Below are positions 1-64,000 of a DNA stretch of 64,000 nt, piece after piece. The DNA lies in the IMG/VR virus record IMGVR_UViG_3300005662_000036, positions 1 to 64,000 of that record, one strand, 5' to 3'. Both the position numbers and the translations under genes were made by a program. The notes under the pieces were generated by a model, which ran no database searches, was not told the origin of the DNA, and saw nothing but the letters and a program-made list of their open reading frames with translations. This DNA comes from a virus. Taxonomy: Duplodnaviria > Caudoviricetes. Within the stretch, counting starts at the first letter, position 1, and every line of letters begins with the position of its first letter.

Positions 1-120
1 TCGTCTTACGATGAGTATCCTAAAACACCACCTGAAAACACTCTTCAGGTTCCTCTTTTAACTGCTTATGATATCAGATATGATAGCTTATCGTCTTACG
101 ATGAGTATCCTAAAACACCA
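1..120 (+). repeat. 30-bp perfect direct repeat, 90-bp period (coding)
   Basis: tcgtcttacgatgagtatcctaaaacacca at 1-30 and 91-120 (SSYDEYPKTP twice). Confidence 0.9.
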
Positions 121-498
121 ATTCCAGATTCAAGCTCGACGGTTTATTTTTTGAGCGGTTGTGTTGCAACAAAGTCGTCTCTTCCTGTGTATGATCGTTA
201 TACCAAAAGTTATGAAGATGCTTGCACTACACAGCCCGTAATATCTTCATTTGTTGCTCAACGCCAGAACGTTAAAACCTTCGACAATTATGGAAAAACG
301 GGTATAGACAATTCTACATGTCAATGCATGATTTCTTCTTTTATTGCAAAACGAAACAACACCACAGCATATGATAGTTATGCTAAATCAAACTTAGAAG
401 AAGTGGATCATACATACGTAGTGTCAGCAAGTTGTTGGAATCAGTTTATAACTAAATGGGCTACTCCAACTGAAGTTGTGTTGTGGGGTTTGCCTTGA
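1..498 (+). CDS. 5'-truncated hypothetical protein with ~30-aa periodic YDxYxK repeats (probable virion protein)
   Basis: Frame 1 is open from base 1 to TGA at 496-498, so the ORF track start at 151 is internal. [YF]DxYxK recurs at aa 3, 33, 64, 94 and 124. Confidence 0.7.
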   Translation, partial: SSYDEYPKTPPENTLQVPLLTAYDIRYDSLSSYDEYPKTPIPDSSSTVYFLSGCVATKSSLPVYDRYTKSYEDACTTQPVISSFVAQRQNVKTFDNYGKTGIDNSTCQCMISSFIAKRNNTTAYDSYAKSNLEEVDHTYVVSASCWNQFITKWATPTEVVLWGLP

Positions 499-534
499 CT
501 TTTAGATTTACAATTAAAAATTATAAAAAAACAA

Positions 535-540
535 TAAATA
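535..540 (+). promoter_or_regulatory. TAAATA late-promoter-like motif
   Basis: Core of the T4 late promoter TATAAATA, 6 nt before ATG 547. Confidence 0.55.
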
Positions 541-546
541 AACAAT

Positions 547-1620
547 ATGATAACACTAGATACTAGAGCCTCAGGACAATTTAAAGTTTATACAGAAGAC
601 GAACTCGGACAACTTCAATTAGTAGCAGAATCAAAAAACCTTATAACCGACGTTGGAATGCACAGTGTTGTATTAAAAACGTGGTCTAATTGTTTTACTA
701 CCGTCTTAATTGGAAGCGATGATACTCCTCCTACTTTTGGTAATACTGCTATGTCAGCTCTTCTTATGAGCTCTTCTATTGTTCCTACTAATCCAGCAAG
801 TTATACTATAGGCGAGTATAACAGCACTTCTGGAGCAACGATTCGTTTGGGAAGAACGTTTTTCGTTAAAAACACATCAGGATCTGACATGTCAGTAAAA
901 GAAATTGGAACATGTCACAATTTTGTCCCTGGAGCGGGTGGAGCTCCGCCAACATATGATTTGTTTAGCAGAACTACTACATTTCCTCCTTTTGTAATTA
1001 AAAACAACAAGTTTGTATATATTGTATATGAACTTAGATTAGCAACCGGAGTTTCAACCACAGGGTATAATTTTACAGCTGTGACTGACGGAACACCTGG
1101 CTTTGTATTGCCAGCAAACAACATGGGAATCGTTAACTGCCCTTTTGCTACGATCGACAAACTAGGAGTTACGATCAATGACGTTTTTGCCTCAGGTCAT
1201 GCTATGTTTGAGCCCTTAGCCTCTCAAACATATTATTTGCATAAACAAACAGCAGCTTCTACTTCAACTAATCCCACGTATTTTACAGCAAAACGTGCTG
1301 CTTTTGAAGCAGATGTTAGAATCGCAACAAATGCAGCAGGAGCAGCAAGCCCAACATTTGCTCCTTGGGGCGGAAGTGCAACATCAAATCCTCTTATATT
1401 AGAAGATGTTTATCAAAACGATTTTCGTCTAGCGAGGCATATTATAGTGTCTCCTACCGGAAGCACAGAAAACATACATGGGTTTTTATTGACAAACAGC
1501 ACTGCAGCAGCAGCAAGCTTACATCAAACCGGCATACACTGCATGTTTAATACTGCATGGGTCAGACCAACATCTTCGTTCTTCAAACTTTATTTCGAAC
1601 ATAGATGGGCTAGAGTTTAA
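547..1620 (+). CDS. putative virion structural/tail-associated protein
   Basis: 357 aa. N-terminal KNLITDVG...IGSDDTPPTFGNT resembles a motif common in phage tail/baseplate-attachment proteins; preceded by TAAATA. Confidence 0.5.
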   Translation: MITLDTRASGQFKVYTEDELGQLQLVAESKNLITDVGMHSVVLKTWSNCFTTVLIGSDDTPPTFGNTAMSALLMSSSIVPTNPASYTIGEYNSTSGATIRLGRTFFVKNTSGSDMSVKEIGTCHNFVPGAGGAPPTYDLFSRTTTFPPFVIKNNKFVYIVYELRLATGVSTTGYNFTAVTDGTPGFVLPANNMGIVNCPFATIDKLGVTINDVFASGHAMFEPLASQTYYLHKQTAASTSTNPTYFTAKRAAFEADVRIATNAAGAASPTFAPWGGSATSNPLILEDVYQNDFRLARHIIVSPTGSTENIHGFLLTNSTAAAASLHQTGIHCMFNTAWVRPTSSFFKLYFEHRWARV

Positions 1621-1642
1621 GTTTTTTTAAAAAAAATTGTAC

Positions 1643-4600
1643 ATGAAAAATCTCACAAACCTATTGACAATGTTTGATTGTCAACTTCCGACGGGCATAC
1701 CAATCCCTCAGCTTGAATGTTTTTCTGTTTTTACCGACAATACTATAATCTATGCTATAGATCCTTTTAGTAAAAGTGCTTATATTTCATTTGTTACTTT
1801 TTTGTATAATCTAGATCCTTCGTTCGTTAGTTTCGATGCTTTGAGTAACGGAGAAGGGTATATTTTTTCAGGAGGAGATATTGCAACGCCTCCTCCTTAC
1901 GCATTATATGATACAGCTAGCGAAACTATCCCTTCTTCAAAACAACTTACGGGATTTTTCGAAATAGCTGAATACAAAAATAATAGTTCTACAAATATTT
2001 CAGATAACCCAGGAATTACTCAATTTGAGTTAATATATAAATGCGTAAATGATTCATATGATGCTTGGGTCTATGAACTCTATCTGCTTGAAGTAGATTT
2101 GGGCATACCTTTTAATAGTTTTAATACATTTGACCCTGGTGTTACTTATTTAATTCTTCATAAAATGCAGCAACCAGTAGTTCCGTATTTATTTTATGAT
2201 AACGGAGCTAATTCAGTCACCCCTACTCCAACCGTTACCCAGACTCCTTCTAACACTCAGACACCAACTCCTTCTAACACTCAGACTGTTACTCCGACAA
2301 ATACAATAGATCCCACACCAACGTTAACGGTAACTACTAGTGAAACTCCAACCCAGACTCCTTCTAACACTCAGACACCAACTCCTTCTAACACTCAGAC
2401 GCCAACTCCTTCTAATACTCAGACTGTTACTCCTTCTAATAGTTTAACACCAACTCCTTCTAATACTCAGACTGTTACTCCCTCCAACGAACCAACCCAG
2501 ACTCCTTCTAACACTCAGACGCCAACTCCTTCTAATACTCAGACTGTTACTCCTTCTAATAGTTTAACACCAACTCCTTCTAATACTCAGACTGTTACTC
2601 CCTCCACCCCTGTTCCTTTTTATTCGATAAACATTCGCAATTTAACAGATCTTGCTTCTAATTCTATTGATGAAGGATTACCTGGAGTATTTTGGCTGTC
2701 TGGTTTTAATATTTCTCAGTCGCAAATATCATATACTATTACTGGAATTTCGCAAGAAGACATCAATATACCTTTAACTGGTATTTTTGAGTCTACGGGT
2801 TCTATAGGAAATTATTGGGAGTCTGCAACTGTTGATTTTACTATATTATCCGATTTCGTTACAAACGAGGTAGAAAGGTTAATTGTCACGTTAGACGGCA
2901 TTACTCCGACCGTTTCCGCCGAATTAATTATCAACGACGTTTTACCTACTCCTACTCCTACAGTAACTCCAACAGAAACTCCAACAGAAACTCCAACGCC
3001 TACGCCTACCCCTACTCCTTCTGAAACCCCTTCTGAAACTCCAACTGTAACTCCTACTTCTTCTCAAACCCCAACAAACACGCAAACCTCTACACAGACA
3101 CAAACACCTACTCCTTCAATTACTCCTTCTAGCACTCCAATTGATTACGGCATCGTAGTTTCTCCACAACTTTCGACTGTTGGATTGATGGGAGCAACAT
3201 ATTTTGCGGTAGGAGAACCTTCAACCATCACTTTTACGATAACTTCTACCAGAAATCCAGAAACTCCAGTTAACATTGAGTATAACATAACCGGTGTTGA
3301 TTTGGCTGATTTTATTCCAGGAACTGATTTTACAGGAACTTTAAATTATCCTTTAGAAAAATTTGCTACGTTCCATGTAGTAGCTGATGCTAGAACTGAG
3401 GGAAATCAGCTAATGACATTAACAATAGTTAATGGACCAACTAATGCGATAGGTAAAAAAGGAGAAATGTATATAGTAGATACATCTCAATCTCCTCCAG
3501 CTTATACTTTGTTTTTGTCTGGAAACGGATCAACTACCGGATTTGTTAACGAAGGATCGACTGTAACGTTTGCTCTAGAAACCAGAGGAGCTTATAACGG
3601 AACACCAATTTTTTATCAAGTAACTGGAATTAACGAGGAAGACATAATTATTGGAGAATCTTCTCCTTTAAGTGGTTATTTTGTTATTAACAGTATTATA
3701 ACTACAGATACTACAGAGTTTCCTGATCCTTTGCCTGTAGATTATGCTTTTATTAAATTTGTTTTAAAAGAAGACATTTCAGCAAATGAAGGTGATGAAA
3801 CGCTCGTGGTAACATTGTCGAGTCATATAGATCCAATTAGAGGTTTAGTTTCAAGTACTGATGGAATGAATGCTGGTGTTTTAATTAAAGACACTTCAGT
3901 AACTCCAACACCTACTCCAACTTGTACTCAAACACAAACTCCATCTAATACTCAAACACAAACTCCATCTAATACTCAAACACAAACTCCATCTAATACT
4001 CAAACACAAACTCCATCTAATACTCAAACTCCCACGCCTTCTTATACACCAACTCAAACTCCGTCTAACTCACAACCTTCTACTCCAACTCCAACTCCAA
4101 CTCCGTCTCCAAGCCCAGAAATAAGTCCGTATCTTTTTAGATACGGAGGAATTGGAGCTGCTATGTTATTAGAAGCAAACACAAACGATTTTTGCGTAAA
4201 TCTTTTGACTGGCACTAACATTTTAACTGGCTCAGAAATGCCATATGAAATTTTAGGGTTCAATGGATCCACAACTTATTCTATTGATAATCCTTCGTGG
4301 TTGCCTCTCACAGGCAGTTTTGTTGTTGGATTTGATTCATCTGTTAGTTCGGATGTGATTTTGTCGAATGAAGCGGATGCCATAAGCTTCCAGCTTTCAG
4401 CTAATACGCCAGGGAATTACTATTTGATATTACATTTAACTACTAACGATCCAGTAGGAACGGAAATACCATACACATTTCTTCCGTATGATCCTTCTAC
4501 ATCACTTCCGTCTTCTCCCGCTCCTTCTCTCATGCTAGCAACTAATGCTGCAGCAAATCTTGTAACGTTCGTAGATCCTCAGCTAAATGAGTTTACCTCA

Positions 4601-5299
4601 AATAATCCTGGCCAAATAATTGATGCAAGCAATTGTTCTTCCTTAATTTCTTTAAATGCTGAGTACTGTACTCACGTAGAGGTTGTTGGCTGCACGAGTT
4701 TAAATGAATTAAATTGTTCCTTTATGGGCAACAAAGAACCATCAACATTAAATGTTTCTGGATTAGAATCATTAACAACTTTGAATTGTTCGTATTCGTA
4801 TAACATAAATTCAATCAACACAACAAATTGCTCTTCGCTGCAGAATTTATTGCTTCCAGGTACATCAGTAACTTCTCTGATATTAGCAGATTGCAACGAT
4901 ATACGTTATATTAACGTAGACTCATCAGCTAACATCAGTACGGTTAATTTATCAAATAAACTTTTATTAACAAGAGCTTCGATGAGCCATTGTGTTAGTC
5001 TTACATCAATTAACGTTTCTGGCTGTTGCTCTCTTACCGGTATACAATGTAGCTTTAATCCAAATTTAGTAGAATTAAATGCATCACAATGTTTTGCTCT
5101 CACTGTTTTTGATTTCAACCAATGCTGTTCTCTTGTTAATATTAATTTGGAAAATTGTAATCTAAACACAGAACAAGTAGACTTTGTATTGAACGCCTTG
5201 TGTTCGGACAACGGAACACTAAACATCAAAGGTAATTCAGAACCTTCTTTACTTGCTTACGACTCAATCATCTCAAAAGGATGGACAATTCACAAATAA
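1643..5299 (+). CDS. large mucin-like (Thr/Pro/Ser) virion protein with three Calx-beta-like domains and a C-terminal leucine-rich-repeat domain
   Basis: ATG 1643 preferred over TTG 1637. Three TPSNTQT/TPTETP tracts; three repeats of the type VNEGSTVTF...YxITG...D...EGxETLxVTL; C-terminal LRRs (NCSSLISLNA, GCTSLNELNCS, GLESLTTLNCS) with a GTLNIKGN...KGWTI cap. Confidence 0.75.
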   Translation: MKNLTNLLTMFDCQLPTGIPIPQLECFSVFTDNTIIYAIDPFSKSAYISFVTFLYNLDPSFVSFDALSNGEGYIFSGGDIATPPPYALYDTASETIPSSKQLTGFFEIAEYKNNSSTNISDNPGITQFELIYKCVNDSYDAWVYELYLLEVDLGIPFNSFNTFDPGVTYLILHKMQQPVVPYLFYDNGANSVTPTPTVTQTPSNTQTPTPSNTQTVTPTNTIDPTPTLTVTTSETPTQTPSNTQTPTPSNTQTPTPSNTQTVTPSNSLTPTPSNTQTVTPSNEPTQTPSNTQTPTPSNTQTVTPSNSLTPTPSNTQTVTPSTPVPFYSINIRNLTDLASNSIDEGLPGVFWLSGFNISQSQISYTITGISQEDINIPLTGIFESTGSIGNYWESATVDFTILSDFVTNEVERLIVTLDGITPTVSAELIINDVLPTPTPTVTPTETPTETPTPTPTPTPSETPSETPTVTPTSSQTPTNTQTSTQTQTPTPSITPSSTPIDYGIVVSPQLSTVGLMGATYFAVGEPSTITFTITSTRNPETPVNIEYNITGVDLADFIPGTDFTGTLNYPLEKFATFHVVADARTEGNQLMTLTIVNGPTNAIGKKGEMYIVDTSQSPPAYTLFLSGNGSTTGFVNEGSTVTFALETRGAYNGTPIFYQVTGINEEDIIIGESSPLSGYFVINSIITTDTTEFPDPLPVDYAFIKFVLKEDISANEGDETLVVTLSSHIDPIRGLVSSTDGMNAGVLIKDTSVTPTPTPTCTQTQTPSNTQTQTPSNTQTQTPSNTQTQTPSNTQTPTPSYTPTQTPSNSQPSTPTPTPTPSPSPEISPYLFRYGGIGAAMLLEANTNDFCVNLLTGTNILTGSEMPYEILGFNGSTTYSIDNPSWLPLTGSFVVGFDSSVSSDVILSNEADAISFQLSANTPGNYYLILHLTTNDPVGTEIPYTFLPYDPSTSLPSSPAPSLMLATNAAANLVTFVDPQLNEFTSNNPGQIIDASNCSSLISLNAEYCTHVEVVGCTSLNELNCSFMGNKEPSTLNVSGLESLTTLNCSYSYNINSINTTNCSSLQNLLLPGTSVTSLILADCNDIRYINVDSSANISTVNLSNKLLLTRASMSHCVSLTSINVSGCCSLTGIQCSFNPNLVELNASQCFALTVFDFNQCCSLVNINLENCNLNTEQVDFVLNALCSDNGTLNIKGNSEPSLLAYDSIISKGWTIHK
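2381..2606 (+). repeat. 106-bp perfect direct repeat (120-bp period) within the Thr/Pro stalk
   Basis: 2381-2486 is identical to 2501-2606; embedded in shorter actccttctaa[c/t]actcagac units spanning ~2240-2600. Confidence 0.85.
3926..4029 (+). repeat. 24-bp tandem repeat x4 (TQTQTPSN)
   Basis: actcaaacacaaactccatctaat, four perfect copies at 3926-4021 plus a partial copy. Confidence 0.9.
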
Positions 5300-5300
5300 T

Positions 5301-5519
5301 ATGAATAACGTTTTTTATGCTTTTGTAGGACCGAGAGGTAGAATCAACAAAGTTTTTACTGAAGTTCAACCTTCAGCTGAAATACCAAAGGGAATTACTC
5401 AAATTCAACTAACAGAAAATGAATTTAATACTGTTAAAACTCTCAACATGTCTAATAAACACGCTGTTTGGAAAAATGGGTCGGTTGCGGAATTTCAACA
5501 ACCAACTATAAAACCATAA
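5301..5519 (+). CDS. small hypothetical protein (possible fibre chaperone/assembly factor)
   Basis: ATG 5301 directly follows the stop of the LRR gene; 72 aa MNNVFYAFVGPRGRINKV... Confidence 0.55.
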   Translation: MNNVFYAFVGPRGRINKVFTEVQPSAEIPKGITQIQLTENEFNTVKTLNMSNKHAVWKNGSVAEFQQPTIKP

Positions 5520-5542
5520 TGTGTATTTGGCTGTGAGTTGCA

Positions 5543-6340
5543 ATGAAAACCATTCATTTTGTATCCGGACTGCCTAGATCTTGTTCTACTCTTCTCTGCA
5601 ACTTACTAGCTCAAAATCCTAAATTTCATTCAAGCTCTTCTTCCGGTTTAATCGATTTAATTTATCCAGCAAGAAAAAATTTAGTGGACTGCTTAGAGTT
5701 CAAATCTATGAATCCTGCAGATTCTGAAGCTATGTTTCTAGATTGGGCAAGAGGTGGAATATTGAACGCTTATAATTCTTTAACTAATAGACCTACGGTT
5801 TTTGATAAAGGTAGATCTTGGCTTGGATATTTAGATTTATTATTTCAACTATTTCCTGAAGCAAAAGTAATTGTTACGGTTAGAGATATTCGTGGAATTT
5901 TGACTTCAATAGAAAAAAAAAGAAAGTCTCACCCAGCCTATTTTATAGGAGAAGAAGCTAATCAACTTCATTACACCACAATTGAAAAGAGAGTACAATC
6001 TTGGCTTTCGACCCCAATTCTTGGAATTCCCATTGAAAGACTTCGTGATGCAACAAATTCGTTCAAACACAAACTTTGTTTTGTTCACGCAGAAGAACTA
6101 ACAACAAAGCCAGAAAATGTTATGAAAAATATATATTCTTATTTAGAGGAAGAGTATTATTCTCATGATTTTAATAATATCGAGCAATACACAAAAGAAC
6201 ACGATGGAGTATGGTGGCCCATTGGGGATCATTCTATTAAAAAAAACATAATGCAAATTCAAACAAATTGGGATGAAATATTAGGAAAAGAGTTGTCTGA
6301 CATATTATCAGTTAAATTTGATTGGGTTAATCATTTATAA
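5543..6340 (+). CDS. PAPS-dependent sulfotransferase
   Basis: N-terminal 5'-PSB loop FVSGLPRSCSTLLCNLLAQNP; KVIVTVRDIRGILTS (3'-PB region); HAEELTTKPENVMKNIYSYL typical of the family. Confidence 0.8.
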   Translation: MKTIHFVSGLPRSCSTLLCNLLAQNPKFHSSSSSGLIDLIYPARKNLVDCLEFKSMNPADSEAMFLDWARGGILNAYNSLTNRPTVFDKGRSWLGYLDLLFQLFPEAKVIVTVRDIRGILTSIEKKRKSHPAYFIGEEANQLHYTTIEKRVQSWLSTPILGIPIERLRDATNSFKHKLCFVHAEELTTKPENVMKNIYSYLEEEYYSHDFNNIEQYTKEHDGVWWPIGDHSIKKNIMQIQTNWDEILGKELSDILSVKFDWVNHL

Positions 6341-6352
6341 GTTTAATTGGGT

Positions 6353-6358
6353 TAAATA
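6353..6358 (+). promoter_or_regulatory. TAAATA late-promoter-like motif
   Basis: 15 nt before ATG 6374. Confidence 0.45.
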
Positions 6359-6373
6359 ATTAAACTCAAGCAC

Positions 6374-9235
6374 ATGATTAGCGATCGCACAAAAAAACTT
6401 AGGAATACAACATTTCTTAGCGGCAAACAAGATTTTCCTATACCAAGCAGAACATGCACTCCTACAACAACCCAAACGTCGACTCAAACGCCCACAAATA
6501 CTGTAACGTGCTCTCAAACTCCAACAAATACAATCACTCAAACCAAAACACCAACACAAACTCCTACTATTACAAAAACAAAAACTCCAACTCCTACTTA
6601 TACTCCAACTAAAACGCCAACTTCTACTACTACACAGACGTCAACACAAACCAAAACTCCAACAAAAACTCCCTTTCCTACTTCATCTCCGACGGTTACT
6701 CCTACAACATCTCCATGCATATCAGGTCCGAATTGTGTGGTGCATGCATCAGATGCAATATTTCTTTGTTATGATTGTTATCCACTAAAAAAACTACATC
6801 CTTCATACGACGACTTAACAGGACCTGGAAATTACTCATCGATGGGTTTAGCTTTTCCTAAAGCTAACTCCGGTTCGTTAGATAACGTTGCTATAGGACC
6901 TGGTGCTCAGGTTATAGTATATTCTTCTAGTAATTTTACTGGAACAGTGTTATTTTCTGGAATAGGACCATTAGTATTAACAAACAGCAGACACAACACC
7001 GGCAGTTATGCAGCATGTCATGTCGGAACTTATCCAGATTCTGATATACAAAACATGTTTCCGCTTTCTTCTCGAATTTGGGTAGATCTTCAACCTTGGA
7101 AGTCTGGTTCCATCAGCATTAATTGTTGTGGTGTCGTAATTCCTACTCCAACTCCAACTCCAACTCTATTGTTAGGCAATTGTGTAACACCATTCGATAC
7201 ATCAAAGGTGTTTTGGGGCACTATCGATGCAGCTGGTTCTCCCAATCAAACTATAAGCGTTCCAGCTGGAGTATTAGGAGCAAGTGCTCAAACTATAAAT
7301 ATTACATTAAATTCTCCTACATCAAATGATACGACTACAAATTCATTTTATGATTATACTAGAATTCCTTGTGCTTTTAAAAACGCGGACGGAACTGCTG
7401 CGGCAACTAATTGGGATGGAGCTAAAACATGGACCTTCTCTCAGCCAATAACAAATCCCGCTTTAGCTATTTATTCTCTTGGTAATCCAGGAGCAAGGTT
7501 GTCTTTGACTACTTCTGCGAATTCGTGGAAAATTTTATGCAATGCTGACTCTCAAGGAAGCAGATTGTGTATCAGTCAAGACGGGACAACGGTTCAAGGA
7601 CAAGAAGGATACGGAATTATTGTATTTCCTGGTACATACAATTCAATTACTATTACTTCAAATCTGTCTGAATATTGGACAAATTATGCTTGGGGAGCAG
7701 TTAGCACCACTCTTTTAAACGACACAACTTGCGAAGAATGTGCTTCGGCTCCTACTTCTACTCCAACGCCAACTAACACAAAGCTTTCTGTTTCTGTTAC
7801 ACCAACCACGACTCCTACAACTACTCCAACAAAAACGTTTAATCCGAACGCATTCCAACAATTGTTTATCAACTATAACAATTCCGGTAAAGATGTGTAC
7901 AGAACAACAGGATATCCAATTTCAGCTATTATTTCAGGATATTCTCATCCTTTAACATATGGCAGTAATGAATATAAGGTATTTAATAATACACTAAGCG
8001 CTTTAGATTTTTGGAGCTTAGCTCTTTCAGGAAGTAGTTTTACTACAAGAACCGCTGGTCCCACCATTTATGACGGATCATCATTTGTTTCTAATCCGCT
8101 TGCAAATATTTCACATCGAGGATTGTTGATACATATTACTTCTTATTCCGCATCAGACGGGTTGCTTGGTTTTGCAAGTCCAGCTTATGTAAGAACCGAT
8201 GTAGGAACTCGTTCTTTCTTAGTACCTCATGAAGGATACATGAAATTAAATTTAAATTATATTTCAACTGTCAATTTATTACCAACGCTCATACCTAGCA
8301 GAAGCGAAAATTGGTATGTAATAGTTCATGAGATTGCACACGCTTTAGGAATAGGAACGATGTGGCATAATTCCAACAATCGCTCATTTATTGTTGGAGC
8401 TGGAGACACATCAAGTACGAGCTTAAATTTGGGAGTATCAGCAAACTTTTTTTATAGTTTATCTAATGTTGGAGGTACAAGACTAGCAAACCACGTCGGT
8501 GGACCAACCCTTATTGGATCAGCGAGTGCTTTTATGGGAGACGCGAGGTTTTCGAATGCATTTAATAGTTTTCATGCAGTATCTCCTGCTTCAAAAGCTG
8601 TGCAATTTTATAATTTAGCTTATAATTTAGCTCTCACAGCAATTCCGGTTGAGAATGGAAGAGGGTTTGGTTCAATTGGAGTGCATTGGGACGAAGGACA
8701 TTCTACAGCTGACTATGGTTCAGATGATCGTTTGTATTATGGTACTTCAATTCCTTGTATGCAAGATGAATTGATGACACCTCAATCAGAAGGTAATTTT
8801 GACATGCCGATATCAAAAGTTTCATTTGGAGCACTCGAAGATTTAGGATATGCTGTAAATTACAGCATGGCAGACAATTTTGAACCTCTCGTTTATAACA
8901 TAAACTATAGTGGAGACAGCAACAATCCTCTAATTGTTGATTTTTATAATTTTACTTTAAACACACAAGGAGTGTACGGTGAAACTGATTTAATTTCAGG
9001 TAAACCAATTTATTTAAGAAAAGGAAATATATATACTTTTAAAATTACTTCTACTGTTGCTGTAAAAATAACAAATTCAGCTGATGGGTCTACTCTTGTA
9101 ACAAACGGAGTAACTAATAATAATATAACATCAGGATCCATTATTTATTCTGTTCCTGCTTCCTTATCTTCTCCAACTATTCATTGGCTTTTTGCAGAAA
9201 ATCCTCAAGCAAAAGCAAAGATAATAATTTTTTAA
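6374..9235 (+). CDS. mucin-like stalk protein with beta/gamma-crystallin-like domain and leishmanolysin-like (M8-type) zinc metalloprotease
   Basis: Thr/Pro tracts; SLDNVAIGPGAQVIVYSSSNFTG (crystallin Greek-key-like); VIVHEIAHALG (HEXXH at 8327), GVHWDEG, DELMTP, ISKVSFGALEDLGYAVNYSMAD. Confidence 0.75.
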   Translation: MISDRTKKLRNTTFLSGKQDFPIPSRTCTPTTTQTSTQTPTNTVTCSQTPTNTITQTKTPTQTPTITKTKTPTPTYTPTKTPTSTTTQTSTQTKTPTKTPFPTSSPTVTPTTSPCISGPNCVVHASDAIFLCYDCYPLKKLHPSYDDLTGPGNYSSMGLAFPKANSGSLDNVAIGPGAQVIVYSSSNFTGTVLFSGIGPLVLTNSRHNTGSYAACHVGTYPDSDIQNMFPLSSRIWVDLQPWKSGSISINCCGVVIPTPTPTPTLLLGNCVTPFDTSKVFWGTIDAAGSPNQTISVPAGVLGASAQTINITLNSPTSNDTTTNSFYDYTRIPCAFKNADGTAAATNWDGAKTWTFSQPITNPALAIYSLGNPGARLSLTTSANSWKILCNADSQGSRLCISQDGTTVQGQEGYGIIVFPGTYNSITITSNLSEYWTNYAWGAVSTTLLNDTTCEECASAPTSTPTPTNTKLSVSVTPTTTPTTTPTKTFNPNAFQQLFINYNNSGKDVYRTTGYPISAIISGYSHPLTYGSNEYKVFNNTLSALDFWSLALSGSSFTTRTAGPTIYDGSSFVSNPLANISHRGLLIHITSYSASDGLLGFASPAYVRTDVGTRSFLVPHEGYMKLNLNYISTVNLLPTLIPSRSENWYVIVHEIAHALGIGTMWHNSNNRSFIVGAGDTSSTSLNLGVSANFFYSLSNVGGTRLANHVGGPTLIGSASAFMGDARFSNAFNSFHAVSPASKAVQFYNLAYNLALTAIPVENGRGFGSIGVHWDEGHSTADYGSDDRLYYGTSIPCMQDELMTPQSEGNFDMPISKVSFGALEDLGYAVNYSMADNFEPLVYNINYSGDSNNPLIVDFYNFTLNTQGVYGETDLISGKPIYLRKGNIYTFKITSTVAVKITNSADGSTLVTNGVTNNNITSGSIIYSVPASLSSPTIHWLFAENPQAKAKIIIF

Positions 9236-9242
9236 TTTAAAT

Positions 9243-9443
9243 ATGACTCCAACCAATATTACAAACAAAACAGAGGCTTACGATTATCTTTTTTATGTTT
9301 ATAAACAAGAAGCTGAATTTAAACCAGATCTATATGATCAAGCAAAATTATTTTTTACGGAGTTGGAATTAAAAGAATTGTACTTAGGACCAGACATTAT
9401 TTTTAACGACTGTTTTCCTTGTCACTGCAAGCATATACATTAA
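9243..9443 (+). CDS. small hypothetical protein with Cys/His-rich C-terminus
   Basis: 66 aa ending CFPCHCKHIH; convergent with the portal gene, 4-nt overlap. Confidence 0.5.
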   Translation: MTPTNITNKTEAYDYLFYVYKQEAEFKPDLYDQAKLFFTELELKELYLGPDIIFNDCFPCHCKHIH

Positions 9444-11353
9444 GACACTGGGCTTGTTGCTGGAGATACAGCTTGTGCTGTTGAAGGCGTTTCAACTTCA
9501 GGTCCAGCAGAACTACTTGCTGTGTCAGTAGAGGATGTTTGAGTAGGTTCGTTTGTTTGTCCGCCAAAATCAGGTACTTCACCTTCTCCTGGAGCTTCTT
9601 TACCAAATTCGGGTATTTCCGGAGAAGCTCCTCCTCCGCCAGACATCATATCTGATGCTCCTCCAGTAGTGCTGTCTGTAATCTCTTGTTGGCTAGCAGC
9701 CAGTTCTCTGAAGTTTGGACCACTAGCTTTAATTTGTTCGAGCTCCCAGGTTAGTGCTGCATCTCTTCTCATCCACTCTCTGTTCTCTTTCATTTCTTCA
9801 GCAGACATATCTAAATAGTATTTTTGTGCATAAGATTTAGAAATAAACTCACCTTGAGTTGCAGAATTATAATTTTCAAATTTTAAGGCAAGAAGCTGTT
9901 GGTTGCGCATCGTCATGAAAGACGTTGGCTCGTTAAATTTAATTCTGAAAGACTGTTCTTTCAAATTATATTCATCCCACAAACCTTTGAGTTTGAGATG
10001 AGTAATAAACGTTTGTTTTATGCCTGAAGCAACTTGAGCTTGAAGTCGAATTATAAATCTTGCAAATCTTAATTCATCTCTAGTTATTTCTGCTCCATCT
10101 TTAAAAACATCACCTGCAGTTAAAAATCTAGAAATTGGAACCTTTAGAGTTTTATATAATTTTGTTAAAAAATAATCTAAGTCTTTTATTTCATTAAGAG
10201 GATTGGATGAAGGTAGTGTGTTTACTTCAGTTCCCTTTCCAGAAGCATCAACTGGAAACCAATACGCATCCAACATGGATTGTGGATCATATACATTAGC
10301 AACTTGCTTTTCAGTACCGTTATAAGTTTTTTTTGACCAAAACTTCATCATGAGACCTTTAATGTATGCTTCAGCTCTTGGTGGAGGCATATTGCCTGTA
10401 TAGACTTTGAACTGTAATCTTTCTGGTGCTCGAACTAAACGGTAAACCACAACCGCATCTTCTATCAGCGTCAATTGTCTATATGCTCTTTTACTATTTT
10501 CTATAAACGGAATTCGTATTGTTCTAAATTCATTCCACAAATTAGAATGCATATAACTCACTTGAGCTTTTTGTAAGAACAAAAGCTCTTCTTGATCTTC
10601 TCTATTTATAGACTCAGTAGGACCAACGATTGGTTTTCTGAGTAAAAACCCTTTCAATAATTCGTTTTGTACGTTGTGATAAACGGGATTAATCAACTCA
10701 GAAGGAATCGACATGACTCCTATTATGCCCAATCTCTTTTTTTCTTGATGAATTATGTTTTCAAAAAACACTTCTCCTTCTACAAGGAGCTGACGAAACA
10801 ATTCCCATCCTTTATTTTCAAGGTCGAATATTTGAATAAACGAAAAAAACTCTTTAATAATCGAATCTTGAACCGTTTTTGAGTAAGTGTTTTGAATGTC
10901 AATTTTAACAACTTCTTGTTTTTCGTTTAATACAATACATTCATCGCAAATTTCATCTAAGCAGTCAGCTAGTTCAGCATAAGCAGCCATTTTTCTATAG
11001 TCCATCAGCCTATTGCTTTTATCTTTGTCTATTTGTGCATATATAAAAGCTTGGTAGTCTTTATTAAAAGAGAAACTTCCTGGAGTTCCCGTGCCATAGT
11101 TGTCTTTACCTCCAAAATCATCTCCTATAAAAACGGATTGTTTTTGAAGCATTTCTTCTCTATTCGAAGACTGATGTTTAAAGTCGTAAAATTTTGGATT
11201 ATTATTAATAAGCGAATCGATAATTTGAAGAGAAAACGGTAATCGATTTAAAACTGCACTCATTAAGCTCGTTTGTGGATAAGGAGAAGGTTTTGTTCCT
11301 CCCGTCGAGTTTCCAGGAACCGAAGCGTTATATGTATATGGTCGATAGATCAC
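9440..11353 (-). CDS. 20: portal vertex protein (T4 gp20-like)
   Basis: Conserved gp20 motifs RAPERLQFKVYTGNMP, SMLDAYWFP, GTEVNTLP, DLDYFLTKLYKTLKVPISR, ITRDELRFARFIIRLQ. Confidence 0.95.
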   Translation of the reverse strand: MIYRPYTYNASVPGNSTGGTKPSPYPQTSLMSAVLNRLPFSLQIIDSLINNNPKFYDFKHQSSNREEMLQKQSVFIGDDFGGKDNYGTGTPGSFSFNKDYQAFIYAQIDKDKSNRLMDYRKMAAYAELADCLDEICDECIVLNEKQEVVKIDIQNTYSKTVQDSIIKEFFSFIQIFDLENKGWELFRQLLVEGEVFFENIIHQEKKRLGIIGVMSIPSELINPVYHNVQNELLKGFLLRKPIVGPTESINREDQEELLFLQKAQVSYMHSNLWNEFRTIRIPFIENSKRAYRQLTLIEDAVVVYRLVRAPERLQFKVYTGNMPPPRAEAYIKGLMMKFWSKKTYNGTEKQVANVYDPQSMLDAYWFPVDASGKGTEVNTLPSSNPLNEIKDLDYFLTKLYKTLKVPISRFLTAGDVFKDGAEITRDELRFARFIIRLQAQVASGIKQTFITHLKLKGLWDEYNLKEQSFRIKFNEPTSFMTMRNQQLLALKFENYNSATQGEFISKSYAQKYYLDMSAEEMKENREWMRRDAALTWELEQIKASGPNFRELAASQQEITDSTTGGASDMMSGGGGASPEIPEFGKEAPGEGEVPDFGGQTNEPTQTSSTDTASSSAGPEVETPSTAQAVSPATSPVS

Positions 11354-11383
11354 AAGTTTTAATTATTTGGTTTTGGTAATAAA

Positions 11384-11911
11384 TCACTTTACAACAACAA
11401 AATGATTTGTAAACTCACTTTTTTTAATTACTTCATAACTTTGTTCAAAATTTGTTAAAGAAAATGTTCCAATTACATCTCCGCTTTCTAAAGCAATAAT
11501 GTTTTTTTTACTGTCGAATATAGTTGCAGGGCTTCCTTCGTAAATAATTCCATTAAATAGTGTTTTTCGATAAGCATACTCTTTAACTGTTCCTAATCCT
11601 TTGATTGGACACTCATGTTCAAACAAGTGTTCGAATTCATGAAGCTTCAGTACACGTTGATGTTTTGTTGATGTCTCTTGAACAAGCCAATAATCTTTAC
11701 TAACCTGTTCTTGAAATCCGTTGATAGTAACAGTTTCTCCTTCATTTAATAATCTCGCAAAAACGGTTGATGTTTTTTTGAATTGTTTAATAAGCGTTGT
11801 GTTTTTTCTTATTTCGCATAATATATTATGTGTAGTCTTTTCTATTGTGTTTTTTTCGACCTTTATATATAATGTTTGAAACTCATCCCACTCTTTACTT
11901 TGTTTTGTCAT
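11384..11911 (-). CDS. hypothetical protein
   Basis: 175-aa ORF filling the gap upstream of the portal; no recognised motif. Confidence 0.6.
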   Translation of the reverse strand: MTKQSKEWDEFQTLYIKVEKNTIEKTTHNILCEIRKNTTLIKQFKKTSTVFARLLNEGETVTINGFQEQVSKDYWLVQETSTKHQRVLKLHEFEHLFEHECPIKGLGTVKEYAYRKTLFNGIIYEGSPATIFDSKKNIIALESGDVIGTFSLTNFEQSYEVIKKSEFTNHFVVVK

Positions 11912-12212
11912 GATTCAATTATTTAATAAAAAGACCTCTAATAAGAAATCAAACAACTCACTTGAAATATTACCGCGCTCGTTTTTTGTGTGGACATCGA
12001 TTCGAGCAGGAGATGGTATGCTTTTTTTTGAAGAGTATGACGATTATTATAAATTTTTATATTTTCCTGGAAACGATTTTTTTTGTCTAACCAAACAAGA
12101 TTTCAATCAGTACGTTAGCCAAGAAATATTAGTTTTTGTTGAATGTATGCCTCAAGATATTTTTGATGAAACGATAAAATATTCGTTGTCTTGTCTTCAA
12201 AAAGCAGAGTAG
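11910..12212 (+). CDS. hypothetical protein
   Basis: 100-aa ORF, first of a run of small + strand genes; start uncertain. Confidence 0.55.
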   Translation: MIQLFNKKTSNKKSNNSLEILPRSFFVWTSIRAGDGMLFFEEYDDYYKFLYFPGNDFFCLTKQDFNQYVSQEILVFVECMPQDIFDETIKYSLSCLQKAE

Positions 12213-12224
12213 ATTACGTTTCGT

Positions 12225-12473
12225 ATGAAAACTAAATATAAAAATAAAGAATCAAACAATGTATCTATTGAAAGAATGTCCGTATATGAAATGTGTAGAT
12301 GGGCCTCTTTGAAAGAAGCAGTTGATATTATTGCAGACAAGTGTGAAGATCGCAAGGTAGATTTTGAAACATTTGATCTAAAACCATTAGATATTTTAAA
12401 ATTTGTGGACACAATGACAGATGATCTATATAATAAAGTTCTAGCACAGACTCCAATACATGAACAAAACTGA
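12225..12473 (+). CDS. hypothetical protein
   Basis: 82 aa, tightly packed. Confidence 0.65.
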   Translation: MKTKYKNKESNNVSIERMSVYEMCRWASLKEAVDIIADKCEDRKVDFETFDLKPLDILKFVDTMTDDLYNKVLAQTPIHEQN

Positions 12474-12900
12474 ATTTAAAATTTTAACAATCTCCTTAGT
12501 TCTTACTTTTGCTTTATCTGCAATAATAGGAGTTGCTGGAAGTTTTATAATTGGCTCGTTTTGGGCATGGTTCTGCTTGTCTTTTTTTGCACAAGTTATA
12601 ATATTTGCTATAGCTAATTCGTTTACTATCAATAAGCTTTCTCTCGAGCAAGAAAAAGCAAACGCAATAGCACTTGAACAATTTTCAAAATTTAGCATTA
12701 AAATATCATGCGCATATTGTAATCAATATGCTTTGGTTCCTATTCAGCTAAATCAAAAAAACACGTTTAAATGCGAAAATTGCAATCAAGTAAATGGAAT
12801 TTCCATGCAATTTACTTCAACAACAATAACAACACCAATCGAATCAGTTACTGTCCCAATAGACAGCGGAAATTCATTTGAATTTAAAGTTTCTAGATAA
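12460..12900 (+). CDS. membrane protein (2 TM) with C-terminal zinc ribbon
   Basis: Two hydrophobic segments, then CAYC-x17-CENC. Confidence 0.7.
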   Translation: MNKTEFKILTISLVLTFALSAIIGVAGSFIIGSFWAWFCLSFFAQVIIFAIANSFTINKLSLEQEKANAIALEQFSKFSIKISCAYCNQYALVPIQLNQKNTFKCENCNQVNGISMQFTSTTITTPIESVTVPIDSGNSFEFKVSR

Positions 12901-12908
12901 TTAAACAC

Positions 12909-13187
12909 GTGGAAAATTTTCAAAATTTTGTAAACTTAAATATTAATTCTATTCTTCCAGAGCCTAAGCCTATTAAACATTTAAGCTATCCTTTGGAAAC
13001 AATTGATGAAGATTTAGCTAGAATTTATTGCTCAATTGATACTCTACTTACAAAAGTGAAAATTGCTCAAAAAAATCCAACGAACGAATCTCCAGCATAC
13101 ACTAAGCTATTGAAAAACGTAGAATATAAAGTTGCAAGCTGCAGAGATTTAATCAAACAGATAAATCAGCAAATTCAAAAAATTTAA
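12909..13187 (+). CDS. hypothetical helical protein
   Basis: 92 aa, GTG start. Confidence 0.55.
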   Translation: MENFQNFVNLNINSILPEPKPIKHLSYPLETIDEDLARIYCSIDTLLTKVKIAQKNPTNESPAYTKLLKNVEYKVASCRDLIKQINQQIQKI

Positions 13188-13207
13188 TTTTTTTTTTTAA
13201 TAATTCG

Positions 13208-13236
13208 TTGAAAAAAAAAATCTTTTAGTTTAAATT
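13208..13236 (+). promoter_or_regulatory. sigma70-like early promoter candidate
   Basis: TTGAAA-17 nt-TAAATT, 7 nt before ATG 13244, in the intergenic gap. Confidence 0.4.
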
Positions 13237-13243
13237 ACAAAGA

Positions 13244-13504
13244 ATGATTTCACCAACAATTTATATAGTCAAACAAGAACAAGTAGGAAGTCAAGATTTG
13301 CAGGAATTTCTTAGAAAACAAATTAAGCTTCAATTTGAAGGAAAAGAATATTACATATCTAAAGAAGAAATAATCGAAAAGCCGACACATTATTCAAAAA
13401 CTCCGAGAAAACTCAGAGGATTTCTTATTAACGAAAACAACACAAAAGGCCATTCGATTTGGTTTGACGTAACAGACATTAAAACTGTTCAATGGGTAGC
13501 TTAA
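13244..13504 (+). CDS. hypothetical protein
   Basis: 86 aa after a candidate early promoter. Confidence 0.6.
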   Translation: MISPTIYIVKQEQVGSQDLQEFLRKQIKLQFEGKEYYISKEEIIEKPTHYSKTPRKLRGFLINENNTKGHSIWFDVTDIKTVQWVA

Positions 13505-13508
13505 TCTT

Positions 13509-13811
13509 ATGAGTAACGATTTTATTGAAAAAGCATCAGCTGCATTAAAAGAGGCAGCAAAAACAATGCATGAGCGAGGCGGCGAATATGCTGATACGTG
13601 GGGAAAAGACGGGTGCTGGCATCTAACCAAGTCCATTATTAAAAAATATACAGAAAAAGAACTTGATAACGAATCCGTAAAAGCTATTGCGTTAGCTTCT
13701 TTTATAGATCAAAAGTATTCTCGATTTGCTGGAGGTTATAAACACGATACAGCACTAGACTTAATTCCTTATTTGGGAGCACTTTCAGAAACAATTAAAC
13801 AACAACAATAA
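13509..13811 (+). CDS. small helical protein resembling DUF6378 / nucleotide-modification-associated domain proteins
   Basis: AAKTMHERGGEYADTW resembles the ERGxxYG / KxxDYG motif; DTALDLIPY resembles the DxxxDLxxY motif of these phage proteins. Confidence 0.45.
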   Translation: MSNDFIEKASAALKEAAKTMHERGGEYADTWGKDGCWHLTKSIIKKYTEKELDNESVKAIALASFIDQKYSRFAGGYKHDTALDLIPYLGALSETIKQQQ

Positions 13812-13814
13812 ATA
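13809..13814 (+). promoter_or_regulatory. TAAATA late-promoter-like motif upstream of the glycosylation cassette
   Basis: 12 nt before ATG 13827. Confidence 0.5.
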
Positions 13815-13826
13815 ACACACTACATT

Positions 13827-15065
13827 ATGTCAACCATATTCATACAAATAGCTTCTTATAGAGATCCTCAACTTGTTCCAACACTTAAAGATTGCATTGC
13901 TAAAGCCAAATATCCAAAAAATTTGAGATTTTGTATTGCATGGCAACACGATGAAACGGAAAATTTAGACGAATTTAAAAACGACAAAAGATTCAATATT
14001 CTTGATATTCCGTTTGAACAATCTAAAGGAGCATGCTGGGCCAGAAATCAAATCCAACAGCATTATAAAAATGAGACATATACTCTACAGCTTGATAGCC
14101 ATCATAGATTTGTTCAAGACTGGGATGAAGAGTGCATTAACATGATCAAGCAATTACAGGACGATGGTCATAAAAAACCTTTACTAACTTCATACATTCC
14201 AAGTTTTGATCCAGATAACGATCCAGGAGCAAGAGTTGACGTTCCTTGGAAAATGAATTTCGATCGCTTTATTCCAGAAGGTGCTGTATTTTTCTTGCCA
14301 GCTTCGATTGACAATTTCCGAGAGTTGCAAAAACCAATTCCTGCTAGATTTTATTCTGCTCACTTTGCTTTCACGTTAGGACAATTCTGTAAAGAAGTTC
14401 CTCACGATCCTGAATATTATTTTCATGGAGAAGAAATTTCTATAGCAGTTAGAGCTTTCACGTGGGGATATGATTTATTCCATCCGCACAAAATTGTCGC
14501 ATGGCATGAATATACCAGAAAAGGTAGAACTAAACAATGGGACGATGACAAACAATGGGTTGCCAGAAACGATGCCTGTCATCTTAAAAATAGAAAATTG
14601 TTTGAAATGGATGGTGAAAAAAGAGATGTTGATTTTGGAGTCTATGGATTTGGTAAAGTAAGAACTTTAGATCAATACGAAAGATATTCAGGTCTTTGTT
14701 TTAAAAGAAGAGCCATTCAAAAGTATACTTTAGATAATAACATTGCTCCGAATCCTCAATATTCAAACGAAGAAGAATATCGAAACTCTTTCTTATCAAT
14801 ATTTAAACACTGTATTGATATTGGATATGACCGCGTTCCTGAAAAAGATTATGATTTTTGGTGTGTTGCTTTTCACGGAGAAAACGACGAGACTTTATAC
14901 AGAAAAGATGCAGATCAAGAAGAAATCAGCAGAATGATGAATGATCCAGACAAATATTGTAAAGTTTGGAGAGAATTTAATGCAGAAGTCAAACCCAAAT
15001 ATTGGGTAGTATGGCCGTTCTCTAAGAGCAAAGGTTGGGGAGAAAGAATGACAGGTAACTTATAA
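13827..15065 (+). CDS. GT60 / Gnt1-like polypeptide N-acetylglucosaminyltransferase (Pfam GlcNAc-like)
   Basis: TIFIQIASYRDP at the N-terminus, QSKGACWAR, LQLDSHHRF (DSH motif at 14094-14102), FHGEEISIAVRAFTWGYDLFHP, WHEY; no signal peptide or TM. Confidence 0.85.
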   Translation: MSTIFIQIASYRDPQLVPTLKDCIAKAKYPKNLRFCIAWQHDETENLDEFKNDKRFNILDIPFEQSKGACWARNQIQQHYKNETYTLQLDSHHRFVQDWDEECINMIKQLQDDGHKKPLLTSYIPSFDPDNDPGARVDVPWKMNFDRFIPEGAVFFLPASIDNFRELQKPIPARFYSAHFAFTLGQFCKEVPHDPEYYFHGEEISIAVRAFTWGYDLFHPHKIVAWHEYTRKGRTKQWDDDKQWVARNDACHLKNRKLFEMDGEKRDVDFGVYGFGKVRTLDQYERYSGLCFKRRAIQKYTLDNNIAPNPQYSNEEEYRNSFLSIFKHCIDIGYDRVPEKDYDFWCVAFHGENDETLYRKDADQEEISRMMNDPDKYCKVWREFNAEVKPKYWVVWPFSKSKGWGERMTGNL

Positions 15066-15066
15066 A

Positions 15067-15642
15067 ATGGAAAAAAAGTTTTTTGTAGTTTCTTTACCAA
15101 GAACCGGAACATCGTCGATAACAAAAATGGCTTTAACGTGTGGGTTAAAGCCTCGACATGCTCCACATTCTCTGTGGAAAAGGTTTGCTACAGATCACAA
15201 TTTTTTGTCAGATACTCCAATATACTGTCCTTTTGCTATAAACGAATTTTGCCAAAACGAAAAACTAAACTGTCATTTTATTTACATAGATAGAGAGTGG
15301 GAAGATCTGTTCCAATCATGGAAAAACTCTAAATTGTTTGCGAACTACGAAAGTATGAAAAAAAACTATTTAGATCCAAACTATAATAAACCAATTCCAT
15401 ATGATTTTATTGCATATCAATCAGCATTTAATGGAGATTTGTTGAACGAGCAAAATTACGCAAGCTTGTTTGAAACGCACAAAACCACAGTATTTGATAT
15501 AATCAAGGCTCACAATAAACCGTTGCTTGTTTATAGTTTTAACCAAGGATGGGAGCCTTTTTGCAACTTTATCGAGAAAGATGTTCCTAGTGATATTTTA
15601 CCACATTTAAATAAAGGTAAAATGCTAGACAAAATTGTTTGA
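15067..15642 (+). CDS. sulfotransferase (Sulfotransfer_4-like)
   Basis: FFVVSLPRTGTSS at the N-terminus and LLVYSFNQGWEPFCNFIEKDVPSDILPHLN at the C-terminus. Confidence 0.75.
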   Translation: MEKKFFVVSLPRTGTSSITKMALTCGLKPRHAPHSLWKRFATDHNFLSDTPIYCPFAINEFCQNEKLNCHFIYIDREWEDLFQSWKNSKLFANYESMKKNYLDPNYNKPIPYDFIAYQSAFNGDLLNEQNYASLFETHKTTVFDIIKAHNKPLLVYSFNQGWEPFCNFIEKDVPSDILPHLNKGKMLDKIV

Positions 15643-15651
15643 TTTATTATT

Positions 15652-15661
15652 TAAATAAATA
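15652..15661 (+). promoter_or_regulatory. tandem TAAATA late-promoter-like motifs
   Basis: TAAATA at 15652-57 and 15656-61; 8 nt before ATG 15670. Confidence 0.45.
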
Positions 15662-15669
15662 AACAGCAA

Positions 15670-16611
15670 ATGAACACAATTATCGTACACACTCCTCAAA
15701 ACGAAGCCAGCAGAACTTATAGATATTATAATTATTTTTGGGAAGATTTTATAAAATTGTTGGAAACAAAATTTTTTGTAAAACAAGACACGTATTATGA
15801 ATACGCTAATATGAAATCTTACTCTGTTAAGCTACTGAATGACGTGTCTTGTAGCGAACTGCTAGAGTGTGAAATGATAATAGAAAACGAACAAACAAAA
15901 CAGTTTGTTATAATGTCCGTTTCTGATTGTTTAACCGGAGCTATTTTAAACCACCAATCAAATGAGCTATGCCAAAAAGTTTTAGTTGCTCAATTTGATG
16001 AACAAAACATACTTGCTCACTTATTAAACAAAAATAATATTTCAAAGTATTCTCCTTGGATTTACTTTCCTTCAAATAAATTCGACCTAGATGCTTTTTA
16101 TCAAGCACGTAAAAGTAAAACTGATTTGATAGACAAGTTTTGTTTTTGGGGAACTTCTTTAGAAGATCGTGCTATTTTAAGTCATTTTAACTCTGAAGTG
16201 TTTGACGGAGGACGTCCTATAGGAGATTTTAATACATATGCATCTGTGTTGACACAATATAAAGTCGCATTATCTATAGCAGGCAGAGGAGAGTTTTGTT
16301 ACAGAGATATCGAAAATTTTGGGATGGGAGTGCCGATTATAAGATTTGAATATAAAAATAAAATGGCAAAACCTTTAATTCCAAATTTTCACTATATAAG
16401 CGCTGGTGCTCCAGAGGATCTTATATATGATAGAATGGGTCAAAAGCATCACGCGGAAATGATAGAACACAGATTCAATCAAGTAAAAGACGACAAAGAT
16501 TTTTTAAAATTTATTTCAGAAAACGCTAGACAGTATTACATAGATAATCTAAATACAGACAGCAGCGTACAATTAACATACAATCTTTTACAACTACATG
16601 AGTGGGAATAA
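15670..16611 (+). CDS. GT-B glycosyltransferase (GT90/exostosin-like C-terminal domain)
   Basis: YKVALSIAGRGEFCYRDIENFGMGVPII...LIPNFHYIS...LKFISENARQYY. Confidence 0.65.
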   Translation: MNTIIVHTPQNEASRTYRYYNYFWEDFIKLLETKFFVKQDTYYEYANMKSYSVKLLNDVSCSELLECEMIIENEQTKQFVIMSVSDCLTGAILNHQSNELCQKVLVAQFDEQNILAHLLNKNNISKYSPWIYFPSNKFDLDAFYQARKSKTDLIDKFCFWGTSLEDRAILSHFNSEVFDGGRPIGDFNTYASVLTQYKVALSIAGRGEFCYRDIENFGMGVPIIRFEYKNKMAKPLIPNFHYISAGAPEDLIYDRMGQKHHAEMIEHRFNQVKDDKDFLKFISENARQYYIDNLNTDSSVQLTYNLLQLHEWE

Positions 16612-17461
16612 TACAGCATTCGTAACTTGTCTTTACAGCAATCTACACGGAACTCCTTTGGGAGGAAGAAGTGCCAGACGTCATCATTATCTGCAATCAT
16701 TGAAAACTTTGTTAAATACAAATTGCGATTTTATTGTCTATGCTTCGGAAGAAGATACTGAACAAATACAACAAACTGAAGGATTATGCAATAATCCAAA
16801 ACTTAAAGTTATTACAGAAGATATTTTTCAACATCCAGATCTTCCGTTTTTTCAAAAAAAGAAAAAAGATCTTAATATTGTAAACGACGATCGTTGTTAT
16901 GAAATCATGCATAGTAAAGCTCGTTGGTTGAGTAATCATGCTAATGATGGTTACGATTTTATATATTGGATTGATTGCGGTCTTTCTTATGGATCTTTGT
17001 TTCCTGGAAAATACAGAAGTGGAGCCGGATTTGCACATTGGTTTAGCTGTTCATTATTCAATGAAACGATGGTTAGCAATTTAAATAAATCAGCGAACAA
17101 TCTAATCTTACTAGTAGCAGATCAAAAAAACAACTGCATGGGACCTTTCCCGAACGATTTGCTATTTGATTCTGTTATTGAACATAAAAGCAGAGATTAT
17201 GTAGTTGGAGGTCTTTTTGGAGGAAAGTCATCAGATGTACTGCATTTTTGCGAGTCTTACTTTGCTATTCTTAATAAAATGAAGAATTTAGATGTTCTTC
17301 AATCCGAAGAATTATTGTTAACCGCTTTATATTTGCAAACTCCTCAAAAGTTTTCGCCTCTTATCTTTACTTCATGGCATCCAGAAGATAGTGACATGGC
17401 TATATATAATAAACCAGATGATGTAAGCTTTTACAAAATTTTCGAAAAATTAAACAATTAA
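16598..17461 (+). CDS. HtrL/YibB (WlaTC-like) family putative glycosyltransferase
   Basis: TAFVTCLY, YEIMHSKARWL, YDFIYWIDCGL, VVGGLFGG, SEELLLTALY. Confidence 0.65.
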   Translation: MSGNNTAFVTCLYSNLHGTPLGGRSARRHHYLQSLKTLLNTNCDFIVYASEEDTEQIQQTEGLCNNPKLKVITEDIFQHPDLPFFQKKKKDLNIVNDDRCYEIMHSKARWLSNHANDGYDFIYWIDCGLSYGSLFPGKYRSGAGFAHWFSCSLFNETMVSNLNKSANNLILLVADQKNNCMGPFPNDLLFDSVIEHKSRDYVVGGLFGGKSSDVLHFCESYFAILNKMKNLDVLQSEELLLTALYLQTPQKFSPLIFTSWHPEDSDMAIYNKPDDVSFYKIFEKLNN

Positions 17462-17479
17462 ACAAATAAAAAATCATTT

Positions 17480-18094
17480 ATGACAACAACAATTACAGGC
17501 GTTACCAGTTATAAAGGTATAATGCTTCAACAACACGAAAATATATTTAAAGTTTTAGGAGACTTTCTTAAAGAAATTAAGCCCAAGCGAATTTTAGAAA
17601 TTGGAACAGGAACAGGAGCATTAACTCTTTTTATAAGAGATTTTCTTGATGAAAACGGACTTTCTGAGACAGAAATAAGAACATTCGACGTTAACGACAA
17701 CACAGAGGTTCACGATAGATTGAGAAATATGACTAACGTTATTGTGTCGAAAGAAAATTTGTTTGCTGGAGGAAATGACTTTACTCTATTAAGATACGAT
17801 TTAATCGAATCTTATATTAAACTAGAAGGTACGACTTTAGTGCTTTGCGATGGAGGTTGTAAAATAAAAGAATTTAATCAAATAGCTCCTCTTATAAAGG
17901 TTGGAGATTTTATTATGGCTCACGACTATGCTGACACACGAGAAAATTTTGATAACAAAATTTACGATAAAATTTGGAACTGGAGAGAAATAGGAGATGA
18001 AGATATCGAAGAAGCAGTTCAAAAAAATAATTTAGTACCATATAATAAAGAAAATTTCGATTCGGTTGTGTGGGTATGCAGAAAAAAACAATAA
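17480..18094 (+). CDS. class I SAM-dependent methyltransferase (CmcI/Methyltransf_24-like sugar O-methyltransferase)
   Basis: KPKRILEIGTGTGAL (motif I), LVLCDGG, LIKVGDFIMAHD. Confidence 0.8.
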   Translation: MTTTITGVTSYKGIMLQQHENIFKVLGDFLKEIKPKRILEIGTGTGALTLFIRDFLDENGLSETEIRTFDVNDNTEVHDRLRNMTNVIVSKENLFAGGNDFTLLRYDLIESYIKLEGTTLVLCDGGCKIKEFNQIAPLIKVGDFIMAHDYADTRENFDNKIYDKIWNWREIGDEDIEEAVQKNNLVPYNKENFDSVVWVCRKKQ

Positions 18095-18099
18095 AGATT

Positions 18100-20523
18100 A
18101 TGGACAATTTTTTCGACAAAGCGTTACATTATTTAGGAAAAACTTCTAAAGATAAGGTTTTTGTGTTAAATGTCGGCGCCATGGATGGAGTGACGTTTGA
18201 TGAAATGATCGGTTATACAAATATGTATAACTTCAAAGGACTTTACGTAGAACCTATATCATATCTATTCGAAAGACTTAAACGCAATTTAAAAGAGCAA
18301 AACGGGAACAAGTTTGAAAACAGTGCAATTTCAAATTATGATGGAGAAATTGAAATGCTTTCTATTAAAAGAGAAGCAATAGATAATGGACTTATTCATA
18401 ACTGTTTTTATGGAATGAGCGCTGTATATCCGCCTAAAAACGGGTTGGGATCCGAAGGAGATCGTGAAACTGTAGAAAAATACGGAGAGAAAGTTACTGT
18501 TCGTTGTGTAACGTTTGATACCTTGTTAAAGAAACACCAAATAGATAATTTCGATGTATTAAAAATCGATGCTGAAGGACACGACTACGAAATATTAAAA
18601 CAAGTAAACTTAACAGATCATAACCTAAAAGTTGTAAGATTAGAATGGGATAGTTTATCAGTAGCCGAAAAAGAAGCAACTTTGCTTCAATTCGAAAAAG
18701 CTAATTTCGTACACGACTTTTCAGGACAAGACATTGTAGGCATATCAAAAGATTTCTATAATGAACTGAAAGGATTTCATGCAAATACAGACAACAATTC
18801 TCAACAGCCGAGTTGTACAGTAAAAGAACCAACAGCTCCATCTAAAACCACTGTTGTTACTGGACTCTGGAATATTAAAAGAGATTCTTTGCAAGAAGGT
18901 TGGAGTAGATCGTTCGATCATTATTTGGAAAAATTTGATCAACTATTAGACATCAAAGAAAACATGATTATCTTTGGTGACAGAGAGTTAGAATCTTTTG
19001 TGTTTCGGAAACGCACTCAGCAAAACACTCATTTTGTTGTCAGACCTTTAGAGTGGTTTAAAACAAACGATTATTACAACACAATACAAAAAATCAGACA
19101 AGACCCAAATTGGTTCAATCAAGCTGGTTGGTTGCACGAATCTACTCAAGCTAAGCTTGAAATGTATAATCCTTTAGTAATGTCTAAAGTATTTTTACTC
19201 AATGACGCAAAAATATTAGACAAATTTGACTCAGAGCATATGTATTGGGTAGACGCTGGATTGGCTAATACGGTACATCCTGGATATTTTACTCACGATT
19301 TAGTTCTCGATAAAATCTCAAAGCAAAACAAAGGAATAACGTTTGTTTGTTTTCCTTATGAAGCAAACAATGAAATTCACGGGTTTCGGTTTAACGACAT
19401 ATGTAAGTTAGCTGGAGATAACGTAAACAAAGTAGCTAGAGGAGGATTTTTTGGAGGTCCCAAAAAATGCATAGAACAGTTTAATTCACTTTACTATAAT
19501 TTGCTTTTTCAAACGTTAGAATCCGGTTTAATGGGAACAGAAGAATCCTTATTTACTATTCTTCTTTACCAACATCCCGAACTATTTCAATATGCTGAAA
19601 TACAAGATAACGGATTGATTTCTACATATTTTGAAAACGTTAAAAACGATTCAGTAACTTTAAAGAGAGAACGAATTAAAAACGGCTTAGGAAAGACGTC
19701 ATCGAAACCATATACAGATAAAGCAGGTCTTTATGTGATTGGATTTAACAGTCCAAAACAATTTGAAACTCTTATTAATTCAATGAAGCTGTACGACAAA
19801 AATTTTCTTGATAAAACAACAAAATTTTTGCTTGATAATTCAACAGATGCTTCAACTTTTCCAAGATATCAAGAGTTGTGTAAAGAATATAATTTCGAAC
19901 ATATTAAAAAGGATAATTTGGGAATTTGTGGCGGAAGACAATTCATAGCAGAGCATTTTCAACAAACCGATTTAGAATATATGTTCTTTTTCGAAGATGA
20001 TATGTTCTTTTATCCGCACGAAGGACAAGTTTGTAAAACTGGATTTAACAGATTTGTTGATAATCTTTACGACAAGACATTAAAGATTATGAATTTAGAA
20101 GAGTATGACTTTTTAAAAATCAGCTTTACTGAGTTCTATGGAACCAATTCTACTCAGTGGGCTTGGTATAATGTTCCGCAAGCTAAAAGAGAAGAGTATT
20201 GGCCAGAATACAATCAATTGCCAGTTCACGGAACTGACCCAAACTCACCTAAAACTGTTTTTAAAAATATTAAAACACACACAGGAGTTGCTTATGCTGA
20301 TGGCGAAATATATTATTCAAATTGGCCACAAATTGTATCTAAGGAAGGAAACAAAAAAATGTTTTTAGATACAAAATGGGCACATCCGTACGAACAAACA
20401 TGGATGTCGCATATGTTTCAAGAAACTAAGAGCGGAAGATTACACCCAGCTATATTGTTATTAACTCCAATTGAACATAATCGGTTTGATCATTATTCAG
20501 GAGACTTAAGAAAAGAAAGCTAA
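18100..20523 (+). CDS. three-domain fusion: FkbM methyltransferase + HtrL/YibB-like domain + GT-A (GT2-like) glycosyltransferase
   Basis: ATG 18100 preferred. LNVGAMDG...YVEP...LKIDAEGHDYEIL (FkbM); TTVVTGLWNIKR...SKVFLL...YWVDAGL...GGFFGG (HtrL); DNST...NLGICGGRQ...FFFEDD (GT-A). Confidence 0.75.
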   Translation: MDNFFDKALHYLGKTSKDKVFVLNVGAMDGVTFDEMIGYTNMYNFKGLYVEPISYLFERLKRNLKEQNGNKFENSAISNYDGEIEMLSIKREAIDNGLIHNCFYGMSAVYPPKNGLGSEGDRETVEKYGEKVTVRCVTFDTLLKKHQIDNFDVLKIDAEGHDYEILKQVNLTDHNLKVVRLEWDSLSVAEKEATLLQFEKANFVHDFSGQDIVGISKDFYNELKGFHANTDNNSQQPSCTVKEPTAPSKTTVVTGLWNIKRDSLQEGWSRSFDHYLEKFDQLLDIKENMIIFGDRELESFVFRKRTQQNTHFVVRPLEWFKTNDYYNTIQKIRQDPNWFNQAGWLHESTQAKLEMYNPLVMSKVFLLNDAKILDKFDSEHMYWVDAGLANTVHPGYFTHDLVLDKISKQNKGITFVCFPYEANNEIHGFRFNDICKLAGDNVNKVARGGFFGGPKKCIEQFNSLYYNLLFQTLESGLMGTEESLFTILLYQHPELFQYAEIQDNGLISTYFENVKNDSVTLKRERIKNGLGKTSSKPYTDKAGLYVIGFNSPKQFETLINSMKLYDKNFLDKTTKFLLDNSTDASTFPRYQELCKEYNFEHIKKDNLGICGGRQFIAEHFQQTDLEYMFFFEDDMFFYPHEGQVCKTGFNRFVDNLYDKTLKIMNLEEYDFLKISFTEFYGTNSTQWAWYNVPQAKREEYWPEYNQLPVHGTDPNSPKTVFKNIKTHTGVAYADGEIYYSNWPQIVSKEGNKKMFLDTKWAHPYEQTWMSHMFQETKSGRLHPAILLLTPIEHNRFDHYSGDLRKES

Positions 20524-20555
20524 TTCAATAACGCATATATTTTAAAGCAATAAGA

Positions 20556-20561
20556 TAAATA
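20556..20561 (+). promoter_or_regulatory. TAAATA late-promoter-like motif
   Basis: 10 nt before ATG 20572. Confidence 0.45.
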
Positions 20562-20571
20562 ATACAAACTT

Positions 20572-21579
20572 ATGTTATTCATCTTATTGCTTGGAATTAG
20601 TGCGTTATTTGTAGCTGGTTGTGCAGCATACTTTTCAGTATTCGGCATTGCCTCTCTTTTTTCAGGAAGCTTTATTCAAGTTGCTATTATGGCTTCTTCT
20701 TTAGAGCTAGGAAAACTCGTTGCAACGTCATTTTTGTACAGATACTGGAAATCAACAAGGCTGTGGCTTAAAACGTATTTGATAGTAGCTATTTTGCTGT
20801 TGATGGGTATTACTTCTATAGGAGTGTTTGGTTATCTTTCTTCGGCATACCAAACAAACTCTACTAAATATTCGCAAGTAGATTCGCAAATTAAGCTACT
20901 TCAAGAACAAAAAACATCTTTGGATTCGGAAATTGAACAAAACAATCTAAGAATAGAGGTTTTAAATAAAGCCAGATTGGCTCAAGAGCAAAGATTGCCC
21001 AATATGTCTAGCACTTCAGCAAAACCTGTTTATGCTGACATAGAAAGAGCAGGAAAAGAAATATCAGAATTAAACACCAGATCTCAAAGTTTACAAGATC
21101 AAAAATTTAAAAAAGATCAAGAATTACTCACGTTACAAACAAACTTACATTCCGTTAAAGATATAGGAACGTTTAGTTTTGTTGCATCTGCTGTAAACAA
21201 ACCACTTGATGTCGTCGTGATGTTGTTTATTTGTTTATTAATTCTCGTTTTTGATCCACTTGCTGTCTGTTTAATACTTGCTTACAATGTAGCTGTTACC
21301 GCACGAAAAAAAAATAAAGACGCGTTATTAGTGAACACTGTAAGTACAAAACAAGAACAAACAGCAACACCGACAAACAACTCTGATTTGCAATCTATAA
21401 AAGCAGACCTTTCAACATCTGTTGATTCTAAACACGAAGATATTGCAGTGCAAATTAAATCAAACGAACAACTAAACAATACACAACAAGATGTTACGGA
21501 AGAAGTTACTGTGTCAACAATTAAACCAAACAAAGGCAGTAAAAGTTTGGTTGGAGTAGGACATCTTATCCAAAAATAA
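20572..21579 (+). CDS. multi-TM membrane protein with central coiled coil
   Basis: About three N-terminal hydrophobic helices (SALFVAGCAAYFSVFG...LELGKLVATSFLYRYW), a long heptad region, another TM (VVVMLFICLLILVFDPLAV), polar tail. Confidence 0.7.
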   Translation: MLFILLLGISALFVAGCAAYFSVFGIASLFSGSFIQVAIMASSLELGKLVATSFLYRYWKSTRLWLKTYLIVAILLLMGITSIGVFGYLSSAYQTNSTKYSQVDSQIKLLQEQKTSLDSEIEQNNLRIEVLNKARLAQEQRLPNMSSTSAKPVYADIERAGKEISELNTRSQSLQDQKFKKDQELLTLQTNLHSVKDIGTFSFVASAVNKPLDVVVMLFICLLILVFDPLAVCLILAYNVAVTARKKNKDALLVNTVSTKQEQTATPTNNSDLQSIKADLSTSVDSKHEDIAVQIKSNEQLNNTQQDVTEEVTVSTIKPNKGSKSLVGVGHLIQK

Positions 21580-21585
21580 AAGATT

Positions 21586-22074
21586 TTACGAAGCGCAGCA
21601 AAACGCATCACATAAAATATCCTCTACTGTTTTGCTTTGAGTTTCTGTTTCTGTAAAAGGTGCATAATAGTCACCGTAAGGATCATCGATGTTGTTTGCT
21701 GATGGAACTGATGCAGCATTAGTAATACTAATAACATCTTGTTTGGCGTGAGGCATTTTTCGTTCAATTTCTCCTAAAATTACTAATAAAAGATGATGAT
21801 ATGAAATATTTTTTTTTGCAGCTTCAATAAATTCATGAATATCAGCTTTTGTAAATTTTTGAGCAAGACGTTCAAACGGATTATCATAATGCCCAAAAAC
21901 TAGCAAAGGTAAGTAGTTTACAGAAATTGCTGCACAGTCTTTAATTACTTGCGAAGCAGCTGGATTTATTATTTTTACCCCAGTAGAAGGCTCAACCATT
22001 GCTTTTTTTGCAGCGTTGACTAGTTTGGCTTGTTTTAGATTACTGTTTGATAATAGTATTTCAATAAATCTCAT
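21586..22074 (-). CDS. hypothetical late protein
   Basis: ATG at 22074 (MRFIEILLS) sits 5 nt after a - strand TAAATA; the ORF track start at 22128 overlaps the divergent gene. Confidence 0.6.
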   Translation of the reverse strand: MRFIEILLSNSNLKQAKLVNAAKKAMVEPSTGVKIINPAASQVIKDCAAISVNYLPLLVFGHYDNPFERLAQKFTKADIHEFIEAAKKNISYHHLLLVILGEIERKMPHAKQDVISITNAASVPSANNIDDPYGDYYAPFTETETQSKTVEDILCDAFCCAS

Positions 22075-22079
22075 AAATG

Positions 22080-22121
22080 TATTTAGCTGTATATTTTTTA
22101 AAAACTTAATAAATATAAATA
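22080..22121. promoter_or_regulatory. divergent pair of late-promoter-like motifs
   Basis: - strand TAAATA at 22085-22080; + strand TAAATA at 22110-15 overlapping a full TATAAATA at 22114-21. Confidence 0.55.
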
Positions 22122-22411
22122 TGTCCACAAATTTTAACCGTTTTCACAAGCAAATAGACAAGTACTCTAAAGAGTTCGCAGCATTTGAGCCATTTAAAGG
22201 AGACATTACAAAAGTTATTCCAATAGAAAGCCTTTACGAAAGAGAGGCAACTTCAGCCTTAATAAAAGAAATGATTGATGGAAATCAGTACAAAACAGCA
22301 CACATGACGACAAAACACAAACTACAAGAAATCGGAATGAATGCTGAGCAAGAATTTTACATTTCAGCAGAAAAATCAAGTTTAACAACACCAGTTTTAA
22401 TTCCATTATGA
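22121..22411 (+). CDS. hypothetical late protein
   Basis: ATG 22121 (MSTNFNRF) after the late motif; 96 aa. Confidence 0.6.
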   Translation: MSTNFNRFHKQIDKYSKEFAAFEPFKGDITKVIPIESLYEREATSALIKEMIDGNQYKTAHMTTKHKLQEIGMNAEQEFYISAEKSSLTTPVLIPL

Positions 22412-22983
22412 AAAAATTCGACATTATTTATGAGAATATAATTCAACGTATTAACGAAAGAAATTATAAAAATTCTACATTCAAAGATAATATACGTTCA
22501 TTACTCAAAACATTAAAAGACAACGATTATATTACACAAGATACCGATATCGAGTTGAAAACGAATGAAATCTGGGAACAAGAAGGTAACGTCAAGACAT
22601 TAAATTTAGATGAAACCGAAGACGCATTACCTGCAATGAGATTAAGACTTAAGCAAGATAGCGACTCGGAAAGCTTTAGTGTAACAGCAATTAAGCTAGC
22701 TGATCCTGAAAATCAAAAAGAATTTAAAAACGATTTTTTGGAAACAATATTTAAAGATGTAGTAGATTACATCAAAACGGCTAGTATTGAAACGCTTCAA
22801 TCTTCGAACGTAATTAAAGAGTTGCCTCCAACGGAAGGACCAGCAGCACAACCTGGAGCAGAAGAGTCGGAACTTCCGACTCAAAAAAAAGGAACCGAAG
22901 ACTTGATTAAGCAAACTGAAAAAGATTCAGAAGAGAACGAAGCTCCTTCCGAAGAAAAAAAAGAGCCTAGATTTAAAACATAA
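22408..22983 (+). CDS. acidic hypothetical protein (possible head-internal protein)
   Basis: 191 aa, ATGA overlap with the previous gene; begins MKKFDIIYENII; acidic tail. Confidence 0.65.
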   Translation: MKKFDIIYENIIQRINERNYKNSTFKDNIRSLLKTLKDNDYITQDTDIELKTNEIWEQEGNVKTLNLDETEDALPAMRLRLKQDSDSESFSVTAIKLADPENQKEFKNDFLETIFKDVVDYIKTASIETLQSSNVIKELPPTEGPAAQPGAEESELPTQKKGTEDLIKQTEKDSEENEAPSEEKKEPRFKT

Positions 22984-22991
22984 TTTTTTTT

Positions 22992-23969
22992 ATGGCTGAT
23001 GACAACACAATAACATTAAAAAAAAGTCAAAGCCCTCAGACAATTTCCAGAACAAAGTATTTTTGGGAAGAAGTTTTATCCAAGCCTGCAAGCGCTCTAC
23101 CCAAAGGAGCACAATGGTATGTAATATTTGATGGACTAGAGCAAATCGAATCAGCAATTAAACAAGCAACTTTGCGAGAACCGAATGCTTGGAATTTAGA
23201 TGCTCAAAAAATTCTACTGACAAGATCATACCAAAACGCAGAAAATATAGGTTGTGTGTTTTGTCAAGCAATTGATCAGCCAGGAGAAGCGACAGCAGCT
23301 TCCGTTGAAGGTAATATTTCAGCAAATGGGTTAATTCGCTCATATGTTGGTCAAGGAAGAGCAGCATTTGAACCACTTAGAATGACGTTTTTGGACACCA
23401 ACGTGTCATTTACTGACACGTTTTTAAGAGGTTGGGCTTTAGCTACAGCAAATTTTGGAATGATTGCTAGAAGCAAAAAATCAGATAAAAACTATAGAGT
23501 TTCTTCTGTATCTTGTTATAAGCTGGGTTATTATAGCCCAGACGAGCCAGTGTCTATTTTAAGCAAAATGACATTTTATGATGTATGTTGTATTTCCGTT
23601 TCAAGAGAAGAACTCAACTACAGCCAAAAAGATGTTATGCTACGAGAGGCTCAGTTTATCTATAACAATTATAAAATCGAATCTACTCCAAGCAGTGCTG
23701 GGTTTGCTGGAAATGCTGCTATTACAAATAGATATAGTTCTAAACCTTCAGAAAGATGGCAGCAGGAAGTTAGAAAAGCTGAACCGCTAAACAAATCAGG
23801 TCCTGAGGCTTCTTCTGGTAGCGTAAATGATAAAACCTCTACCGTTCCAAATAGCAAGCTACCAGGAGTTCTCGGAAGTATTTCTAACGGTTTTGGTAGA
23901 ATTGGAGATACTGTTGAAAACGCATTTAAAGGACAGCTTGGTTCAGGAGCTCAATCTCGACCAAAATAG
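22992..23969 (+). CDS. tail-tube-fold protein (T4 gp19/gp54-like)
   Basis: FCQAIDQPGE, FEPLRMTFLDTNVSFTDTFLRGW, KMTFYDVCCISVSREELNY, REAQFIYNNY match the tube-fold pattern; heads the baseplate-hub block. Confidence 0.65.
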   Translation: MADDNTITLKKSQSPQTISRTKYFWEEVLSKPASALPKGAQWYVIFDGLEQIESAIKQATLREPNAWNLDAQKILLTRSYQNAENIGCVFCQAIDQPGEATAASVEGNISANGLIRSYVGQGRAAFEPLRMTFLDTNVSFTDTFLRGWALATANFGMIARSKKSDKNYRVSSVSCYKLGYYSPDEPVSILSKMTFYDVCCISVSREELNYSQKDVMLREAQFIYNNYKIESTPSSAGFAGNAAITNRYSSKPSERWQQEVRKAEPLNKSGPEASSGSVNDKTSTVPNSKLPGVLGSISNGFGRIGDTVENAFKGQLGSGAQSRPK

Positions 23970-23987
23970 TTAGTTAAATGACAACAC

Positions 23988-24878
23988 ATGAAATTTTTGA
24001 TACAAACTTGTACAGAAACCAATGTTCTGTGTGACGAGTTAAAAGTAAAGCATTATAAAGAATTACTGAAGTCTCTTTATGGAGACGAGCCGAACCCCGT
24101 AGTGTTTTTTGAAACTTTATGGGATATACTTTCTGATTTAACAAATAAAGATAAATCGTTTTTTAAACAAGTTAGTTTAATTGATTTGTTTTTATATATT
24201 ATACAAATAAGAATAAATTCGCAAGGGGATGCTTGTAATTTGGTGTTAATGAGAGAAGGAAAAAAGAACAGTATTGAATTACGTTTAGATTTCTTAGTAG
24301 AAGAATTATTATTAGCTTACGCTCAACATGAAACATTAATTGCCTGTAATGAAAACACAGAGGTCTTGTTTGAATGTCCCAGCTCTCAAAAATTATTACA
24401 GTATGCTCCTCAAGAGTTTTTACGTTTTCTAAAGGGTGTTTTTGTTATAAAAAACCAAAAAAAGACGTTTGTTGAAATTAAAACTATTGATGAAGCCACT
24501 CAAATATTCAACAAGGTTCCGTTAACAACTTCTCTTGCTTTTGTTAAAGCATACGAGTCGTTTATTAACACAGCATCTAATATAAATTTTTTGACTCGTT
24601 ACAATGTAGAAGATCAGCACATTTGTTTATTGCCTTCGACCGAATCTTTCATTTGGCTAATAAAATTGTTGTTTAACGAATCTCTAGACGGATTTTATAA
24701 TAATATGTTTTATTTGTCGTATCTCGGTCATATGAATTCAAGATACTTAGAAAATTGCACTCCAGGTGAGTATATGTTATATGCTCAACTGTTAGAAAGT
24801 AATCTTGCTGCCGCTCAAAAAAATTCTAATGGTTTGAATTCAGAAGAGTTTCCACAAAACGAAGAGTTCGATTCTTGA
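23988..24878 (+). CDS. baseplate hub assembly protein (gp26/gp51-like)
   Basis: LKVKHYKELL, SLIDLFLYIIQIRINSQGD, and C-terminal FYNNMFYLSYLGHM...LENCTPGEYMLY (gp51-like). Confidence 0.6.
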   Translation: MKFLIQTCTETNVLCDELKVKHYKELLKSLYGDEPNPVVFFETLWDILSDLTNKDKSFFKQVSLIDLFLYIIQIRINSQGDACNLVLMREGKKNSIELRLDFLVEELLLAYAQHETLIACNENTEVLFECPSSQKLLQYAPQEFLRFLKGVFVIKNQKKTFVEIKTIDEATQIFNKVPLTTSLAFVKAYESFINTASNINFLTRYNVEDQHICLLPSTESFIWLIKLLFNESLDGFYNNMFYLSYLGHMNSRYLENCTPGEYMLYAQLLESNLAAAQKNSNGLNSEEFPQNEEFDS

Positions 24879-24896
24879 TATACTAAGATTTGTCAC

Positions 24897-24902
24897 TAAA
24901 TA
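24897..24902 (+). promoter_or_regulatory. TAAATA late-promoter-like motif
   Basis: 5 nt before ATG 24908. Confidence 0.5.
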
Positions 24903-24907
24903 AAAAC

Positions 24908-25690
24908 ATGGATGACAATGATAACATCAGCTTTGTTGATTTGCTTGATTTAGTCTCAAAAGAGCAAACATTTGAGCTCGTTTTGACGAATAACATTTCT
25001 GTAGCATGCAAACAATTGTCAACACAACAGCTTAAACGTTTTATAGAAACAATCGTTGATTCTCCATTAACACAAGCAGCTTTTAATTCAACAGCAACAA
25101 AAATCTTTAAAGAATGCGTTTGTGATATTACTGAGACTCAGTTTGATGCACTTACGATAATAGATAAATTAATCTTTATTTTAGAAACGAGAATTAGATC
25201 AATTTCTCCTAATTTGAGTGTTAATAAAGATGATCCTTCCTCCATAATTGAGCTCACAAAAGTGTTAGAAAACATCAAAAATGCTACAATCGAACACATT
25301 ACGTTATTTTGTGATAAAACAATTACTCAAGATAAATTTACGCTAAGTTTTGGACCGCCTTTATTATTGGCAGAAGCTCAGCTAAATTCAGAAATCTATA
25401 GCACTCTGAAACCAAATTTAAACAACGAAGACGAGCTAAGAACGGTGCTGGGCGACATTTTTGTTAATGAAATTGCTAAATCACTCAAAAGCGTCAAAAT
25501 TGATGGATCTGTTTTGGATTTTTCTACAACTACGTTTAGAGAAAGATTAAAAATACTAGAAAAACTTCCTGCGTCTCTTATTCAAGAAGTTGTTGAATAT
25601 GTAGAAGCTTTTAAAAAGGTAACAGATTCGTGTTTGATTGTGGATGGGTATTCACTATCGATAAATGGCTCTTTGTTTTCAATAAGATGA
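24908..25690 (+). CDS. baseplate hub subunit (gp26-like)
   Basis: KQLSTQQLKRFI, LTIIDKLIFILETRIRSIS, FRERLKILEKLPASLIQEVVEYVE; ATG 24908 preferred. Confidence 0.6.
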   Translation: MDDNDNISFVDLLDLVSKEQTFELVLTNNISVACKQLSTQQLKRFIETIVDSPLTQAAFNSTATKIFKECVCDITETQFDALTIIDKLIFILETRIRSISPNLSVNKDDPSSIIELTKVLENIKNATIEHITLFCDKTITQDKFTLSFGPPLLLAEAQLNSEIYSTLKPNLNNEDELRTVLGDIFVNEIAKSLKSVKIDGSVLDFSTTTFRERLKILEKLPASLIQEVVEYVEAFKKVTDSCLIVDGYSLSINGSLFSIR

Positions 25691-25707
25691 CATAAGTAGT
25701 TTGCAGA

Positions 25708-28044
25708 ATGACTGCAACTACAAGACAAGATGCTGAAGAAGGGTTGACTGAAAAAGTAGCACAACTCTTATACGAAAAGCTTGATCTTAAACCAACCGCT
25801 TTCGTAGAATCTCTTGTAAAAAACATAGCAAAACAAGTAGTTGGAGATGTTCAAACAATCAAGCAAATAAATTCTCCAATTCCTCAAAAACAAATTAAAC
25901 AAAACGATGGTTTTAATCAAGGCAAGCAAATCAGAACAGACGCAATTTCATACGCTCCAATATTTGGAGAAATCAATCTAAATGTACAAAAGTTAATTAC
26001 TCAGATCCAACATTTAAACAAAAACACTTTCTCACAAACAATTCAACAAAACACAGAAGCTCATCCAGCACTTAAACTTACGTCTTCCGAAATTAGCACA
26101 ACCGACAAACAACTATTTTCAACAGAAAACGTTGAAGGCATGTTGTCGAAACTTACGTCAAACCAACAAGGATTTATGCAAAAAACGTTTGAAGCAATCA
26201 AACAACTAATTGCAACAACATCAAAACCGGTTGTTCAAAATACTTCTATCATCGAGCAGACAAATATTCAACCCGTTTCTTTAGAATCAATTAAAACGGA
26301 AGCTCAAAAACACTTGAGTTCGGCAATCGACGTGGGAACAATCAATATACAAGATACTTTACTAAAAATTTATAATTTATTACTCAAAAAGTTAGAATTA
26401 CTACAAACCAACGGAGCAGGAGGATCTGGAGGATCCGGAGGACCAGGAGTTGTAGAAACGGTTATTGGATATGAACTACTTAAAAAAGCAGTCCCGTGGA
26501 TGCAGAGAATGGCAGGAGGAGCTCTAGCAACAGCAGGTGGATTAGCAGCAACAGCATCAGCAATTGGAGGAACTTCAGTTACAGCAGCTCCTCTTTTAGC
26601 TACAGGACTTACAGTAGCAGCTGGAGATCAAATTGGAAAATTAGCTAGTGATCCGCTAGCTAGATATATTTATGGAAACGAAGCCGTGGATCAATCCAAA
26701 GAGCAATACGGTAATATCGGACCGATAAATTCTCCAATTCTCGGACTAGGTCAAGTGGGATTAGAAGGAATAGGACTTGGGTTGGAAAGCATTGAATCTG
26801 CTTTACGAAATAATAGGTTAGAAAGCGAAGCTCGTGAGAGGGAAAACTCGAAACAACAAGCAATTAAACAACTTGGATTTTCTTCAATTGATGAATATGT
26901 AGAAGCCAGAAAAGCTGAAAAGGCTCCAGCTATTAAATGGGACCCACAACAAAGACAGTATTTACCTCTAAAAGATTCCAAGCAAAAGGTTACTGAGCAA
27001 CAAACGGATAATCAATATAAACCTATCGAGAATGTTCAACCACCACAAAAAGGGGTTGAAGAAAAATCTAAAAAAACAGTTCCGCTCCAAGATAACAAAC
27101 AATCACCAACCGCTGCTCCTATTCCACAAGCAATCCCTCCGGTTATTCCTACTTCTGCTAAAACGGAAATTACAAAACAACCCGATAAAAACGCAAAAAG
27201 TGTGGTCGAGGAGCAAGCGTCTTTAGATCAAGTAAGAAATCTCGTTTTAACAGAAATTAAAAAGCAATCAAATCAGCTAACAGAAAAACAAATAGCAACC
27301 ATCTTTGCTGATTGGTCTGCAAAAATGAATGTGGGGTCTGATTTAAAAAACAATAAAGAAGATATTGATAAATTCATAAATGCTGTTAACTCTACAAAAG
27401 GACAGACTGAATTTAAAAAATTAATTGAGATGCACAAAACTCAAGCTAATAAAGATTCCCTCAAGACAAACAACGAAACAGCAAACAAACCAAACCCCCA
27501 AACACAAATAAAGCCAATTGACCATAACAAGGAGCAAAAACCAGAAACCACGTCTACTGCAAAATCAAATAGCACTCCAAAAGAAACGGCACCAGAGAAC
27601 AATAAGAAAGAATCTTCTTTCAAACAAACTCAACAACCAGTTGAAGCTCAATCACCTAAGCTCAACACTCAACCAGAAACAAGTTCAGCTAATATAAAAA
27701 TTAAACCAGAACAACAAACAGTTGTTGTTAAAGTTCCACCAGAACGTGATGCGACTATTAAACAAGCAGCCACTGCAACTGAGCAAATAAATGTAAAAAT
27801 GGACGGACTCATAAAAGGCTTTAATAACATAGCAGAGTCTATAGTAATGCTTAGTAAAAGTATGGGAAAAGATGTCAGAGTATCAAACATGACAATCCCT
27901 CAGCCAAACGTAAACAGTAGTTATACTTCATCATCAGCAGATTTTAGCTCATCGAGTACCACTCGTTATGCTAAAACTATAGGCGGTTCGGCAATACCAG
28001 CCAACAGAATGGAAACAGAGCAATTCAGGGTAATTCCAGCTTAA
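25708..28044 (+). CDS. tape-measure-like / baseplate hub protein (gp29 position)
   Basis: 778 aa, helical N-terminal half, Gly/Ala-rich hydrophobic core, low-complexity Q/K/T/P C-terminal half; located between the hub genes and the gp48-like pair. Confidence 0.5.
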   Translation: MTATTRQDAEEGLTEKVAQLLYEKLDLKPTAFVESLVKNIAKQVVGDVQTIKQINSPIPQKQIKQNDGFNQGKQIRTDAISYAPIFGEINLNVQKLITQIQHLNKNTFSQTIQQNTEAHPALKLTSSEISTTDKQLFSTENVEGMLSKLTSNQQGFMQKTFEAIKQLIATTSKPVVQNTSIIEQTNIQPVSLESIKTEAQKHLSSAIDVGTINIQDTLLKIYNLLLKKLELLQTNGAGGSGGSGGPGVVETVIGYELLKKAVPWMQRMAGGALATAGGLAATASAIGGTSVTAAPLLATGLTVAAGDQIGKLASDPLARYIYGNEAVDQSKEQYGNIGPINSPILGLGQVGLEGIGLGLESIESALRNNRLESEARERENSKQQAIKQLGFSSIDEYVEARKAEKAPAIKWDPQQRQYLPLKDSKQKVTEQQTDNQYKPIENVQPPQKGVEEKSKKTVPLQDNKQSPTAAPIPQAIPPVIPTSAKTEITKQPDKNAKSVVEEQASLDQVRNLVLTEIKKQSNQLTEKQIATIFADWSAKMNVGSDLKNNKEDIDKFINAVNSTKGQTEFKKLIEMHKTQANKDSLKTNNETANKPNPQTQIKPIDHNKEQKPETTSTAKSNSTPKETAPENNKKESSFKQTQQPVEAQSPKLNTQPETSSANIKIKPEQQTVVVKVPPERDATIKQAATATEQINVKMDGLIKGFNNIAESIVMLSKSMGKDVRVSNMTIPQPNVNSSYTSSSADFSSSSTTRYAKTIGGSAIPANRMETEQFRVIPA

Positions 28045-28056
28045 TTGTGCATTAAG

Positions 28057-28062
28057 TAAATA
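28057..28062 (+). promoter_or_regulatory. TAAATA late-promoter-like motif
   Basis: 8 nt before ATG 28071. Confidence 0.5.
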
Positions 28063-28070
28063 ACAATATT

Positions 28071-29186
28071 ATGCCAGGTTTGTCTCATTTATTACCCGCT
28101 AATGTTGAAGAAACAGACGGCTTTCCTACAGCTACTAATCAAAGTCTCAACATATCAGACGTACAAAGCTTACCAAATACGTTTGATCAATTGACTGGAA
28201 AAAAAAAATATATAGACGTGCTTAAAACACATTCGTGGACTGCTTCTCCCATTGAAAAAATAATAGACGAGCTGCCTTATATTGTCTTACAAGAACAACG
28301 CAACAATGAAAGTGCGGTTTGGAGAGCTGTAGAATTTTATGTTGGACAAAGCATATCAACAGCAGCAACAGGAACCGCGGATACGGGTGGTAGTATAGTA
28401 AATACTGTTCAATCTTGGTTTGGTGGCGGTGACGAAACAAACAGAAAAATCCCAACAAAAAACATTTTAGAAGTTTACGATTCAATGTTTCCTAATGTTC
28501 CAACTGGGTTGACGTTTAAACTTCCGTTCTTTACTAAACAATATGTTAATTTATCAACTCCCGAATGGAACGAAATGAAGGGCTTGACGGAAGCTATTGG
28601 TGCGACAGCTTCTCTTGCATCTAATTTATTAACTAATCCTTTAATAGCACTTAGATATCCAAAAGCTCAAGTTGTTGGATGGGGGATTAAGGCTTTGCAA
28701 GAAGCTGGAGGGTTGTTTACAGGAGCAGGAAAAACTGCTTTAAAATCCGTATATCCGGTTGTTGGAATAAAAGATAGACCTCGATATTTTTCTCATCATG
28801 GAAATAGAACAATTACAATTGAGTTTCCTCTTTATAATACACTTAATTCTTCTGATTGGGAAAAAAATAAAACTTTGATTGATATTTTTTTATCTCAAAA
28901 CCTTTATTCGAAACGGGATTATATAACAGGCACTCCACCTTGTTATTATAGAGTGCATGCTCCAGGACAATATTTTTGCTATGCAGCTAGCTTAGCTAGT
29001 CTTCAAGTTAAAAATTTAGGCAACGTACGACTAATGGAAACTACAGATGGTAAAAGAGTTCCAGTTCCTGATGCTTACCAAGTTTCTATTATGTTAAATG
29101 AGATGGTCATGCCTTCTCTAAATCAACATCAAGCTTTGTTTACAGGAGATGCTGAGTCTGCTATTGATTCGACTTTGAAATTTTAA
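28071..29186 (+). CDS. baseplate tail-tube cap/initiator-like protein (gp48-like), paralog 1
   Basis: TITIEFPLYNT, PPCYYRVHAPGQ, VPDAYQVSIMLNEMVMPS; position before gp53. Confidence 0.55.
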   Translation: MPGLSHLLPANVEETDGFPTATNQSLNISDVQSLPNTFDQLTGKKKYIDVLKTHSWTASPIEKIIDELPYIVLQEQRNNESAVWRAVEFYVGQSISTAATGTADTGGSIVNTVQSWFGGGDETNRKIPTKNILEVYDSMFPNVPTGLTFKLPFFTKQYVNLSTPEWNEMKGLTEAIGATASLASNLLTNPLIALRYPKAQVVGWGIKALQEAGGLFTGAGKTALKSVYPVVGIKDRPRYFSHHGNRTITIEFPLYNTLNSSDWEKNKTLIDIFLSQNLYSKRDYITGTPPCYYRVHAPGQYFCYAASLASLQVKNLGNVRLMETTDGKRVPVPDAYQVSIMLNEMVMPSLNQHQALFTGDAESAIDSTLKF

Positions 29187-29199
29187 TTAATCACGACTT

Positions 29200-30306
29200 A
29201 TGTTACCTATTATTTCAATTTCATCTGTTCCAGAAGCTACTACAAAAACAGTAAGCGAGAGATTAACTGAGCTCTACGATTCGACGTTGAGTCCTACTCT
29301 TGATCCTAAAGATTTAGGCAGCTTACCTTATAGCTTTGATAAGAGAGATAATTCGCAAGAAATAGTTAATATACTCCAAAATTATCCTTGGACTGTTACA
29401 AACGACAGAACCGACATTCCTTTTATAGTATTAAAAGAACATAGAAACACATCTTCAACTCTCGCAAGAATGTCTCAGTTTTATGGATACGGCTCGCAAT
29501 TGTGGGAGTCAACATCTGGATTTGTAGAAGACGCTGCATCTAAAATAGGACAAGCTGCTGGCATTGCTGATACTCCTTCAAACGTATCAGCAAACATACT
29601 TGAAACGTACGAAGAGATTTTTCCAAACTGTCCCACAGGATATCGATATATTTTTCCGTATTTTCCTGATATGTATGTAGAACTCAACACTCCTGAATGG
29701 AATAGACCAAATAAATTCAGTCAAAGTGTAAGGGAAGGAGCAACAACAATTGGAAGCTTAGCCTCACGTCGAGGTCAAAACAAGACTGGAGATCCAAATT
29801 TTCATAGTAGTTTAGAATTACTAGCTCCCGCATTTGATGCTATAACAGGATTAGGAACAGCGGCTCATCACGCATTTTACCCCGTTGCTGGCATTCAAGA
29901 TACTCCTAGAATTTTTACTCAACATTCTTTGAGAACAATTACTATACAATTTCCATTGTACAATACTTTAAATGAAACACATTGGGAAATAAACAAAAAA
30001 TTTATTGATGTATTTTTAATGCAAAATTTATTTGCTAAAAGAAATTTTATTACAGGATCTCCACCTTGTTATTATAGAGTACATGCTCCAGGACAATATT
30101 TTTGCTACGCAGCTAGTGTTGCTGAAATAGATGTAAAAAATTTGGGAAATATAAGAATGCTGGAAGACAAAAAAGGAATAAAATGTGCAATACCAGATGC
30201 ATATCAAGTAAGTATTACATTAAATGAAATGGTAATGCCTTCGCTCAATCAGCAAAAAGCAATAATAAAAGAAGCAGAAGAATTAGTAGAAACAAGCTTT
30301 AAATAA
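29200..30306 (+). CDS. baseplate tail-tube cap/initiator-like protein (gp48-like), paralog 2
   Basis: Clear paralog of 28071-29186 (TITIQFPLYNTLN, PPCYYRVHAPGQYFCYAAS, IPDAYQVSITLNEMVMPSLNQ). Confidence 0.55.
   Translation: MLPIISISSVPEATTKTVSERLTELYDSTLSPTLDPKDLGSLPYSFDKRDNSQEIVNILQNYPWTVTNDRTDIPFIVLKEHRNTSSTLARMSQFYGYGSQLWESTSGFVEDAASKIGQAAGIADTPSNVSANILETYEEIFPNCPTGYRYIFPYFPDMYVELNTPEWNRPNKFSQSVREGATTIGSLASRRGQNKTGDPNFHSSLELLAPAFDAITGLGTAAHHAFYPVAGIQDTPRIFTQHSLRTITIQFPLYNTLNETHWEINKKFIDVFLMQNLFAKRNFITGSPPCYYRVHAPGQYFCYAASVAEIDVKNLGNIRMLEDKKGIKCAIPDAYQVSITLNEMVMPSLNQQKAIIKEAEELVETSFK
30300..30305 (+). promoter_or_regulatory. TAAATA late-promoter-like motif
   Basis: 5 nt before ATG 30311. 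Confidence 0.5.
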
Positions 30307-30310
30307 TATA

Positions 30311-30658
30311 ATGAAGCAAAACCAAATAAACGATTTGCCTAATTTGGCACCAGAAAATTTTGAAAATATTTTCACGGTGCACTCAGATCATGATGGTAAA
30401 TATTTTTATAATTTGCTGCAAACTATTATTTTTCCACAAAACTTGCCAATTACTATGTTCGATATATATACGATTTCTCACGGAGATACTTGGCCGTTTA
30501 TTTCATATAAAGTATATAAAACAACAAACTTGTGGTGGGTTATTTTATTAGCCAATAAAATAATAAATCCTACATTAAAACCTTCTCCTGGAAAAAATTT
30601 AGCCATTCCTAAAACGAGCGTTGTTAGAGAGATTTTATCTCAAATGGAAAAAACGTAA
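30311..30658 (+). CDS. 53: baseplate wedge protein gp53-like (LysM-like)
   Basis: YTISHGDTWPFISYKVYKTTNLWWVILLANKIINP...GKNLAIPK. Confidence 0.8.
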   Translation: MKQNQINDLPNLAPENFENIFTVHSDHDGKYFYNLLQTIIFPQNLPITMFDIYTISHGDTWPFISYKVYKTTNLWWVILLANKIINPTLKPSPGKNLAIPKTSVVREILSQMEKT

Positions 30659-30659
30659 T

Positions 30660-32420
30660 ATGAATTTAGACGATTTGTTTTCTAATATAAATGCAGTAAC
30701 GGATGTTGGTGTTAGTCCACAAACTAACATGTTTAGCGATTTAAACTTAAAACAACAAAAGACAACAAACACCTTTGACTCAAATGTTATTTCACAACAA
30801 AAATACAACGAATTGTATCATGATGTTGAGTTATATTTAGACAACAGTGGCACTTTTGATGCAAGTGAAAAAACAAGATATCATATTAATCCTGCAGCAG
30901 TACTAAACCTTACAATTATAGATTCTTTTGCGAATTGGGTAAACGAAGGCAGCATGACTTTTTTATATTTACCTGATGAAGCTCCACCAAGCTCATATGG
31001 AGGTCAAACATCAAACGCTCAACTTAAAGCTGCAAAACAGAACGCTTCTCTGCTCAAAGCTTATCAGTTTAGAGGAGATGGGTTCGACTTGCTTAAAATC
31101 AAGATAGTTCCTTCTACTCAAAAAGAAAGTCCTCTGAACACATCTTTAAATATAAATCCTAATGATCCGAATTGGATTTTGACTTTTTTATTTTCAGTCT
31201 ATGATATAGAGGATTTAGGTGAAGTTCCTGACATTGAAGGGTTACCGTCAACATATTTAAAATGCTTTAAACTATACTTTAGAGACATTAGACATCATTT
31301 GCTAAACACAGTAAATCTACAATATTCTACTGCTTTGTCGAAAAGATACAGACCTAACTTTTTTTCTGGGTTGGCTAACGAAGGTGTATTAAAAGTCGGA
31401 GACGCTATGCTAGACGTTTATAATAGTGCAATTGAAAAGTTTGGTCTGGGTGCCACTCTAGAGTTTGGGTATCCTTCAAAATCTAGCTCAAAATGGGATA
31501 AAGGAGGAAATAGTATATTTTATACTTCTCCTGCAACCTTTAGTGCGCTCGAAGATTTGGAATATTTATATGCACATCACGTAAGTGCTACTTTTATCGA
31601 AAACACTAAAATAAATGATTTTTGCGTGCTACATACTGAGAGAAACAAAACTCCTGGGTTGTTCGATGAGCTGTGTTTAACGCCTCTAAGTGAGTTTTTC
31701 AGCAAAGCTGGAAGCAGTTCTCCAGGAGAGCTACAGTTAGAACACTTTTTTGTTACTACATTTGCAACAGAGAAGAGTACAATATCTAATAGCTATAAAG
31801 CACCAATAGCTCAAGGAGACAAGGTAGATTTAAAAACAACCAAATACGGACAAATATTATCTTACAGTTTTGTTGATATGTCACCTGAAATGAACAACAA
31901 TTTGTTTATTACAACTCCTGTGTGTTCTGTTGATATAGCAAACAGAGTGTTTTCTACTCAATTCACAAACAATACCGTACAGGCAGCAAAAAAAGTAATA
32001 AGCAACTCATATATTTCGAAGTTGATGCACAGAGGAGGCAATCCCGAAAAATTATTTTTACCTACTTTGCACTCAACAAAAAAAAGCATAAATGTTTTTC
32101 CTACTTTTAGTTTAAACGGAGATAGTAAAATTACAAGACAAAGAAATGGAATACATCAATTAATATACACCGGTCTTTTTCAAAATGCCGGTATTTGTTT
32201 TACAGTGTTAGGTTTAACATTAAGACAAGCAGGAACATTTATAGCGATTGATCGTTTGCGTGGAAGCAAAGATAGTGATTATAATAATAAACTTTACGGC
32301 CAGTGGTTTGTTTTAAAAGTTGAACACGCATTTGAAGGAGGTAATTATATTAATAGAATTTACGCTGTTAAAACGCATAGATATAAAGAATTATCCATAA
32401 AATTTCCAGAAACAATATAA
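30660..32420 (+). CDS. baseplate hub protein (gp27/gp44/VgrG-N-like)
   Basis: ATG 30660 preferred. C-terminal FTVLGLTLRQAGTFIAID...GQWFVLKVEHAFEGGNYINRIYAVK is typical of the hub fold; follows gp53. Confidence 0.7.
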   Translation: MNLDDLFSNINAVTDVGVSPQTNMFSDLNLKQQKTTNTFDSNVISQQKYNELYHDVELYLDNSGTFDASEKTRYHINPAAVLNLTIIDSFANWVNEGSMTFLYLPDEAPPSSYGGQTSNAQLKAAKQNASLLKAYQFRGDGFDLLKIKIVPSTQKESPLNTSLNINPNDPNWILTFLFSVYDIEDLGEVPDIEGLPSTYLKCFKLYFRDIRHHLLNTVNLQYSTALSKRYRPNFFSGLANEGVLKVGDAMLDVYNSAIEKFGLGATLEFGYPSKSSSKWDKGGNSIFYTSPATFSALEDLEYLYAHHVSATFIENTKINDFCVLHTERNKTPGLFDELCLTPLSEFFSKAGSSSPGELQLEHFFVTTFATEKSTISNSYKAPIAQGDKVDLKTTKYGQILSYSFVDMSPEMNNNLFITTPVCSVDIANRVFSTQFTNNTVQAAKKVISNSYISKLMHRGGNPEKLFLPTLHSTKKSINVFPTFSLNGDSKITRQRNGIHQLIYTGLFQNAGICFTVLGLTLRQAGTFIAIDRLRGSKDSDYNNKLYGQWFVLKVEHAFEGGNYINRIYAVKTHRYKELSIKFPETI

Positions 32421-32421
32421 G

Positions 32422-32427
32422 TAAATA
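32422..32427 (+). promoter_or_regulatory. TAAATA motif
   Basis: 1 nt before ATG 32429, unusually close. Confidence 0.3.
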
Positions 32428-32428
32428 T

Positions 32429-32692
32429 ATGAAACAAATTAAAGTGCTCAACGAAAATGGAAAATTCGTAGGTTATATTGTTGAAAACGACGAAGTTGTG
32501 TTCACAACTGAGCCACAAAATAGCCCAAACGAAGCTTCTCAACTATTAACTCAACATATTAGAGGTTCATCTGCCACTCCGAATTTTATACCAGGAGAAA
32601 GACCTTTACCAAAACCAGCACCTGCAACAGAAGTTGCACCTACTATTGCTCAGCCAGCACCTAGACGCTGTGGAGCATGCGGAGGAAGATAA
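32429..32692 (+). CDS. small hypothetical protein with C-terminal CGACGG
   Basis: 87 aa, Pro-rich linker, ends RRCGACGGR. Confidence 0.65.
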   Translation: MKQIKVLNENGKFVGYIVENDEVVFTTEPQNSPNEASQLLTQHIRGSSATPNFIPGERPLPKPAPATEVAPTIAQPAPRRCGACGGR

Positions 32693-32693
32693 A

Positions 32694-33617
32694 TCAAATA
32701 ACTTTTGATAAGTTAATCAAAGTTGCAAAGGCATTTATTTCTTTGTCGACTACAAAGGCATCCATTTCCATGCCTTTAGAAATGATTAACATGCATTCGG
32801 TTTTCTTTTCGCTTGATAAATTAGATTCGTAAACTATTTCGAAAAGTTGTTTGAGGAGATTTCTATAGTCACTTGAAAATTCTTTTTCGTTTTCAATAAT
32901 TTCTTTTCTTAAACTTGTTAGGTTGCATTTTTCGTTTAAGCGTTTAAAAATGATTGAAACGAACCCAAAACATTCTTCAGATTTGATGACTAGTTTACCT
33001 GTTACTGAAAATTTTTGAATATCATTTATAATTCTTCTGACATCCGGTAAATTTTTTTTAATATGATTAAGCAAAAGAAATTTTTGATTTTCCTCGATTG
33101 TGATATTTTCTTTGTTTAATATCTCTTTAATTCGATAAACAACGCCTTCGATAGGAGGAGTTAAATTAAAAATTTGTGTTCTACTTTGTAGAGCAGGAAT
33201 AATTTTAAACAAATAATTGCACGTAATAATAAACCGAGTGTTTTGAGAAAATTCTTCAATAATGTTTCTTAAAGCTTTTTGTGCATCTAAAGAAATTTGA
33301 TCTCCCTCGTCAAGCAAAACTACTTTTAATTTACCATCAAGTGCTTTAGTTTTAGCAAATCCAGCAATTTTTCCTCTAATTGTATCTATGCCATTTTCAT
33401 CTGATGCATTGAGATAAAGATATTGGCAATCTAAAATATCATTTACAATAATTTTAGCAAGACTAGTTTTACCAGAACCTTGAATTCCAGAAAATAAAAG
33501 ATGAGGGATTTCTTGCTTTTTCTTTATATTTTCAAAAAAAGCTCTATCATCATCAGATAATACTATTTCCTGTAAAGTTAGTGGTCTGTACTTTTCAACA
33601 AGTAAATTATTAAACAT
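32694..33617 (-). CDS. 44: sliding-clamp loader ATPase subunit (T4 gp44 / RFC small subunit)
   Basis: VEKYRPLTL, HLLFSGIQGSGKTS (Walker A), LNASDENGIDTIR, LLDEGD, AQKALR, ALQSR. Confidence 0.95.
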   Translation of the reverse strand: MFNNLLVEKYRPLTLQEIVLSDDDRAFFENIKKKQEIPHLLFSGIQGSGKTSLAKIIVNDILDCQYLYLNASDENGIDTIRGKIAGFAKTKALDGKLKVVLLDEGDQISLDAQKALRNIIEEFSQNTRFIITCNYLFKIIPALQSRTQIFNLTPPIEGVVYRIKEILNKENITIEENQKFLLLNHIKKNLPDVRRIINDIQKFSVTGKLVIKSEECFGFVSIIFKRLNEKCNLTSLRKEIIENEKEFSSDYRNLLKQLFEIVYESNLSSEKKTECMLIISKGMEMDAFVVDKEINAFATLINLSKVI

Positions 33618-33645
33618 TATAATATGTTTTATTAATCAATGCAAC

Positions 33646-34167
33646 TCAGTTATATTTTTTATCATGCTGCTTGTGATTTCCGTAATCTCCGTCATATTTA
33701 GTCAGCATTTCTGCATCAAATAACAAAAATTGTCCAACTCTTGTTCCTTTTTTAATTCTAGCTAAACCAACATTTACATGCAAACATCCAGCCATAACTC
33801 CACCAACGCATTCGTTTGTTTTAGTATCGATTCCATAAAAGCTGTCATAGTTTCCTGAAGTAAGAAAGCAACCTGCTCTATTTAAAGTGCTACGGACAAT
33901 TACCCAACCAGCTTCATTCTCTCCAATACTGACTTGGTTGAGCATTGTTACTTCATAACTGCCTGGAGTTAAATTAAAATAACCTTCTTGATCTGGCGTA
34001 ATTTCTTTAGTTTCTCTGTGTTTTTTATGTTCGTCGGAAATTTCAAATGTTGTAGGTAAGATTTCGAATACTTTATCTAATCTAAGATCAACAGCATTTG
34101 GCTGGCAATCTCCTTCAAGAACGTTCGTTAGCTTGCTTCTAGAATTTGAGCCTAATATATGTTTCAT
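33646..34167 (-). CDS. dut: trimeric dUTPase / dCTP deaminase family protein
   Basis: QPNAVDLRL, IVRSTLNRAG, GNYDSFY, KKGTRVGQFL, YDGDYG. Confidence 0.8.
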   Translation of the reverse strand: MKHILGSNSRSKLTNVLEGDCQPNAVDLRLDKVFEILPTTFEISDEHKKHRETKEITPDQEGYFNLTPGSYEVTMLNQVSIGENEAGWVIVRSTLNRAGCFLTSGNYDSFYGIDTKTNECVGGVMAGCLHVNVGLARIKKGTRVGQFLLFDAEMLTKYDGDYGNHKQHDKKYN

Positions 34168-34175
34168 GAAGTCAA

Positions 34176-34346
34176 TTATTCTGTTTCAGTAATCAAATAA
34201 ACAGGCTCTCCTCCGTCTTTTGTATGCTCTTTGATGAATGTTGGAGCATGAGCTACTTTCATTGCATTTGCTTCTAGCCATTGAATAAGAGCAGGTTCTC
34301 TGTCGGCAGGCACGACGTAATTTCCGTTTGTGGTATTAATAATCAT
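34176..34346 (-). CDS. small hypothetical protein (absent from the ORF track)
   Basis: My translation: MIINTTNGNYVVPADREPALIQWLEANAMKVAHAPTFIKEHTKDGGEPVYLITETE* (56 aa), filling the gap upstream of dut. Confidence 0.65.
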   Translation of the reverse strand: MIINTTNGNYVVPADREPALIQWLEANAMKVAHAPTFIKEHTKDGGEPVYLITETE

Positions 34347-34353
34347 GTAAAAA

Positions 34354-34381
34354 AGTTTACTTTGTTTTCTAATACAATCAA
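34354..34381 (-). promoter_or_regulatory. sigma70-like promoter candidate for the dut/gp44 unit
   Basis: TTGATT-16 nt-TAAACT on the - strand, 7 nt before ATG 34346. Confidence 0.35.
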
Positions 34382-34387
34382 CTGTGA

Positions 34388-34393
34388 TAAATA
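34388..34393 (+). promoter_or_regulatory. TAAATA late-promoter-like motif
   Basis: 7 nt before ATG 34401. Confidence 0.55.
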
Positions 34394-34400
34394 GATAAAA

Positions 34401-34874
34401 ATGGACGAAGATATTTCTACACTTTTAGATGAAATTACAGGATTTTCTGTTCCCACGTCTTATACTCAAAAATCTTCTTCTGAGGAGACCGTGTTAAATA
34501 AAGAAGATGCTGCACAATATTTTCTTAATAAAACAAAGGCTATTATTGATGCTGGAGTGGGTGCAATACAAGATTTAACGTGTTCAGTTGTACAAGGAGG
34601 CGATTCAAGAGAAGTAGATGCATTATCAAAACTTTTGCAATCTACTGCTGGAGCATTAGATGTCCTCAACAGAGGGTCTCTTATCGATAAAAAGGCGGAC
34701 AGAGACGAACAGTTAGAAAAAATCAAAATAGAAGCAAAAAAAGAAATAGCACAACTAAAAGGTCCAAATCAAAAGCACATAACAAATAATGTTTTAGTAG
34801 CTTCAAGAGAAGATATTATGAAAAAAATAGCTAAAGGACAGACGGAAGAAATTTTCAAACTGCAAGATAAATAA
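34401..34874 (+). CDS. 16: terminase small subunit (T4 gp16-like)
   Basis: Helical 157 aa; DSREVDALSKLLQST and the C-terminal ITNNVLVASREDIMK match the gp16 NNxxVxSxxEL pattern. Confidence 0.7.
   Translation: MDEDISTLLDEITGFSVPTSYTQKSSSEETVLNKEDAAQYFLNKTKAIIDAGVGAIQDLTCSVVQGGDSREVDALSKLLQSTAGALDVLNRGSLIDKKADRDEQLEKIKIEAKKEIAQLKGPNQKHITNNVLVASREDIMKKIAKGQTEEIFKLQDK
34868..34873 (+). promoter_or_regulatory. TAAATA late-promoter-like motif
   Basis: 6 nt before ATG 34880. Confidence 0.55.
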
Positions 34875-34879
34875 TACTC

Positions 34880-37141
34880 ATGCCCAGTCCCGTCGATTTA
34901 AATAATGTCTCATCAATTCCAGGAGAAGAGTGTATTGGAGATTCGAGAGAGCGCATTAATTATAACATTGATCTGCTTAAACAAGCCATTGAAAATATAA
35001 ATGGATCATTGGTAGTTTCTGGTGGCGGAGCTATTGGAGGTGGCGTTGCGACATCAACGTGTTGTGTGGATTTAGAAGCTAAGCTTTTAACGTTGAGTGC
35101 AGATTTTACTAATATTTCTCAAGTAACGGCTTTATCGCTAATAACCGAATTGAGCTCTCAAACAGCCAGCTTAAGTTCAACTTTAACACATTTAGTTAGC
35201 TCTACTGCTTTTTATACAAGTAGCTTAGATATTGTTAATGTCGAAAATAATAGTGGAATTTCATTAAAAATAAGAAACGACGAGAACATTACAAGTTATC
35301 ACATTGGAGCTGATAACTCCATAGAATATATAAAAACCGAGTCGCTAAAACCTATAAATTCTACGCTTATTTCAAATTATAACTTACAAGATTTTTCTAA
35401 TATCGATTTTTATAATTTTCCTTATACTCCGATTACTCCTCCGAGTGTCTCTTTTGAAGTTGTAGCCAAACAATCAACTAAACCGTCGTTAACGGTGTTT
35501 TGGATGTCTTCTGGTACGAATCCAACAACAGTGTTTGCTACTAATAGCTCTAGTAATATACAAACCCCAGGTCCGATTTCTCCAAATTCTGAAGTAAACT
35601 GCATTCATATGTCTTCTGCTTCTACAGCTTATGTTGGTGGTGATTTTACAAAAATTTCAGGAAACACGAGAAATAGATTTGCTGTGTTGGACTTGTCGAA
35701 TTCAGGAACAAATCCTTTAGGAGTTCCCTCGTTAATTCCTAGTACAACAAACCCAATTGGTCTTGCTGAAAGAAATTTTTTAAACAGCATTGCTTCTGCT
35801 GGGTTTAACGATACCGTTCGGTCTATATTAACATTCGACATTAATTCTAAAACTTATCTATGTATAGGTGGAGATTTTACGAACGTTCCTCCGTCAAATA
35901 CAGCCCCCACTGTTTTTGGTCAAAAGCTAGCAATTTTTGATGTAACTGCAGATTATGATGCAAATTACGGATATGTGTTTGATGGATCTATATATTCAAT
36001 GTTATCTGCTGGATCATATCTTTATATATCTGGAGAGTTTAATGAAGGCAAAAGAACAGATAATTCTTCCCCTACGCCAATGTGCGGTTTAGCAAGAATA
36101 GACATGACTACTCTTGATATTGACTATGTTTTTAATGACAACATTTTAAGACCGGGGTTTGGTCTAACTAATGCTGGTAAAAACTATCCGATTTATACAT
36201 TAGCTTATAGCAATGATATATTGTATTGTGGAGGAAAACATACAGCTAAGCTAGAAGTAACTGGCTCTAATTGGACTCAATACTGTATATCGGCTCATTA
36301 TACTGTTGGTACATCGTGCGGCCAAGTTTGTGACGTTAGTTGGCAACCTTATTGTGATGGTCCTGTTACTCGGTTGCTTGTAGATGAAAATGCAAAAGTC
36401 TTATATGTTGGAGGAAAGTTCAACAACTATGAAAATAAGTTAGTGCCTTCCTCTCTTACTCAAAGACAAAATTTAATGGCTTTCGACATTACAATTGCTG
36501 ATACTCCAATTTTGATAAATTCGTGGAATCCTATTTGTGATGATTCAGTTAATTGTTTAGCAATCCACGATCCCACAACTTCAACAACACCTCTTTACGT
36601 TGGAGGCTCTTTTACAACAATAAATCAACAAAACAGTAAAAATATTGCAGCTATTACTAAAGCTAATTCAAGCGGAGGAATGGCAAATTTAATGCCGGAA
36701 TGGTCTCCGACTCCTAACTCTTCGTTTGAATGGTATCACAATCCAGGAATAATTAGAATTCCTTCAATTAACCCTTTAGTTGGTGTTGTTTTACACGGCT
36801 CCTTCACTTCTATACATGATCAAAGCAGATTGTATTTGAGTAGAGTAAATGGATATAATGAAACTCTAACTCAGCCAACCTCAGCCGTTTTTTGGTCTAT
36901 TGCTGGGACAAATATTAATTCTGGATCTATTCTCAATGTGACGACTTCGTTCACTTCAATGTCTGGAGCTGCTCTTGGACCATGGCAAGTAAATGCAACA
37001 AAAGTAGAACTAGATAATTCTTCTTTACCTTGCGTAAATCGTGGAGATTTATGTAGATTTTTACTAAAGCGTCCTTGCACGAGAGACACACTTCTATCGC
37101 CGGTTTGGCTTTTAGGTGTATCGGTTGATTTTAATCATTAA
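34880..37141 (+). CDS. tail fibre/receptor-binding protein with beta-propeller, paralog 1
   Basis: N-terminal ECIGDSRERINYN docking motif and coiled coil; about seven blades with a [YL][VI]GG[DKS]F signature; C-terminal RFLLKRP...VWLLGVSVDFN. Confidence 0.65.
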   Translation: MPSPVDLNNVSSIPGEECIGDSRERINYNIDLLKQAIENINGSLVVSGGGAIGGGVATSTCCVDLEAKLLTLSADFTNISQVTALSLITELSSQTASLSSTLTHLVSSTAFYTSSLDIVNVENNSGISLKIRNDENITSYHIGADNSIEYIKTESLKPINSTLISNYNLQDFSNIDFYNFPYTPITPPSVSFEVVAKQSTKPSLTVFWMSSGTNPTTVFATNSSSNIQTPGPISPNSEVNCIHMSSASTAYVGGDFTKISGNTRNRFAVLDLSNSGTNPLGVPSLIPSTTNPIGLAERNFLNSIASAGFNDTVRSILTFDINSKTYLCIGGDFTNVPPSNTAPTVFGQKLAIFDVTADYDANYGYVFDGSIYSMLSAGSYLYISGEFNEGKRTDNSSPTPMCGLARIDMTTLDIDYVFNDNILRPGFGLTNAGKNYPIYTLAYSNDILYCGGKHTAKLEVTGSNWTQYCISAHYTVGTSCGQVCDVSWQPYCDGPVTRLLVDENAKVLYVGGKFNNYENKLVPSSLTQRQNLMAFDITIADTPILINSWNPICDDSVNCLAIHDPTTSTTPLYVGGSFTTINQQNSKNIAAITKANSSGGMANLMPEWSPTPNSSFEWYHNPGIIRIPSINPLVGVVLHGSFTSIHDQSRLYLSRVNGYNETLTQPTSAVFWSIAGTNINSGSILNVTTSFTSMSGAALGPWQVNATKVELDNSSLPCVNRGDLCRFLLKRPCTRDTLLSPVWLLGVSVDFNH

Positions 37142-37152
37142 GTAAACTGTAT

Positions 37153-37668
37153 ATGCCAGGTATTAAAATTTCATCCTTAACTCAAACAAATTTAGCAATA
37201 GGTGATGTTATTCCAGCAGCAAGAAGTGGGTTCACCATAGGAGTTCCAGCATCATTTTTTTATGATTGGTTTGCAGCGTTAACTGCTCAAATACAAACAC
37301 TGTCTACAGCTCCATTTACAGCAAACGATAGTGATACGATACTTTTGAATTATAACTCGTTTTCAAGAACGCTGTCAGCAGAGCTTGCAAACGATTTAGA
37401 TTTACGCACAAAAACTGTCCAATTGCCAGAATCAGTCGAAATACCTCCTGGATCTTTAATGTTGTTTGCTGACAACGCAGTTCCTGACGGATGGCTGCTG
37501 TGTGATGGTGGCTCAGTTGTTCCAAGTGGATTTTCAACCGTACAAGGAAAAACTGCAGATTTTACTCGGTTGCATAATGTTTTAGGCACACGATATGGAT
37601 TAATAGCAGGAACGCTACCAAATTTTCAATCTGTGTTTAATGGGTTAGACTACTGCATTAAATATTAA
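37153..37668 (+). CDS. phage tail-collar domain protein
   Basis: IPPGSLMLFADNAVPDGWLLCDG...LHNVLGTRYG...LPNF (Collar domain). Confidence 0.75.
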   Translation: MPGIKISSLTQTNLAIGDVIPAARSGFTIGVPASFFYDWFAALTAQIQTLSTAPFTANDSDTILLNYNSFSRTLSAELANDLDLRTKTVQLPESVEIPPGSLMLFADNAVPDGWLLCDGGSVVPSGFSTVQGKTADFTRLHNVLGTRYGLIAGTLPNFQSVFNGLDYCIKY

Positions 37669-37680
37669 TTATACAACACT

Positions 37681-39690
37681 ATGCCTGCATGCCAACATAC
37701 AATAAAAATCTCACCAAGCGAATGCATGGGAGATTCTTTAGAAAAGATCAATCATAATTTTGTAAATTTAGACAGATCATTGTGTTCACAACCTGTATTA
37801 ACAGACAATGTTGGTTCCGAAATTACCACCTTTGTTACAGAACAAATGAAAAACACAGTTAGTGTGTTGCCTACAACTCCCTTTGTTTATAACACTTATG
37901 TTGATTCAGTTGATGGAGGAGCAATTAATACATCTCTTTTGTTACCAGATGGTACAAATATAAAATCTACAAAACTCCCTTACAATAATTTGTTTGCCAG
38001 CGTCAAACCAACGATTAGTTTTTCTACAGTAGCATTAACAAACGAGCCACCAACAGTCACTTTGTATTGGTTAGCACCAGGATCAAACACAAGCACGGTG
38101 TTTGACTTAAATAGCGCAACATCCGAAACAAGCCGAGGAAGTATCTGGTTTAACGACTCAATAACAGCGTTAACAGAAGAAGGCTCAACTCTGTATGTTG
38201 GAGGTAAATTCACTCAAGTTGGTGGGACACTTTGCGAAAAATTTGCAATAATAGACAGAACAACTTCAACTGGACAGCTTCTATCAAACCCAATTCCGTT
38301 TTTAGGTACTATTGGAGAAATTAGAAAAATTATCAAAACAACAGCAACTAAAGGAATCGACACAAAAGATATATTAATTCTTGCTGGGTCATTCCAAAAT
38401 CCAGGAGCAAGAGGTCGAGGGTTATTGATTTATAGTATCACCGATGATTTAGTATATCCGTTTTATGTAAACGGAGATGTTAACGCTATATTTGAAATAA
38501 ATCAAACGTTATACGTTGGCGGTTGTTTCGACTATGTTAACTATGGTACTGGAGCAGCATCAATATTTTCAGGACAAAGAGTAAATTCTAGTGGGTTTTT
38601 TGCGGTTGATTTATCTGGGCTTTTAAACGGCTTAACTAAAGGTGCTATTCTTGATATGTCGTCGTTTTTAGGACCTCACACGACAATTAATGATTTTGCT
38701 TATTTTCAAGGAATTCTTTTCTTAGGAGGAGAATTCAAAGTACTAGATGACACAGGTAATTTAATGTGTCAGAATGCTTGTTCAGTTGATGTTACAGGTA
38801 AATTATTAACTAATTGGAAGCCTATATTTAACGGTCCAGTTTTCACTTTGCATATAGATAACAATATAGGTCTAGGAGATTCTGCTTATCTTTATTTGGG
38901 TGGACTTTTTACTAAATTTTATACAAACTCGCTTTTCTATCTAAGGCCTCGACCTGAAGATTACAATCAAACGGTTTTTTATAATGCTGCTGCTATTCAA
39001 CTTACAAATGTATCTTCTTTACTTACAAATCCTAGAATTGTAGCCGATTGGAAACCTAAATTTTCGGATAAAGTCACTAGATTTGCTTCTCATGATTCTA
39101 ATCCTTCTAGTCATATTTACTGCTATACGAACTCCACCAATATAAACGATAGATCTTGTGGTTATCTAGCAGCTGTAGCTAAAGCATCCGCTTTTAATAA
39201 AGGAGAATTATTAGAAGATTGGCAAAGTGCAATTCAAGGAGCACCAGAACAAATAAATAGTTCTTTAGTTAAAAACACTTCAAATGGAAGCTTAATTGTG
39301 GGTGGAAGTTTTTCTAAAGTCGGAAAACACTTGCGATATAATTTAGCAGAAATAGGAGACACTGACAACACAGTTTATTCATCTCCCTTATCTAGTGTTT
39401 CATTTGATTTTGGAGCTCATGTGGTTACTCCAGGTACTCCATATGCGTTAAACACAACTTCCAATACAGTTCAACGGAGAACATCAACATGTTCTATTGA
39501 AAATACAATTAATGCCACAACGTTTTCTGTACCTAAAGAAGAGTTTAGAGGAGTAGCACCAGGTCAATTAATTCGTTTTTTTGTAAAACGACCAGGCAAT
39601 TCAACTTCTTATGGCTCTTTACCTTCTGTAGATGATACATTTAAAGGAGATGTTCATGTTGTTGGTTGGAAAGTAGATTTCAACAGATAA
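37681..39690 (+). CDS. tail fibre/receptor-binding protein with beta-propeller, paralog 2
   Basis: ECMGDSLEKINHNF; YVGGKF/YVGGCF/FLGGEF/YLGGLF/IVGGSF blades; RFFVKRPG...VHVVGWKVDFN. Confidence 0.65.
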   Translation: MPACQHTIKISPSECMGDSLEKINHNFVNLDRSLCSQPVLTDNVGSEITTFVTEQMKNTVSVLPTTPFVYNTYVDSVDGGAINTSLLLPDGTNIKSTKLPYNNLFASVKPTISFSTVALTNEPPTVTLYWLAPGSNTSTVFDLNSATSETSRGSIWFNDSITALTEEGSTLYVGGKFTQVGGTLCEKFAIIDRTTSTGQLLSNPIPFLGTIGEIRKIIKTTATKGIDTKDILILAGSFQNPGARGRGLLIYSITDDLVYPFYVNGDVNAIFEINQTLYVGGCFDYVNYGTGAASIFSGQRVNSSGFFAVDLSGLLNGLTKGAILDMSSFLGPHTTINDFAYFQGILFLGGEFKVLDDTGNLMCQNACSVDVTGKLLTNWKPIFNGPVFTLHIDNNIGLGDSAYLYLGGLFTKFYTNSLFYLRPRPEDYNQTVFYNAAAIQLTNVSSLLTNPRIVADWKPKFSDKVTRFASHDSNPSSHIYCYTNSTNINDRSCGYLAAVAKASAFNKGELLEDWQSAIQGAPEQINSSLVKNTSNGSLIVGGSFSKVGKHLRYNLAEIGDTDNTVYSSPLSSVSFDFGAHVVTPGTPYALNTTSNTVQRRTSTCSIENTINATTFSVPKEEFRGVAPGQLIRFFVKRPGNSTSYGSLPSVDDTFKGDVHVVGWKVDFNR

Positions 39691-39693
39691 ATA
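39688..39693 (+). promoter_or_regulatory. TAAATA late-promoter-like motif
   Basis: 5 nt before ATG 39699. Confidence 0.5.
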
Positions 39694-39698
39694 AAGTT

Positions 39699-39929
39699 AT
39701 GACATTAAACGGCATACCTATTTCAGAAGATTCTTGTATTGGAGATTCTCTTCAATATATTAATAGTGCATATGTAACACTTTCCGCAAGAGTTTTAGTA
39801 ACAACGGGTAATTTACCACCAGCGTTTGTTCCTTCTTTTATTGGTCAAGAGTATTTAGATATTGCAACGAATAAATTTTATAAAGCAGTTGGCACGACGC
39901 ACCCAACTGATTGGGTTGTTTTAAATTAA
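39699..39929 (+). CDS. minimal fibre-family protein (docking motif plus short C-terminal module)
   Basis: ATG 39699; SCIGDSLQYINS; C-terminal PSFIGQEYLDIATNKFYKAVGTTHPTDW is typical of phage fibre modules. Confidence 0.65.
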   Translation: MTLNGIPISEDSCIGDSLQYINSAYVTLSARVLVTTGNLPPAFVPSFIGQEYLDIATNKFYKAVGTTHPTDWVVLN

Positions 39930-39933
39930 CCAA

Positions 39934-40800
39934 ATGGCAATCGGAACTGGCATAACTTGCGATTTAGTACAAATAATCGATCGTAACGAGTGTATAGGTA
40001 ACAGTCTACCTACTCTTAATACTAACTTTGTTGAAATAAACAATGGCTTGTGTGAGCTAACAAATTATGCGGAGTATCTTACATCTTTAGTTGATACTGT
40101 AAGTGCCCGACTAGCATTAACAGTCAAACAACTCGTACCTGTAGGCTCTATACAAACTTTTAGTTATCAAAACGCAAACCCAGACAATTTAAATTCGGTA
40201 TTACCTTTTGGTTGGTATCCGTGTGAAGGACAAATAGTTCCAATCTCTACTCATTTAGATTTAGCAAAAGTGTTGTATATTGGCAATTCAAACAATTCAA
40301 ATCTTGATTTTGACTTTGGATACAAATGCACAGCTACGGGGGTTCGAAATATTCAAGGAATGTATATCAAGCTTCCTGATTTAAGAGGTTATTTTGTTAG
40401 AGGTCACGGAACAAATTCAGACGGTATAAAATCACATGCTTTTGGTAAAAAAATTGCCGACACATTTCAAGGTCATCATCATGATATTGATGATCCAAAA
40501 CATGCTCACACTTACACAGAACCAAACGGAGGACAAGGACACAAACATAAAGTAAAAACTGGTAATCCTGAGTGGACAATGTTAGGTTTGATTCCTTCTG
40601 ATGGTTGGTGGGTCGGCTCAGATTCTAGGTGGACAGAATATGCAACTACCGACATTGTAATAAATGACTCTAGTACAAACGTTAAAGTCTTGTCACCAAT
40701 TACGGATAAGATAAACGGAGTCCCTAGAGTTGATTTTGAAACTCGTCCGAGAAACATTGCACTTCAATTTGGAATCAAGTGGTACAACGAAATGATTTAA
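39934..40800 (+). CDS. short tail fibre, collar domain plus HxH needle tip (gp12-like), paralog A
   Basis: VPVGSIQTF...PFGWYPCEG...LPDLRGYFVRG (collar), GHHH/HAH/GHKH, ETRPRNIALQFGIK. Confidence 0.75.
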   Translation: MAIGTGITCDLVQIIDRNECIGNSLPTLNTNFVEINNGLCELTNYAEYLTSLVDTVSARLALTVKQLVPVGSIQTFSYQNANPDNLNSVLPFGWYPCEGQIVPISTHLDLAKVLYIGNSNNSNLDFDFGYKCTATGVRNIQGMYIKLPDLRGYFVRGHGTNSDGIKSHAFGKKIADTFQGHHHDIDDPKHAHTYTEPNGGQGHKHKVKTGNPEWTMLGLIPSDGWWVGSDSRWTEYATTDIVINDSSTNVKVLSPITDKINGVPRVDFETRPRNIALQFGIKWYNEMI

Positions 40801-40803
40801 TTT

Positions 40804-41685
40804 ATGTCTATAGGAACGGGATTCACTTGCGATATAATTGAGCAGATAGAAAGAAATGCCTGCCTTGGGAATGGACTGCTTACAATGAATCAAAATTTTT
40901 CTGCTATAGATTTAGCTATGTGCAAGCTAACTAATTACTACGGAACCTTTTTAAGAACCCGAGTTGTTGAATTGAGTACTAGATTAAATTTAGCAGTAAA
41001 ACAAAGAGTTCCAGTTGGAACAATACAACAATTTAGTTATATACATCAAAACACTCAAAATCTTGATGCTGTGTTACCATTTGGCTGGTATCCATGTATT
41101 GGACAAACGATATTAATATCGGACCATCAATCTTTAGCTAATGTTTTATATGTTGGTAATGCAAAAAACAATGATCCGAAATATTCTTTTGGATTTAAAT
41201 GTACGTCTACCGGCACCAGAAGCTGGAATGGACTGTACATTAAACTACCGGATTTGAGAGGATATTTTGTTAGAGGACAAGGAAAAAACTCAGATGCAAT
41301 ACAATCTGATAAGTTTGGATACAAAGCGCTAGATGCATTTCAAGGACACAAGCACGATTCAACTAATCCCACTCATAGTCACCCTTATACAGAACCAAAC
41401 GGAGGACAAGGACATCAACACAAACTAAAAAAAGGAAGACAAGATACCAGAACCAATTTCGATCCATTGTTTCCGGTTCCTTCAGACGGTTGGTGGCACG
41501 GAGATGATAAGGAAGATACAACATACGAAACAATAGACATTACTATACAACCTGCATTTACTAATGTTAAATTTACTAACCCGATTTCCGATGGTTCTAA
41601 CGGATTACCTCGAGTTGATTTTGAAACAAGGCCTAGAAACATTGCTATTCAATATGGTATTAAGTGGTATAATGATATGATATAA
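40804..41685 (+). CDS. short tail fibre, collar domain plus HxH needle tip (gp12-like), paralog B
   Basis: Same architecture as 39934-40800: LPDLRGYFVRG, GHKH/HSH/GHQH, ETRPRNIAIQYGIKWYNDMI. Confidence 0.75.
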   Translation: MSIGTGFTCDIIEQIERNACLGNGLLTMNQNFSAIDLAMCKLTNYYGTFLRTRVVELSTRLNLAVKQRVPVGTIQQFSYIHQNTQNLDAVLPFGWYPCIGQTILISDHQSLANVLYVGNAKNNDPKYSFGFKCTSTGTRSWNGLYIKLPDLRGYFVRGQGKNSDAIQSDKFGYKALDAFQGHKHDSTNPTHSHPYTEPNGGQGHQHKLKKGRQDTRTNFDPLFPVPSDGWWHGDDKEDTTYETIDITIQPAFTNVKFTNPISDGSNGLPRVDFETRPRNIAIQYGIKWYNDMI

Positions 41686-41723
41686 AAAAAGCCTCTAACA
41701 CTTAGTATTAGAGGCTTTTTTTT
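41684..41723. terminator. bidirectional rho-independent terminator
   Basis: aaaaaaa-gcctctaa-cacttagta-ttagaggc-tttttttt between convergent genes. Confidence 0.85.
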
Positions 41724-41742
41724 GTGTTTAGTTACTTTAAAT

Positions 41743-42228
41743 TTAAACCACCTTAATATCAATATCAATCGTTTCTGGTTTTACGACTGGTATGATAATA
41801 TTTAGTAGGCCATCTTTGTACGTAGAACTAATTTTTTTAGAGTTTACTTTTTCATCTAAATTAAAGGTAAGACTACCTTTTCGTCTACTGATTCCACGTT
41901 TGAGGTACGTGATTGTGTCTATTTGAGCTGTTTCTTCTTTGTCCTTGTCAATATCGATATGCAACTTGCCGTCTCTTACTTTGACATCAATGTTTTCTTT
42001 ACCAATACCAGCAAGAGCTACTTCCACTTCGTATTGTAGAACCTCTTCCTTGGAATTTCTTACTTGGATTACATTGTATGGATAAACAGCATTTGGAACA
42101 TCAAACGCTTTATCTACTTCTCCAAAGATATTGTTGAGCCAGTTGTCATTAAACAGAGCAGGTAACTGGCGATAAACCCTTTCTGTGGACGCAAAATGTC
42201 CAGGAACGTATGTTGCTAATTGTGTCAT
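41743..42228 (-). CDS. hsp20: small heat-shock protein (Hsp20/IbpA family)
   Basis: YPYNV, YEVEVALAGIGKENIDVKVRDGKLHI, YLKRGISRR, STYKDGLLNIIIP. Confidence 0.9.
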   Translation of the reverse strand: MTQLATYVPGHFASTERVYRQLPALFNDNWLNNIFGEVDKAFDVPNAVYPYNVIQVRNSKEEVLQYEVEVALAGIGKENIDVKVRDGKLHIDIDKDKEETAQIDTITYLKRGISRRKGSLTFNLDEKVNSKKISSTYKDGLLNIIIPVVKPETIDIDIKVV

Positions 42229-42289
42229 AATTTTATTAATCTATGTTTGTTATTGTGCTGGCCACGTAATTGTGCACCAGGACAAATTT

Positions 42290-42295
42290 TATTTA
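42290..42295 (-). promoter_or_regulatory. TAAATA motif upstream of hsp20 (with TTGAAA 18 nt upstream)
   Basis: - strand TAAATA at 42295-42290, followed by a 61-nt leader containing a hairpin. Confidence 0.4.
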
Positions 42296-42315
42296 TCTTT
42301 TAATTGTATTTTTTT

Positions 42316-43407
42316 TCAACTAAAATATAGTCCACCATCAATTTCAAGAGGATCGACTGTTGTTAAAAATATATCAGTTAAGTTTTGAGAGCCAGAAAGA
42401 ATGGGTCCGAGAGAGCTCAACCCTTCTGTCGTAATAAAGCCACTTGAACTTTCAAGTATATTGTTTGGAAATGTTATACTGCCGTCTGTATTCAGTTGTA
42501 ATGTGTGAGGACCTGAAACAAGTCTATCTGAAACTCCCCCACCTCCTCCTGTAGTTAGTAAATTACTTATATCAACTCCTGCTGATAAAATTCTCCCAGT
42601 AACGTTGAGATCGCCGTTCATTGTTCCTCCTGCTGCATACTGAACAGCGTTGGTTCCACCTCCTCCGCCTCCAGTAAAGCTATATTGAGCTATTTGTTCT
42701 TTAAATCTATTAATTTCTAATGCAACTTGTTCCGCAACTAATTTCTTTACAGTGTCGCGCATTTTTGATTTTTTTTTCTGTTTATTTGCATAAACAGAAC
42801 CGGTCGCAGTTAAGTTTTTTAAATAATCATTAACTTTGTTGGTTTGAGCCGGCTCGCCGTTTGTGGGTTGATTATCTTGTAATGGTGGAAGTTGTTGTTC
42901 TTCTTTTAACAGAGACTCTTCTTTTAACAGAGACTCTTCTTTTAAGGGAGACTCTTTTCTTAAACTACAAAGCAACGTAGTGAGAAAAGAGCTAAACGGA
43001 TCAGATTTTGAGGTTTCTTCAAGTGCTTCTTCTAATACTTCCTCAACAACGGTTTCTATAGTTTCGTTGATTTCATCTGTGACTTCCGTATCGCTTGATT
43101 CGTGTTGAATTTCTTTTTGTTGATTGCTTTTTATAGCGTTTAACATGTTTACAAGAAACTCATCAAACGGATCAGACGTAATGTCTTCTTTCGTTTGAAT
43201 TTCAGTGTTGAGCAAAGTAGCTGTTTTTTCTTTCTGTTGTTGATCAGCTTTTATATTTTCTTTAAGAATTGTTAGAAACTTAGCAAAAGAGTCCGTATTA
43301 TTGTTGATCGCTTCAGTATTAGAGATTGTTGGCTGTGCACAAGATTTTTGCATAACCATCTCGCATGCTTCTTCTAAAGAAAACGTTTGAATATCTTTCT
43401 TAATCAC
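42316..43407 (-). CDS. hypothetical late protein: acidic helical N-terminus plus fibre-like C-terminus
   Basis: GTG start 8 nt after a - strand TAAATA (43421-43416). Three D[SP]FxxFL helices; GGGGGGTNAVQYAAGGTMNGDLNV and LQLNTDGSITFP resemble fibre motifs. Confidence 0.6.
   Translation of the reverse strand: MIKKDIQTFSLEEACEMVMQKSCAQPTISNTEAINNNTDSFAKFLTILKENIKADQQQKEKTATLLNTEIQTKEDITSDPFDEFLVNMLNAIKSNQQKEIQHESSDTEVTDEINETIETVVEEVLEEALEETSKSDPFSSFLTTLLCSLRKESPLKEESLLKEESLLKEEQQLPPLQDNQPTNGEPAQTNKVNDYLKNLTATGSVYANKQKKKSKMRDTVKKLVAEQVALEINRFKEQIAQYSFTGGGGGGTNAVQYAAGGTMNGDLNVTGRILSAGVDISNLLTTGGGGGVSDRLVSGPHTLQLNTDGSITFPNNILESSSGFITTEGLSSLGPILSGSQNLTDIFLTTVDPLEIDGGLYFS
42901..42954 (-). repeat. 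18-bp tandem repeat x3 (KEESLL-type)
   Basis: ttcttttaacagagactc twice plus ttcttttaagggagactc. Confidence 0.85.
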
Positions 43408-43424
43408 GATAGCTTTATTTATTA

Positions 43425-43457
43425 AAAACCCTCTAGGTTGGTAGCCTAGAGGGTTTT
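43425..43457 (-). terminator. rho-independent terminator
   Basis: aaaaccctctagg-ttggtag-cctagagggtttt, 13-bp stem with U-tract on the - strand, downstream of 43478-43702. Confidence 0.85.
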
Positions 43458-43477
43458 CGGGTTCGACTCATTGTATG

Positions 43478-43702
43478 TTAAAGACCTTTGTCTTCAACAA
43501 ATTGATAGAGCTCTTCAGCTCTTTTAAGAATGTCTGCTGTCTTTGGAAAAAGACTGTCAATGACTTCTGTTGACGGATTAATCATATGTCCTTTTGCATC
43601 ATATGTACGATGTTTATTGAGTTTTTCAATAAACCTCATACTTTCATCGGAATGAGCCATTTGCAGTACATCCAAGCGAATTTCGTAAGCGTTTTTAGGC
43701 AT
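43478..43702 (-). CDS. small conserved T4-like phage hypothetical protein
   Basis: MPKNAYEIRLDVLQMAH...ADILKRAEELYQFVE resembles a small family I recall from T4-like phages; SD-like GAAAGGA upstream. Confidence 0.7.
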   Translation of the reverse strand: MPKNAYEIRLDVLQMAHSDESMRFIEKLNKHRTYDAKGHMINPSTEVIDSLFPKTADILKRAEELYQFVEDKGL

Positions 43703-43758
43703 AGTGTGTGTGTTCCTTTCTAAAGCAACATGTGTGTGTTTATTGCTTTAGTTAATTA

Positions 43759-45417
43759 TCATGCCTCACAAGATTGGCAACTCATAATTGTTCTAGCAAG
43801 TTTTTGCGAAGGGTTGGACGATCTTTGATAATAAAAAGTTTTTATGCCTTGTTCCCACCCAAAAATTAACAGTTCGTTTACTTCTTTTGGTTTAGCATCG
43901 TGCGGAATCATTAAATTTAAACTTTGTGATTGATCGATGTATTTTTGTCTTTGAGCAGCTTGGATTACGATTTCTTTTTGAGAAATCTCGCCAAAAGTTT
44001 TGAACACATTTTTTTCATGATCTGATAAAAAATCAAGATGCTGAACAGAACCACCATGAGAAAGAACCGACTTCCACGTTTCATCATCATTTTTGTCTTT
44101 TTCTTTTAGCAATTGTTTGAGATACGGGTTTTTATAGGTAAATTTGCCTTTAGCAAGGTCTTTTACATAATAGCAACTATTTTCAGGCTCAATTGATGGG
44201 GATACTTGACCTAAAATAAAACTAGAAGAAGTAGTTGGAGCAACAGCTAGTGTTGTCGTATTTCTTCTTTTTTCTTTTGAATCTTTGTATATTGGAGCTT
44301 CTCCAAATTCCAAAGCTAATTGCTGAGTAGCTTTATCTGCTCTTTCTCTAATAATTTTCCAAATTTCAACGTTAAGTAGTTTAGCGTCAAATGACTCAAA
44401 TGCTATCATTTTAGATTGTAGCAAAGAGTGCCATCCGAGAACTCCAACGCCAAGAGCTCGTTGATTAATTGCGAATTTTCTAGGAGCTTCCATGAATTGC
44501 ATTCCTTCGGTTTTGTTAATAAACTCTGTCATGACTGCATCTAAGAATTGCACAAGCGTTTCTACAGCATCCGTATCTTTAATCGCGTCCCAACGTTCGA
44601 GATTTAAAGAGGAAAGATCACACACAAACGACTCATCTTCATCATTCGACAAAGCAATTTCACTACAAAGGTTTGAATTATTAATTTTTTTTCCTTTATC
44701 TTTGTAAATTTGAGGAGCACCTTTATTAACAGTGTCAGAAAACATTATATATGGATATCCGGATTCAAATCTTTTTTTGATTACTTTAGACCAAATGCTT
44801 CTTTTTTCTTTGTCTCCTTCTATCATTTCTTTCATCCATTGATCAGGAACGCAAACAGCAAAAGACATTTCTTGTATGTCATGACCTTCTGAGCGAATTT
44901 CGAGAAACTCTTCGATGTCTTTATGGTCAATTGGTAAATATGCAGCAAAAGAACCTCGACGAACATTTCCTTGAGATACAACATTCATTAGTTTGTTGTA
45001 AAGCTCCATAAAATGAACTGATCCAGTAGATTCTCCGCCGCAAGTAATTGGAGTGCCACGACCACGAATTGTTCCAAAGTATGCAGAAGTCCCACCACCA
45101 TGTTTTGTCATTATTCCTACTTCTGCTACTTTATAAAGGATCGATTCCATTGTATCAGAAATGTAAGAACCGAAACATGAAATCGGTAGACCACGCGTTC
45201 TTCCAAAATTTGACCAAATAGGCGATGACAGACTATAAAACCCAAGAGACATATAACTTGTAAATTTTTCAGCAAACCCTTGAATGTTTAAATACTTTTC
45301 AGCAGCTAAAGCAATATCTTTGATTCGCTGTTCTGCTGTTTCTCCCTCTAACAAATATCCACGCTCCAAAAACTTTCGTGAATCTTTGTTTAGCCAATAA
45401 AAATTATCTTTGTGCAT
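43759..45417 (-). CDS. nrdA: ribonucleotide reductase class I alpha subunit (short, no ATP cone)
   Basis: PISCF, KHGGGTS, SQGNVRRGSFAAYL, SNLCSEI, VCDLSSLNL, AVAPTTSSS...SIEP, KTFYYQR, C-terminal CQSC. Confidence 0.95.
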   Translation of the reverse strand: MHKDNFYWLNKDSRKFLERGYLLEGETAEQRIKDIALAAEKYLNIQGFAEKFTSYMSLGFYSLSSPIWSNFGRTRGLPISCFGSYISDTMESILYKVAEVGIMTKHGGGTSAYFGTIRGRGTPITCGGESTGSVHFMELYNKLMNVVSQGNVRRGSFAAYLPIDHKDIEEFLEIRSEGHDIQEMSFAVCVPDQWMKEMIEGDKEKRSIWSKVIKKRFESGYPYIMFSDTVNKGAPQIYKDKGKKINNSNLCSEIALSNDEDESFVCDLSSLNLERWDAIKDTDAVETLVQFLDAVMTEFINKTEGMQFMEAPRKFAINQRALGVGVLGWHSLLQSKMIAFESFDAKLLNVEIWKIIRERADKATQQLALEFGEAPIYKDSKEKRRNTTTLAVAPTTSSSFILGQVSPSIEPENSCYYVKDLAKGKFTYKNPYLKQLLKEKDKNDDETWKSVLSHGGSVQHLDFLSDHEKNVFKTFGEISQKEIVIQAAQRQKYIDQSQSLNLMIPHDAKPKEVNELLIFGWEQGIKTFYYQRSSNPSQKLARTIMSCQSCEA

Positions 45418-45428
45418 ATAGTTATAAT

Positions 45429-46421
45429 TTAGAATAAATCTTCTTCTGAAAACGATTGGTTCTTCTTAGCATAACCAACTGGCCTGCTGTGAAAAAAGTC
45501 TGTTGCGTTTTCTCCGAGCAATTCTTCATCAAACCATACTGTAGTCTTTAATAATTCTTTGTCAACGTCGAAAGCTTTTTTAAATTTAATTTGTTTAAGA
45601 GATTCATTAATTCTGTTTTTAATAAATTCTTTAAGAATAGGAGCACTTAATCCTTCTTCTTGTATGCCATTCACCATCCAATCCACAATTTTTGATTCGG
45701 AGTTAAACGCTTCTTGTGCTTCATGGAGAATTCTCTCTTCAAGCTCTTCATCGAATAATTCTGGATATTCTTTTCTAATAGTATTAATAATTTGAATACC
45801 AATCAACGCGTGTAAATTTTCTTCGTTGCGAGTGTACTTTACTTGTTGATCTGTATCTTTTAATACGTTTTTAAATCTAGCAAACCAATTCACTACGTAA
45901 AATTGCGAAAACAGAGAAACATTCTCAACAAACAATGTAAACAAGATTAAAGCGTACAAGTATTGTTTTTTAGAATCTTTATAGAATTTATGAGTGTATT
46001 TTTTGAGATATTTAACTCTGCCTTGAATCCAATCTAACTTAAGATTTTCTTCAAATACATCTTCTAATCCTAAAACAGTCAACAACCGTTCATATGCATT
46101 ATTATGAATGACTTCTGTATTGGCCATAACATAACCAAGGTCAGCAAGAGAAGGATGTGGAAGATTTTCCCCAAGTTTTGCCCAAAAAGTTTTTACAGCA
46201 ACTTCAATCTGACCGATTGCAGACAATGTGCGTATCACTATTTGTTTTTCTTGTTCAGTTAAAGTAACTTTGAAATTTTGAATGTCAGACTTAAAATTAA
46301 ATTCTTTATCTGTCCAAAATCCGTTATGAATAGCTTCTGTGTATTTTTCTGTCCATGGATACAAATTTGGCTTTCTCGAAATTTGTTCGTCGAATATTTT
46401 AAGGATTTGTTGAGTTTTCAT
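45429..46421 (-). CDS. nrdB: ribonucleotide reductase class I beta subunit
   Basis: QIEVAVK, TEVIHNNAY (ExxH plus radical Tyr), FVENVSLFSQF, RNEENLH, DFFHSRPVGY. Confidence 0.95.
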   Translation of the reverse strand: MKTQQILKIFDEQISRKPNLYPWTEKYTEAIHNGFWTDKEFNFKSDIQNFKVTLTEQEKQIVIRTLSAIGQIEVAVKTFWAKLGENLPHPSLADLGYVMANTEVIHNNAYERLLTVLGLEDVFEENLKLDWIQGRVKYLKKYTHKFYKDSKKQYLYALILFTLFVENVSLFSQFYVVNWFARFKNVLKDTDQQVKYTRNEENLHALIGIQIINTIRKEYPELFDEELEERILHEAQEAFNSESKIVDWMVNGIQEEGLSAPILKEFIKNRINESLKQIKFKKAFDVDKELLKTTVWFDEELLGENATDFFHSRPVGYAKKNQSFSEEDLF

Positions 46422-46606
46422 AATTCGTTTTGTTCATCTAGAGTTGGTTCTTTCCACCACCAAAAATTTATTTTTTCATCATACACAATGGAAAGATTCA
46501 TACATTTTTGATAAAGGTAAAATGTAAAATCAAAATTAAATCTACAAGCAATATCTCCAATTGTGTAAAAAAAGAATACGAGAAATTTATACCATGTTGT
46601 TTTCAT
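46418..46606 (-). CDS. small hypothetical protein
   Basis: 62 aa, overlaps the nrdB start by 4 nt (translational coupling). Confidence 0.55.
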   Translation of the reverse strand: MKTTWYKFLVFFFYTIGDIACRFNFDFTFYLYQKCMNLSIVYDEKINFWWWKEPTLDEQNEL

Positions 46607-46650
46607 TATTTTTGAATATAGGTCGTTCGTGGGTTTAAATTCAGGTTTTT

Positions 46651-47190
46651 TTAACTTTTGGGCTTAAAGTTTCCTCCGCCAGGCTTTGAATCATCCCATT
46701 TATTCGAATTAGGAAGAACTGTGTTTGTGTTAGTTAAATTAAGTTCGGCGTTTATTTCGGGTTGTTCTGCCTTTATTTCTTCCGGTCCATGTACGTTGTT
46801 TTTTCTTCTAACACTATCAGGAACAGGACCTCTATTTATTCCATCACTGATTACTTCAACAACTTCAAAAGGAACAGTCATCGGATTTCTATATAAGCCT
46901 GGAGCATATTCAATATAAATATCAAGAAATACACCATCAGGAGCTGAAAATCCGCATTGAAAATTGTAGCTAGACGTCGGATATACACTTTTAATAGCAC
47001 CAACTCTCAAATTTAAGTCAAACGTTGGTTCCATACAAGCTTTTATTATCTCTTGATAGGATGGAGCTCTACTAGAGATATATTGATGTTTTAAAGCATC
47101 TGATTTAAATTTAATGCGATCACCAACAATAATTCCCCCAGTCTCGAAGCGTTCAAGCTCTCGTTCATATAAGACATCGAATTGTTTCAT
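46651..47190 (-). CDS. hypothetical late protein
   Basis: 179 aa starting MKQFDVLYERELERFE; - strand TAAATA 6 nt upstream. Confidence 0.7.
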   Translation of the reverse strand: MKQFDVLYERELERFETGGIIVGDRIKFKSDALKHQYISSRAPSYQEIIKACMEPTFDLNLRVGAIKSVYPTSSYNFQCGFSAPDGVFLDIYIEYAPGLYRNPMTVPFEVVEVISDGINRGPVPDSVRRKNNVHGPEEIKAEQPEINAELNLTNTNTVLPNSNKWDDSKPGGGNFKPKS

Positions 47191-47196
47191 CTCTTT

Positions 47197-47250
47197 TATT
47201 TATGCAAACAACTCGAAAATTTCAAAACAAAAAAATCTCAAGCATAAATA
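47197..47250. promoter_or_regulatory. divergent pair of TAAATA late-promoter-like motifs
   Basis: - strand at 47202-47197 (6 nt before 47190); + strand at 47245-47250 (5 nt before ATG 47256). Confidence 0.55.
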
Positions 47251-47255
47251 AATTT

Positions 47256-47738
47256 ATGGCGATTAAGATACCTGCTTTGCAAAAAATTGCAGACGACATT
47301 ACTACGAAGAAATTTATTTTTAAAGATCTGCATTTAGACATCAAAATGCAAGAGATTTTTGAAAAAACACTTCAAAAAAAAGTACAAAGCAATGATATAC
47401 AAGTAGACATTAACGAGAGAGCAATAAAAAACTCATTAAGAAATTTATTAACCACAAAACCAGGACAAAGGTTTTTGTTTCCTGAGTATGGTGTAGAATT
47501 GGAAGAATTTTTATTTGAAGCAATAACACAAGAAAACGGACAATTGATTGGCGAAAAAATAGTCACTGCAATAAAACAATATGAGCCTAGAATACGAGTT
47601 CAAACTTGTCAAGTAGTAGCAAGTCCCGACGAAAACCAATATGATATTACTATTATTATTTCAATGCCTGCATTTAGTTCAACAGTATCCATAAATACGT
47701 TATTAAATACTAAAACGCAATCTTTTTCTTTTGTTTAA
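47256..47738 (+). CDS. 25: baseplate wedge subunit gp25
   Basis: ATG 47256 preferred. FKDLHLD, AIKNSLRNLLTTKPGQRFLFPEYG, AIKQYEPRIRV. Confidence 0.9.
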   Translation: MAIKIPALQKIADDITTKKFIFKDLHLDIKMQEIFEKTLQKKVQSNDIQVDINERAIKNSLRNLLTTKPGQRFLFPEYGVELEEFLFEAITQENGQLIGEKIVTAIKQYEPRIRVQTCQVVASPDENQYDITIIISMPAFSSTVSINTLLNTKTQSFSFV

Positions 47739-47753
47739 AATTAAAGTAATAAA

Positions 47754-49595
47754 ATGGAACAAAACTATATCAACACACAACAACCACTAGACAAAACAGG
47801 CTATGTGGCTTTTGATGCAATTAGTTTGAGGAATTTAATTGTTGACAGACTCAATGAACAAGGAGTTTTTACAGATCAAAATTATATCGGCTCAAACTTA
47901 GCTGGTATTATTGATATTATTTCATATGCATTTAACACCTTGATGTTTTATTTAAACAAAACGAGTAACGAGTCCATTTTTACAGAGGCCCAGTTGTACG
48001 AAAATATAACAAGAATCGTTAAGCTGCTAGATTATAAACCTATAGGGTATCAAACTTCAACTTTATCGTTTGAAGTTTCAGCAAACGTAAAGCAAGCTTC
48101 TGATGTTTCGTATAATCCAGATTCGGATTTTCTAGTCGGGCAATTCTATACAATTCCGAGGTATTCGTATATTCTTATAGGCGGATTGCCCTTTAGTTTT
48201 GTTGAAGATATAACGTTTTCTCCTAGATCGGTTGGTATTGACAAACTTACAGATCTTTCTAATAGAAAGCTATTATTTCAGGGTTCGTTTAGAGAAAACC
48301 CTTTGTATGTATCACAAGGAGAAGAAAACGAAATAGTTACAATTGTTTCCTCTAATTTTTATATAGATCATTTTAATATAGACGTGTATGTGTTTGAACA
48401 AAAACAACAAGCATGGATTCAATACAAAAACGTACCAAGTCTTTACACAGAGCGTGCTTTTTCGAGGTCTTTTGAAAAAAGACTTAATGCTGAAAAATTA
48501 TACGATATCACATTTGGAGACGGGATCAACGGAAGAAAACTAGAAGAAGGAGATGTAGTAGCTATTTATTTTCTAGAAAGTTCTGGAGAAAACGGAGTAA
48601 TTGGACCTAATGTGTTATCTTCGGCTACTGGGTTTGTGTTTTCCACAAAAAATTTCGATCAAATTATTAATTCTTTAAATTTTGATGGTGCAAACTACAT
48701 TGTTCCTGCTCAGTTCAATAACTTCAAATTCAATAACGTTGCAGGATCAACTGTACCCAAAGATATCGAAACATCAGACAGTATAAGAAAAAACGCTCCG
48801 TTGAATTTTAAAAGCCAATATAGACTTGTTACTAAAAGTGATTATTCGAATTTTATTAAAACAAACTTCGATAATTTTATTAATGACGTTGTTGTCTTTT
48901 CGAATTGGGATTACACCGGAAAATATCTAAAATATTTTAATGACATGCAGGTGTCTCCGATGAAATTCCGTCAAATAACACTCAATCAAGTGCTGTATTC
49001 TGACAGTTGCAATTTTAATAATATTTATATATGTGCTGTTCCTCGAGTTTCCCCAGGTTCATCCCTTAAATATTTGCTTCCGGCTCAAAAAGAAGCAATA
49101 CTTTCTAATATGTCTTCTGTAAAAACCATGACATCCGAAGTTGTGTTTTTAGATCCGATTTATAAAGCTATTTCTTTTGGTGTTCGATCTACTAGGGAGA
49201 TTAACGTGAGTAGTCGAGCAACAACCTTTTTAAATGTATTCAAGCATGTTAATAGCAAGCGGAATTCGTTTTCAATTGCAAATGATGTTAAAAAAGCATT
49301 CGAGCAGTTTTTTAGTCCAGTTGATGCTAAAATTGGACGAAAATTAGGATATTCTTCTTTAATTAGTTCAATCTTAAGTATTGATGGGGTAGATAAAATT
49401 CAAACAAAACGAACAGACACAGGAGAAGTATACGATGGTTTGTCGTTGTATATGTGGAATCCTGTATTTTCTGATATAGATAAACAAATAGTAACTAACG
49501 ATCTTGCAATGAGAGAGTTTGAATTTTTTTACTTCGATCAACTACAAACTATAGCATCAAAAATTATTATTGTAGAAGATGCTATGTATAACTAA
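47754..49595 (+). CDS. 6: baseplate wedge subunit gp6
   Basis: FDAISLRNLI, DQNYIGSNLAGIIDIISY, ITFGDGINGRKL, ETSDSIRKNAP...QYRLVTKSDY. Confidence 0.9.
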   Translation: MEQNYINTQQPLDKTGYVAFDAISLRNLIVDRLNEQGVFTDQNYIGSNLAGIIDIISYAFNTLMFYLNKTSNESIFTEAQLYENITRIVKLLDYKPIGYQTSTLSFEVSANVKQASDVSYNPDSDFLVGQFYTIPRYSYILIGGLPFSFVEDITFSPRSVGIDKLTDLSNRKLLFQGSFRENPLYVSQGEENEIVTIVSSNFYIDHFNIDVYVFEQKQQAWIQYKNVPSLYTERAFSRSFEKRLNAEKLYDITFGDGINGRKLEEGDVVAIYFLESSGENGVIGPNVLSSATGFVFSTKNFDQIINSLNFDGANYIVPAQFNNFKFNNVAGSTVPKDIETSDSIRKNAPLNFKSQYRLVTKSDYSNFIKTNFDNFINDVVVFSNWDYTGKYLKYFNDMQVSPMKFRQITLNQVLYSDSCNFNNIYICAVPRVSPGSSLKYLLPAQKEAILSNMSSVKTMTSEVVFLDPIYKAISFGVRSTREINVSSRATTFLNVFKHVNSKRNSFSIANDVKKAFEQFFSPVDAKIGRKLGYSSLISSILSIDGVDKIQTKRTDTGEVYDGLSLYMWNPVFSDIDKQIVTNDLAMREFEFFYFDQLQTIASKIIIVEDAMYN

Positions 49596-49598
49596 CAA

Positions 49599-52500
49599 AT
49601 GCAATCACCAAGTCAATTTTCAATTTCTCCACAAACTAAAATAGGAGAAGCGTATTTAACAGAATTTGAAGTTGGAGCGTATTTTTCAAATTTTTACAAA
49701 AAATTCACTTGGGATTTTGGAGATGGCACCTTTGTTTATGATGTATCTGGTTTTAAGCATATCTACGACTTTCCTGGCATATATACTATTAGGCTATCAG
49801 CGTGGTCATCAGAAGGATTCTTAGTTTCTGATTATACTCAAGTTAAAGTAGAGTTTGCGTATGTAGATGATGTATTTTTTGCTAAAACTCCAAGCAATTA
49901 TGGTATTGCTGGACTACCGACACCAGAACCATTTGTTTTAAATGTAATTTCAAGTAAAATTAACGAGCCGGTTTCTTTAGTTTTCCAGGCTCAAAACACA
50001 AAATCCGTACCCTATGAGTCAGTTAGTCCAAAATGGAGACACATCACTCCTCATTGGAGATTTGTTGATGCTGATACAAATAAAATAATACAAAACCCAC
50101 ACGTTGTGCAAACAACTCCTATAGTAAAAAACGGGACAACCGTTGCTGTGTCTGGTACTGTGTCTTTTTATTATATTGATGACCTCTCAACCATTACAAA
50201 TAACAATCAAGAAACTAGCTGTCCTTTATTACTTTCGGTGACATTGAGCTCGTTGAATTTTACGTATCCGCTCGAGTCTACAAAATTTCCATATCACAGC
50301 TATGCAAATAGTGATATAACGAAGGCTAACATTTCTTGGCAAATAAACGACGTAATTCCAACTCAATTAAAAGTTTCAGAAAACTACCTTTCTGAGATTT
50401 ATCCGTTTAAGTGGTCAACGGTTCCAATTCCAGTCATGATTAATTCCATGTTTAATCCTAAAGATTTAGCTGGATTTACAAATTCATCTTTAAGCGGAAC
50501 TTGTAATGTGTTATCTTATCCTAAAACAAATTATTTGGGGTCGTTAAATTCAGTAAAATTAGTATTATCTGCAGAAGGTGGAGCTGTTATTCCTAGTGAT
50601 TTGTATACAGTAGAAGTTGAAGGAGTTTCTTATCATCCATTATCCGCTCCTTTGTTTTTTAAAAGAGAAGACAGCTTTAAAAATCTTCTTTGTGGTTATG
50701 TATTTACTACTTTGACTCCTTTAACTTCTTTTGACACGAATTTAGTAATTGCAGTTAGTACCGTGGCGGTCAACCAACTTTCTTCGACTAGTTCGTTCGG
50801 ACTTCCAACCGGAATACCAATCAATTCCAATGTTTATATTTCTAATCCCTCTTGCGGTTCGATAAGCAAAATCAACAGCGTTCTATATACTCAAGATCAA
50901 TGCTCGAATATTGCACATTATGATAAGTCAGAATCTTTATCATATACAAATCAAACAGTTTTTTCCGTTCCAATTTTACAAGAAGAAAATTTGTTTGTTT
51001 CTACATTGTCAGGAGAATCCGAAGTGTATGGAATGTCATATGATCCAATTAGAAATCGGTTATACGCAGCAGATGTTGATCAAGATACCATATTAATATT
51101 TAACGATAACAATATATTGTTGAATACAATTCAACTGTCTTCTTACACTAACTCCATTTATAATTCACCAGCTTTTATTGCTATAGATAGTGTCGGTTCT
51201 TTTTGGGTGTCTCTTTATAACAACCAAAGATTATTAAAGTTCGATTCAAATCTAAATTTTTTAGTTTCCGCCGTACCTTCTTCTACCGTAAGTTTGGAAG
51301 CTAGTGCTTTTGGAAGCTTTTTAATAAGTCCTCCCTTTGTTGAAGTTGATATACAAGGAAACGTGTGGGCTTGTTACTCTCATCCTTTAAGCAGCATGTT
51401 AGTAAAATTTGATGGAAATACTGGAAATGAGCTATTCAAGGTGAATAATTTTTCAGTTTCAAGTGTTCCGGTTGCTCTAGGTATTGATGTGAGTAATAAC
51501 GTTTGGGTTGCGTGTTATGATTCGAATGTTGTGCAATGCTATGAATCTCTTACTGGAGTTCTATTGTATGAAGTATCTCAGATATATCATCCAAGTTACT
51601 TGTCATTAGACAGACAAAGCCGGGTATGGTTCACACACGGCTATGATCTTTTAAGTGTGTTCGATTCAACGACAAATGTATTAAAAACGTGGAAATATAA
51701 TGCTTCGTCTAGAGATTTGGCTTCTAAAACAAACACTTACAACTCGGTTGATATACATGCAGCATTAACCGAAAATGAAATCTGGGGAGGATTAGCTGTT
51801 GATGCATACGATAAAATTTGGGCAATTGATTCGGATAATAACGTAGCTTTAGTTTTTTCAGCAGACGATCCAGAAAATACATGTATAACCATTGACGTGT
51901 TACCTAGACCAACTTTAAATCCGGTTATTATTGGTAGTTCGTCTTCAACTGTAACACTACTAAAAGTAAGATCTGCTCAAGCATCAGGCGATTGGACAGG
52001 AAATCGCTGGCTGCAAAAATTTGGAAACGCGTCTAATCAACTCGAAATTAGAGGTGTGTCTTCTCCGTTTAAAATTCACGATATAAATGCTTCTTATAAT
52101 ATTACAAAAGTTAATGAGGAATTTGATATGGGAGAATATCTGCATTCTCTTGCTTTGCCAGAAGCATTGAATAATAATACAGAACTTTTTGAAAATTTTT
52201 TGCCTGCAATAGTTGGAAATTCTAACCCAACTAAAGAGAGCATGGGGAGAATTGCTTACGAAAAAATAGCTAACTTTATTGACTCGCATGCAGATCTCAA
52301 CACAGCAAGCATTAAGCAGCTTTTATCATTTGCTGAACAAATGTCTGTTGAGACCAACGGATATGGAGTAGATTTTCCGATAGAAATTCTTAGGTTATTG
52401 GATTTGTTTTCTGTTGACAAGTTTTATTTAAGAGGCAGAAAGAATATAAATAAAGATTTTTTAAGTAAAGTTGGAGAAGAACTAACTCTTTCATCTATTA

Positions 52501-52850
52501 TTAGTGCTGGTCAATATATTGTATTGAGAGATCGTCTTTATCAAAATTACAATTTAGTGTTTGTAACTGAATTGACAGGAAACGTGTCTTGTTATCCACT
52601 CTCTAGTCTAGCTGTAAATGGAGCTAGAGAACCTTTGCTTGTTAACTATGATTTTTACGAGTATGTAAACGTAAGCGATGGATATAAATTTAACATAATT
52701 AACTGGGACTCTGAATTTACTAACTTTGATGGATTAACGGGAACTGACTTTTTTAATTTAACTTCTCAATCTGATTGGTATGGAGAGAACGGATTAGTTG
52801 AAATTATGTTTAATAATTTAATTACAAAGAGACTTTTCGATAAAATTTAA
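49599..52850 (+). CDS. large baseplate wedge protein (gp7 position) with PKD domain and NHL/Vgb-like beta-propeller
   Basis: FTWDFGDGT...HIYDFPGIYTIRL (PKD); blades AIDSVGSFWVS, VDIQGNVWAC, GIDVSNNVWVAC, LDRQSRVWFT, AVDAYDKIWAID; follows gp6. Confidence 0.65.
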   Translation: MQSPSQFSISPQTKIGEAYLTEFEVGAYFSNFYKKFTWDFGDGTFVYDVSGFKHIYDFPGIYTIRLSAWSSEGFLVSDYTQVKVEFAYVDDVFFAKTPSNYGIAGLPTPEPFVLNVISSKINEPVSLVFQAQNTKSVPYESVSPKWRHITPHWRFVDADTNKIIQNPHVVQTTPIVKNGTTVAVSGTVSFYYIDDLSTITNNNQETSCPLLLSVTLSSLNFTYPLESTKFPYHSYANSDITKANISWQINDVIPTQLKVSENYLSEIYPFKWSTVPIPVMINSMFNPKDLAGFTNSSLSGTCNVLSYPKTNYLGSLNSVKLVLSAEGGAVIPSDLYTVEVEGVSYHPLSAPLFFKREDSFKNLLCGYVFTTLTPLTSFDTNLVIAVSTVAVNQLSSTSSFGLPTGIPINSNVYISNPSCGSISKINSVLYTQDQCSNIAHYDKSESLSYTNQTVFSVPILQEENLFVSTLSGESEVYGMSYDPIRNRLYAADVDQDTILIFNDNNILLNTIQLSSYTNSIYNSPAFIAIDSVGSFWVSLYNNQRLLKFDSNLNFLVSAVPSSTVSLEASAFGSFLISPPFVEVDIQGNVWACYSHPLSSMLVKFDGNTGNELFKVNNFSVSSVPVALGIDVSNNVWVACYDSNVVQCYESLTGVLLYEVSQIYHPSYLSLDRQSRVWFTHGYDLLSVFDSTTNVLKTWKYNASSRDLASKTNTYNSVDIHAALTENEIWGGLAVDAYDKIWAIDSDNNVALVFSADDPENTCITIDVLPRPTLNPVIIGSSSSTVTLLKVRSAQASGDWTGNRWLQKFGNASNQLEIRGVSSPFKIHDINASYNITKVNEEFDMGEYLHSLALPEALNNNTELFENFLPAIVGNSNPTKESMGRIAYEKIANFIDSHADLNTASIKQLLSFAEQMSVETNGYGVDFPIEILRLLDLFSVDKFYLRGRKNINKDFLSKVGEELTLSSIISAGQYIVLRDRLYQNYNLVFVTELTGNVSCYPLSSLAVNGAREPLLVNYDFYEYVNVSDGYKFNIINWDSEFTNFDGLTGTDFFNLTSQSDWYGENGLVEIMFNNLITKRLFDKI

Positions 52851-52872
52851 AGTTTGTTTCTTGGTACTTGGA

Positions 52873-52880
52873 TATAAATA
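52873..52880 (+). promoter_or_regulatory. full T4-type late promoter TATAAATA
   Basis: Exact TATAAATA, 6 nt before GTG 52887. Confidence 0.65.
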
Positions 52881-52886
52881 ATCCAA

Positions 52887-55800
52887 GTGGAATCTGTTTA
52901 TCTCAATCAATTCATAAATTACAATAAAGAAGAGCAGCAAATCGATACAAACGAACCTTTGTCTTTTTTAGAATGGAAAAGACAAAAACCAGACTTAATC
53001 GAAAAGCAAGCTGCTGCTCATTATAATTTGTATGTGATAAATTGGTTTCAAAACAATAAACGAAAACCACTTTCAACTAAGTTTTTATTAAAACAAAAAT
53101 ATTTGTACTTGTTATTTCAGCTTCATGTTTTTTTTACAGAAGAAGAAAAACAAATATGGTATAACAAAATCAATTTTGCTGACGAAAGAGAATTGTTAAT
53201 TTCTATACCGTTCTTTGCTCGTAAATTAAAACAAATTGCTTTATATTATTTACATTTACGTAAAAAACTTAAAAACACCAAATTAAAATATAATCTTGCT
53301 GGTACTTCTTTTGGATTAGAACAAGAAATATACAATTTGTTTATTAGAACCTTTACTGATTTTAATAACGAAGCTCTTCCTAATTTATTAGAAACGTTAC
53401 CTTCTCTTTCAGGTATAAGAGATTCTTTAGTTGTACAAATCGAAGATATTTACGATGACGTAGATTATTTTGACAAATCAACAACTATTCCTATTTCAGG
53501 ATATTACAATTTATTTCATGCAGCCACTGAAAAGTTTTATCAAACTAAAGGAATCACTCTTTCTTCTTCTGAGTGGGTATTTTCAGCACTGAATGCTTCT
53601 TCCTCAGATTCGGTTGACTTGTTTGTCAGCCAATTGACTGGAGCGTTTTTAGAAGTTACTTCAGCTCTAGAATACGAAGAGTTTATCAAAAATTTTATTG
53701 CTGAAAATAAATTTTTAACATCGTTTGTAAAAACCTCAGCTTCTCCGGACGTAATTACGATTGATATACAGCAAGGAAACAACGCTTTTTATTATCCGTA
53801 CGGCTTCGTAGATCCTAGTATTTTATTTGAACGGCAAATAGTACCTGTTGCATTGAGTTCTATTACGCTGGAAGGTGCCACCGCAGGAAATAACCTCGAA
53901 ACGTCAGATACCATCTTTATTAAAAACGGAAACGAAGTCAGTGGAGCTTGGCTTTATTACAAACAATATGAAGACGTAACTGAAAATTTAAGAGCGTCTT
54001 TTGCTCAGAATGCAACTACTACTTTTGTTTTTCCGTTTCCCGGATACGGTTTGTCTGGTGAAGATCTCCCTTGGACTGGCAGAAGCGTAAAGTATACTCC
54101 AGGATTTAATTTTTTGACAAACGAAATGAAAACGTTAGTCAACAAAGAATATTGGACTTCACCTTTAGAAAATTCTAACATAGAGCCAATTTTGCTGAAT
54201 AACACAACGCTTATAAGTCAAAAAGCTACAGCAAACACAAATCCCAAATTTGCGGATCAAATAACAACATCTTTATGGAACGTTACAAATAATTTACTTC
54301 CTGCTGTTGACACAAATGGTTCGTGGTTATACAAATTTCTTAAAACTGCATGGCCAATAGGAAAAAAGTCTCCAAACGTTTTTTTATGGCCTTATCATAT
54401 TGTTGATCCCGAACAAGACGACATGTCTTATCTTTACAGTCAAATTTACATGAAAGATGTTTGTGACACTGTAAAGCTCAGCACATTGAATTTTTCGTTT
54501 GCTATTGCTGCTTCTTCTATTGAATTCGCTGACAAAATTTATAAGTTGCACAATTTTTCTGATGTTATTTCTCAAGCAACAGAATGCTGTTGGTTGTCTT
54601 CTTGTACAACCACTTTCAACGCAACAAAATATAAAACTTTTGGACAAAACGGTTTTTCTGCTTTGTTTGATTCGGAAAAGACAACGAGGTTTCTGTGGAC
54701 CGGACCTACAACCGACTTAAGCGCGGTATTTGTTCCCAATATTACTCACAAGCCTGAGTGTTACTTCTCAACAGCAAATCTTTCTTTAACCTCTAATTTA
54801 GAATGGGAAAAGTGTTCTTGCAAGCAAGTATATTACAGCCCTTTTGGACATCCAGGAAAAACTTTTGAAGAAAATAATGGTTTTGCGGATTTTATAGCAA
54901 AGGATGCAACAAATAATTTATTTGAATTTGATTTTGACTCTTGGAGAAGTACTACTAATTCGAGGTTTTGGTCCTCTCCTGATGTTGCTTGGTATAAAAC
55001 TAAAAAAACGATTGGGTGGGGTGGAGGCGAGTGGATATCAAACGTTCAATCAGGAGGAGCTCCTTTTAAATTAGAACCAGGTAAAACCTATTTTTACCGA
55101 AGAGCTGGTTCGAGATTAAATTCAAGCAGCTTTCCAGCTTACTCAGTAAATTATGATTTTGGATCAAAGCAAGCTAGATGGATTACAGCAAAGCAAAACG
55201 ATAGAGGAGAATGGGTTTCTTTTGGCGAGCCGTCTGCTATGAGTTTTAAACCTGGCGATTTTATAAAATATGAGAGAGCACAAAGTACTCAGTGTTGGTT
55301 GATGTCATCTCGTTTGGTAGAAGAGCAAAGCACAAATTATGGAAGTAAATGGAGTACGTTTGATTACATAGCTTCAGGCTCAGCTTTAGGTACAACATAT
55401 ATTAGTTGGCCAATGGAAGACAATCAAATGCTTTCAGATCCACAACTTCCTCCAGTAACTTTTTTTGATGTTGAAAAAATATATTTTTGGGAAATTCAAA
55501 ATTTGCAAAAACCTTGGCTAATTTCGAGATATTACAGCACGCAAGTTAATATAGATATACCAGGTATAACTGGATTTACTACAGCCACTACTCAAACTGT
55601 TGTTAGTAATAAAATGTCTTTTGCTTTTACTCCACCAGAGACAGGAACATACAAAATCACAGTATCAGCATCTGCAAAAGGTGTTGGAGATTTTTCTTTT
55701 ACTGACATACCTTTACTAACAGTAGTTCCTCCTTATAGAGAAGAAGAGCTGTTAGTTCCGTTTAATTTTCCTTCAAGCGGATTTTTGTTTGAAGAAACAT

Positions 55801-57860
55801 TAACTGGTTGGAATTATAATACAAATAAAGCTAAACCAAAAGCTCTTGGAGCGAAACCCTATTGGGCAGATTTATATCTTGACAAACAACTAGCTACTCG
55901 TTTTCGAGGAGTATTGTCGTGGGGATTTCCTTATAATTTTTTAGAAGATTATCTTCCTGATCATGCTCCTAGATTATCTTTATTACGTTTAAATTATGGA
56001 ACAATAGTAAAATATAAAAGACAGGGGTATGACTTGATTTGGAGCCAGCCTTTTATTTTTAAAAATTATTCCGGCACTTCTATTTGGTGTCAAATATCCT
56101 CAATTACCACACCAACGTCTAATTTATCTGCATTGTTTAATACTAAACGTATAGATGAACTAAATGTAATTCCTACTAAACTACCGACAGATATACTTTT
56201 GACCAATATCAAAAACAGTCTTCCGGTAGAAATTTATTACAACGCTCTTAACAGTTTTACATGGCCAATAACATCTGAAATACAGATAGAAACAACAAAC
56301 GAAAGCATTGAAACAGCATATGAATCACAAAATCCGTGGAATAATTTAAACAATCGGTTTTTTTCTACAATTGCGACGTTACCTGTATTAGAAGATCTGT
56401 ATTCTTTAGTAGATGTTGGTGGTTATTTTATTCCACAACATCTTGGTGCTTCTCAGTTTATCAATAAAGATTTTGAGCATTTTTTAAAAACCAACGATGC
56501 TTTTGAAAACGTTCTTGTAGAAGACACCAGCATTCATATAGGAGGCAGAGGAAGAACTAAACAAGATCAACCTACTATTTATGATTGGCAAGAACAAAAC
56601 CAATGGATGAAAGAACCTCCGTCTGCAGGAGTTAAATCAGGAGCAGTTAAAAGCGAATGGACAAAAACACTGCAAACGTTTTTGCCGTATGAAGAAAATT
56701 CCGAAGAAGTTTCTTTAGGATTAGTTACCCCATGGAGCAAAAATTCCCCATGGGGAGGAAAAGAAGGGGATGAGTGGATTGATACATTAAATCATCCAAA
56801 AAGTCTTACGGAAGTTCCTAACGTTTCAGCTTGGATTGACACACAAGTTCTTAAAAACAGCAATCAGATTGCTGATAATTGGATAACAGATATTTTTGGA
56901 AACCAGTATGCTCTTTACAAACAACTAACTAATATTGCTGTTGGAAACGCACCTAAAAAAACAGGTGAGTTGTGGGTTAAAACAAATTCAGGAAGAGTAT
57001 TGCCAGCATATAAAGCTTTGTCTGCGGTATTTAATGCATTCAAGTACGAATCTTTTTACTCTGAGTTAACAGGAAATGGAATTAAAACAGTTGACTGTTT
57101 TTTCGATACGATTTTATTTGAAACCGAAACATCTGTAGTACTATTTCAACTAGAGTATGATTACAACACAGAAGAAATAGGAATCAATGTAGACAATACA
57201 ATAATCGTTTCTGATTTGTACATTAAAAACTTACGTTTTGAACGTTCTTGGTTAACACCTAAAACCAAAACAATTGCTCTGCTGTTTACTGATTTCAACT
57301 CCAGCTCTTTTATTCCAACCATATACACATTAAATTTAGCAAACAGAGTATACGCTAGATCGTTTCCCATTACTCTTCAAGATTATACAGATATTTCGGC
57401 TGGATTATCTGGCATTTCGATTCATCAATTAGACAAAGCGGCATATTATTTTAATTCTTTACTACAAACCAGTTTAATAACGTACAAAGGTGTTGATAAA
57501 TTTAATAAGCTATTCTTTGTTGATTTTGAAATCGAACATCAAGAAAACCTTATTTTAAAAACAATCAATCGATTTATTGATACAACGTATTTACTAGACG
57601 TTCAATTTCCTCCTATTGTGGATGAAATGTTTTTTGAACCAATTCCGGTTACTACAGGATTCCCGTTTGTCATTAGTGTCACAGCATCAAACTCACCTTT
57701 GAATTATGAAATTTTAGGAACACCTCCATTTCCTATAACCGTTTCTCCAACTGGAATGTTTTCAGGGACTGTGTCTTTATCCGGACTATATTATGTTAAT
57801 TATAGAGTAATAAATCAGATTGGATATACTTCATATGGTTTGACAATAAATGCGACATGA
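52887..57860 (+). CDS. very large virion/baseplate structural protein
   Basis: 1657 aa; late promoter; Trp-rich beta-type sequence; Ig-like segment FAFTPPETGTYKITVSAS; C-terminal Ig-like segment. Confidence 0.6.
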   Translation: MESVYLNQFINYNKEEQQIDTNEPLSFLEWKRQKPDLIEKQAAAHYNLYVINWFQNNKRKPLSTKFLLKQKYLYLLFQLHVFFTEEEKQIWYNKINFADERELLISIPFFARKLKQIALYYLHLRKKLKNTKLKYNLAGTSFGLEQEIYNLFIRTFTDFNNEALPNLLETLPSLSGIRDSLVVQIEDIYDDVDYFDKSTTIPISGYYNLFHAATEKFYQTKGITLSSSEWVFSALNASSSDSVDLFVSQLTGAFLEVTSALEYEEFIKNFIAENKFLTSFVKTSASPDVITIDIQQGNNAFYYPYGFVDPSILFERQIVPVALSSITLEGATAGNNLETSDTIFIKNGNEVSGAWLYYKQYEDVTENLRASFAQNATTTFVFPFPGYGLSGEDLPWTGRSVKYTPGFNFLTNEMKTLVNKEYWTSPLENSNIEPILLNNTTLISQKATANTNPKFADQITTSLWNVTNNLLPAVDTNGSWLYKFLKTAWPIGKKSPNVFLWPYHIVDPEQDDMSYLYSQIYMKDVCDTVKLSTLNFSFAIAASSIEFADKIYKLHNFSDVISQATECCWLSSCTTTFNATKYKTFGQNGFSALFDSEKTTRFLWTGPTTDLSAVFVPNITHKPECYFSTANLSLTSNLEWEKCSCKQVYYSPFGHPGKTFEENNGFADFIAKDATNNLFEFDFDSWRSTTNSRFWSSPDVAWYKTKKTIGWGGGEWISNVQSGGAPFKLEPGKTYFYRRAGSRLNSSSFPAYSVNYDFGSKQARWITAKQNDRGEWVSFGEPSAMSFKPGDFIKYERAQSTQCWLMSSRLVEEQSTNYGSKWSTFDYIASGSALGTTYISWPMEDNQMLSDPQLPPVTFFDVEKIYFWEIQNLQKPWLISRYYSTQVNIDIPGITGFTTATTQTVVSNKMSFAFTPPETGTYKITVSASAKGVGDFSFTDIPLLTVVPPYREEELLVPFNFPSSGFLFEETLTGWNYNTNKAKPKALGAKPYWADLYLDKQLATRFRGVLSWGFPYNFLEDYLPDHAPRLSLLRLNYGTIVKYKRQGYDLIWSQPFIFKNYSGTSIWCQISSITTPTSNLSALFNTKRIDELNVIPTKLPTDILLTNIKNSLPVEIYYNALNSFTWPITSEIQIETTNESIETAYESQNPWNNLNNRFFSTIATLPVLEDLYSLVDVGGYFIPQHLGASQFINKDFEHFLKTNDAFENVLVEDTSIHIGGRGRTKQDQPTIYDWQEQNQWMKEPPSAGVKSGAVKSEWTKTLQTFLPYEENSEEVSLGLVTPWSKNSPWGGKEGDEWIDTLNHPKSLTEVPNVSAWIDTQVLKNSNQIADNWITDIFGNQYALYKQLTNIAVGNAPKKTGELWVKTNSGRVLPAYKALSAVFNAFKYESFYSELTGNGIKTVDCFFDTILFETETSVVLFQLEYDYNTEEIGINVDNTIIVSDLYIKNLRFERSWLTPKTKTIALLFTDFNSSSFIPTIYTLNLANRVYARSFPITLQDYTDISAGLSGISIHQLDKAAYYFNSLLQTSLITYKGVDKFNKLFFVDFEIEHQENLILKTINRFIDTTYLLDVQFPPIVDEMFFEPIPVTTGFPFVISVTASNSPLNYEILGTPPFPITVSPTGMFSGTVSLSGLYYVNYRVINQIGYTSYGLTINAT

Positions 57861-59812
57861 ATCCTAAATTCGAAAACACGTTTGCGACAATGGGCTTTAA
57901 GAGTCTTTTGACCGTTCCTCCTGATTACAGTTGGGATGAAGGCAGTCCTCTTGTTGAATATCCTTCAAACAAACTGGTTTTTAATGACCCATCTCTTGTT
58001 TTATCCAGCACTAACAATTGTGAAGGAATAGAGTATGTAGCGTATTCTCCTTTTGCTGTTCTTACTCTCTCATCGACAATGAGAATTGATTTGTCAGCTG
58101 TTTCCGTTAAAAGAGTAATGAATTTTGGTGATTATTATAACTCGGAAAGCAATATTGTTGTAAGTTCCTCAACATCCGCTGAAAATTTTTGCCACACATA
58201 TGTGATGCCGGGTTTATACTCCGTAAGCTTGGAGTTTACAGAGTTCATTCAAAGTACACCTCACGATTTTTCTGTATATTCTTGCATTGAACGATACTGT
58301 AGAGAGTGGACTTGGAAATCGACATACTGCACTCCTACAGTTTTAACTGAAGTCACTTGGCTTAGCACTTTAAGTGGAGGTCCTTTAGAAAAAAGATGGA
58401 AAGACCGTTATGATGAAGAATGTAAAGAAACTTGGATGTATACTGGTGGGTTGTATGTTCAGCCGATCGAGTTGATTCCACCACATCCTCTTTTTTGGCA
58501 GTGGTATAACTTCAGTTGTTTTCCTAACGACAATCTCAGAAATCGAGATATAACATGGCAAGGAGCTTCTTTTCAACAGTCTGATGAACTAATATGGAGA
58601 GATGTAGGTAGTCCATGTTTAAATCTGCCTTATAGAGAAAATTCTTGGGTGTGGATGCATCAAACTTGTTCTTCTCTTCTCACTAGCGGAGCATTGACTC
58701 CATCTTCTATGTGGAACGAAATGGAATGTGATTCCAGTAATAGAAGAACATGGGACGAAGCACAAAAAAATTGTTTTGAATATCCTTATACTTTATATAA
58801 AGTTGCTAAAAAATATGTAAAAGAACATCTTTTGAGGGTAATCGAAATACCACCAGTTGCTTATTTGCATGTAGATCAATCAAAAAATTTTCACAATAGA
58901 ATTTCCCCTTATCAGGTTCGTCTGTCGCCTCGTTTTATCAAATGCGGAAGCTTTCCAATAGAAAAAATTGTGTGGGATTTGGGTGATGGCTCTCCTCTTT
59001 TAGTTCAAAAAAGATGGGACGTAAATAAAAGCTCTCAGTTTATATACACAGGAACGTATGATTTGGATTGGGAGGATCCTAGAAATTTCGATGTTATTCA
59101 CACGTATACCGTAACGCCACGAACTGGATATTCTTTTTATCCTTCTCTGACGTGTTATGCTAGCTCGACATACACTTCCGATTGTGCAACTGGAATAGTT
59201 GGACCATTAAAGCTCAAAGCTCTACAAGAAACAGATGATGACTCCGTTGAAAACGTATTTAACTTACGTTTGATTCAAAACGAGATAACAGAATCTGGTA
59301 AATTGTTATTAGGTGAAATTGGAAGAACAGCTGTTATATGGAGATATGGAACAAAGAATGAAGAACCAACTATTAATCCAATAACAATAAGAGCTCATTA
59401 TAAACCGGGCTCTGTAAATATACGTTATAATATTACTTTAAATGAGCCAAGCGATGTTGATTTATTGATACAATTTACTAACGTATTATACACCACAACA
59501 TCTCCCTTAAGTGTTGATGTGATCTTACCCGTTGATAGTAATTCAACTACAGCAGAAACCAGTAGAACTCTGTTTGAGTCATATTCCTTTTTAGATCAGC
59601 AATCAGAATTTTTTAATATAAAAGTAATTCCGCTACAACCTTCAAAATACATACATCAAACAGAATTTGTTCCGACGTTTGAACCACAACCCTCAAGCAC
59701 TCCTCAACCAACACCATTGCCCACTCCAACACCAATTCCTAATTGTGATTTAGTAGTATCGATAAAGGATATTTCTTGTGACTTATCTTACACTGTAACT
59801 ATTACACCTTAA
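57857..59812 (+). CDS. virion protein with two PKD-like domains, Trp/Cys-rich repeats and a short Thr/Pro tract
   Basis: MNFGD...HTYVMPGLYSVSL and VWDLGDGS...HTYT; W-x(2-6)-C repeats between them; PTPLPTPTP near the C-terminus. Confidence 0.6.
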   Translation: MNPKFENTFATMGFKSLLTVPPDYSWDEGSPLVEYPSNKLVFNDPSLVLSSTNNCEGIEYVAYSPFAVLTLSSTMRIDLSAVSVKRVMNFGDYYNSESNIVVSSSTSAENFCHTYVMPGLYSVSLEFTEFIQSTPHDFSVYSCIERYCREWTWKSTYCTPTVLTEVTWLSTLSGGPLEKRWKDRYDEECKETWMYTGGLYVQPIELIPPHPLFWQWYNFSCFPNDNLRNRDITWQGASFQQSDELIWRDVGSPCLNLPYRENSWVWMHQTCSSLLTSGALTPSSMWNEMECDSSNRRTWDEAQKNCFEYPYTLYKVAKKYVKEHLLRVIEIPPVAYLHVDQSKNFHNRISPYQVRLSPRFIKCGSFPIEKIVWDLGDGSPLLVQKRWDVNKSSQFIYTGTYDLDWEDPRNFDVIHTYTVTPRTGYSFYPSLTCYASSTYTSDCATGIVGPLKLKALQETDDDSVENVFNLRLIQNEITESGKLLLGEIGRTAVIWRYGTKNEEPTINPITIRAHYKPGSVNIRYNITLNEPSDVDLLIQFTNVLYTTTSPLSVDVILPVDSNSTTAETSRTLFESYSFLDQQSEFFNIKVIPLQPSKYIHQTEFVPTFEPQPSSTPQPTPLPTPTPIPNCDLVVSIKDISCDLSYTVTITP

Positions 59813-59815
59813 ATA
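59810..59815 (+). promoter_or_regulatory. TAAATA late-promoter-like motif
   Basis: 5 nt before ATG 59821. Confidence 0.55.
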
Positions 59816-59820
59816 ATTTT

Positions 59821-60558
59821 ATGTCAGCATCTATCACGTTCAATTCAATAAATTTTTTAAATTTATCTGCAGATTTGTCGTTTTATCCACTTACTGGTGG
59901 GTTTGAACATATAGGGTTAGTAAACATACCTTACGTTCACAATTCTTTGGGTTATTATTACGGAACATATGAATTTACTTTTGGAACTTATAACAAAACT
60001 TGCTCAATTCAAGTTCTTCCAGTTCCAGCAACACCTACTCCTACTCCTACTATTACCAATACTCCAACAAATAGCCAAACTCCAAACCCCACACCTACTA
60101 CTACACCAACTCAAAGCAATCCACCTACAAATACTCCAACTCCAACAATTACACCATCAAATACTGCTACCTTGGGTTCTACTCCTACTCCAACACGAAC
60201 TTCTACTCTTTCTCCTTCACCGACACCATCCGCAACGATTTCAACAGCTTCTACTGTTTTAACACAGAACGCTTTAGGTGTATCCTGTACTCAGTGTTCA
60301 TCAAATGGTATCTCAATGTCATTTAATGTGATTGGAACGAGCTTGACGTTCGCTCCATTAACAACACCAGGTTCTCTACCTTCGAGTTTGTTTATATACA
60401 AGTCTGGTACTATCATCGGACGCATTACAGTAACGTCTGGATACAGAGCTACTCCAGTTTCGATGGTTCTTGTATATAGCGGAGTTACTTATACGTTTTT
60501 ATCAAATGGTGGAACTGCTGTAACCACACCCGCAAACGGATTTCGAATAGATGTTTAA
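59821..60558 (+). CDS. mucin-like Thr/Pro stalk protein
   Basis: About 65-aa central TPTPT tract between two small beta-type domains. Confidence 0.7.
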   Translation: MSASITFNSINFLNLSADLSFYPLTGGFEHIGLVNIPYVHNSLGYYYGTYEFTFGTYNKTCSIQVLPVPATPTPTPTITNTPTNSQTPNPTPTTTPTQSNPPTNTPTPTITPSNTATLGSTPTPTRTSTLSPSPTPSATISTASTVLTQNALGVSCTQCSSNGISMSFNVIGTSLTFAPLTTPGSLPSSLFIYKSGTIIGRITVTSGYRATPVSMVLVYSGVTYTFLSNGGTAVTTPANGFRIDV

Positions 60559-60567
60559 TGCGGCATT

Positions 60568-63039
60568 ATGAAAACAATAACTCAAAGCGGAATGGAGGCA
60601 ATTGAATGTCAAGTTGTTGGCAATAAAGATATAAGCAGTTTAAGTAATTTATCAAATTTAACAACAATAACTGGTATTGGTTACGCTTCTGATAATAGAA
60701 CGTTTGCTGGTTGGATTAGCTGGTTGTACTTTTTTTATACAAACGGACTTGATATCCTTAATTCCCTTCAAACATTAGTAAAAAACAACGGATATTTAGT
60801 GGAACTTATCTCAACGGCTTCTGTTCCATTTACTCTTTATTCAGATACAGATAATTTTCCTTCAACTAAAATCATTCAAAGAGAAATAGAAATAGCAGAA
60901 TATAGAGGAACGTCGAATTTACTAATCACCGATTCGCCATTTATTAATGAATTATTAGAGGTGTATCATTATGACGGATTTGGTTGGGTCAGCTGGATTT
61001 TTGGTCTTTGGAGTGGAGGACTAAATGAATTTAATTCGTTAGAAAAGTTTGAGCCAAATAAAACATATTTAATTGTAAACAAAACTACGTTTTCAGATTA
61101 TGTTTTTTACAATTCTGCTCCTGCGTCCTCGCCAACACCAACTCAAACAAACACACCAACTCAGTCTCCCTCTGTAACACCAACCCAGACTGTAACACCA
61201 ACCCAGACTGTAACACCGACACCAACAGAAACTAATTTTGCACTGCCTCCTGCTACTCCAACTCAAACAGCAACTCCTCCACCTACTCCGAACCCCACTA
61301 CTACATCTACCGTTACGTCTTCGATTACTCCAACTAAAACGGTGACTAAAACATCAATGGCTACTCCTAACCCTACAAGTACGCCCACTCCAACAAATAC
61401 TACTACTTCCACACCAACACAAACTTTTACTCAAACATCAACCCCCTCTCAAACACCAACACAAACTCCGACTAGAACTGCAGCTCCGACTCCAAATCCT
61501 ACAAGTTCCCCAACTCAAACTAATACTCCAATACCAAGCCAAACTCCAACTAAAACAGCAGCTCCTACGCCAAATCCGACGAGTACTCCTACAATTACAT
61601 CAACTGAAACGCCAACCAGGACTGCAGCTCCAACTCCAAATCCTACAAGCACTTCAACGGGCACGCCAATGCCCACTCCAAATCCAACTTCAACTAAAAC
61701 ACCAGTTCCTACACCAAATCCAACAAGCACTCCTACTCCAACTAAAACGGCAGTTCCTACACCAAATCCAACAAGCACTCCTACTCCTACTCAAACTCCA
61801 ACTAAAACGGCAGTTCCTACACCAAATCCAACAAGCACACCAACTCAAACTCCAACTAAAACGGCAGTTCCTACACCAAATCCAACAAGTACTCAAACTC
61901 CAACTAAAACGGCAGTTCCTACACCAAATCCAACAAGTACTCAAACTCCAACTAAAACGGCAGTTCCTACACCAAACCCAACAAACACTAACACACCAAG
62001 CCAAACTCCAACTAAAACGGCAGTTCCTACACCAAATCCAACAAGTACTTCTACTCCAACAAAGACTGCAGCTCCTACACCAAATCCAACAAATTCTCCA
62101 ACAACAACTCAAACCCCTTCTAATACTCAAACACCAACTCCAACTCAAACTCCAACACCTTCAACTACTCCAGATCCAACGAAGACGCCAACGACCACTC
62201 CAGATCCAACTAAAACACCAACTCAGACTAAAACAAGCACACCGGATCCAACTAAAACACCAACTCAGACAAGAACACAAACTCCGACTATATCTAATCC
62301 ATGTCCGATACCATCTGGAGGAACAGCTTTTATTTCAAATATTAACTGTTCTCTTACTGAATGTAAAGTTTTTGCAAGAAATGATGGATGGTTTACTTTC
62401 AGCACAAGTTCGAGTACAACAAAACTATGGTTTGATAAATACACCAAACAAATTAAAACTAACAATACAAGTGATATTAAAAGGTTTTGGGGTTGGACTC
62501 ATTTTAATAACGGATGTGAAGACACGTATAGTGGAATCACCGTTGATCTCACAAAAGTTCCTCTAATAGAAGAATTCGTTACATCTGGATTTGGTCACAA
62601 CATAACTGGATTTAATGCTGCAGGTTGTGCGAGTTTAGTTACGGTAGATATTGGCAATGGTTTACACAACATGACTACATGCGATTTTTCCAATTGCACT
62701 TCTTTACAAGTTCTTGATTTAAATGGTACGTCTAGTGCTAAAAGATTAAATTCTATTAATTTAACAAATTGCAAAAAGATAAGAGATTTGCGTTTACAAA
62801 ACCATAGTTTATCCCTTGCCTCATTAAAAACTATAATTAGTATTATACATACTGGTGCTACAACAAATAGTATAACAAACGGCTATTTAGATTTAACTGG
62901 TAATCCTGGTTGGGCATCAGCAAAGACTGATGCCACTGCCAAGGCTCAATTAAAGTTTTTATCTAAATGTACCTCAAAAACAAGTACTGGTTATACTTGG
63001 ACTATTGTAGGATGGAGTCCGTGTACAGATGGTTATTAA
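60568..63039 (+). CDS. mucin-like stalk protein with C-terminal leucine-rich-repeat domain
   Basis: Duplicated N-terminal module (FAGWISW...L..L..N.GYL / FVSWIFG...F..LEKFEPNKTYLI); ~390-aa T/P tract; LRRs (GCASLVTVDIG, NCTSLQVLDLNG, NCKKIRDLRLQN) with a GYLDLTGNPG cap. Confidence 0.75.
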   Translation: MKTITQSGMEAIECQVVGNKDISSLSNLSNLTTITGIGYASDNRTFAGWISWLYFFYTNGLDILNSLQTLVKNNGYLVELISTASVPFTLYSDTDNFPSTKIIQREIEIAEYRGTSNLLITDSPFINELLEVYHYDGFGWVSWIFGLWSGGLNEFNSLEKFEPNKTYLIVNKTTFSDYVFYNSAPASSPTPTQTNTPTQSPSVTPTQTVTPTQTVTPTPTETNFALPPATPTQTATPPPTPNPTTTSTVTSSITPTKTVTKTSMATPNPTSTPTPTNTTTSTPTQTFTQTSTPSQTPTQTPTRTAAPTPNPTSSPTQTNTPIPSQTPTKTAAPTPNPTSTPTITSTETPTRTAAPTPNPTSTSTGTPMPTPNPTSTKTPVPTPNPTSTPTPTKTAVPTPNPTSTPTPTQTPTKTAVPTPNPTSTPTQTPTKTAVPTPNPTSTQTPTKTAVPTPNPTSTQTPTKTAVPTPNPTNTNTPSQTPTKTAVPTPNPTSTSTPTKTAAPTPNPTNSPTTTQTPSNTQTPTPTQTPTPSTTPDPTKTPTTTPDPTKTPTQTKTSTPDPTKTPTQTRTQTPTISNPCPIPSGGTAFISNINCSLTECKVFARNDGWFTFSTSSSTTKLWFDKYTKQIKTNNTSDIKRFWGWTHFNNGCEDTYSGITVDLTKVPLIEEFVTSGFGHNITGFNAAGCASLVTVDIGNGLHNMTTCDFSNCTSLQVLDLNGTSSAKRLNSINLTNCKKIRDLRLQNHSLSLASLKTIISIIHTGATTNSITNGYLDLTGNPGWASAKTDATAKAQLKFLSKCTSKTSTGYTWTIVGWSPCTDGY
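61741..62045 (+). repeat. coding minisatellite: six copies of actaaaacggcagttcctacaccaaa[t/c]ccaac (KTAVPTPNPT)
   Basis: Copies start at 61741, 61801, 61855, 61903, 61951 and 62011 (spacings 60/54/48/48/60, all multiples of 3). Confidence 0.9.
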
Positions 63040-63073
63040 AATAGCCGTTTATAGAAATTATTGCTGAGTTAGA

Positions 63074-63079
63074 TAAATA
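63074..63079 (+). promoter_or_regulatory. TAAATA late-promoter-like motif
   Basis: 6 nt before ATG 63086. Confidence 0.55.
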
Positions 63080-63085
63080 AAATAA

Positions 63086-64000
63086 ATGAAAAATCAACTT
63101 TCTGATATTTACGAACAAATACTACTAACCGAGTCAGAAAAAAATTCTCTGACTAAATCAACTAATGATAATGTAGGTAATCTTAAACCAAATCAAGAAG
63201 CTTTTGGAGAAAAACCAGAAGCAGTTGCTGGTCCAGAAAAAGCTAAAATTAAACAAGGGCCTTCTTATAAAATTTCAACCAGCTCAGAAACCGGAGTATC
63301 ATATTCAAAACAAGGCTCTTCTTTTAAAGGAACCAAAGAAGCTTCAGAAGCAGAAAAAGAAGAAGCAACAGATATGAAAGAAGAAGAAGTTGTTCCCGAA
63401 ACAGAAGCCAATAAAACTGAAGAAACCGAAGAAACAGAACAAAAAATTACATCGAAAAATTTCAACAATAATGATAAATATAATAAACCAAGTAAATCAA
63501 CCCAAGTAGAACAATATACTATGAGCGCATTCGAAACCTTATTTAAAAAAACTCTAACTGAAGAAGTTAAAGAACCCGCAACAGATAATCAAGAATCTCT
63601 TCCTGTGTCTGATTCAGCAAACTCTGTTTCAGATGAAACAGAACAAGTTGCTGATACAGAAGATGTTTCAGATGACGTAGATGAATCCGAAACAGAAGGT
63701 GACTTAATTGCTGATTTACATGAGCTTAAGTCAAAACTAGAAACAATTTTGTCAAAATTGGAATCTGACTTAGACTCAGACGATTCAGAAGCTGAAAATT
63801 CAGAGGACGACTTTACTGATGAAGACTATGAAGACGAATTCGGAACAGAAGACGGTGAAGATGAAGATGGAGAAGAAACGGAAGACTCCAAACCAGTAGT
63901 CACAAAAGAATCCGTCGAAAAACCAAAACCTCTTTCTCCTTCTAAAGGTAAACAACTAATTTCTAAAAACAATAAAGTTGGTGGAAAAATTAAAGCTAAA
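63086..64000 (+). CDS. 3'-truncated highly acidic protein, possible prohead core/scaffold component (absent from the ORF track)
   Basis: Open from ATG 63086 (MKNQLSDIYEQILLTE) to the window end; D/E-rich tracts flank a short helix LIADLHELKSKLETILSKLE; internal in-frame ATG at 63521. Confidence 0.7.
   Translation, partial: MKNQLSDIYEQILLTESEKNSLTKSTNDNVGNLKPNQEAFGEKPEAVAGPEKAKIKQGPSYKISTSSETGVSYSKQGSSFKGTKEASEAEKEEATDMKEEEVVPETEANKTEETEETEQKITSKNFNNNDKYNKPSKSTQVEQYTMSAFETLFKKTLTEEVKEPATDNQESLPVSDSANSVSDETEQVADTEDVSDDVDESETEGDLIADLHELKSKLETILSKLESDLDSDDSEAENSEDDFTDEDYEDEFGTEDGEDEDGEETEDSKPVVTKESVEKPKPLSPSKGKQLISKNNKVGGKIKAK

Follow-up and report, generated by a model that had tools for sequence, protein, structure and literature searches.

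Mucin-type O-glycans are started in Dictyostelium and Trypanosoma cruzi by polypeptide alpha-GlcNAc-transferases of glycosyltransferase (GT) family GT60 (PMC8724618). A DxH motif in place of DxD is the stated hallmark of this family and of GT27, the family of the polypeptide GalNAc-transferases (ppGalNAc-Ts) (PMC7185993). Phages also glycosylate proteins: those of the Che8 and Rita capsids are modified by phage-encoded enzymes, according to a passage in PMC11256854 that cites Freeman 2023. Virions of the isolate XacN1 give at least two Schiff-stained glycoprotein bands, whose protein identities the paper does not give (PMC5852040, Suppl. Fig. S4), and its authors already suggested that phage GTs make virion glycoproteins (PMC5852040). 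XacN1 ORF334 is a GT60 homolog, 49% identical to the enzyme described below, and XacN1 ORF325 (3313 aa), located after the baseplate-wedge genes and next to the GT cluster, carries Thr/Pro (T/P) tracts. An earlier note on the DNA discussed here had known of no GT60-initiated, sulfated and methylated mucin coat on a myovirus; XacN1, with its GT60 homolog and stained virion glycoproteins (PMC5852040), is a precedent.

The DNA analysed, 'the window', is 64 kb out of a 73-kb fragment; the source genome, of ~220 kb, is that of a large myovirus, distantly T4-like. Mucin-like tracts and a GT60-led enzyme cassette both lie where the earlier note had placed them, as translations, a tract map and profile searches confirm. 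Judged from sequence, the appendages of this phage very probably receive a sugar coat from the phage itself, because cassette and Thr/Pro tracts are gained and lost together across related phages. To the proposal as a whole, of mucin-like glycoproteins produced inside the host cytoplasm by the phage itself, we give a probability of about 0.68. Glycosylation of the tracts is supported by comparative rather than biochemical evidence, and the two computational checks that the earlier note had named, HMM searches and phyletic profiling, both came out in favour of glycosylated virion stalks. The proteins concerned, read from translations and the tract map, are these (genes are named by their first coordinate):

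1643..5299, + strand: stalk protein, 1218 aa, proposed glycan acceptor
6374..9235, + strand: Thr/Pro protein, 953 aa, proposed acceptor
57857..59812, + strand: baseplate-distal protein, 651 aa, with a C-terminal Thr/Pro linker of about 27 aa
59821..60558, + strand: Thr/Pro protein, 245 aa, tract at aa 65-150, proposed acceptor
60568..63039, + strand: stalk protein, 823 aa, tandem-repeat tract at aa 182-576, proposed acceptor

Long tracts had been reported in four of these proteins and a short one in the product of gene 57857, and all are present. By a rule of at least 70% T+P+S in a 30-aa window, they amount to 287 aa (1643), 137 aa (6374), 86 aa (59821) and 395 aa (60568); a laxer rule gives 27 aa for gene 57857. 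Tandem repeats in the DNA encode them (e.g. 2381-2606, period 120, 100% match; 61675-62092, period 48/108), and their abundance is far beyond chance, since a complete 217-kb sister genome lacks any. The protein of gene 1643 begins with an N-terminal domain of ~185 aa, which has a homolog at the N-terminus of the gene 60568 product (29% identity, E 5e-16), and ends in a Cys-rich, LRR-like C-terminus (LRR_EndoS match weak, E 8e-4); its tracts, at aa 190-325, 429-502 and 751-827, have globular domains between them. That of gene 60568 consists of a 1643-type N-terminal domain, the 395-aa tract and an LRR-like tip. Gene 6374, which adjoins the portal gene (9440-11353, minus strand), encodes an N-terminal tract (aa 22-120), an internal one (aa 455-492) and a zinc-protease-like C-terminal domain with HEIAH, matched to leishmanolysin at E 0.0086 only. 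Baseplate genes (47754-59812; phrog_219 baseplate wedge, 1e-38) directly precede gene 59821. The Thr/Pro proteins of the window all lack TM segments and signal-like N-termini, and PHROGs and Pfam searches gave these proteins no structural annotation; gene position and promoter motif are the two grounds on which we infer that they sit in the virion.

The cassette comprises six genes (13827-20523); the adjoining multi-TM gene 20572 is not a member. With its upstream motifs, and with a further sulfotransferase located elsewhere, it reads:

5543..6340, + strand: sulfotransferase (Sulfotransfer_3), between two stalk genes; PF13469 6.5e-16, 59.7 vs 27 bits
13809..13814, + strand: TAAATA, late-promoter-like, 18 nt upstream of the GT60 start codon
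13827..15065, + strand: GT60-family glycosyltransferase, proposed initiator, adding the first HexNAc to Thr/Ser
15067..15642, + strand: sulfotransferase (Sulfotransfer_4); PF17784 1e-17, 65 vs 22.8 bits
15652..15661, + strand: a pair of TAAATA motifs that overlap, upstream of gene 15670
15670..16611, + strand: GT-B-like glycosyltransferase (Glyco_trans_1_2 / GT90 / RXYLT1-like), from Atlas matches to GT-B clusters
16598..17461, + strand: HtrL_YibB-like single-domain protein, Atlas TM 0.73-0.74 to HtrL_YibB clusters
17480..18094, + strand: SAM methyltransferase, CmcI / rhamnosyl-O-methyltransferase type, from a family-level Pfam match
18070..20523, + strand: fusion of FkbM methyltransferase, HtrL-like GT-A and GT2-like GT-A, 817 aa, from Pfam and fold search

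Gene 13827 matches PF11397 GlcNAc/GT60 with E 1.1e-70 (239 bits, gathering cut-off 21) and phrog_24687 with 1.5e-182. A catalytic domain, about aa 1-325, is followed by a conserved, beta-rich C-terminal domain of ~90 aa, and D90-S91-H92 (the DxH), ASYRD, HGEE and WHEYTR are invariant. In the AF2 model (pLDDT 89) the catalytic domain is, among characterised enzymes of families other than GT60, nearest to GT27 ppGalNAc-Ts (Z 18.7-22.1, vs <=17.4 for other GT-A enzymes); GT27 ppGalNAc-Ts fill the first 29 VIA-align rows, over about 275 residues at an rmsd of about 3.6 A, and Foldseek agrees (E 2.5e-10). The phage enzyme is a relative of those with which protists and animals begin their mucin glycans. 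This kinship bears on an alternative, that the cassette does glycosylate virion proteins but at different positions or on different ones, for instance the termini of capsid or tail-tube proteins, as happens in mycobacteriophages, and that the tracts are flexible linkers typical of the lineage. Che8 and Rita offer a model for it, and the XacN1 bands, stained without protein identity, are compatible with it; but the acceptors of characterised GT60 members are polypeptides rich in Thr/Ser or Pro (PMC8724618), and the nearest structural neighbours of this initiator are of the mucin type.

For the enzyme calls, Pfam bit scores were compared with each family's gathering cut-off. The HMM searches proposed earlier matched GT60, HtrL, FkbM and both sulfotransferases, so that genes 13827, 15067 and 18070 hold by Pfam; genes 15670 and 16598 have no Pfam match, and their calls stand on Atlas matches. 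For gene 15670 these are to GT-B clusters (feature score 0.96-0.98, structure TM 0.71-0.74), and the product of gene 16598 is probably a GT-A-like transferase. The methyltransferase call for gene 17480 holds for the family rather than for this copy, which falls under the Pfam cut-off (Methyltransf_24 4e-4, RMNT_CmcI 1.9e-3); a representative of the same family exceeds it (RMNT_CmcI, 1.5e-07). Gene 18070 matches FkbM (PF05050, 6e-15) and HtrL_YibB (PF09612, 1e-19), and 46% of the members of its matching 828-aa Atlas cluster are annotated GT2. In the model (AF2 pLDDT 85), residues 245-817 form two tandem GT-A domains, and Foldseek finds the tandem dual-GT-A enzymes LH3 (1.3e-11), LARGE1, Mimivirus R699, ColGalT1, K4CP and PmHS2. 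The sulfotransferase of gene 15067 has an LPRTGTS loop. That of gene 5543, proposed earlier and confirmed, has an N-terminal PAPS-loop-like LPRSCST motif and a weak NoeE-like match (4.7e-07); a 36% identical homolog in a GT60-negative genome (G015) means that it is not strictly cassette-linked. As the earlier note had said, no enzyme in the window has a signal peptide or a TM segment.

The TAAATA motifs claimed before cassette genes are indeed at 13809 and at 15652/15656. The same motif occurs at -11 of gene 59821 and, 7-22 nt upstream, at 17 of 53 starts, most of which belong to genes with a predicted structural role or with no known function; none precedes the RNR and clamp-loader genes, a pattern that speaks for late expression of the cassette.

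In 80 related loci, where the GT60 is 67-78% identical, this gene and the dual-GT-A gene enclose 1-8 variable genes. The C-terminal two thirds of gene 18070 (HtrL-like plus GT2-like), the second 'bookend' of the cassette, recur in 72 loci at about 53% identity. The 341 variable genes fall into 89 families, a hypervariable repertoire of sugar tailoring that includes GT25, GT10 fucosyltransferase, GT2, GT31, GT17, GT34, GT7C and RXYLT1, a carbamoyltransferase, and TylF/CmcI/FkbM methyltransferases. Gene 15067, with a homolog in one locus of the 80, is therefore a variable tailoring gene; homologs of genes 15670 and 16598 occur in 20 and 21, and relatives of gene 17480 (about 42% identical, one gene family) in 30.

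Such a repertoire could also serve a target outside the virion: host envelope glycans (LPS or capsule, against superinfection or so as to alter the cell), some protein of the host, or a small molecule. The Thr/Pro proteins would then have nothing to do with it. Loci for LPS and polysaccharides typically carry genes of the HtrL/YibB, GT25, GT9 and FkbM types, and the hypervariable, O-antigen-like middle genes would fit a surface polysaccharide. We consider this quite improbable: the window's cassette proteins lack membrane spans; the 25 commonest of 39 Pfam families among 84 variable-family representatives contain neither an initiating phosphoglycosyltransferase nor a flippase, a polymerase or a transporter; the genomes are large, lytic-type and T4-like; the cassette's upstream motif is common to predicted structural genes; and the joint loss of cassette and T/P genes described below would stay unexplained. 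Sugar hypermodification of phage DNA against restriction, as when T4 glucosylates hydroxymethylcytosine, is the best-known role of phage GTs and was mentioned by the XacN1 authors (PMC5852040), and the C-terminus of gene 18070 has a very weak match to TAGT (TET-associated GT; E 0.072). It is nevertheless a highly improbable function here, as the complete GT60-positive genomes G001, G003 and G024 have no ThyA-family dNMP hydroxymethylase (PF00303), the 6-10 enzymes, fucosyl-, galactosyl-, sulfo- and carbamoyl-transferases among them, far exceed the needs of any known DNA sugar modification, the acceptors of the initiator family are polypeptides (PMC8724618), and no tie to T/P tracts would be predicted.

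Such a tie is found. A T/P-rich ORF lies immediately beside the cassette in 25 of the 80 loci, and T/P-rich ORFs fill 30 of at most 160 flanking positions (19%), about fivefold more than the 4.0% that they make up among the remaining ORFs of these loci; genome-wide the share is 2-3% in G001 and G003. Sorted by their non-T/P domains, these proteins make up 24 or more families unrelated to one another. In roughly one third of the loci, no T/P ORF lies closer than 10 kb to the cassette, a point in favour of other virion sites.

Phyletic profiling extends the tie to whole genomes. The earlier note would have been contradicted by GT60 phages commonly devoid of T/P-rich proteins, and the reverse is seen: a (TP)4-coding pattern occurs in all eight near-complete GT60-positive genomes (G001, G002, G003, G024, G025, XacN1, Xoo-sp13 and RAS14). 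Among 14 GT60-negative relatives, 13 have no match to the pattern and one (G007) has a single match; as to tracts, the 14 have one 28-aa stretch and otherwise none. XbC2 and XaC1, Xanthomonas phages like XacN1, have neither GT60 nor tracts. A portal tree requires five or more changes in GT60 presence, and the tract state agrees with it in every clade, a co-variation that comprises about five transitions and three clean sister contrasts, related genomes sharing labels. The only two mismatches on the tree are incomplete contigs. Being incomplete, three sequences neither refute nor fit the pattern: GT60-positive G023 (181 kb, 54% complete; no tract, nor any T/P ORF even by composition) and G008 (59% complete; no tract), and the GT60-negative fragment G010 (24% complete; six pattern matches).

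The genome of the sister phage G007, complete at 217 kb and bearing terminal repeats, is in synteny with that of the window phage, with 68% identity in the portal and 81-83% in RNR. Its orthologs of genes 13509 and 20572 lie 27 bp apart, so the six cassette genes are cleanly absent, as by a clean indel. Orthologs of genes 1643, 5543, 6374, 59821, 60568 and 71646 are missing too, at separate sites (three for the T/P genes), and there is no HtrL or Sulfotransfer_3 match. The 476-aa G007 ortholog of gene 57857 covers just aa 11-496 in the alignment and hence lacks the linker-bearing part, and unrelated, non-T/P fibre genes take the place of gene 60568. Shared ancestry alone does not explain the match of GT60 and tracts, the joint loss in G007 and the T/P enrichment beside the cassette. 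The agreement across portal-tree clades, with the nested G007 loss at three other sites, and the fivefold enrichment also make glycosylation at other virion sites unlikely, even with G023 counted in its favour as GT60-positive yet free of tracts over 181 kb.

For stalk glycosylation itself we propose the following route, in which we infer the acceptor, the identity of the sugar, the order of steps, and the sulfation and methylation of the glycan. Late in infection, soluble enzymes would be expressed together with virion appendage proteins, whose globular parts (anchor domain, LRR tips, protease-like domain) are linked by long Thr/Pro tandem-repeat stalks. The GT60, a retaining GT-A enzyme that carries DxH and whose catalytic domain is closest to ppGalNAc-Ts, would place the first HexNAc, probably GlcNAc from UDP-GlcNAc, on stalk Thr/Ser. 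The conserved two-GT-A-domain enzyme (HtrL-like plus GT2-like) would extend it, and lineage-specific tailoring enzymes would finish the glycan—here the GT-B, the second HtrL-like protein, a pair of methyltransferase domains and both sulfotransferases, which would draw on host PAPS. The product would be a stiff, extended stalk, probably protease-resistant and here probably anionic, and the sulfated and methylated character that the earlier note gave its coat would follow from the same enzymes. For the phage, the benefit may be that binding or enzymatic tips are kept at a distance from the particle. GT60-led systems, with virion glycosylation as their probable function, are widespread in metagenomes.

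We propose that the six-gene cassette at 13827-20523, led by a gene for a GT60 glycosyltransferase, glycosylates the phage's own mucin-like stalk proteins; on comparative support, we put the probability of this at about 0.68. The window covers the initial 64 kb of an IMG/VR viral contig that is 72.9 kb long and has an estimated completeness of 33% (window GC 35%); the phage is known from metagenome only, and its GT60 protein was found again on a contig of 224.5 kb. Two genes place the phage:

9440-11353, minus strand: T4-type portal (PF07230, 1.5e-94), merely 27-29% identical to cyanophage gp20
47754: gp6-like baseplate wedge (phrog_219, 1e-38)

The window also encodes collar/fibre proteins, a class I ribonucleotide reductase (RNR) and a clamp loader; together these genes show it to be part of the genome of a large myovirus that is distantly T4-like. 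A tRNA scan of the window returned zero tRNA genes. The RNR subunits (43759-46421, minus strand) are 81-83% identical to those of G007, a complete sister phage that does not carry the cassette, and 73-82% identical to those of the related genome G001, far above the structural genes (23-68%). The adjacent genes 28071-29186 (371 aa) and 29200-30306 (368 aa) have just one matching gene between them in each of G007, G001 and G003 (they are 37-38% identical to that of G007), and are therefore a tandem duplication specific to the window phage. Between 34880 and 41685, several fibre-like proteins (753, 171, 669, 288 and 293 aa) match tail-collar/fibre PHROGs; as they correspond to only two genes in G007, the fibre repertoire seems to have expanded locally.

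Start codons in the window mostly lack an obvious Shine-Dalgarno sequence, and many lie 11-18 nt after the motif TAAATA. The motif occurs 7-22 nt ahead of 17 of the 53 start codons, mostly those of genes that are predicted to be structural or have no assigned function, and was not found ahead of the window's RNR or clamp-loader genes. The earlier note had placed TAAATA late motifs at 13809 and 15652; both are there, ahead of genes 13827 and 15670.

The assignment of gene 13827 to GT60, first made by eye, is borne out by a Pfam match to PF11397 (E 1.1e-70; 239 bits, cut-off 21) that covers profile positions 1-44 and 97-350 of 352. Among 24 homologs of 67-86% identity, mean column identity is 74% across all 412 residues, and the motifs ASYRD, DSH (D90-S91-H92), HGEE and WHEYTR are invariant. 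DxH, instead of the GT-A DxD, is a hallmark common to GT27 and GT60 only (PMC7185993). GT60 enzymes are polypeptide alpha-GlcNAc-transferases that initiate mucin-type O-glycans in Dictyostelium and Trypanosoma cruzi, and differ from GT27 in having no C-terminal ricin-type lectin domain (PMC8724618). A PDB sequence search with the phage enzyme gave no match at E <= 0.01, that is, no solved GT60. In its AlphaFold (AF2) model (pLDDT 89), the top 29 VIA matches are all GT27 polypeptide GalNAc-transferases (Z 18.7-22.1 over ~275 residues; Foldseek E 2.5e-10), and other GT-A enzymes reach Z 17.4 at most. GT27 enzymes, which reside in the Golgi lumen, glycosylate Thr/Ser/Pro tandem repeats densely. 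They supply the solved structures nearest to the phage catalytic domain (Z ~22, ~275 aligned residues), and share its DxH, but are only 10-14% identical to it, belong to another Pfam and CAZy family, and act in the Golgi lumen rather than, as predicted here, in the cytoplasm; their ricin-type lectin domain cannot be aligned to the phage enzyme. The latter has a conserved, extra, beta-rich C-terminal domain of ~90 aa (~aa 325-412) that structural alignments barely reach, and for which a lectin-like role was weighed.

Compared with CAZy GT60 enzymes, then, the phage protein belongs to the same Pfam family (PF11397) and has the same DxH motif, and its proposed acceptors, like protist mucins, are Thr/Pro-rich repeats. 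Like Gnt1, a cytoplasmic GT60 that acts on Skp1, it is predicted to be soluble and cytoplasmic, with no membrane anchor. It differs in being phage-encoded, in residing in the bacterial cytoplasm, in its extra C-terminal domain, and in lying inside a hypervariable tailoring cassette. Two phage contigs each carry two tandem GT60 copies (L025:6127-8617 and G006:C1:66919-69046), and in L025 the two share 67% and 72% identity with that of the window; such copies could be initiators that differ in acceptor or donor preference.

The remaining enzymes were recognized to varying degrees. The HMM searches suggested in the earlier note returned Sulfotransfer_4 for gene 15067 (1e-17), Sulfotransfer_3 for gene 5543, outside the cassette (6.5e-16), and both FkbM and HtrL_YibB in the 817-aa protein of gene 18070. 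The sulfotransferase proteins score 59.7 bits with PF13469 (cut-off 27) and 65.1 bits with PF17784 (cut-off 22.8), and have N-terminal PAPS-binding-type loops (LPRSCST and LPRTGTS, respectively); by family membership both are predicted to be PAPS-dependent sulfotransferases. The GT-B and HtrL-like labels given to genes 15670 and 16598 agree with Atlas cluster matches (TM 0.71-0.74), and find no counterpart in Pfam. The window copy of the proposed methyltransferase, 17480, falls below threshold, and it is a representative of its family (relatives ~42% identical, grouped as one gene family) that reaches the CmcI/rhamnosyl-O-methyltransferase model. NCBIfam gave no match for the GT60, for either of its small sulfotransferase models, or for genes 15670 and 16598. 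None of the enzymes has a membrane span or signal-like N-terminus, just as had been claimed.

Gene 18070 ends the cassette with a second conserved element. Its HtrL-plus-C-terminal part (the ‘bookend’) was modelled as two tandem GT-A domains (pLDDT 85), and its closest structures are the dual-GT enzymes LH3, LARGE1, Mimivirus R699 (E 2e-10), ColGalT1, chondroitin polymerase K4CP and heparosan synthase, with E values from 1e-11 to 1e-6. HtrL/YibB domains therefore gain, from the model, a structural assignment as GT-A-like transferases. Gene 20572-21579, which adjoins the cassette directly on its 3' side, was considered as a further member and rejected: its product is multi-TM (five hydrophobic segments), and G007, too, has an ortholog (56% identity) beside the site from which the cassette is missing, which makes 20572 part of the phage backbone and not of the glycosylation set.

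The candidate acceptors are the Thr/Pro proteins. Four long ones and a short tract in 57857 had been described, and all are present: by a 30-aa window rule, the tracts of genes 1643, 6374, 59821 and 60568 span 287, 137, 86 and 395 residues. These long Thr/Ser/Pro-rich tracts are tandemly repeated at the DNA level, certain copies being 100% identical, as expected of acceptors in a mucin-type system. The proteins of 1643 and 60568 have a homologous N-terminal domain of ~185 aa (29% identity, E 5e-16) and, by a weak Pfam match, an LRR-like C-terminus in common. The Thr/Pro proteins of the window have no membrane span and no signal-like N-terminus. PHROGs and Pfam searches with the large neighbours 49599 and 52887 and ten Thr/Pro proteins of relatives yielded almost no annotation; that the Thr/Pro proteins belong to the virion is predicted from gene position and promoter motif, not from homology. 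Gene 6374-9235 encodes a 953-aa Thr/Pro protein with a HEIAH zinc-binding motif in its C-terminal domain; this domain matches leishmanolysin (M8) very weakly (E 0.0086), and the protein could be a metalloprotease that its stalk tethers to the particle.

G007 amounts to a natural knockout. It is complete (217 kb, with terminal repeats), nested among GT60-positive relatives, and syntenic with the window phage, to which its portal is 68%, its RNR 81-83% and its baseplate proteins 45-61% identical. In G007 only 27 bp separate the orthologs of 13509-13811 and 20572, so that exactly the six cassette genes are missing. Also missing, at separate sites, are genes 547, 1643, 5543, 6374, 59821, 60568 and 71646; unrelated, non-Thr/Pro fibre genes occupy those sites, and in the ortholog of 57857 the C-terminal part with the short tract is absent. 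Searches of G007 for HtrL and Sulfotransfer_3 gave no match. That loss or gain took place at four separate loci argues for functional coupling, not hitch-hiking.

The same association recurs among relatives. We compared the best 80 related GT60 loci. A Thr/Pro-rich ORF abuts the cassette in 25 of them, in various gene orders, and such ORFs occupy 19% of flank positions versus 4.0% of the remaining ORFs in those loci and 2-3% genome-wide in G001 and G003; one third of the 80 loci have no Thr/Pro gene nearby. By their non-repeat domains, at least 24 unrelated families are represented among these ORFs and the other genomic Thr/Pro proteins, so the association is with the tract, not with a single gene.

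The earlier note had also called for phylogenetic profiling of GT60 against Thr/Pro-rich ORFs. Genomes were scored by a DNA pattern coding for (TP)4, with at most one mismatch (a reversed-pattern control gave at most one hit). All eight near-complete GT60-positive genomes contain it, and the 14 GT60-negative genomes have 0-1 matches: none in 13 (RsoM2USA, SCTP-2, XbC2, CBB, Vibrio 2.275.O, RaK2, XaC1, Phosso, four cyanophages and G015), and one in G007, merely a 28-aa stretch. XbC2 and XaC1 infect the same host genus as XacN1, one of the eight positives, yet are pattern-free, so host is not the explanation. The pattern is a crude proxy, giving one match in G024 despite a tract of 278 aa by composition; seven genomes were therefore additionally checked by protein composition, which gave 278-950 tract residues for each of G000, G001, G003 and G024 and, under a strict rule, none for G007 or G015. 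On a portal tree, GT60 presence requires at least five changes and tract state is concordant in every clade, the only mismatches being two incomplete, tract-free GT60-positive contigs, G023 and G008; the independent contrasts behind this co-variation are few, and on this quick IQ-TREE tree the long branches of G026, SCTP-2 and RsoM2USA leave some joins unsure. The GT60-negative fragment G010 carries tracts. Initiating enzyme and candidate acceptors thus co-occur across genomes, in adjacency (25/80), in their joint loss from G007, and on the tree.

What lies between GT60 and the bookend varies greatly. In 72 of the 80 loci the bookend part of 18070 occurs along with GT60, and the two bracket 1-8 variable genes, 341 genes in all, which form 89 families. 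None of the window's non-cassette genes recurs within 10 kb of GT60 in these best 80 loci. The variable genes include FkbM, CmcI, TylF and further methyltransferases; GT25, GT10, GT2, GT31, GT17, GT34, GT7C and RXYLT1 glycosyltransferases; and carbamoyltransferase, DegT, NTP_transferase and HAD. Several families in cassettes L004-L083 are best known from eukaryotes (GT10 fucosyltransferase, GT17, GT31 galactosyltransferase, GT34, GT7 and RXYLT1), and one of these cassettes has a carbamoyltransferase like ORF333 of XacN1.

A rival reading is that the cassette modifies the host envelope, as an Und-P-linked O-antigen or capsule pathway would. The window's cassette proteins have no TM, however, and the variable-gene families listed include no Und-P membrane machinery: among the 25 commonest Pfam families in 84 variable-family representatives (14 rarer families being left out), we found no initiating phosphoglycosyltransferase, flippase/ABC transporter or polymerase. 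Envelope modification also leaves the co-loss of the Thr/Pro genes unexplained. That the cassette sugars phage DNA, as in T4, is unlikely: the enzyme set is much too rich, the initiator family acts on polypeptides, and the complete GT60-positive genomes G001, G003 and G024 have no PF00303 hydroxymethylase, a search that was positive in 10 of 14 reference genomes as a control. The comparisons support glycosylation of the phage's own stalks, by a module comprising a GT60 initiator, a dual-GT extender, a hypervariable tailoring set and mucin-like tandem-repeat stalks, in which enzymes and stalks are a predicted enzyme–substrate pair.

The module is widespread. More than 7,600 protein clusters at 90% identity match the GT60 gene, all metagenomic, and matches occur on at least 253 IMG/VR contigs from several jumbo-phage lineages. 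Four isolates only have GT60, at 47-50% identity: XacN1, Xoo-sp13, CM1 and RAS14. The contigs behind L058 and L078 (G024 and G025; CheckV 100% complete) have GT60 and Thr/Pro tracts, and PF07230 found no match in either; phages that have no T4-type portal, perhaps of further lineages, may therefore carry the cassette too.

XacN1 comes closest to experimental evidence. Its virions contain at least two Schiff-positive glycoprotein bands, which the authors suggested are made by the glycosyltransferases ORF328 and ORF334 (PMC5852040). ORF334 is a GT60 homolog, 49% identical to the window enzyme; its cluster includes a carbamoyltransferase and a GT9, and adjoins ORF325, which follows the baseplate-wedge genes and encodes a 3313-aa protein with Thr/Pro tracts. 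The genome has 109 pattern matches at up to two mismatches, versus 1 in the control; ORF350 and further ORFs at 83-132 kb and 249-285 kb have Thr/Pro tracts as well. XacN1 and the window phage are thus alike in GT60, neighbouring glycan cluster and many tracts, to which XacN1 adds stained virion glycoproteins (PMC5852040); they differ in lineage on the portal tree and in tailoring genes. The XacN1 paper neither names the family as GT60 nor draws a link to Thr/Pro tracts, and with its supplement assigns no ORFs to the stained bands (PMC5852040). The most serious alternative to stalk glycosylation bears on those bands: the glycans may be placed on other virion proteins, the Thr/Pro tracts being plain linkers. 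Literature searches found nothing relevant on GT60 in phages and, on jumbo-phage glycoproteins, the XacN1 paper only.

Virion proteins of another kind are glycosylated in the cluster F1 mycobacteriophages Che8 and Rita (Freeman et al. 2023, as cited in PMC11256854 and PMC12582341), the reported targets being major capsid proteins of small siphoviruses (PMC11256854). There, phage glycosyltransferases modify the phage's own structural proteins within the host and give a glycan coat, as predicted here. Ours, in contrast, are jumbo myoviruses whose proposed targets are long tandem-repeat stalks of appendages, with a GT60 initiator and a large, variable cassette that includes sulfotransferases. Giant viruses offer another parallel. 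For chlorovirus capsid glycans and Mimivirus fibrils (e.g. R699), too, the virus encodes multi-domain GT and methyltransferase enzymes that glycosylate virion surface proteins in the cytoplasm, independently of the host, and by fold the phage dual-GT-A module corresponds to R699; the hosts there are eukaryotes, and the initiators and acceptors are different. We know of no pairing of GT60 with mucin repeats in giant viruses.

A more elaborate form of stalk glycosylation, which we think improbable, is a proteoglycan-like coat: GT60 and the dual-GT-A enzyme would lay a repeating disaccharide chain on the Thr/Pro stalks, enzymes particular to each lineage would decorate it with sulfate, methyl, fucosyl or carbamoyl groups, and the variability of the middle genes would correspond, in a virus, to the diversity of O-antigens. 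The dual-GT-A enzyme resembles the bifunctional polymerases LARGE1, K4CP and heparosan synthase. An arms race in which host receptors, proteases or grazers are the opponents could drive such diversity, or it could serve to mimic or bind environmental glycans. If true, a virus would here for the first time be running mucin- or glycosaminoglycan-like biosynthesis wholly in the bacterial cytoplasm.

Phage virion glycosylation has so far been documented in a few mycobacteriophages and hinted at in XacN1; here it would have a recognizable and widespread module. The work extends to bacterial viruses a glycosyltransferase family studied in protists, and bears on tools for cytoplasmic O-glycoengineering in bacteria, and on how stable therapeutic or biocontrol phages are, how they recognize their hosts and how immune systems recognize them. 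Whether phages make mucin-like glycoproteins, and for what purpose, is directly testable in cultured phages of Xanthomonas and Stenotrophomonas.

Follow-up and report, generated by a model that had tools for sequence, protein, structure and literature searches.

An uncultured T4-like freshwater phage encodes a glycosyltransferase of family GT60 that probably acts as a polypeptide O-HexNAc transferase and starts sugar chains on mucin-like proteins of the phage itself. The gene lies within a stretch of 64,000 nucleotides (hereafter the window) of a 72.9-kb contig with a CheckV completeness of 33%. Its product would be a cytoplasmic, metal-dependent, retaining GT-A glycosyltransferase that attaches a first sugar in alpha-linkage, most likely from UDP-GlcNAc, to Thr (or Ser) in long Thr/Pro-rich tracts of phage late proteins during their synthesis and assembly in the host cytoplasm. 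The chain would then be extended and decorated by two HtrL-like domains, one GT2-like domain, two methyltransferase domains and one sulfotransferase encoded in the same cassette. Linkage and order of the steps are what we infer from these data, and for donor and acceptor we extrapolate from the enzymes of protists. All GT60 enzymes characterised so far transfer sugar to Thr or Hyp of polypeptides (PMC8724618, PMC9472816). Because GT60 heads a sugar cassette in a genome full of Thr/Pro-rich proteins, the phage probably sugar-coats its own proteins.

The ORF is a clear member of GT60. Its product matches the corresponding Pfam model (PF11397, GlcNAc, which is CAZy GT60) with an E-value of 1.1e-70 and 239.3 bits against a cut-off of 21, and all the hallmark motifs quoted in a preliminary description of this DNA were located: ASYRD at residue 9, DSH at 90, GEE at 201, GYD at 214, HPH at 219 and WHEY at 226, with FKHCIDIG (326), FWCVAF (344), KVWREF (379), YWVVWPFSK (392) and GWGER (403) in the C-terminal part. 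In an alignment of 47 diverse sequences, D90, S91 and H92 are each kept in at least 90% of the homologues and H227 is invariant. The use of DxH instead of DxD is specific to GT27 and GT60 (PMC7185993). The model of the catalytic part (pLDDT 95.8) has a GT-A fold, and its best 29 structural matches are all GT27 ppGalNAc-Ts (Z 19-22.5, rmsd ~3.5 Å over ~275 aa), with GalNAc-T10 at the top (Z 22.5, rmsd 3.5 Å over 280 aa); other GT-A enzymes reach Z values of at most 17.7. H227 may therein be the counterpart of the metal-binding His of GT27. The proximity to GT27 is not a family-level match, since the GT27-type model PF00535 scores 19.2 bits, under its cut-off of 23.3, and identity in the structural alignments is 11-15%. 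Neither HMM nor structure pointed to an unrelated GT family, and PF11397 together with the GT27-like GT-A fold upholds the assignment to GT60. No NCBIfam model matches the protein, and the PDB, searched with its sequence and with a profile of the 47 sequences, returned nothing meaningful (E 0.5 or worse).

The PF11397 match stops at residue 292 (profile position 350 of 352), leaving ~120 residues beyond it. The preliminary description had noted here an extra, aromatic-rich module that might play the part of the lectin domain of GT27. Judging from the models, the module is a real folded domain spanning residues ~322-412, with a pLDDT of 96 in the whole-protein model and of 96.2 when folded alone, in seven strands. 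It is a beta-sandwich, probably FN3/Ig-like, and not a ricin-type beta-trefoil: no Ricin_B_lectin match at E ≤0.01 was found in the GT60 protein, and the best structural matches of the module are FN3 domains (Z 7.6, rmsd 2.7 Å over 78 aa, a Z level that generic arrangements often reach). Foldseek gave no PDB match under E 1e-3, Pfam gave no fn3 match in the protein, and a search of the ESM Atlas with the C-terminal part gave no usable match. Aromatic residues are present as described, but the term aromatic-rich was overstated because the whole protein is aromatic-rich (F+W+Y 17% in residues 331-412 versus 15% in residues 1-292), and in the model they look like ordinary sandwich-core positions. 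The domain lies outside the Pfam model and inside the full-length PHROG family of the protein (24687). Its identity is 69% among phage homologues and only 26% in the distant set; among phage homologues the linker averages 52% against 73% for the catalytic part. The domain is probably a clade-specific accessory module and could recognise the acceptor or a partner, or be structural.

Description of the enzyme as eukaryote-type proved wrong. The published description of GT60 covers both prokaryotes and protists (PMC7185993), and we count 4478 clusters at 50% identity and at least 560 bacterial species; the full-length architecture, C-terminal domain included, is shared by hundreds of bacterial species and by no fewer than 253 IMG/VR phage contigs, and its PHROG is placed in the class "moron, auxiliary metabolic gene and host takeover". 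The identical protein is also encoded on a 224.5-kb ENA contig. Four cultured jumbo phages, XacN1, Xoo-sp13, RAS14 and CM1, carry full-length GT60 proteins that are 47-50% identical to the present one from end to end, with the C-terminal domain (49% for XacN1 ORF334). A lone GT60 gene in a phage is thus unsurprising, and such genes are already annotated in UniProt, GenBank and PHROGs. Our GT60 tree comprises phage and bacterial sequences and is unrooted. With the surrounding 12 kb as query, megablast matched no GenBank phage. In the literature on GT60/PF11397 in phages and bacteria and on mucin-like phage glycoproteins we found no functional study, and for the prokaryotic GT60 branch no characterised member or solved structure.

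The GT60 gene is the first of six cassette genes (Table 1), with spacing that ranges from a 25-nt overlap to a 27-nt gap. The last gene encodes a protein with FkbM (aa ~34-196), HtrL/YibB-like (~259-508) and GT2-like (~535-817) domains, the latter with an invariant E642-D643-D644. The HtrL+GT2-like part (hereafter the partner) is a conserved neighbour: 69 of 81 viral loci encode it on the same strand, 34 of 80 bacterial loci have it as well (33 of them on the same strand), and it often adjoins GT60. The second HtrL-like protein aligns with aa 260-507 of this product (BLASTP, 23% identity over 270 aa, E 1e-6) and has homologues in 22 of the 81 viral loci and in XacN1 and RAS14; the separate methyltransferase is present in 31 of 81. 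The product of 15670..16611 has no match in Pfam, PHROG or NCBIfam. Scans for the T4 late-promoter motif TATAAATA, for sigma-70 promoters and for terminators gave hits at chance level only. When bacterial loci are limited to those flanked by at least 3 kb on both sides, the partner accompanies 18 of 40 long-form GT60 genes (in the other 22 it is not nearby) and none of 17 short-form ones, a contingency that phylogeny confounds, as most short forms belong to one Burkholderiales clade. A possible docking of the partner by the FN3-like domain is suggested solely by this contingency; a complex prediction of GT60 with aa 255-817 of the partner protein scored 0.00, which carries no weight either way for binding.

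Table 1. Features of the GT60 gene, its cassette and the Thr/Pro-rich candidate acceptors in the window
Feature	Coordinates	Strand	Evidence or remark
Candidate acceptor, 1220 aa: TPTPSNTQ-type tracts, Ig-like modules, C-terminal LRR region	1637..5299	+	
Second sulfotransferase (Sulfotransfer_3), between two Thr/Pro-rich ORFs	5543..6340	+	PF13469 E 6.5e-16
Candidate acceptor, 953 aa: N-terminal Thr/Pro tract, HEIAHALG zinc-protease-like motif	6374..9235	+	
T4-type portal, Ser/Thr/Pro-rich C-terminal tail; weaker candidate acceptor	9440..11353	-	PF07230 E 1.5e-94
GT60 ORF	13827..15065	+	ATG start, 412 aa
GT60 catalytic GT-A domain, aa 1-292	13827..14702	+	DxH D90-S-H92, G201-E-E203, invariant H227
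Linker, aa 293-321, conserved P-N-P	14703..14789	+	Least conserved part of the GT60 protein
Predicted C-terminal FN3/Ig-like beta-sandwich, aa 322-412, and stop codon	14790..15065	+	Structural model
Sulfotransferase (Sulfotransfer_4)	15067..15642	+	PF17784 E 1e-17; start 1 nt past GT60 stop
Cassette gene of unknown family, 313 aa	15670..16611	+	Positional homologues in 22/81 viral loci
Second HtrL/YibB-like domain protein, 287 aa	16598..17461	+	BLASTP to ORF 18070-20523
SAM-dependent methyltransferase, weakly CmcI/rhamnosyl O-MT-like	17480..18094	+	PF13578 E 4e-4, PF04989 E 2e-3, both sub-cut-off
Three-domain protein: FkbM MT + HtrL/YibB-like + GT2-like GT-A	18070..20523	+	PF05050 E 6e-15, PF09612 E 1e-19
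Three consecutive Thr/Pro-tract ORFs	57857-59812, 59821-60558, 60568-63039	+	S/T/P content

Candidate acceptors are abundant: six ORFs of the window have 30-aa stretches with 60-87% S/T/P, and four such ORFs are found in a complete relative (G001). The product of 1637..5299 reaches 36% S+T+P overall and 87% in its best 30-aa window, and shows a weak LRR_EndoS match; its N-terminus is homologous to that of 60568-63039, which, like 59821-60558, is rich in S+T+P over its whole length (48% and 44%, respectively). The product of 6374..9235 has a sub-threshold Peptidase_M8 match, and the portal tail is 60% STP. In the tracts, Pro is as abundant as Thr. The homologue of the Sulfotransfer_3 gene in G001 lies a few kb from the portal gene with one large ORF between, as here. 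After dereplication of the loci at 85% GT60 identity, 9 of 39 viral clusters had a Thr/Pro ORF no more than 1 kb from GT60 (2.8 expected, Poisson p = 0.0025), as had 8 of 72 bacterial clusters (2.0 expected, Poisson p = 0.0012), the background being the same 10-kb (viral) or 8-kb (bacterial) flanks; these p-values are optimistic because the loci are phylogenetically related. All nine viral ORFs are directly upstream of GT60 on the same strand, and the GT60-adjoining Thr/Pro ORFs share no homology with each other outside the tracts. In the window, the nearest one is 4.6 kb upstream of GT60, and the portal gene separates the two. Thr/Pro tracts often serve as plain linkers, too. The bacterial contexts of GT60 include T6SS clusters with (PT)n-tailed VgrG and one RiPP-like cluster, and this gene content points to peptide or protein acceptors.

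Alternatively, the cassette might, during infection, build or modify a non-protein glycan such as host LPS, capsule, a lipid-linked oligosaccharide or a cell-wall polymer, the acceptor of GT60 being a sugar or lipid, and could thereby help to exclude superinfection or to remodel the surface. Polysaccharide and glycolipid pathways are just as typical a setting for HtrL/YibB, FkbM methyltransferases and sulfotransferases: HtrL/YibB is named for an E. coli gene in the LPS-core region (PF09612, TIGR02192), and FkbM/CmcI-type O-methyltransferases and sulfotransferases often decorate polysaccharides and glycolipids. Several homologues bear the automatic JGI name "glycosyltransferase involved in cell wall biosynthesis", and no Thr/Pro ORF adjoins the cassette in the window. 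This explanation is nevertheless unlikely given that Pfam revealed no flippase, polymerase, ABC exporter, undecaprenyl-phosphate priming transferase or nucleotide-sugar synthesis gene in the cassette and its downstream neighbours, that the two bacterial neighbourhoods scanned with Pfam are a T6SS cluster and a RiPP-like cluster and neither is a polysaccharide locus, that the structural neighbours are specifically polypeptide transferases, and that Thr/Pro ORFs are enriched beside the gene.

A polypeptide-transferase fold is also compatible with glycosylation of host proteins, in takeover or anti-defence, or of phage proteins outside Thr/Pro tracts, such as the C-termini of capsid and tail-tube proteins where mycobacteriophage glycans reportedly sit (Freeman 2023, as cited in PMC12619734); the "host takeover" class of the PHROG goes in the same direction. 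We regard this as quite unlikely, because co-localisation is with Thr/Pro-tract ORFs specifically, in phages and bacteria alike, and because a six-gene elaboration cassette exceeds what a regulatory single-sugar modification needs.

Hydroxyproline could also be the acceptor if the enzyme were Gnt1-like and Hyp-specific, with a prolyl hydroxylase (P4H) encoded in the unsequenced two-thirds of the genome modifying the abundant Pro of the tracts beforehand. Dictyostelium and Toxoplasma Gnt1 act on Hyp (PMC11570480). The preliminary description had seen no prolyl hydroxylase in the window; searches with PF13640 (P4H-type) agree, and extend this to the whole contig, which also has no match to PF03171. 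Since the contig is incomplete and some other GT60-bearing phage contigs carry P4H-type genes (3 and 7 PF13640 matches in two of them, G006 and G008), a Hyp acceptor is possible. It is however very unlikely: PF13640 and PF03171 are both absent from three 100%-complete relatives (G001, G002 and G005) whose GT60 proteins are 67-78% identical to ours, PF13640 is absent from two further contigs (G007 and G009), and where P4H-type genes occur they are at least 20 kb from GT60. The P4H-free complete relatives and the six Thr/Pro-rich ORFs thus support the early suggestion that Thr/Ser acceptors are likelier than Hyp. Finally, phage GTs reportedly often modify DNA (Pyle 2024, as cited in PMC12619734) and this phage is T4-like, but glycosylation of hypermodified DNA (hydroxymethyl-pyrimidine sugars) by GT60 is highly improbable in view of the lack of PF00303 (ThyA-family hydroxymethylase) in the contig and in the three complete cassette-bearing relatives (control genomes matched), of fold neighbours that are polypeptide transferases and not DNA glucosyltransferases, and of the presence of the same cassette in bacterial chromosomes.

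The proposed initiation of O-glycans on the phage's own Thr/Pro-rich proteins has counterparts in several known systems. The protist GT60 enzymes (TcOGNT1/2 of T. cruzi, Gnt1 of Dictyostelium and Toxoplasma) share PF11397, the DxH motif and a GT-A fold near GT27 with the phage protein. They start O-glycans, TcOGNT on mucin-like Thr tracts and Gnt1 on Hyp, and Gnt1 is cytoplasmic, as predicted for the phage enzyme. Like the phage enzyme, protist GT60 proteins are without a ricin-type lectin domain (PMC8724618). Unlike them, the phage enzyme is prokaryotic/viral. It has an FN3-like C-terminal domain outside the Pfam model, and its gene sits in an operon with HtrL-like, GT2-like, methyltransferase and sulfotransferase genes and with no P4H partner found. 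The animal and apicomplexan GT27 enzymes provide the closest solved structures and have in common with it the DSH motif, mucin-type initiation and an accessory domain C-terminal to the catalytic one. This accessory domain is a ~130-aa ricin beta-trefoil in GT27 versus a ~90-aa FN3-like sandwich in the phage protein, and GT27 enzymes are Golgi type II membrane proteins whereas the phage GT60 is predicted to be soluble. Mycobacteriophage GTs reportedly glycosylate their own virion proteins, at the C-termini of capsid and tail-tube proteins. The likeness is that phage GTs, plus a methyltransferase, act in the cytoplasm on the phage's own virion proteins; the GT families are different, and the acceptors are those C-termini instead of long Thr/Pro tracts. 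In Gram-positive bacteria, cytoplasmic O-GlcNAc initiation on the long low-complexity Ser/Thr repeats of serine-rich-repeat adhesins, which are encoded in the same locus, is carried out by GtfA/GtfB, and several extending GTs follow. That initiator has a GT-B fold (GT4), works with a chaperone-like partner and is not known to be homologous to GT60; the system has its own SecA2/Y2 export.

More tentatively, these observations might reflect a widespread prokaryotic mucin-type O-glycosylation in which GT60 is the cytoplasmic initiator, the HtrL-like/GT2-like protein the extender, and methyl-, sulfo- and carbamoyltransferases are variable, with the Thr/Pro-repeat proteins of extracellular contractile machines (phage fibres, decorations, T6SS VgrG tails) as targets and the FN3-like domain as the module that recognises the acceptor or partner. 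If so, large aquatic phages and some bacteria would make mucin-like glycoproteins by means of an initiating enzyme of protist/animal style, the Thr/Pro "linkers" of phage fibres would need rereading, freshwater phages would have a way to shield their virions, to make them sticky or to recognise hosts, and the large prokaryotic GT60 branch would gain a first functional handle. The idea is directly testable because cultured jumbo phages carry GT60 and XacN1 virions are PAS-positive. XacN1 belongs to another lineage (384 kb), in which the cassette is next to replication genes and a giant baseplate-proximal ORF. Both XacN1 and RAS14 have the HtrL-like gene and the HtrL+GT2-like partner in the same order as here, and in XacN1 a carbamoyltransferase takes the place of the sulfotransferase. 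At least two glycoprotein bands of XacN1 virions stain with PAS, and ORF325 and the other PT-tract proteins of this phage are candidates for them. The authors of that work suggested that phage GTs make the bands, which are not tied to ORF334 (PMC5852040).

This ORF is a true GT60 transferase that carries an extra FN3-like domain, and it is the first gene of a mobile, conserved glycan cassette. The gene called in the preliminary description was recovered intact, each motif quoted for it was found at the expected residue, and its family assignment was confirmed by a Pfam search (PF11397, GlcNAc, CAZy GT60; E 1.1e-70). Because this match stops at residue 292 (profile position 350 of 352), about 120 residues lie beyond the Pfam domain; PHROG 24687 ("glycosyltransferase") is matched full-length, with all 409 positions covered (E 1.5e-182). 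An AlphaFold2 model based on a 47-sequence alignment (pLDDT 95.8, pTM 0.91) reveals a GT-A fold from residue 1 to approximately 324. GT27 polypeptide GalNAc-transferases fill the top 29 places among the solved structural neighbours of the model (Z 19-22.5, rmsd about 3.5 Å, about 275 residues), and the first non-GT27 GT-A enzymes appear at Z 17.7. In the alignment H227 is invariant and D90-S-H92 near-invariant, DxH in place of DxD being a hallmark of GT27 and GT60 (PMC7185993). No GT60 structure was detected in the PDB by sequence or profile search.

Published reviews describe GT60 as differing from GT27 mainly by lacking the ricin-like domain (PMC8724618). The extra C-terminal domain claimed for the phage protein is real, but its predicted fold is not that of the GT27 lectin domain to which its possible role was likened. 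Residues 310-412 folded alone (pLDDT 96) form a seven-strand sandwich over 322-411; Foldseek against the PDB returned nothing below E 1e-3, and an exhaustive VIA search placed FN3 domains on top (Z 7.6, rmsd 2.7 Å, 78 aa), a level that the tool rates as generic. The strand arrangement and the FN3 match suggest an FN3/Ig-like domain; the fold is not a ricin-type beta-trefoil. Neither is the module distinctively aromatic-rich, with 17% aromatic residues versus 15% in the catalytic part. Across 79 phage homologues it is 69% identical, against 73% for the catalytic part; in a distant set the values are 26% and 47%, a pattern that would fit a specificity module, a partner module or a looser structural domain. 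Since about half of the best 150 clusters (50% identity) align as far as the query's end, the long architecture represents a large subfamily rather than a peculiarity of one phage.

The label "eukaryote-type" proved untenable, as GT60 relatives are widespread in phages and bacteria. A set of 5.8 billion proteins contains more than 7600 (the best 120 all full-length and 71-86% identical, the top row being the window's own protein), and 4478 clusters at 50% identity contain relatives at E <=1e-3. Relatives are encoded by at least 253 IMG/VR contigs (67-78% identity for the best 80), full-length homologues by the cultured jumbo phages Xoo-sp13, XacN1, CM1 and RAS14 (47-50%), and "Glycosyltransferase, GlcNAc" entries in BFVD come from uncultured Caudovirales, Megaviridae and Pandoravirus. 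At least 560 bacterial species of many phyla carry GT60, chromosomal contigs of isolates among them. In an unrooted tree of phage and bacterial rows, bacterial clades track taxonomy and freshwater phage enzymes fall into groups with short branches, close to Bacteroidota MAG contigs. Between this phage and its complete relative G001, GT60 is 78% identical and the portal 49%, and GT60 is conserved about as well as two of the three best-conserved other proteins that the two phages share (73-82%). Because GT60 is better kept than the portal, and flanking structural genes within 10 kb are common to none of 80 viral loci, we conclude that the gene travels as part of a cassette.

The spacing of cassette genes varies between an overlap of 25 nt and a gap of 27 nt. 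The HtrL+GT2-like part of the last gene is GT60's constant companion: it occurs in 69 of 81 viral loci, without exception on the strand of GT60, and 34 of 80 bacterial loci have it too, frequently adjacent; any association of the FN3-like domain with this partner across loci is confounded by phylogeny. The XacN1 and RAS14 cassettes have the same gene order, with a carbamoyltransferase replacing the sulfotransferase. Decorating enzymes seem to be exchanged from lineage to lineage, with GT60 and its partner retained. In XacN1 (L179) the carbamoyltransferase, 765 aa long, immediately follows GT60, the position of the sulfotransferase in this phage.

Coordinates of GT60 genes, cassette members, candidate acceptors and compared loci
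Feature	Location	Coordinates	Strand
GT60 ORF, ATG start, 412 aa	window	13827-15065	+
Sulfotransfer_4 protein	downstream of GT60		
313-aa protein, unknown family	downstream of GT60		
HtrL-like protein, 287 aa	downstream of GT60		
SAM methyltransferase	downstream of GT60		
FkbM-methyltransferase / HtrL-like / GT2-like protein, 817 aa, invariant EDD	downstream of GT60	18070-20523	
Thr/Pro-tract ORF, candidate acceptor	window	1637-5299	+
Thr/Pro-tract ORF, candidate acceptor, 953 aa, tract N-terminal	window	6374-9235	+
Portal tail with Thr/Pro tract, candidate acceptor	window		
Thr/Pro-tract ORF, candidate acceptor	window	57857-59812	
Thr/Pro-tract ORF, candidate acceptor	window	59821-60558	
Thr/Pro-tract ORF, candidate acceptor	window	60568-63039	+
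PF13640 (P4H-type 2OG-Fe(II) oxygenase) genes, partly tandem arrays	G006 (contig of L008)	32797-35529	
PF13640 genes, partly tandem arrays	G008 (contig of L050)	40972-44828, 208556-209372, 246834-247070	
T6SS-type GT60 locus, two tandem GT60 copies	L109 (Paraherbaspirillum soli)	1426-14392	
Further T6SS-type GT60 loci	L119, L123, L124, L129, L133, L137, L138, L141, L144, L146, L151, L155, L159-L162		
Modified-peptide-like GT60 locus	L152 (Sphingobacterium zeae)	1502-12726	
XacN1 locus	L179 (AP018399.1)	216551-223508	

The probable role of GT60, in our view, is to place the first O-HexNAc on Thr/Pro tracts in proteins that the phage itself encodes; the glycan would then be extended, methylated and sulfated. 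Six window ORFs have marked Thr/Pro tracts, a second sulfotransferase lying between the first two, and G001 has four such ORFs. Across loci, Thr/Pro-rich ORFs concentrate directly beside GT60 and again just past the cassette's far end. After dereplication at 85% GT60 identity, an adjacent one was found in 9 of 39 viral clusters (all upstream, same strand; expected 2.8, Poisson p 0.0025) and 8 of 72 bacterial clusters (expected 2.0, p 0.0012). The loci in this test are related to one another, and its background rate was estimated from the same flanks. Unlike these adjacent ORFs, the tract ORFs of this window lie at least 4.6 kb from GT60. The Thr/Pro neighbours are mutually unrelated outside their tracts. 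As background, XacN1 virions show at least two PAS-positive glycoprotein bands, and Yoshikawa et al. suggested ORF328 and ORF334 as their makers (PMC5852040). We found that ORF334 is the homologue of the GT60 ORF, and that giant ORF325, which comes after the baseplate wedge genes, contains a PT tract some 3 kb away from the cassette. GT60 as a single phage gene is of a kind already known and annotated; glycosylation of phage virions and mucin initiation by GT60 are each known, and their pairing in prokaryotes is uncharacterised.

A non-protein glycan as acceptor is unlikely given the bacterial contexts, which favour peptides or proteins over polysaccharides. In 17 Burkholderiales/Neisseriales loci GT60 lies within a type VI secretion cluster, directly after TssF-TssG(-TssA); VgrG is retained in the flank of 11, several with long (PT)n C-terminal tails. 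These enzymes, mostly short forms lacking the FN3-like domain, form one clade (SH-aLRT 98) sister to those of XacN1 and RAS14, and may glycosylate the T6SS spike. In Sphingobacterium zeae a full-length homologue belongs to a run of genes on one strand that also encodes a radical-SAM enzyme, a C39-peptidase ABC exporter, a 2Fe-2S ferredoxin, an outer-membrane barrel and a DXD glycosyltransferase; this run resembles a modified-peptide (glycocin-like RiPP) cluster. Action on other protein targets is quite unlikely. Dependence on hydroxyproline is improbable: the window lacks a prolyl hydroxylase, as previously claimed, and PF13640 and PF03171 oxygenases are absent from the whole 72.9-kb contig and from three 100%-complete relatives, which argues against a general requirement of GT60 for hydroxyproline. 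The contig is 33% complete, and two other GT60-bearing phage contigs carry three (G006) and seven (G008) PF13640 genes, but each is far from GT60. DNA modification is scarcely credible, since the lack of a ThyA-family hydroxymethylase in this contig (G000), G001, G002 and G005 counts against it.

Several tract proteins have further features. ORF 6374-9235 contains a HEIAHALG zinc-metalloprotease motif and a sub-threshold leishmanolysin (Peptidase_M8) match, and may represent a protease with a mucin stalk that stays on the virion or is released by it. ORFs 1637-5299 and 60568-63039 share a homologous N-terminal region of about 190 aa (30% identity) and both finish in Cys/Leu-rich LRR-like repeats (weak LRR_EndoS match); the pair may represent paralogues that act as fibres or receptor-binding proteins. 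One Saprospiraceae neighbour has, as judged by eye, a Tat-signal-like N-terminal and a T9SS-sorting-domain-like C-terminal stretch. The strongly negative GC skew (-0.39) at 60001-62000 falls on Thr/Pro-coding repeats (ACN/CCN codons); it was rejected as a replication signal.

The IMG/VR viral contig that contains the window (33% completeness by CheckV) encodes a T4-type portal, a clamp loader and a baseplate protein (weak match), and shares gene homologues with a complete 226-kb phage genome. A Shine-Dalgarno-like sequence is absent ahead of the GT60 start codon (13810-13830), and the nearest non-viral matches (59-63% identity, L087-L094) lie on MAG contigs of Saprospiraceae, Bacteroidia and Cytophagaceae, where a T9SS-type neighbour is sometimes present; together these give a weak hint of a freshwater Bacteroidota host.
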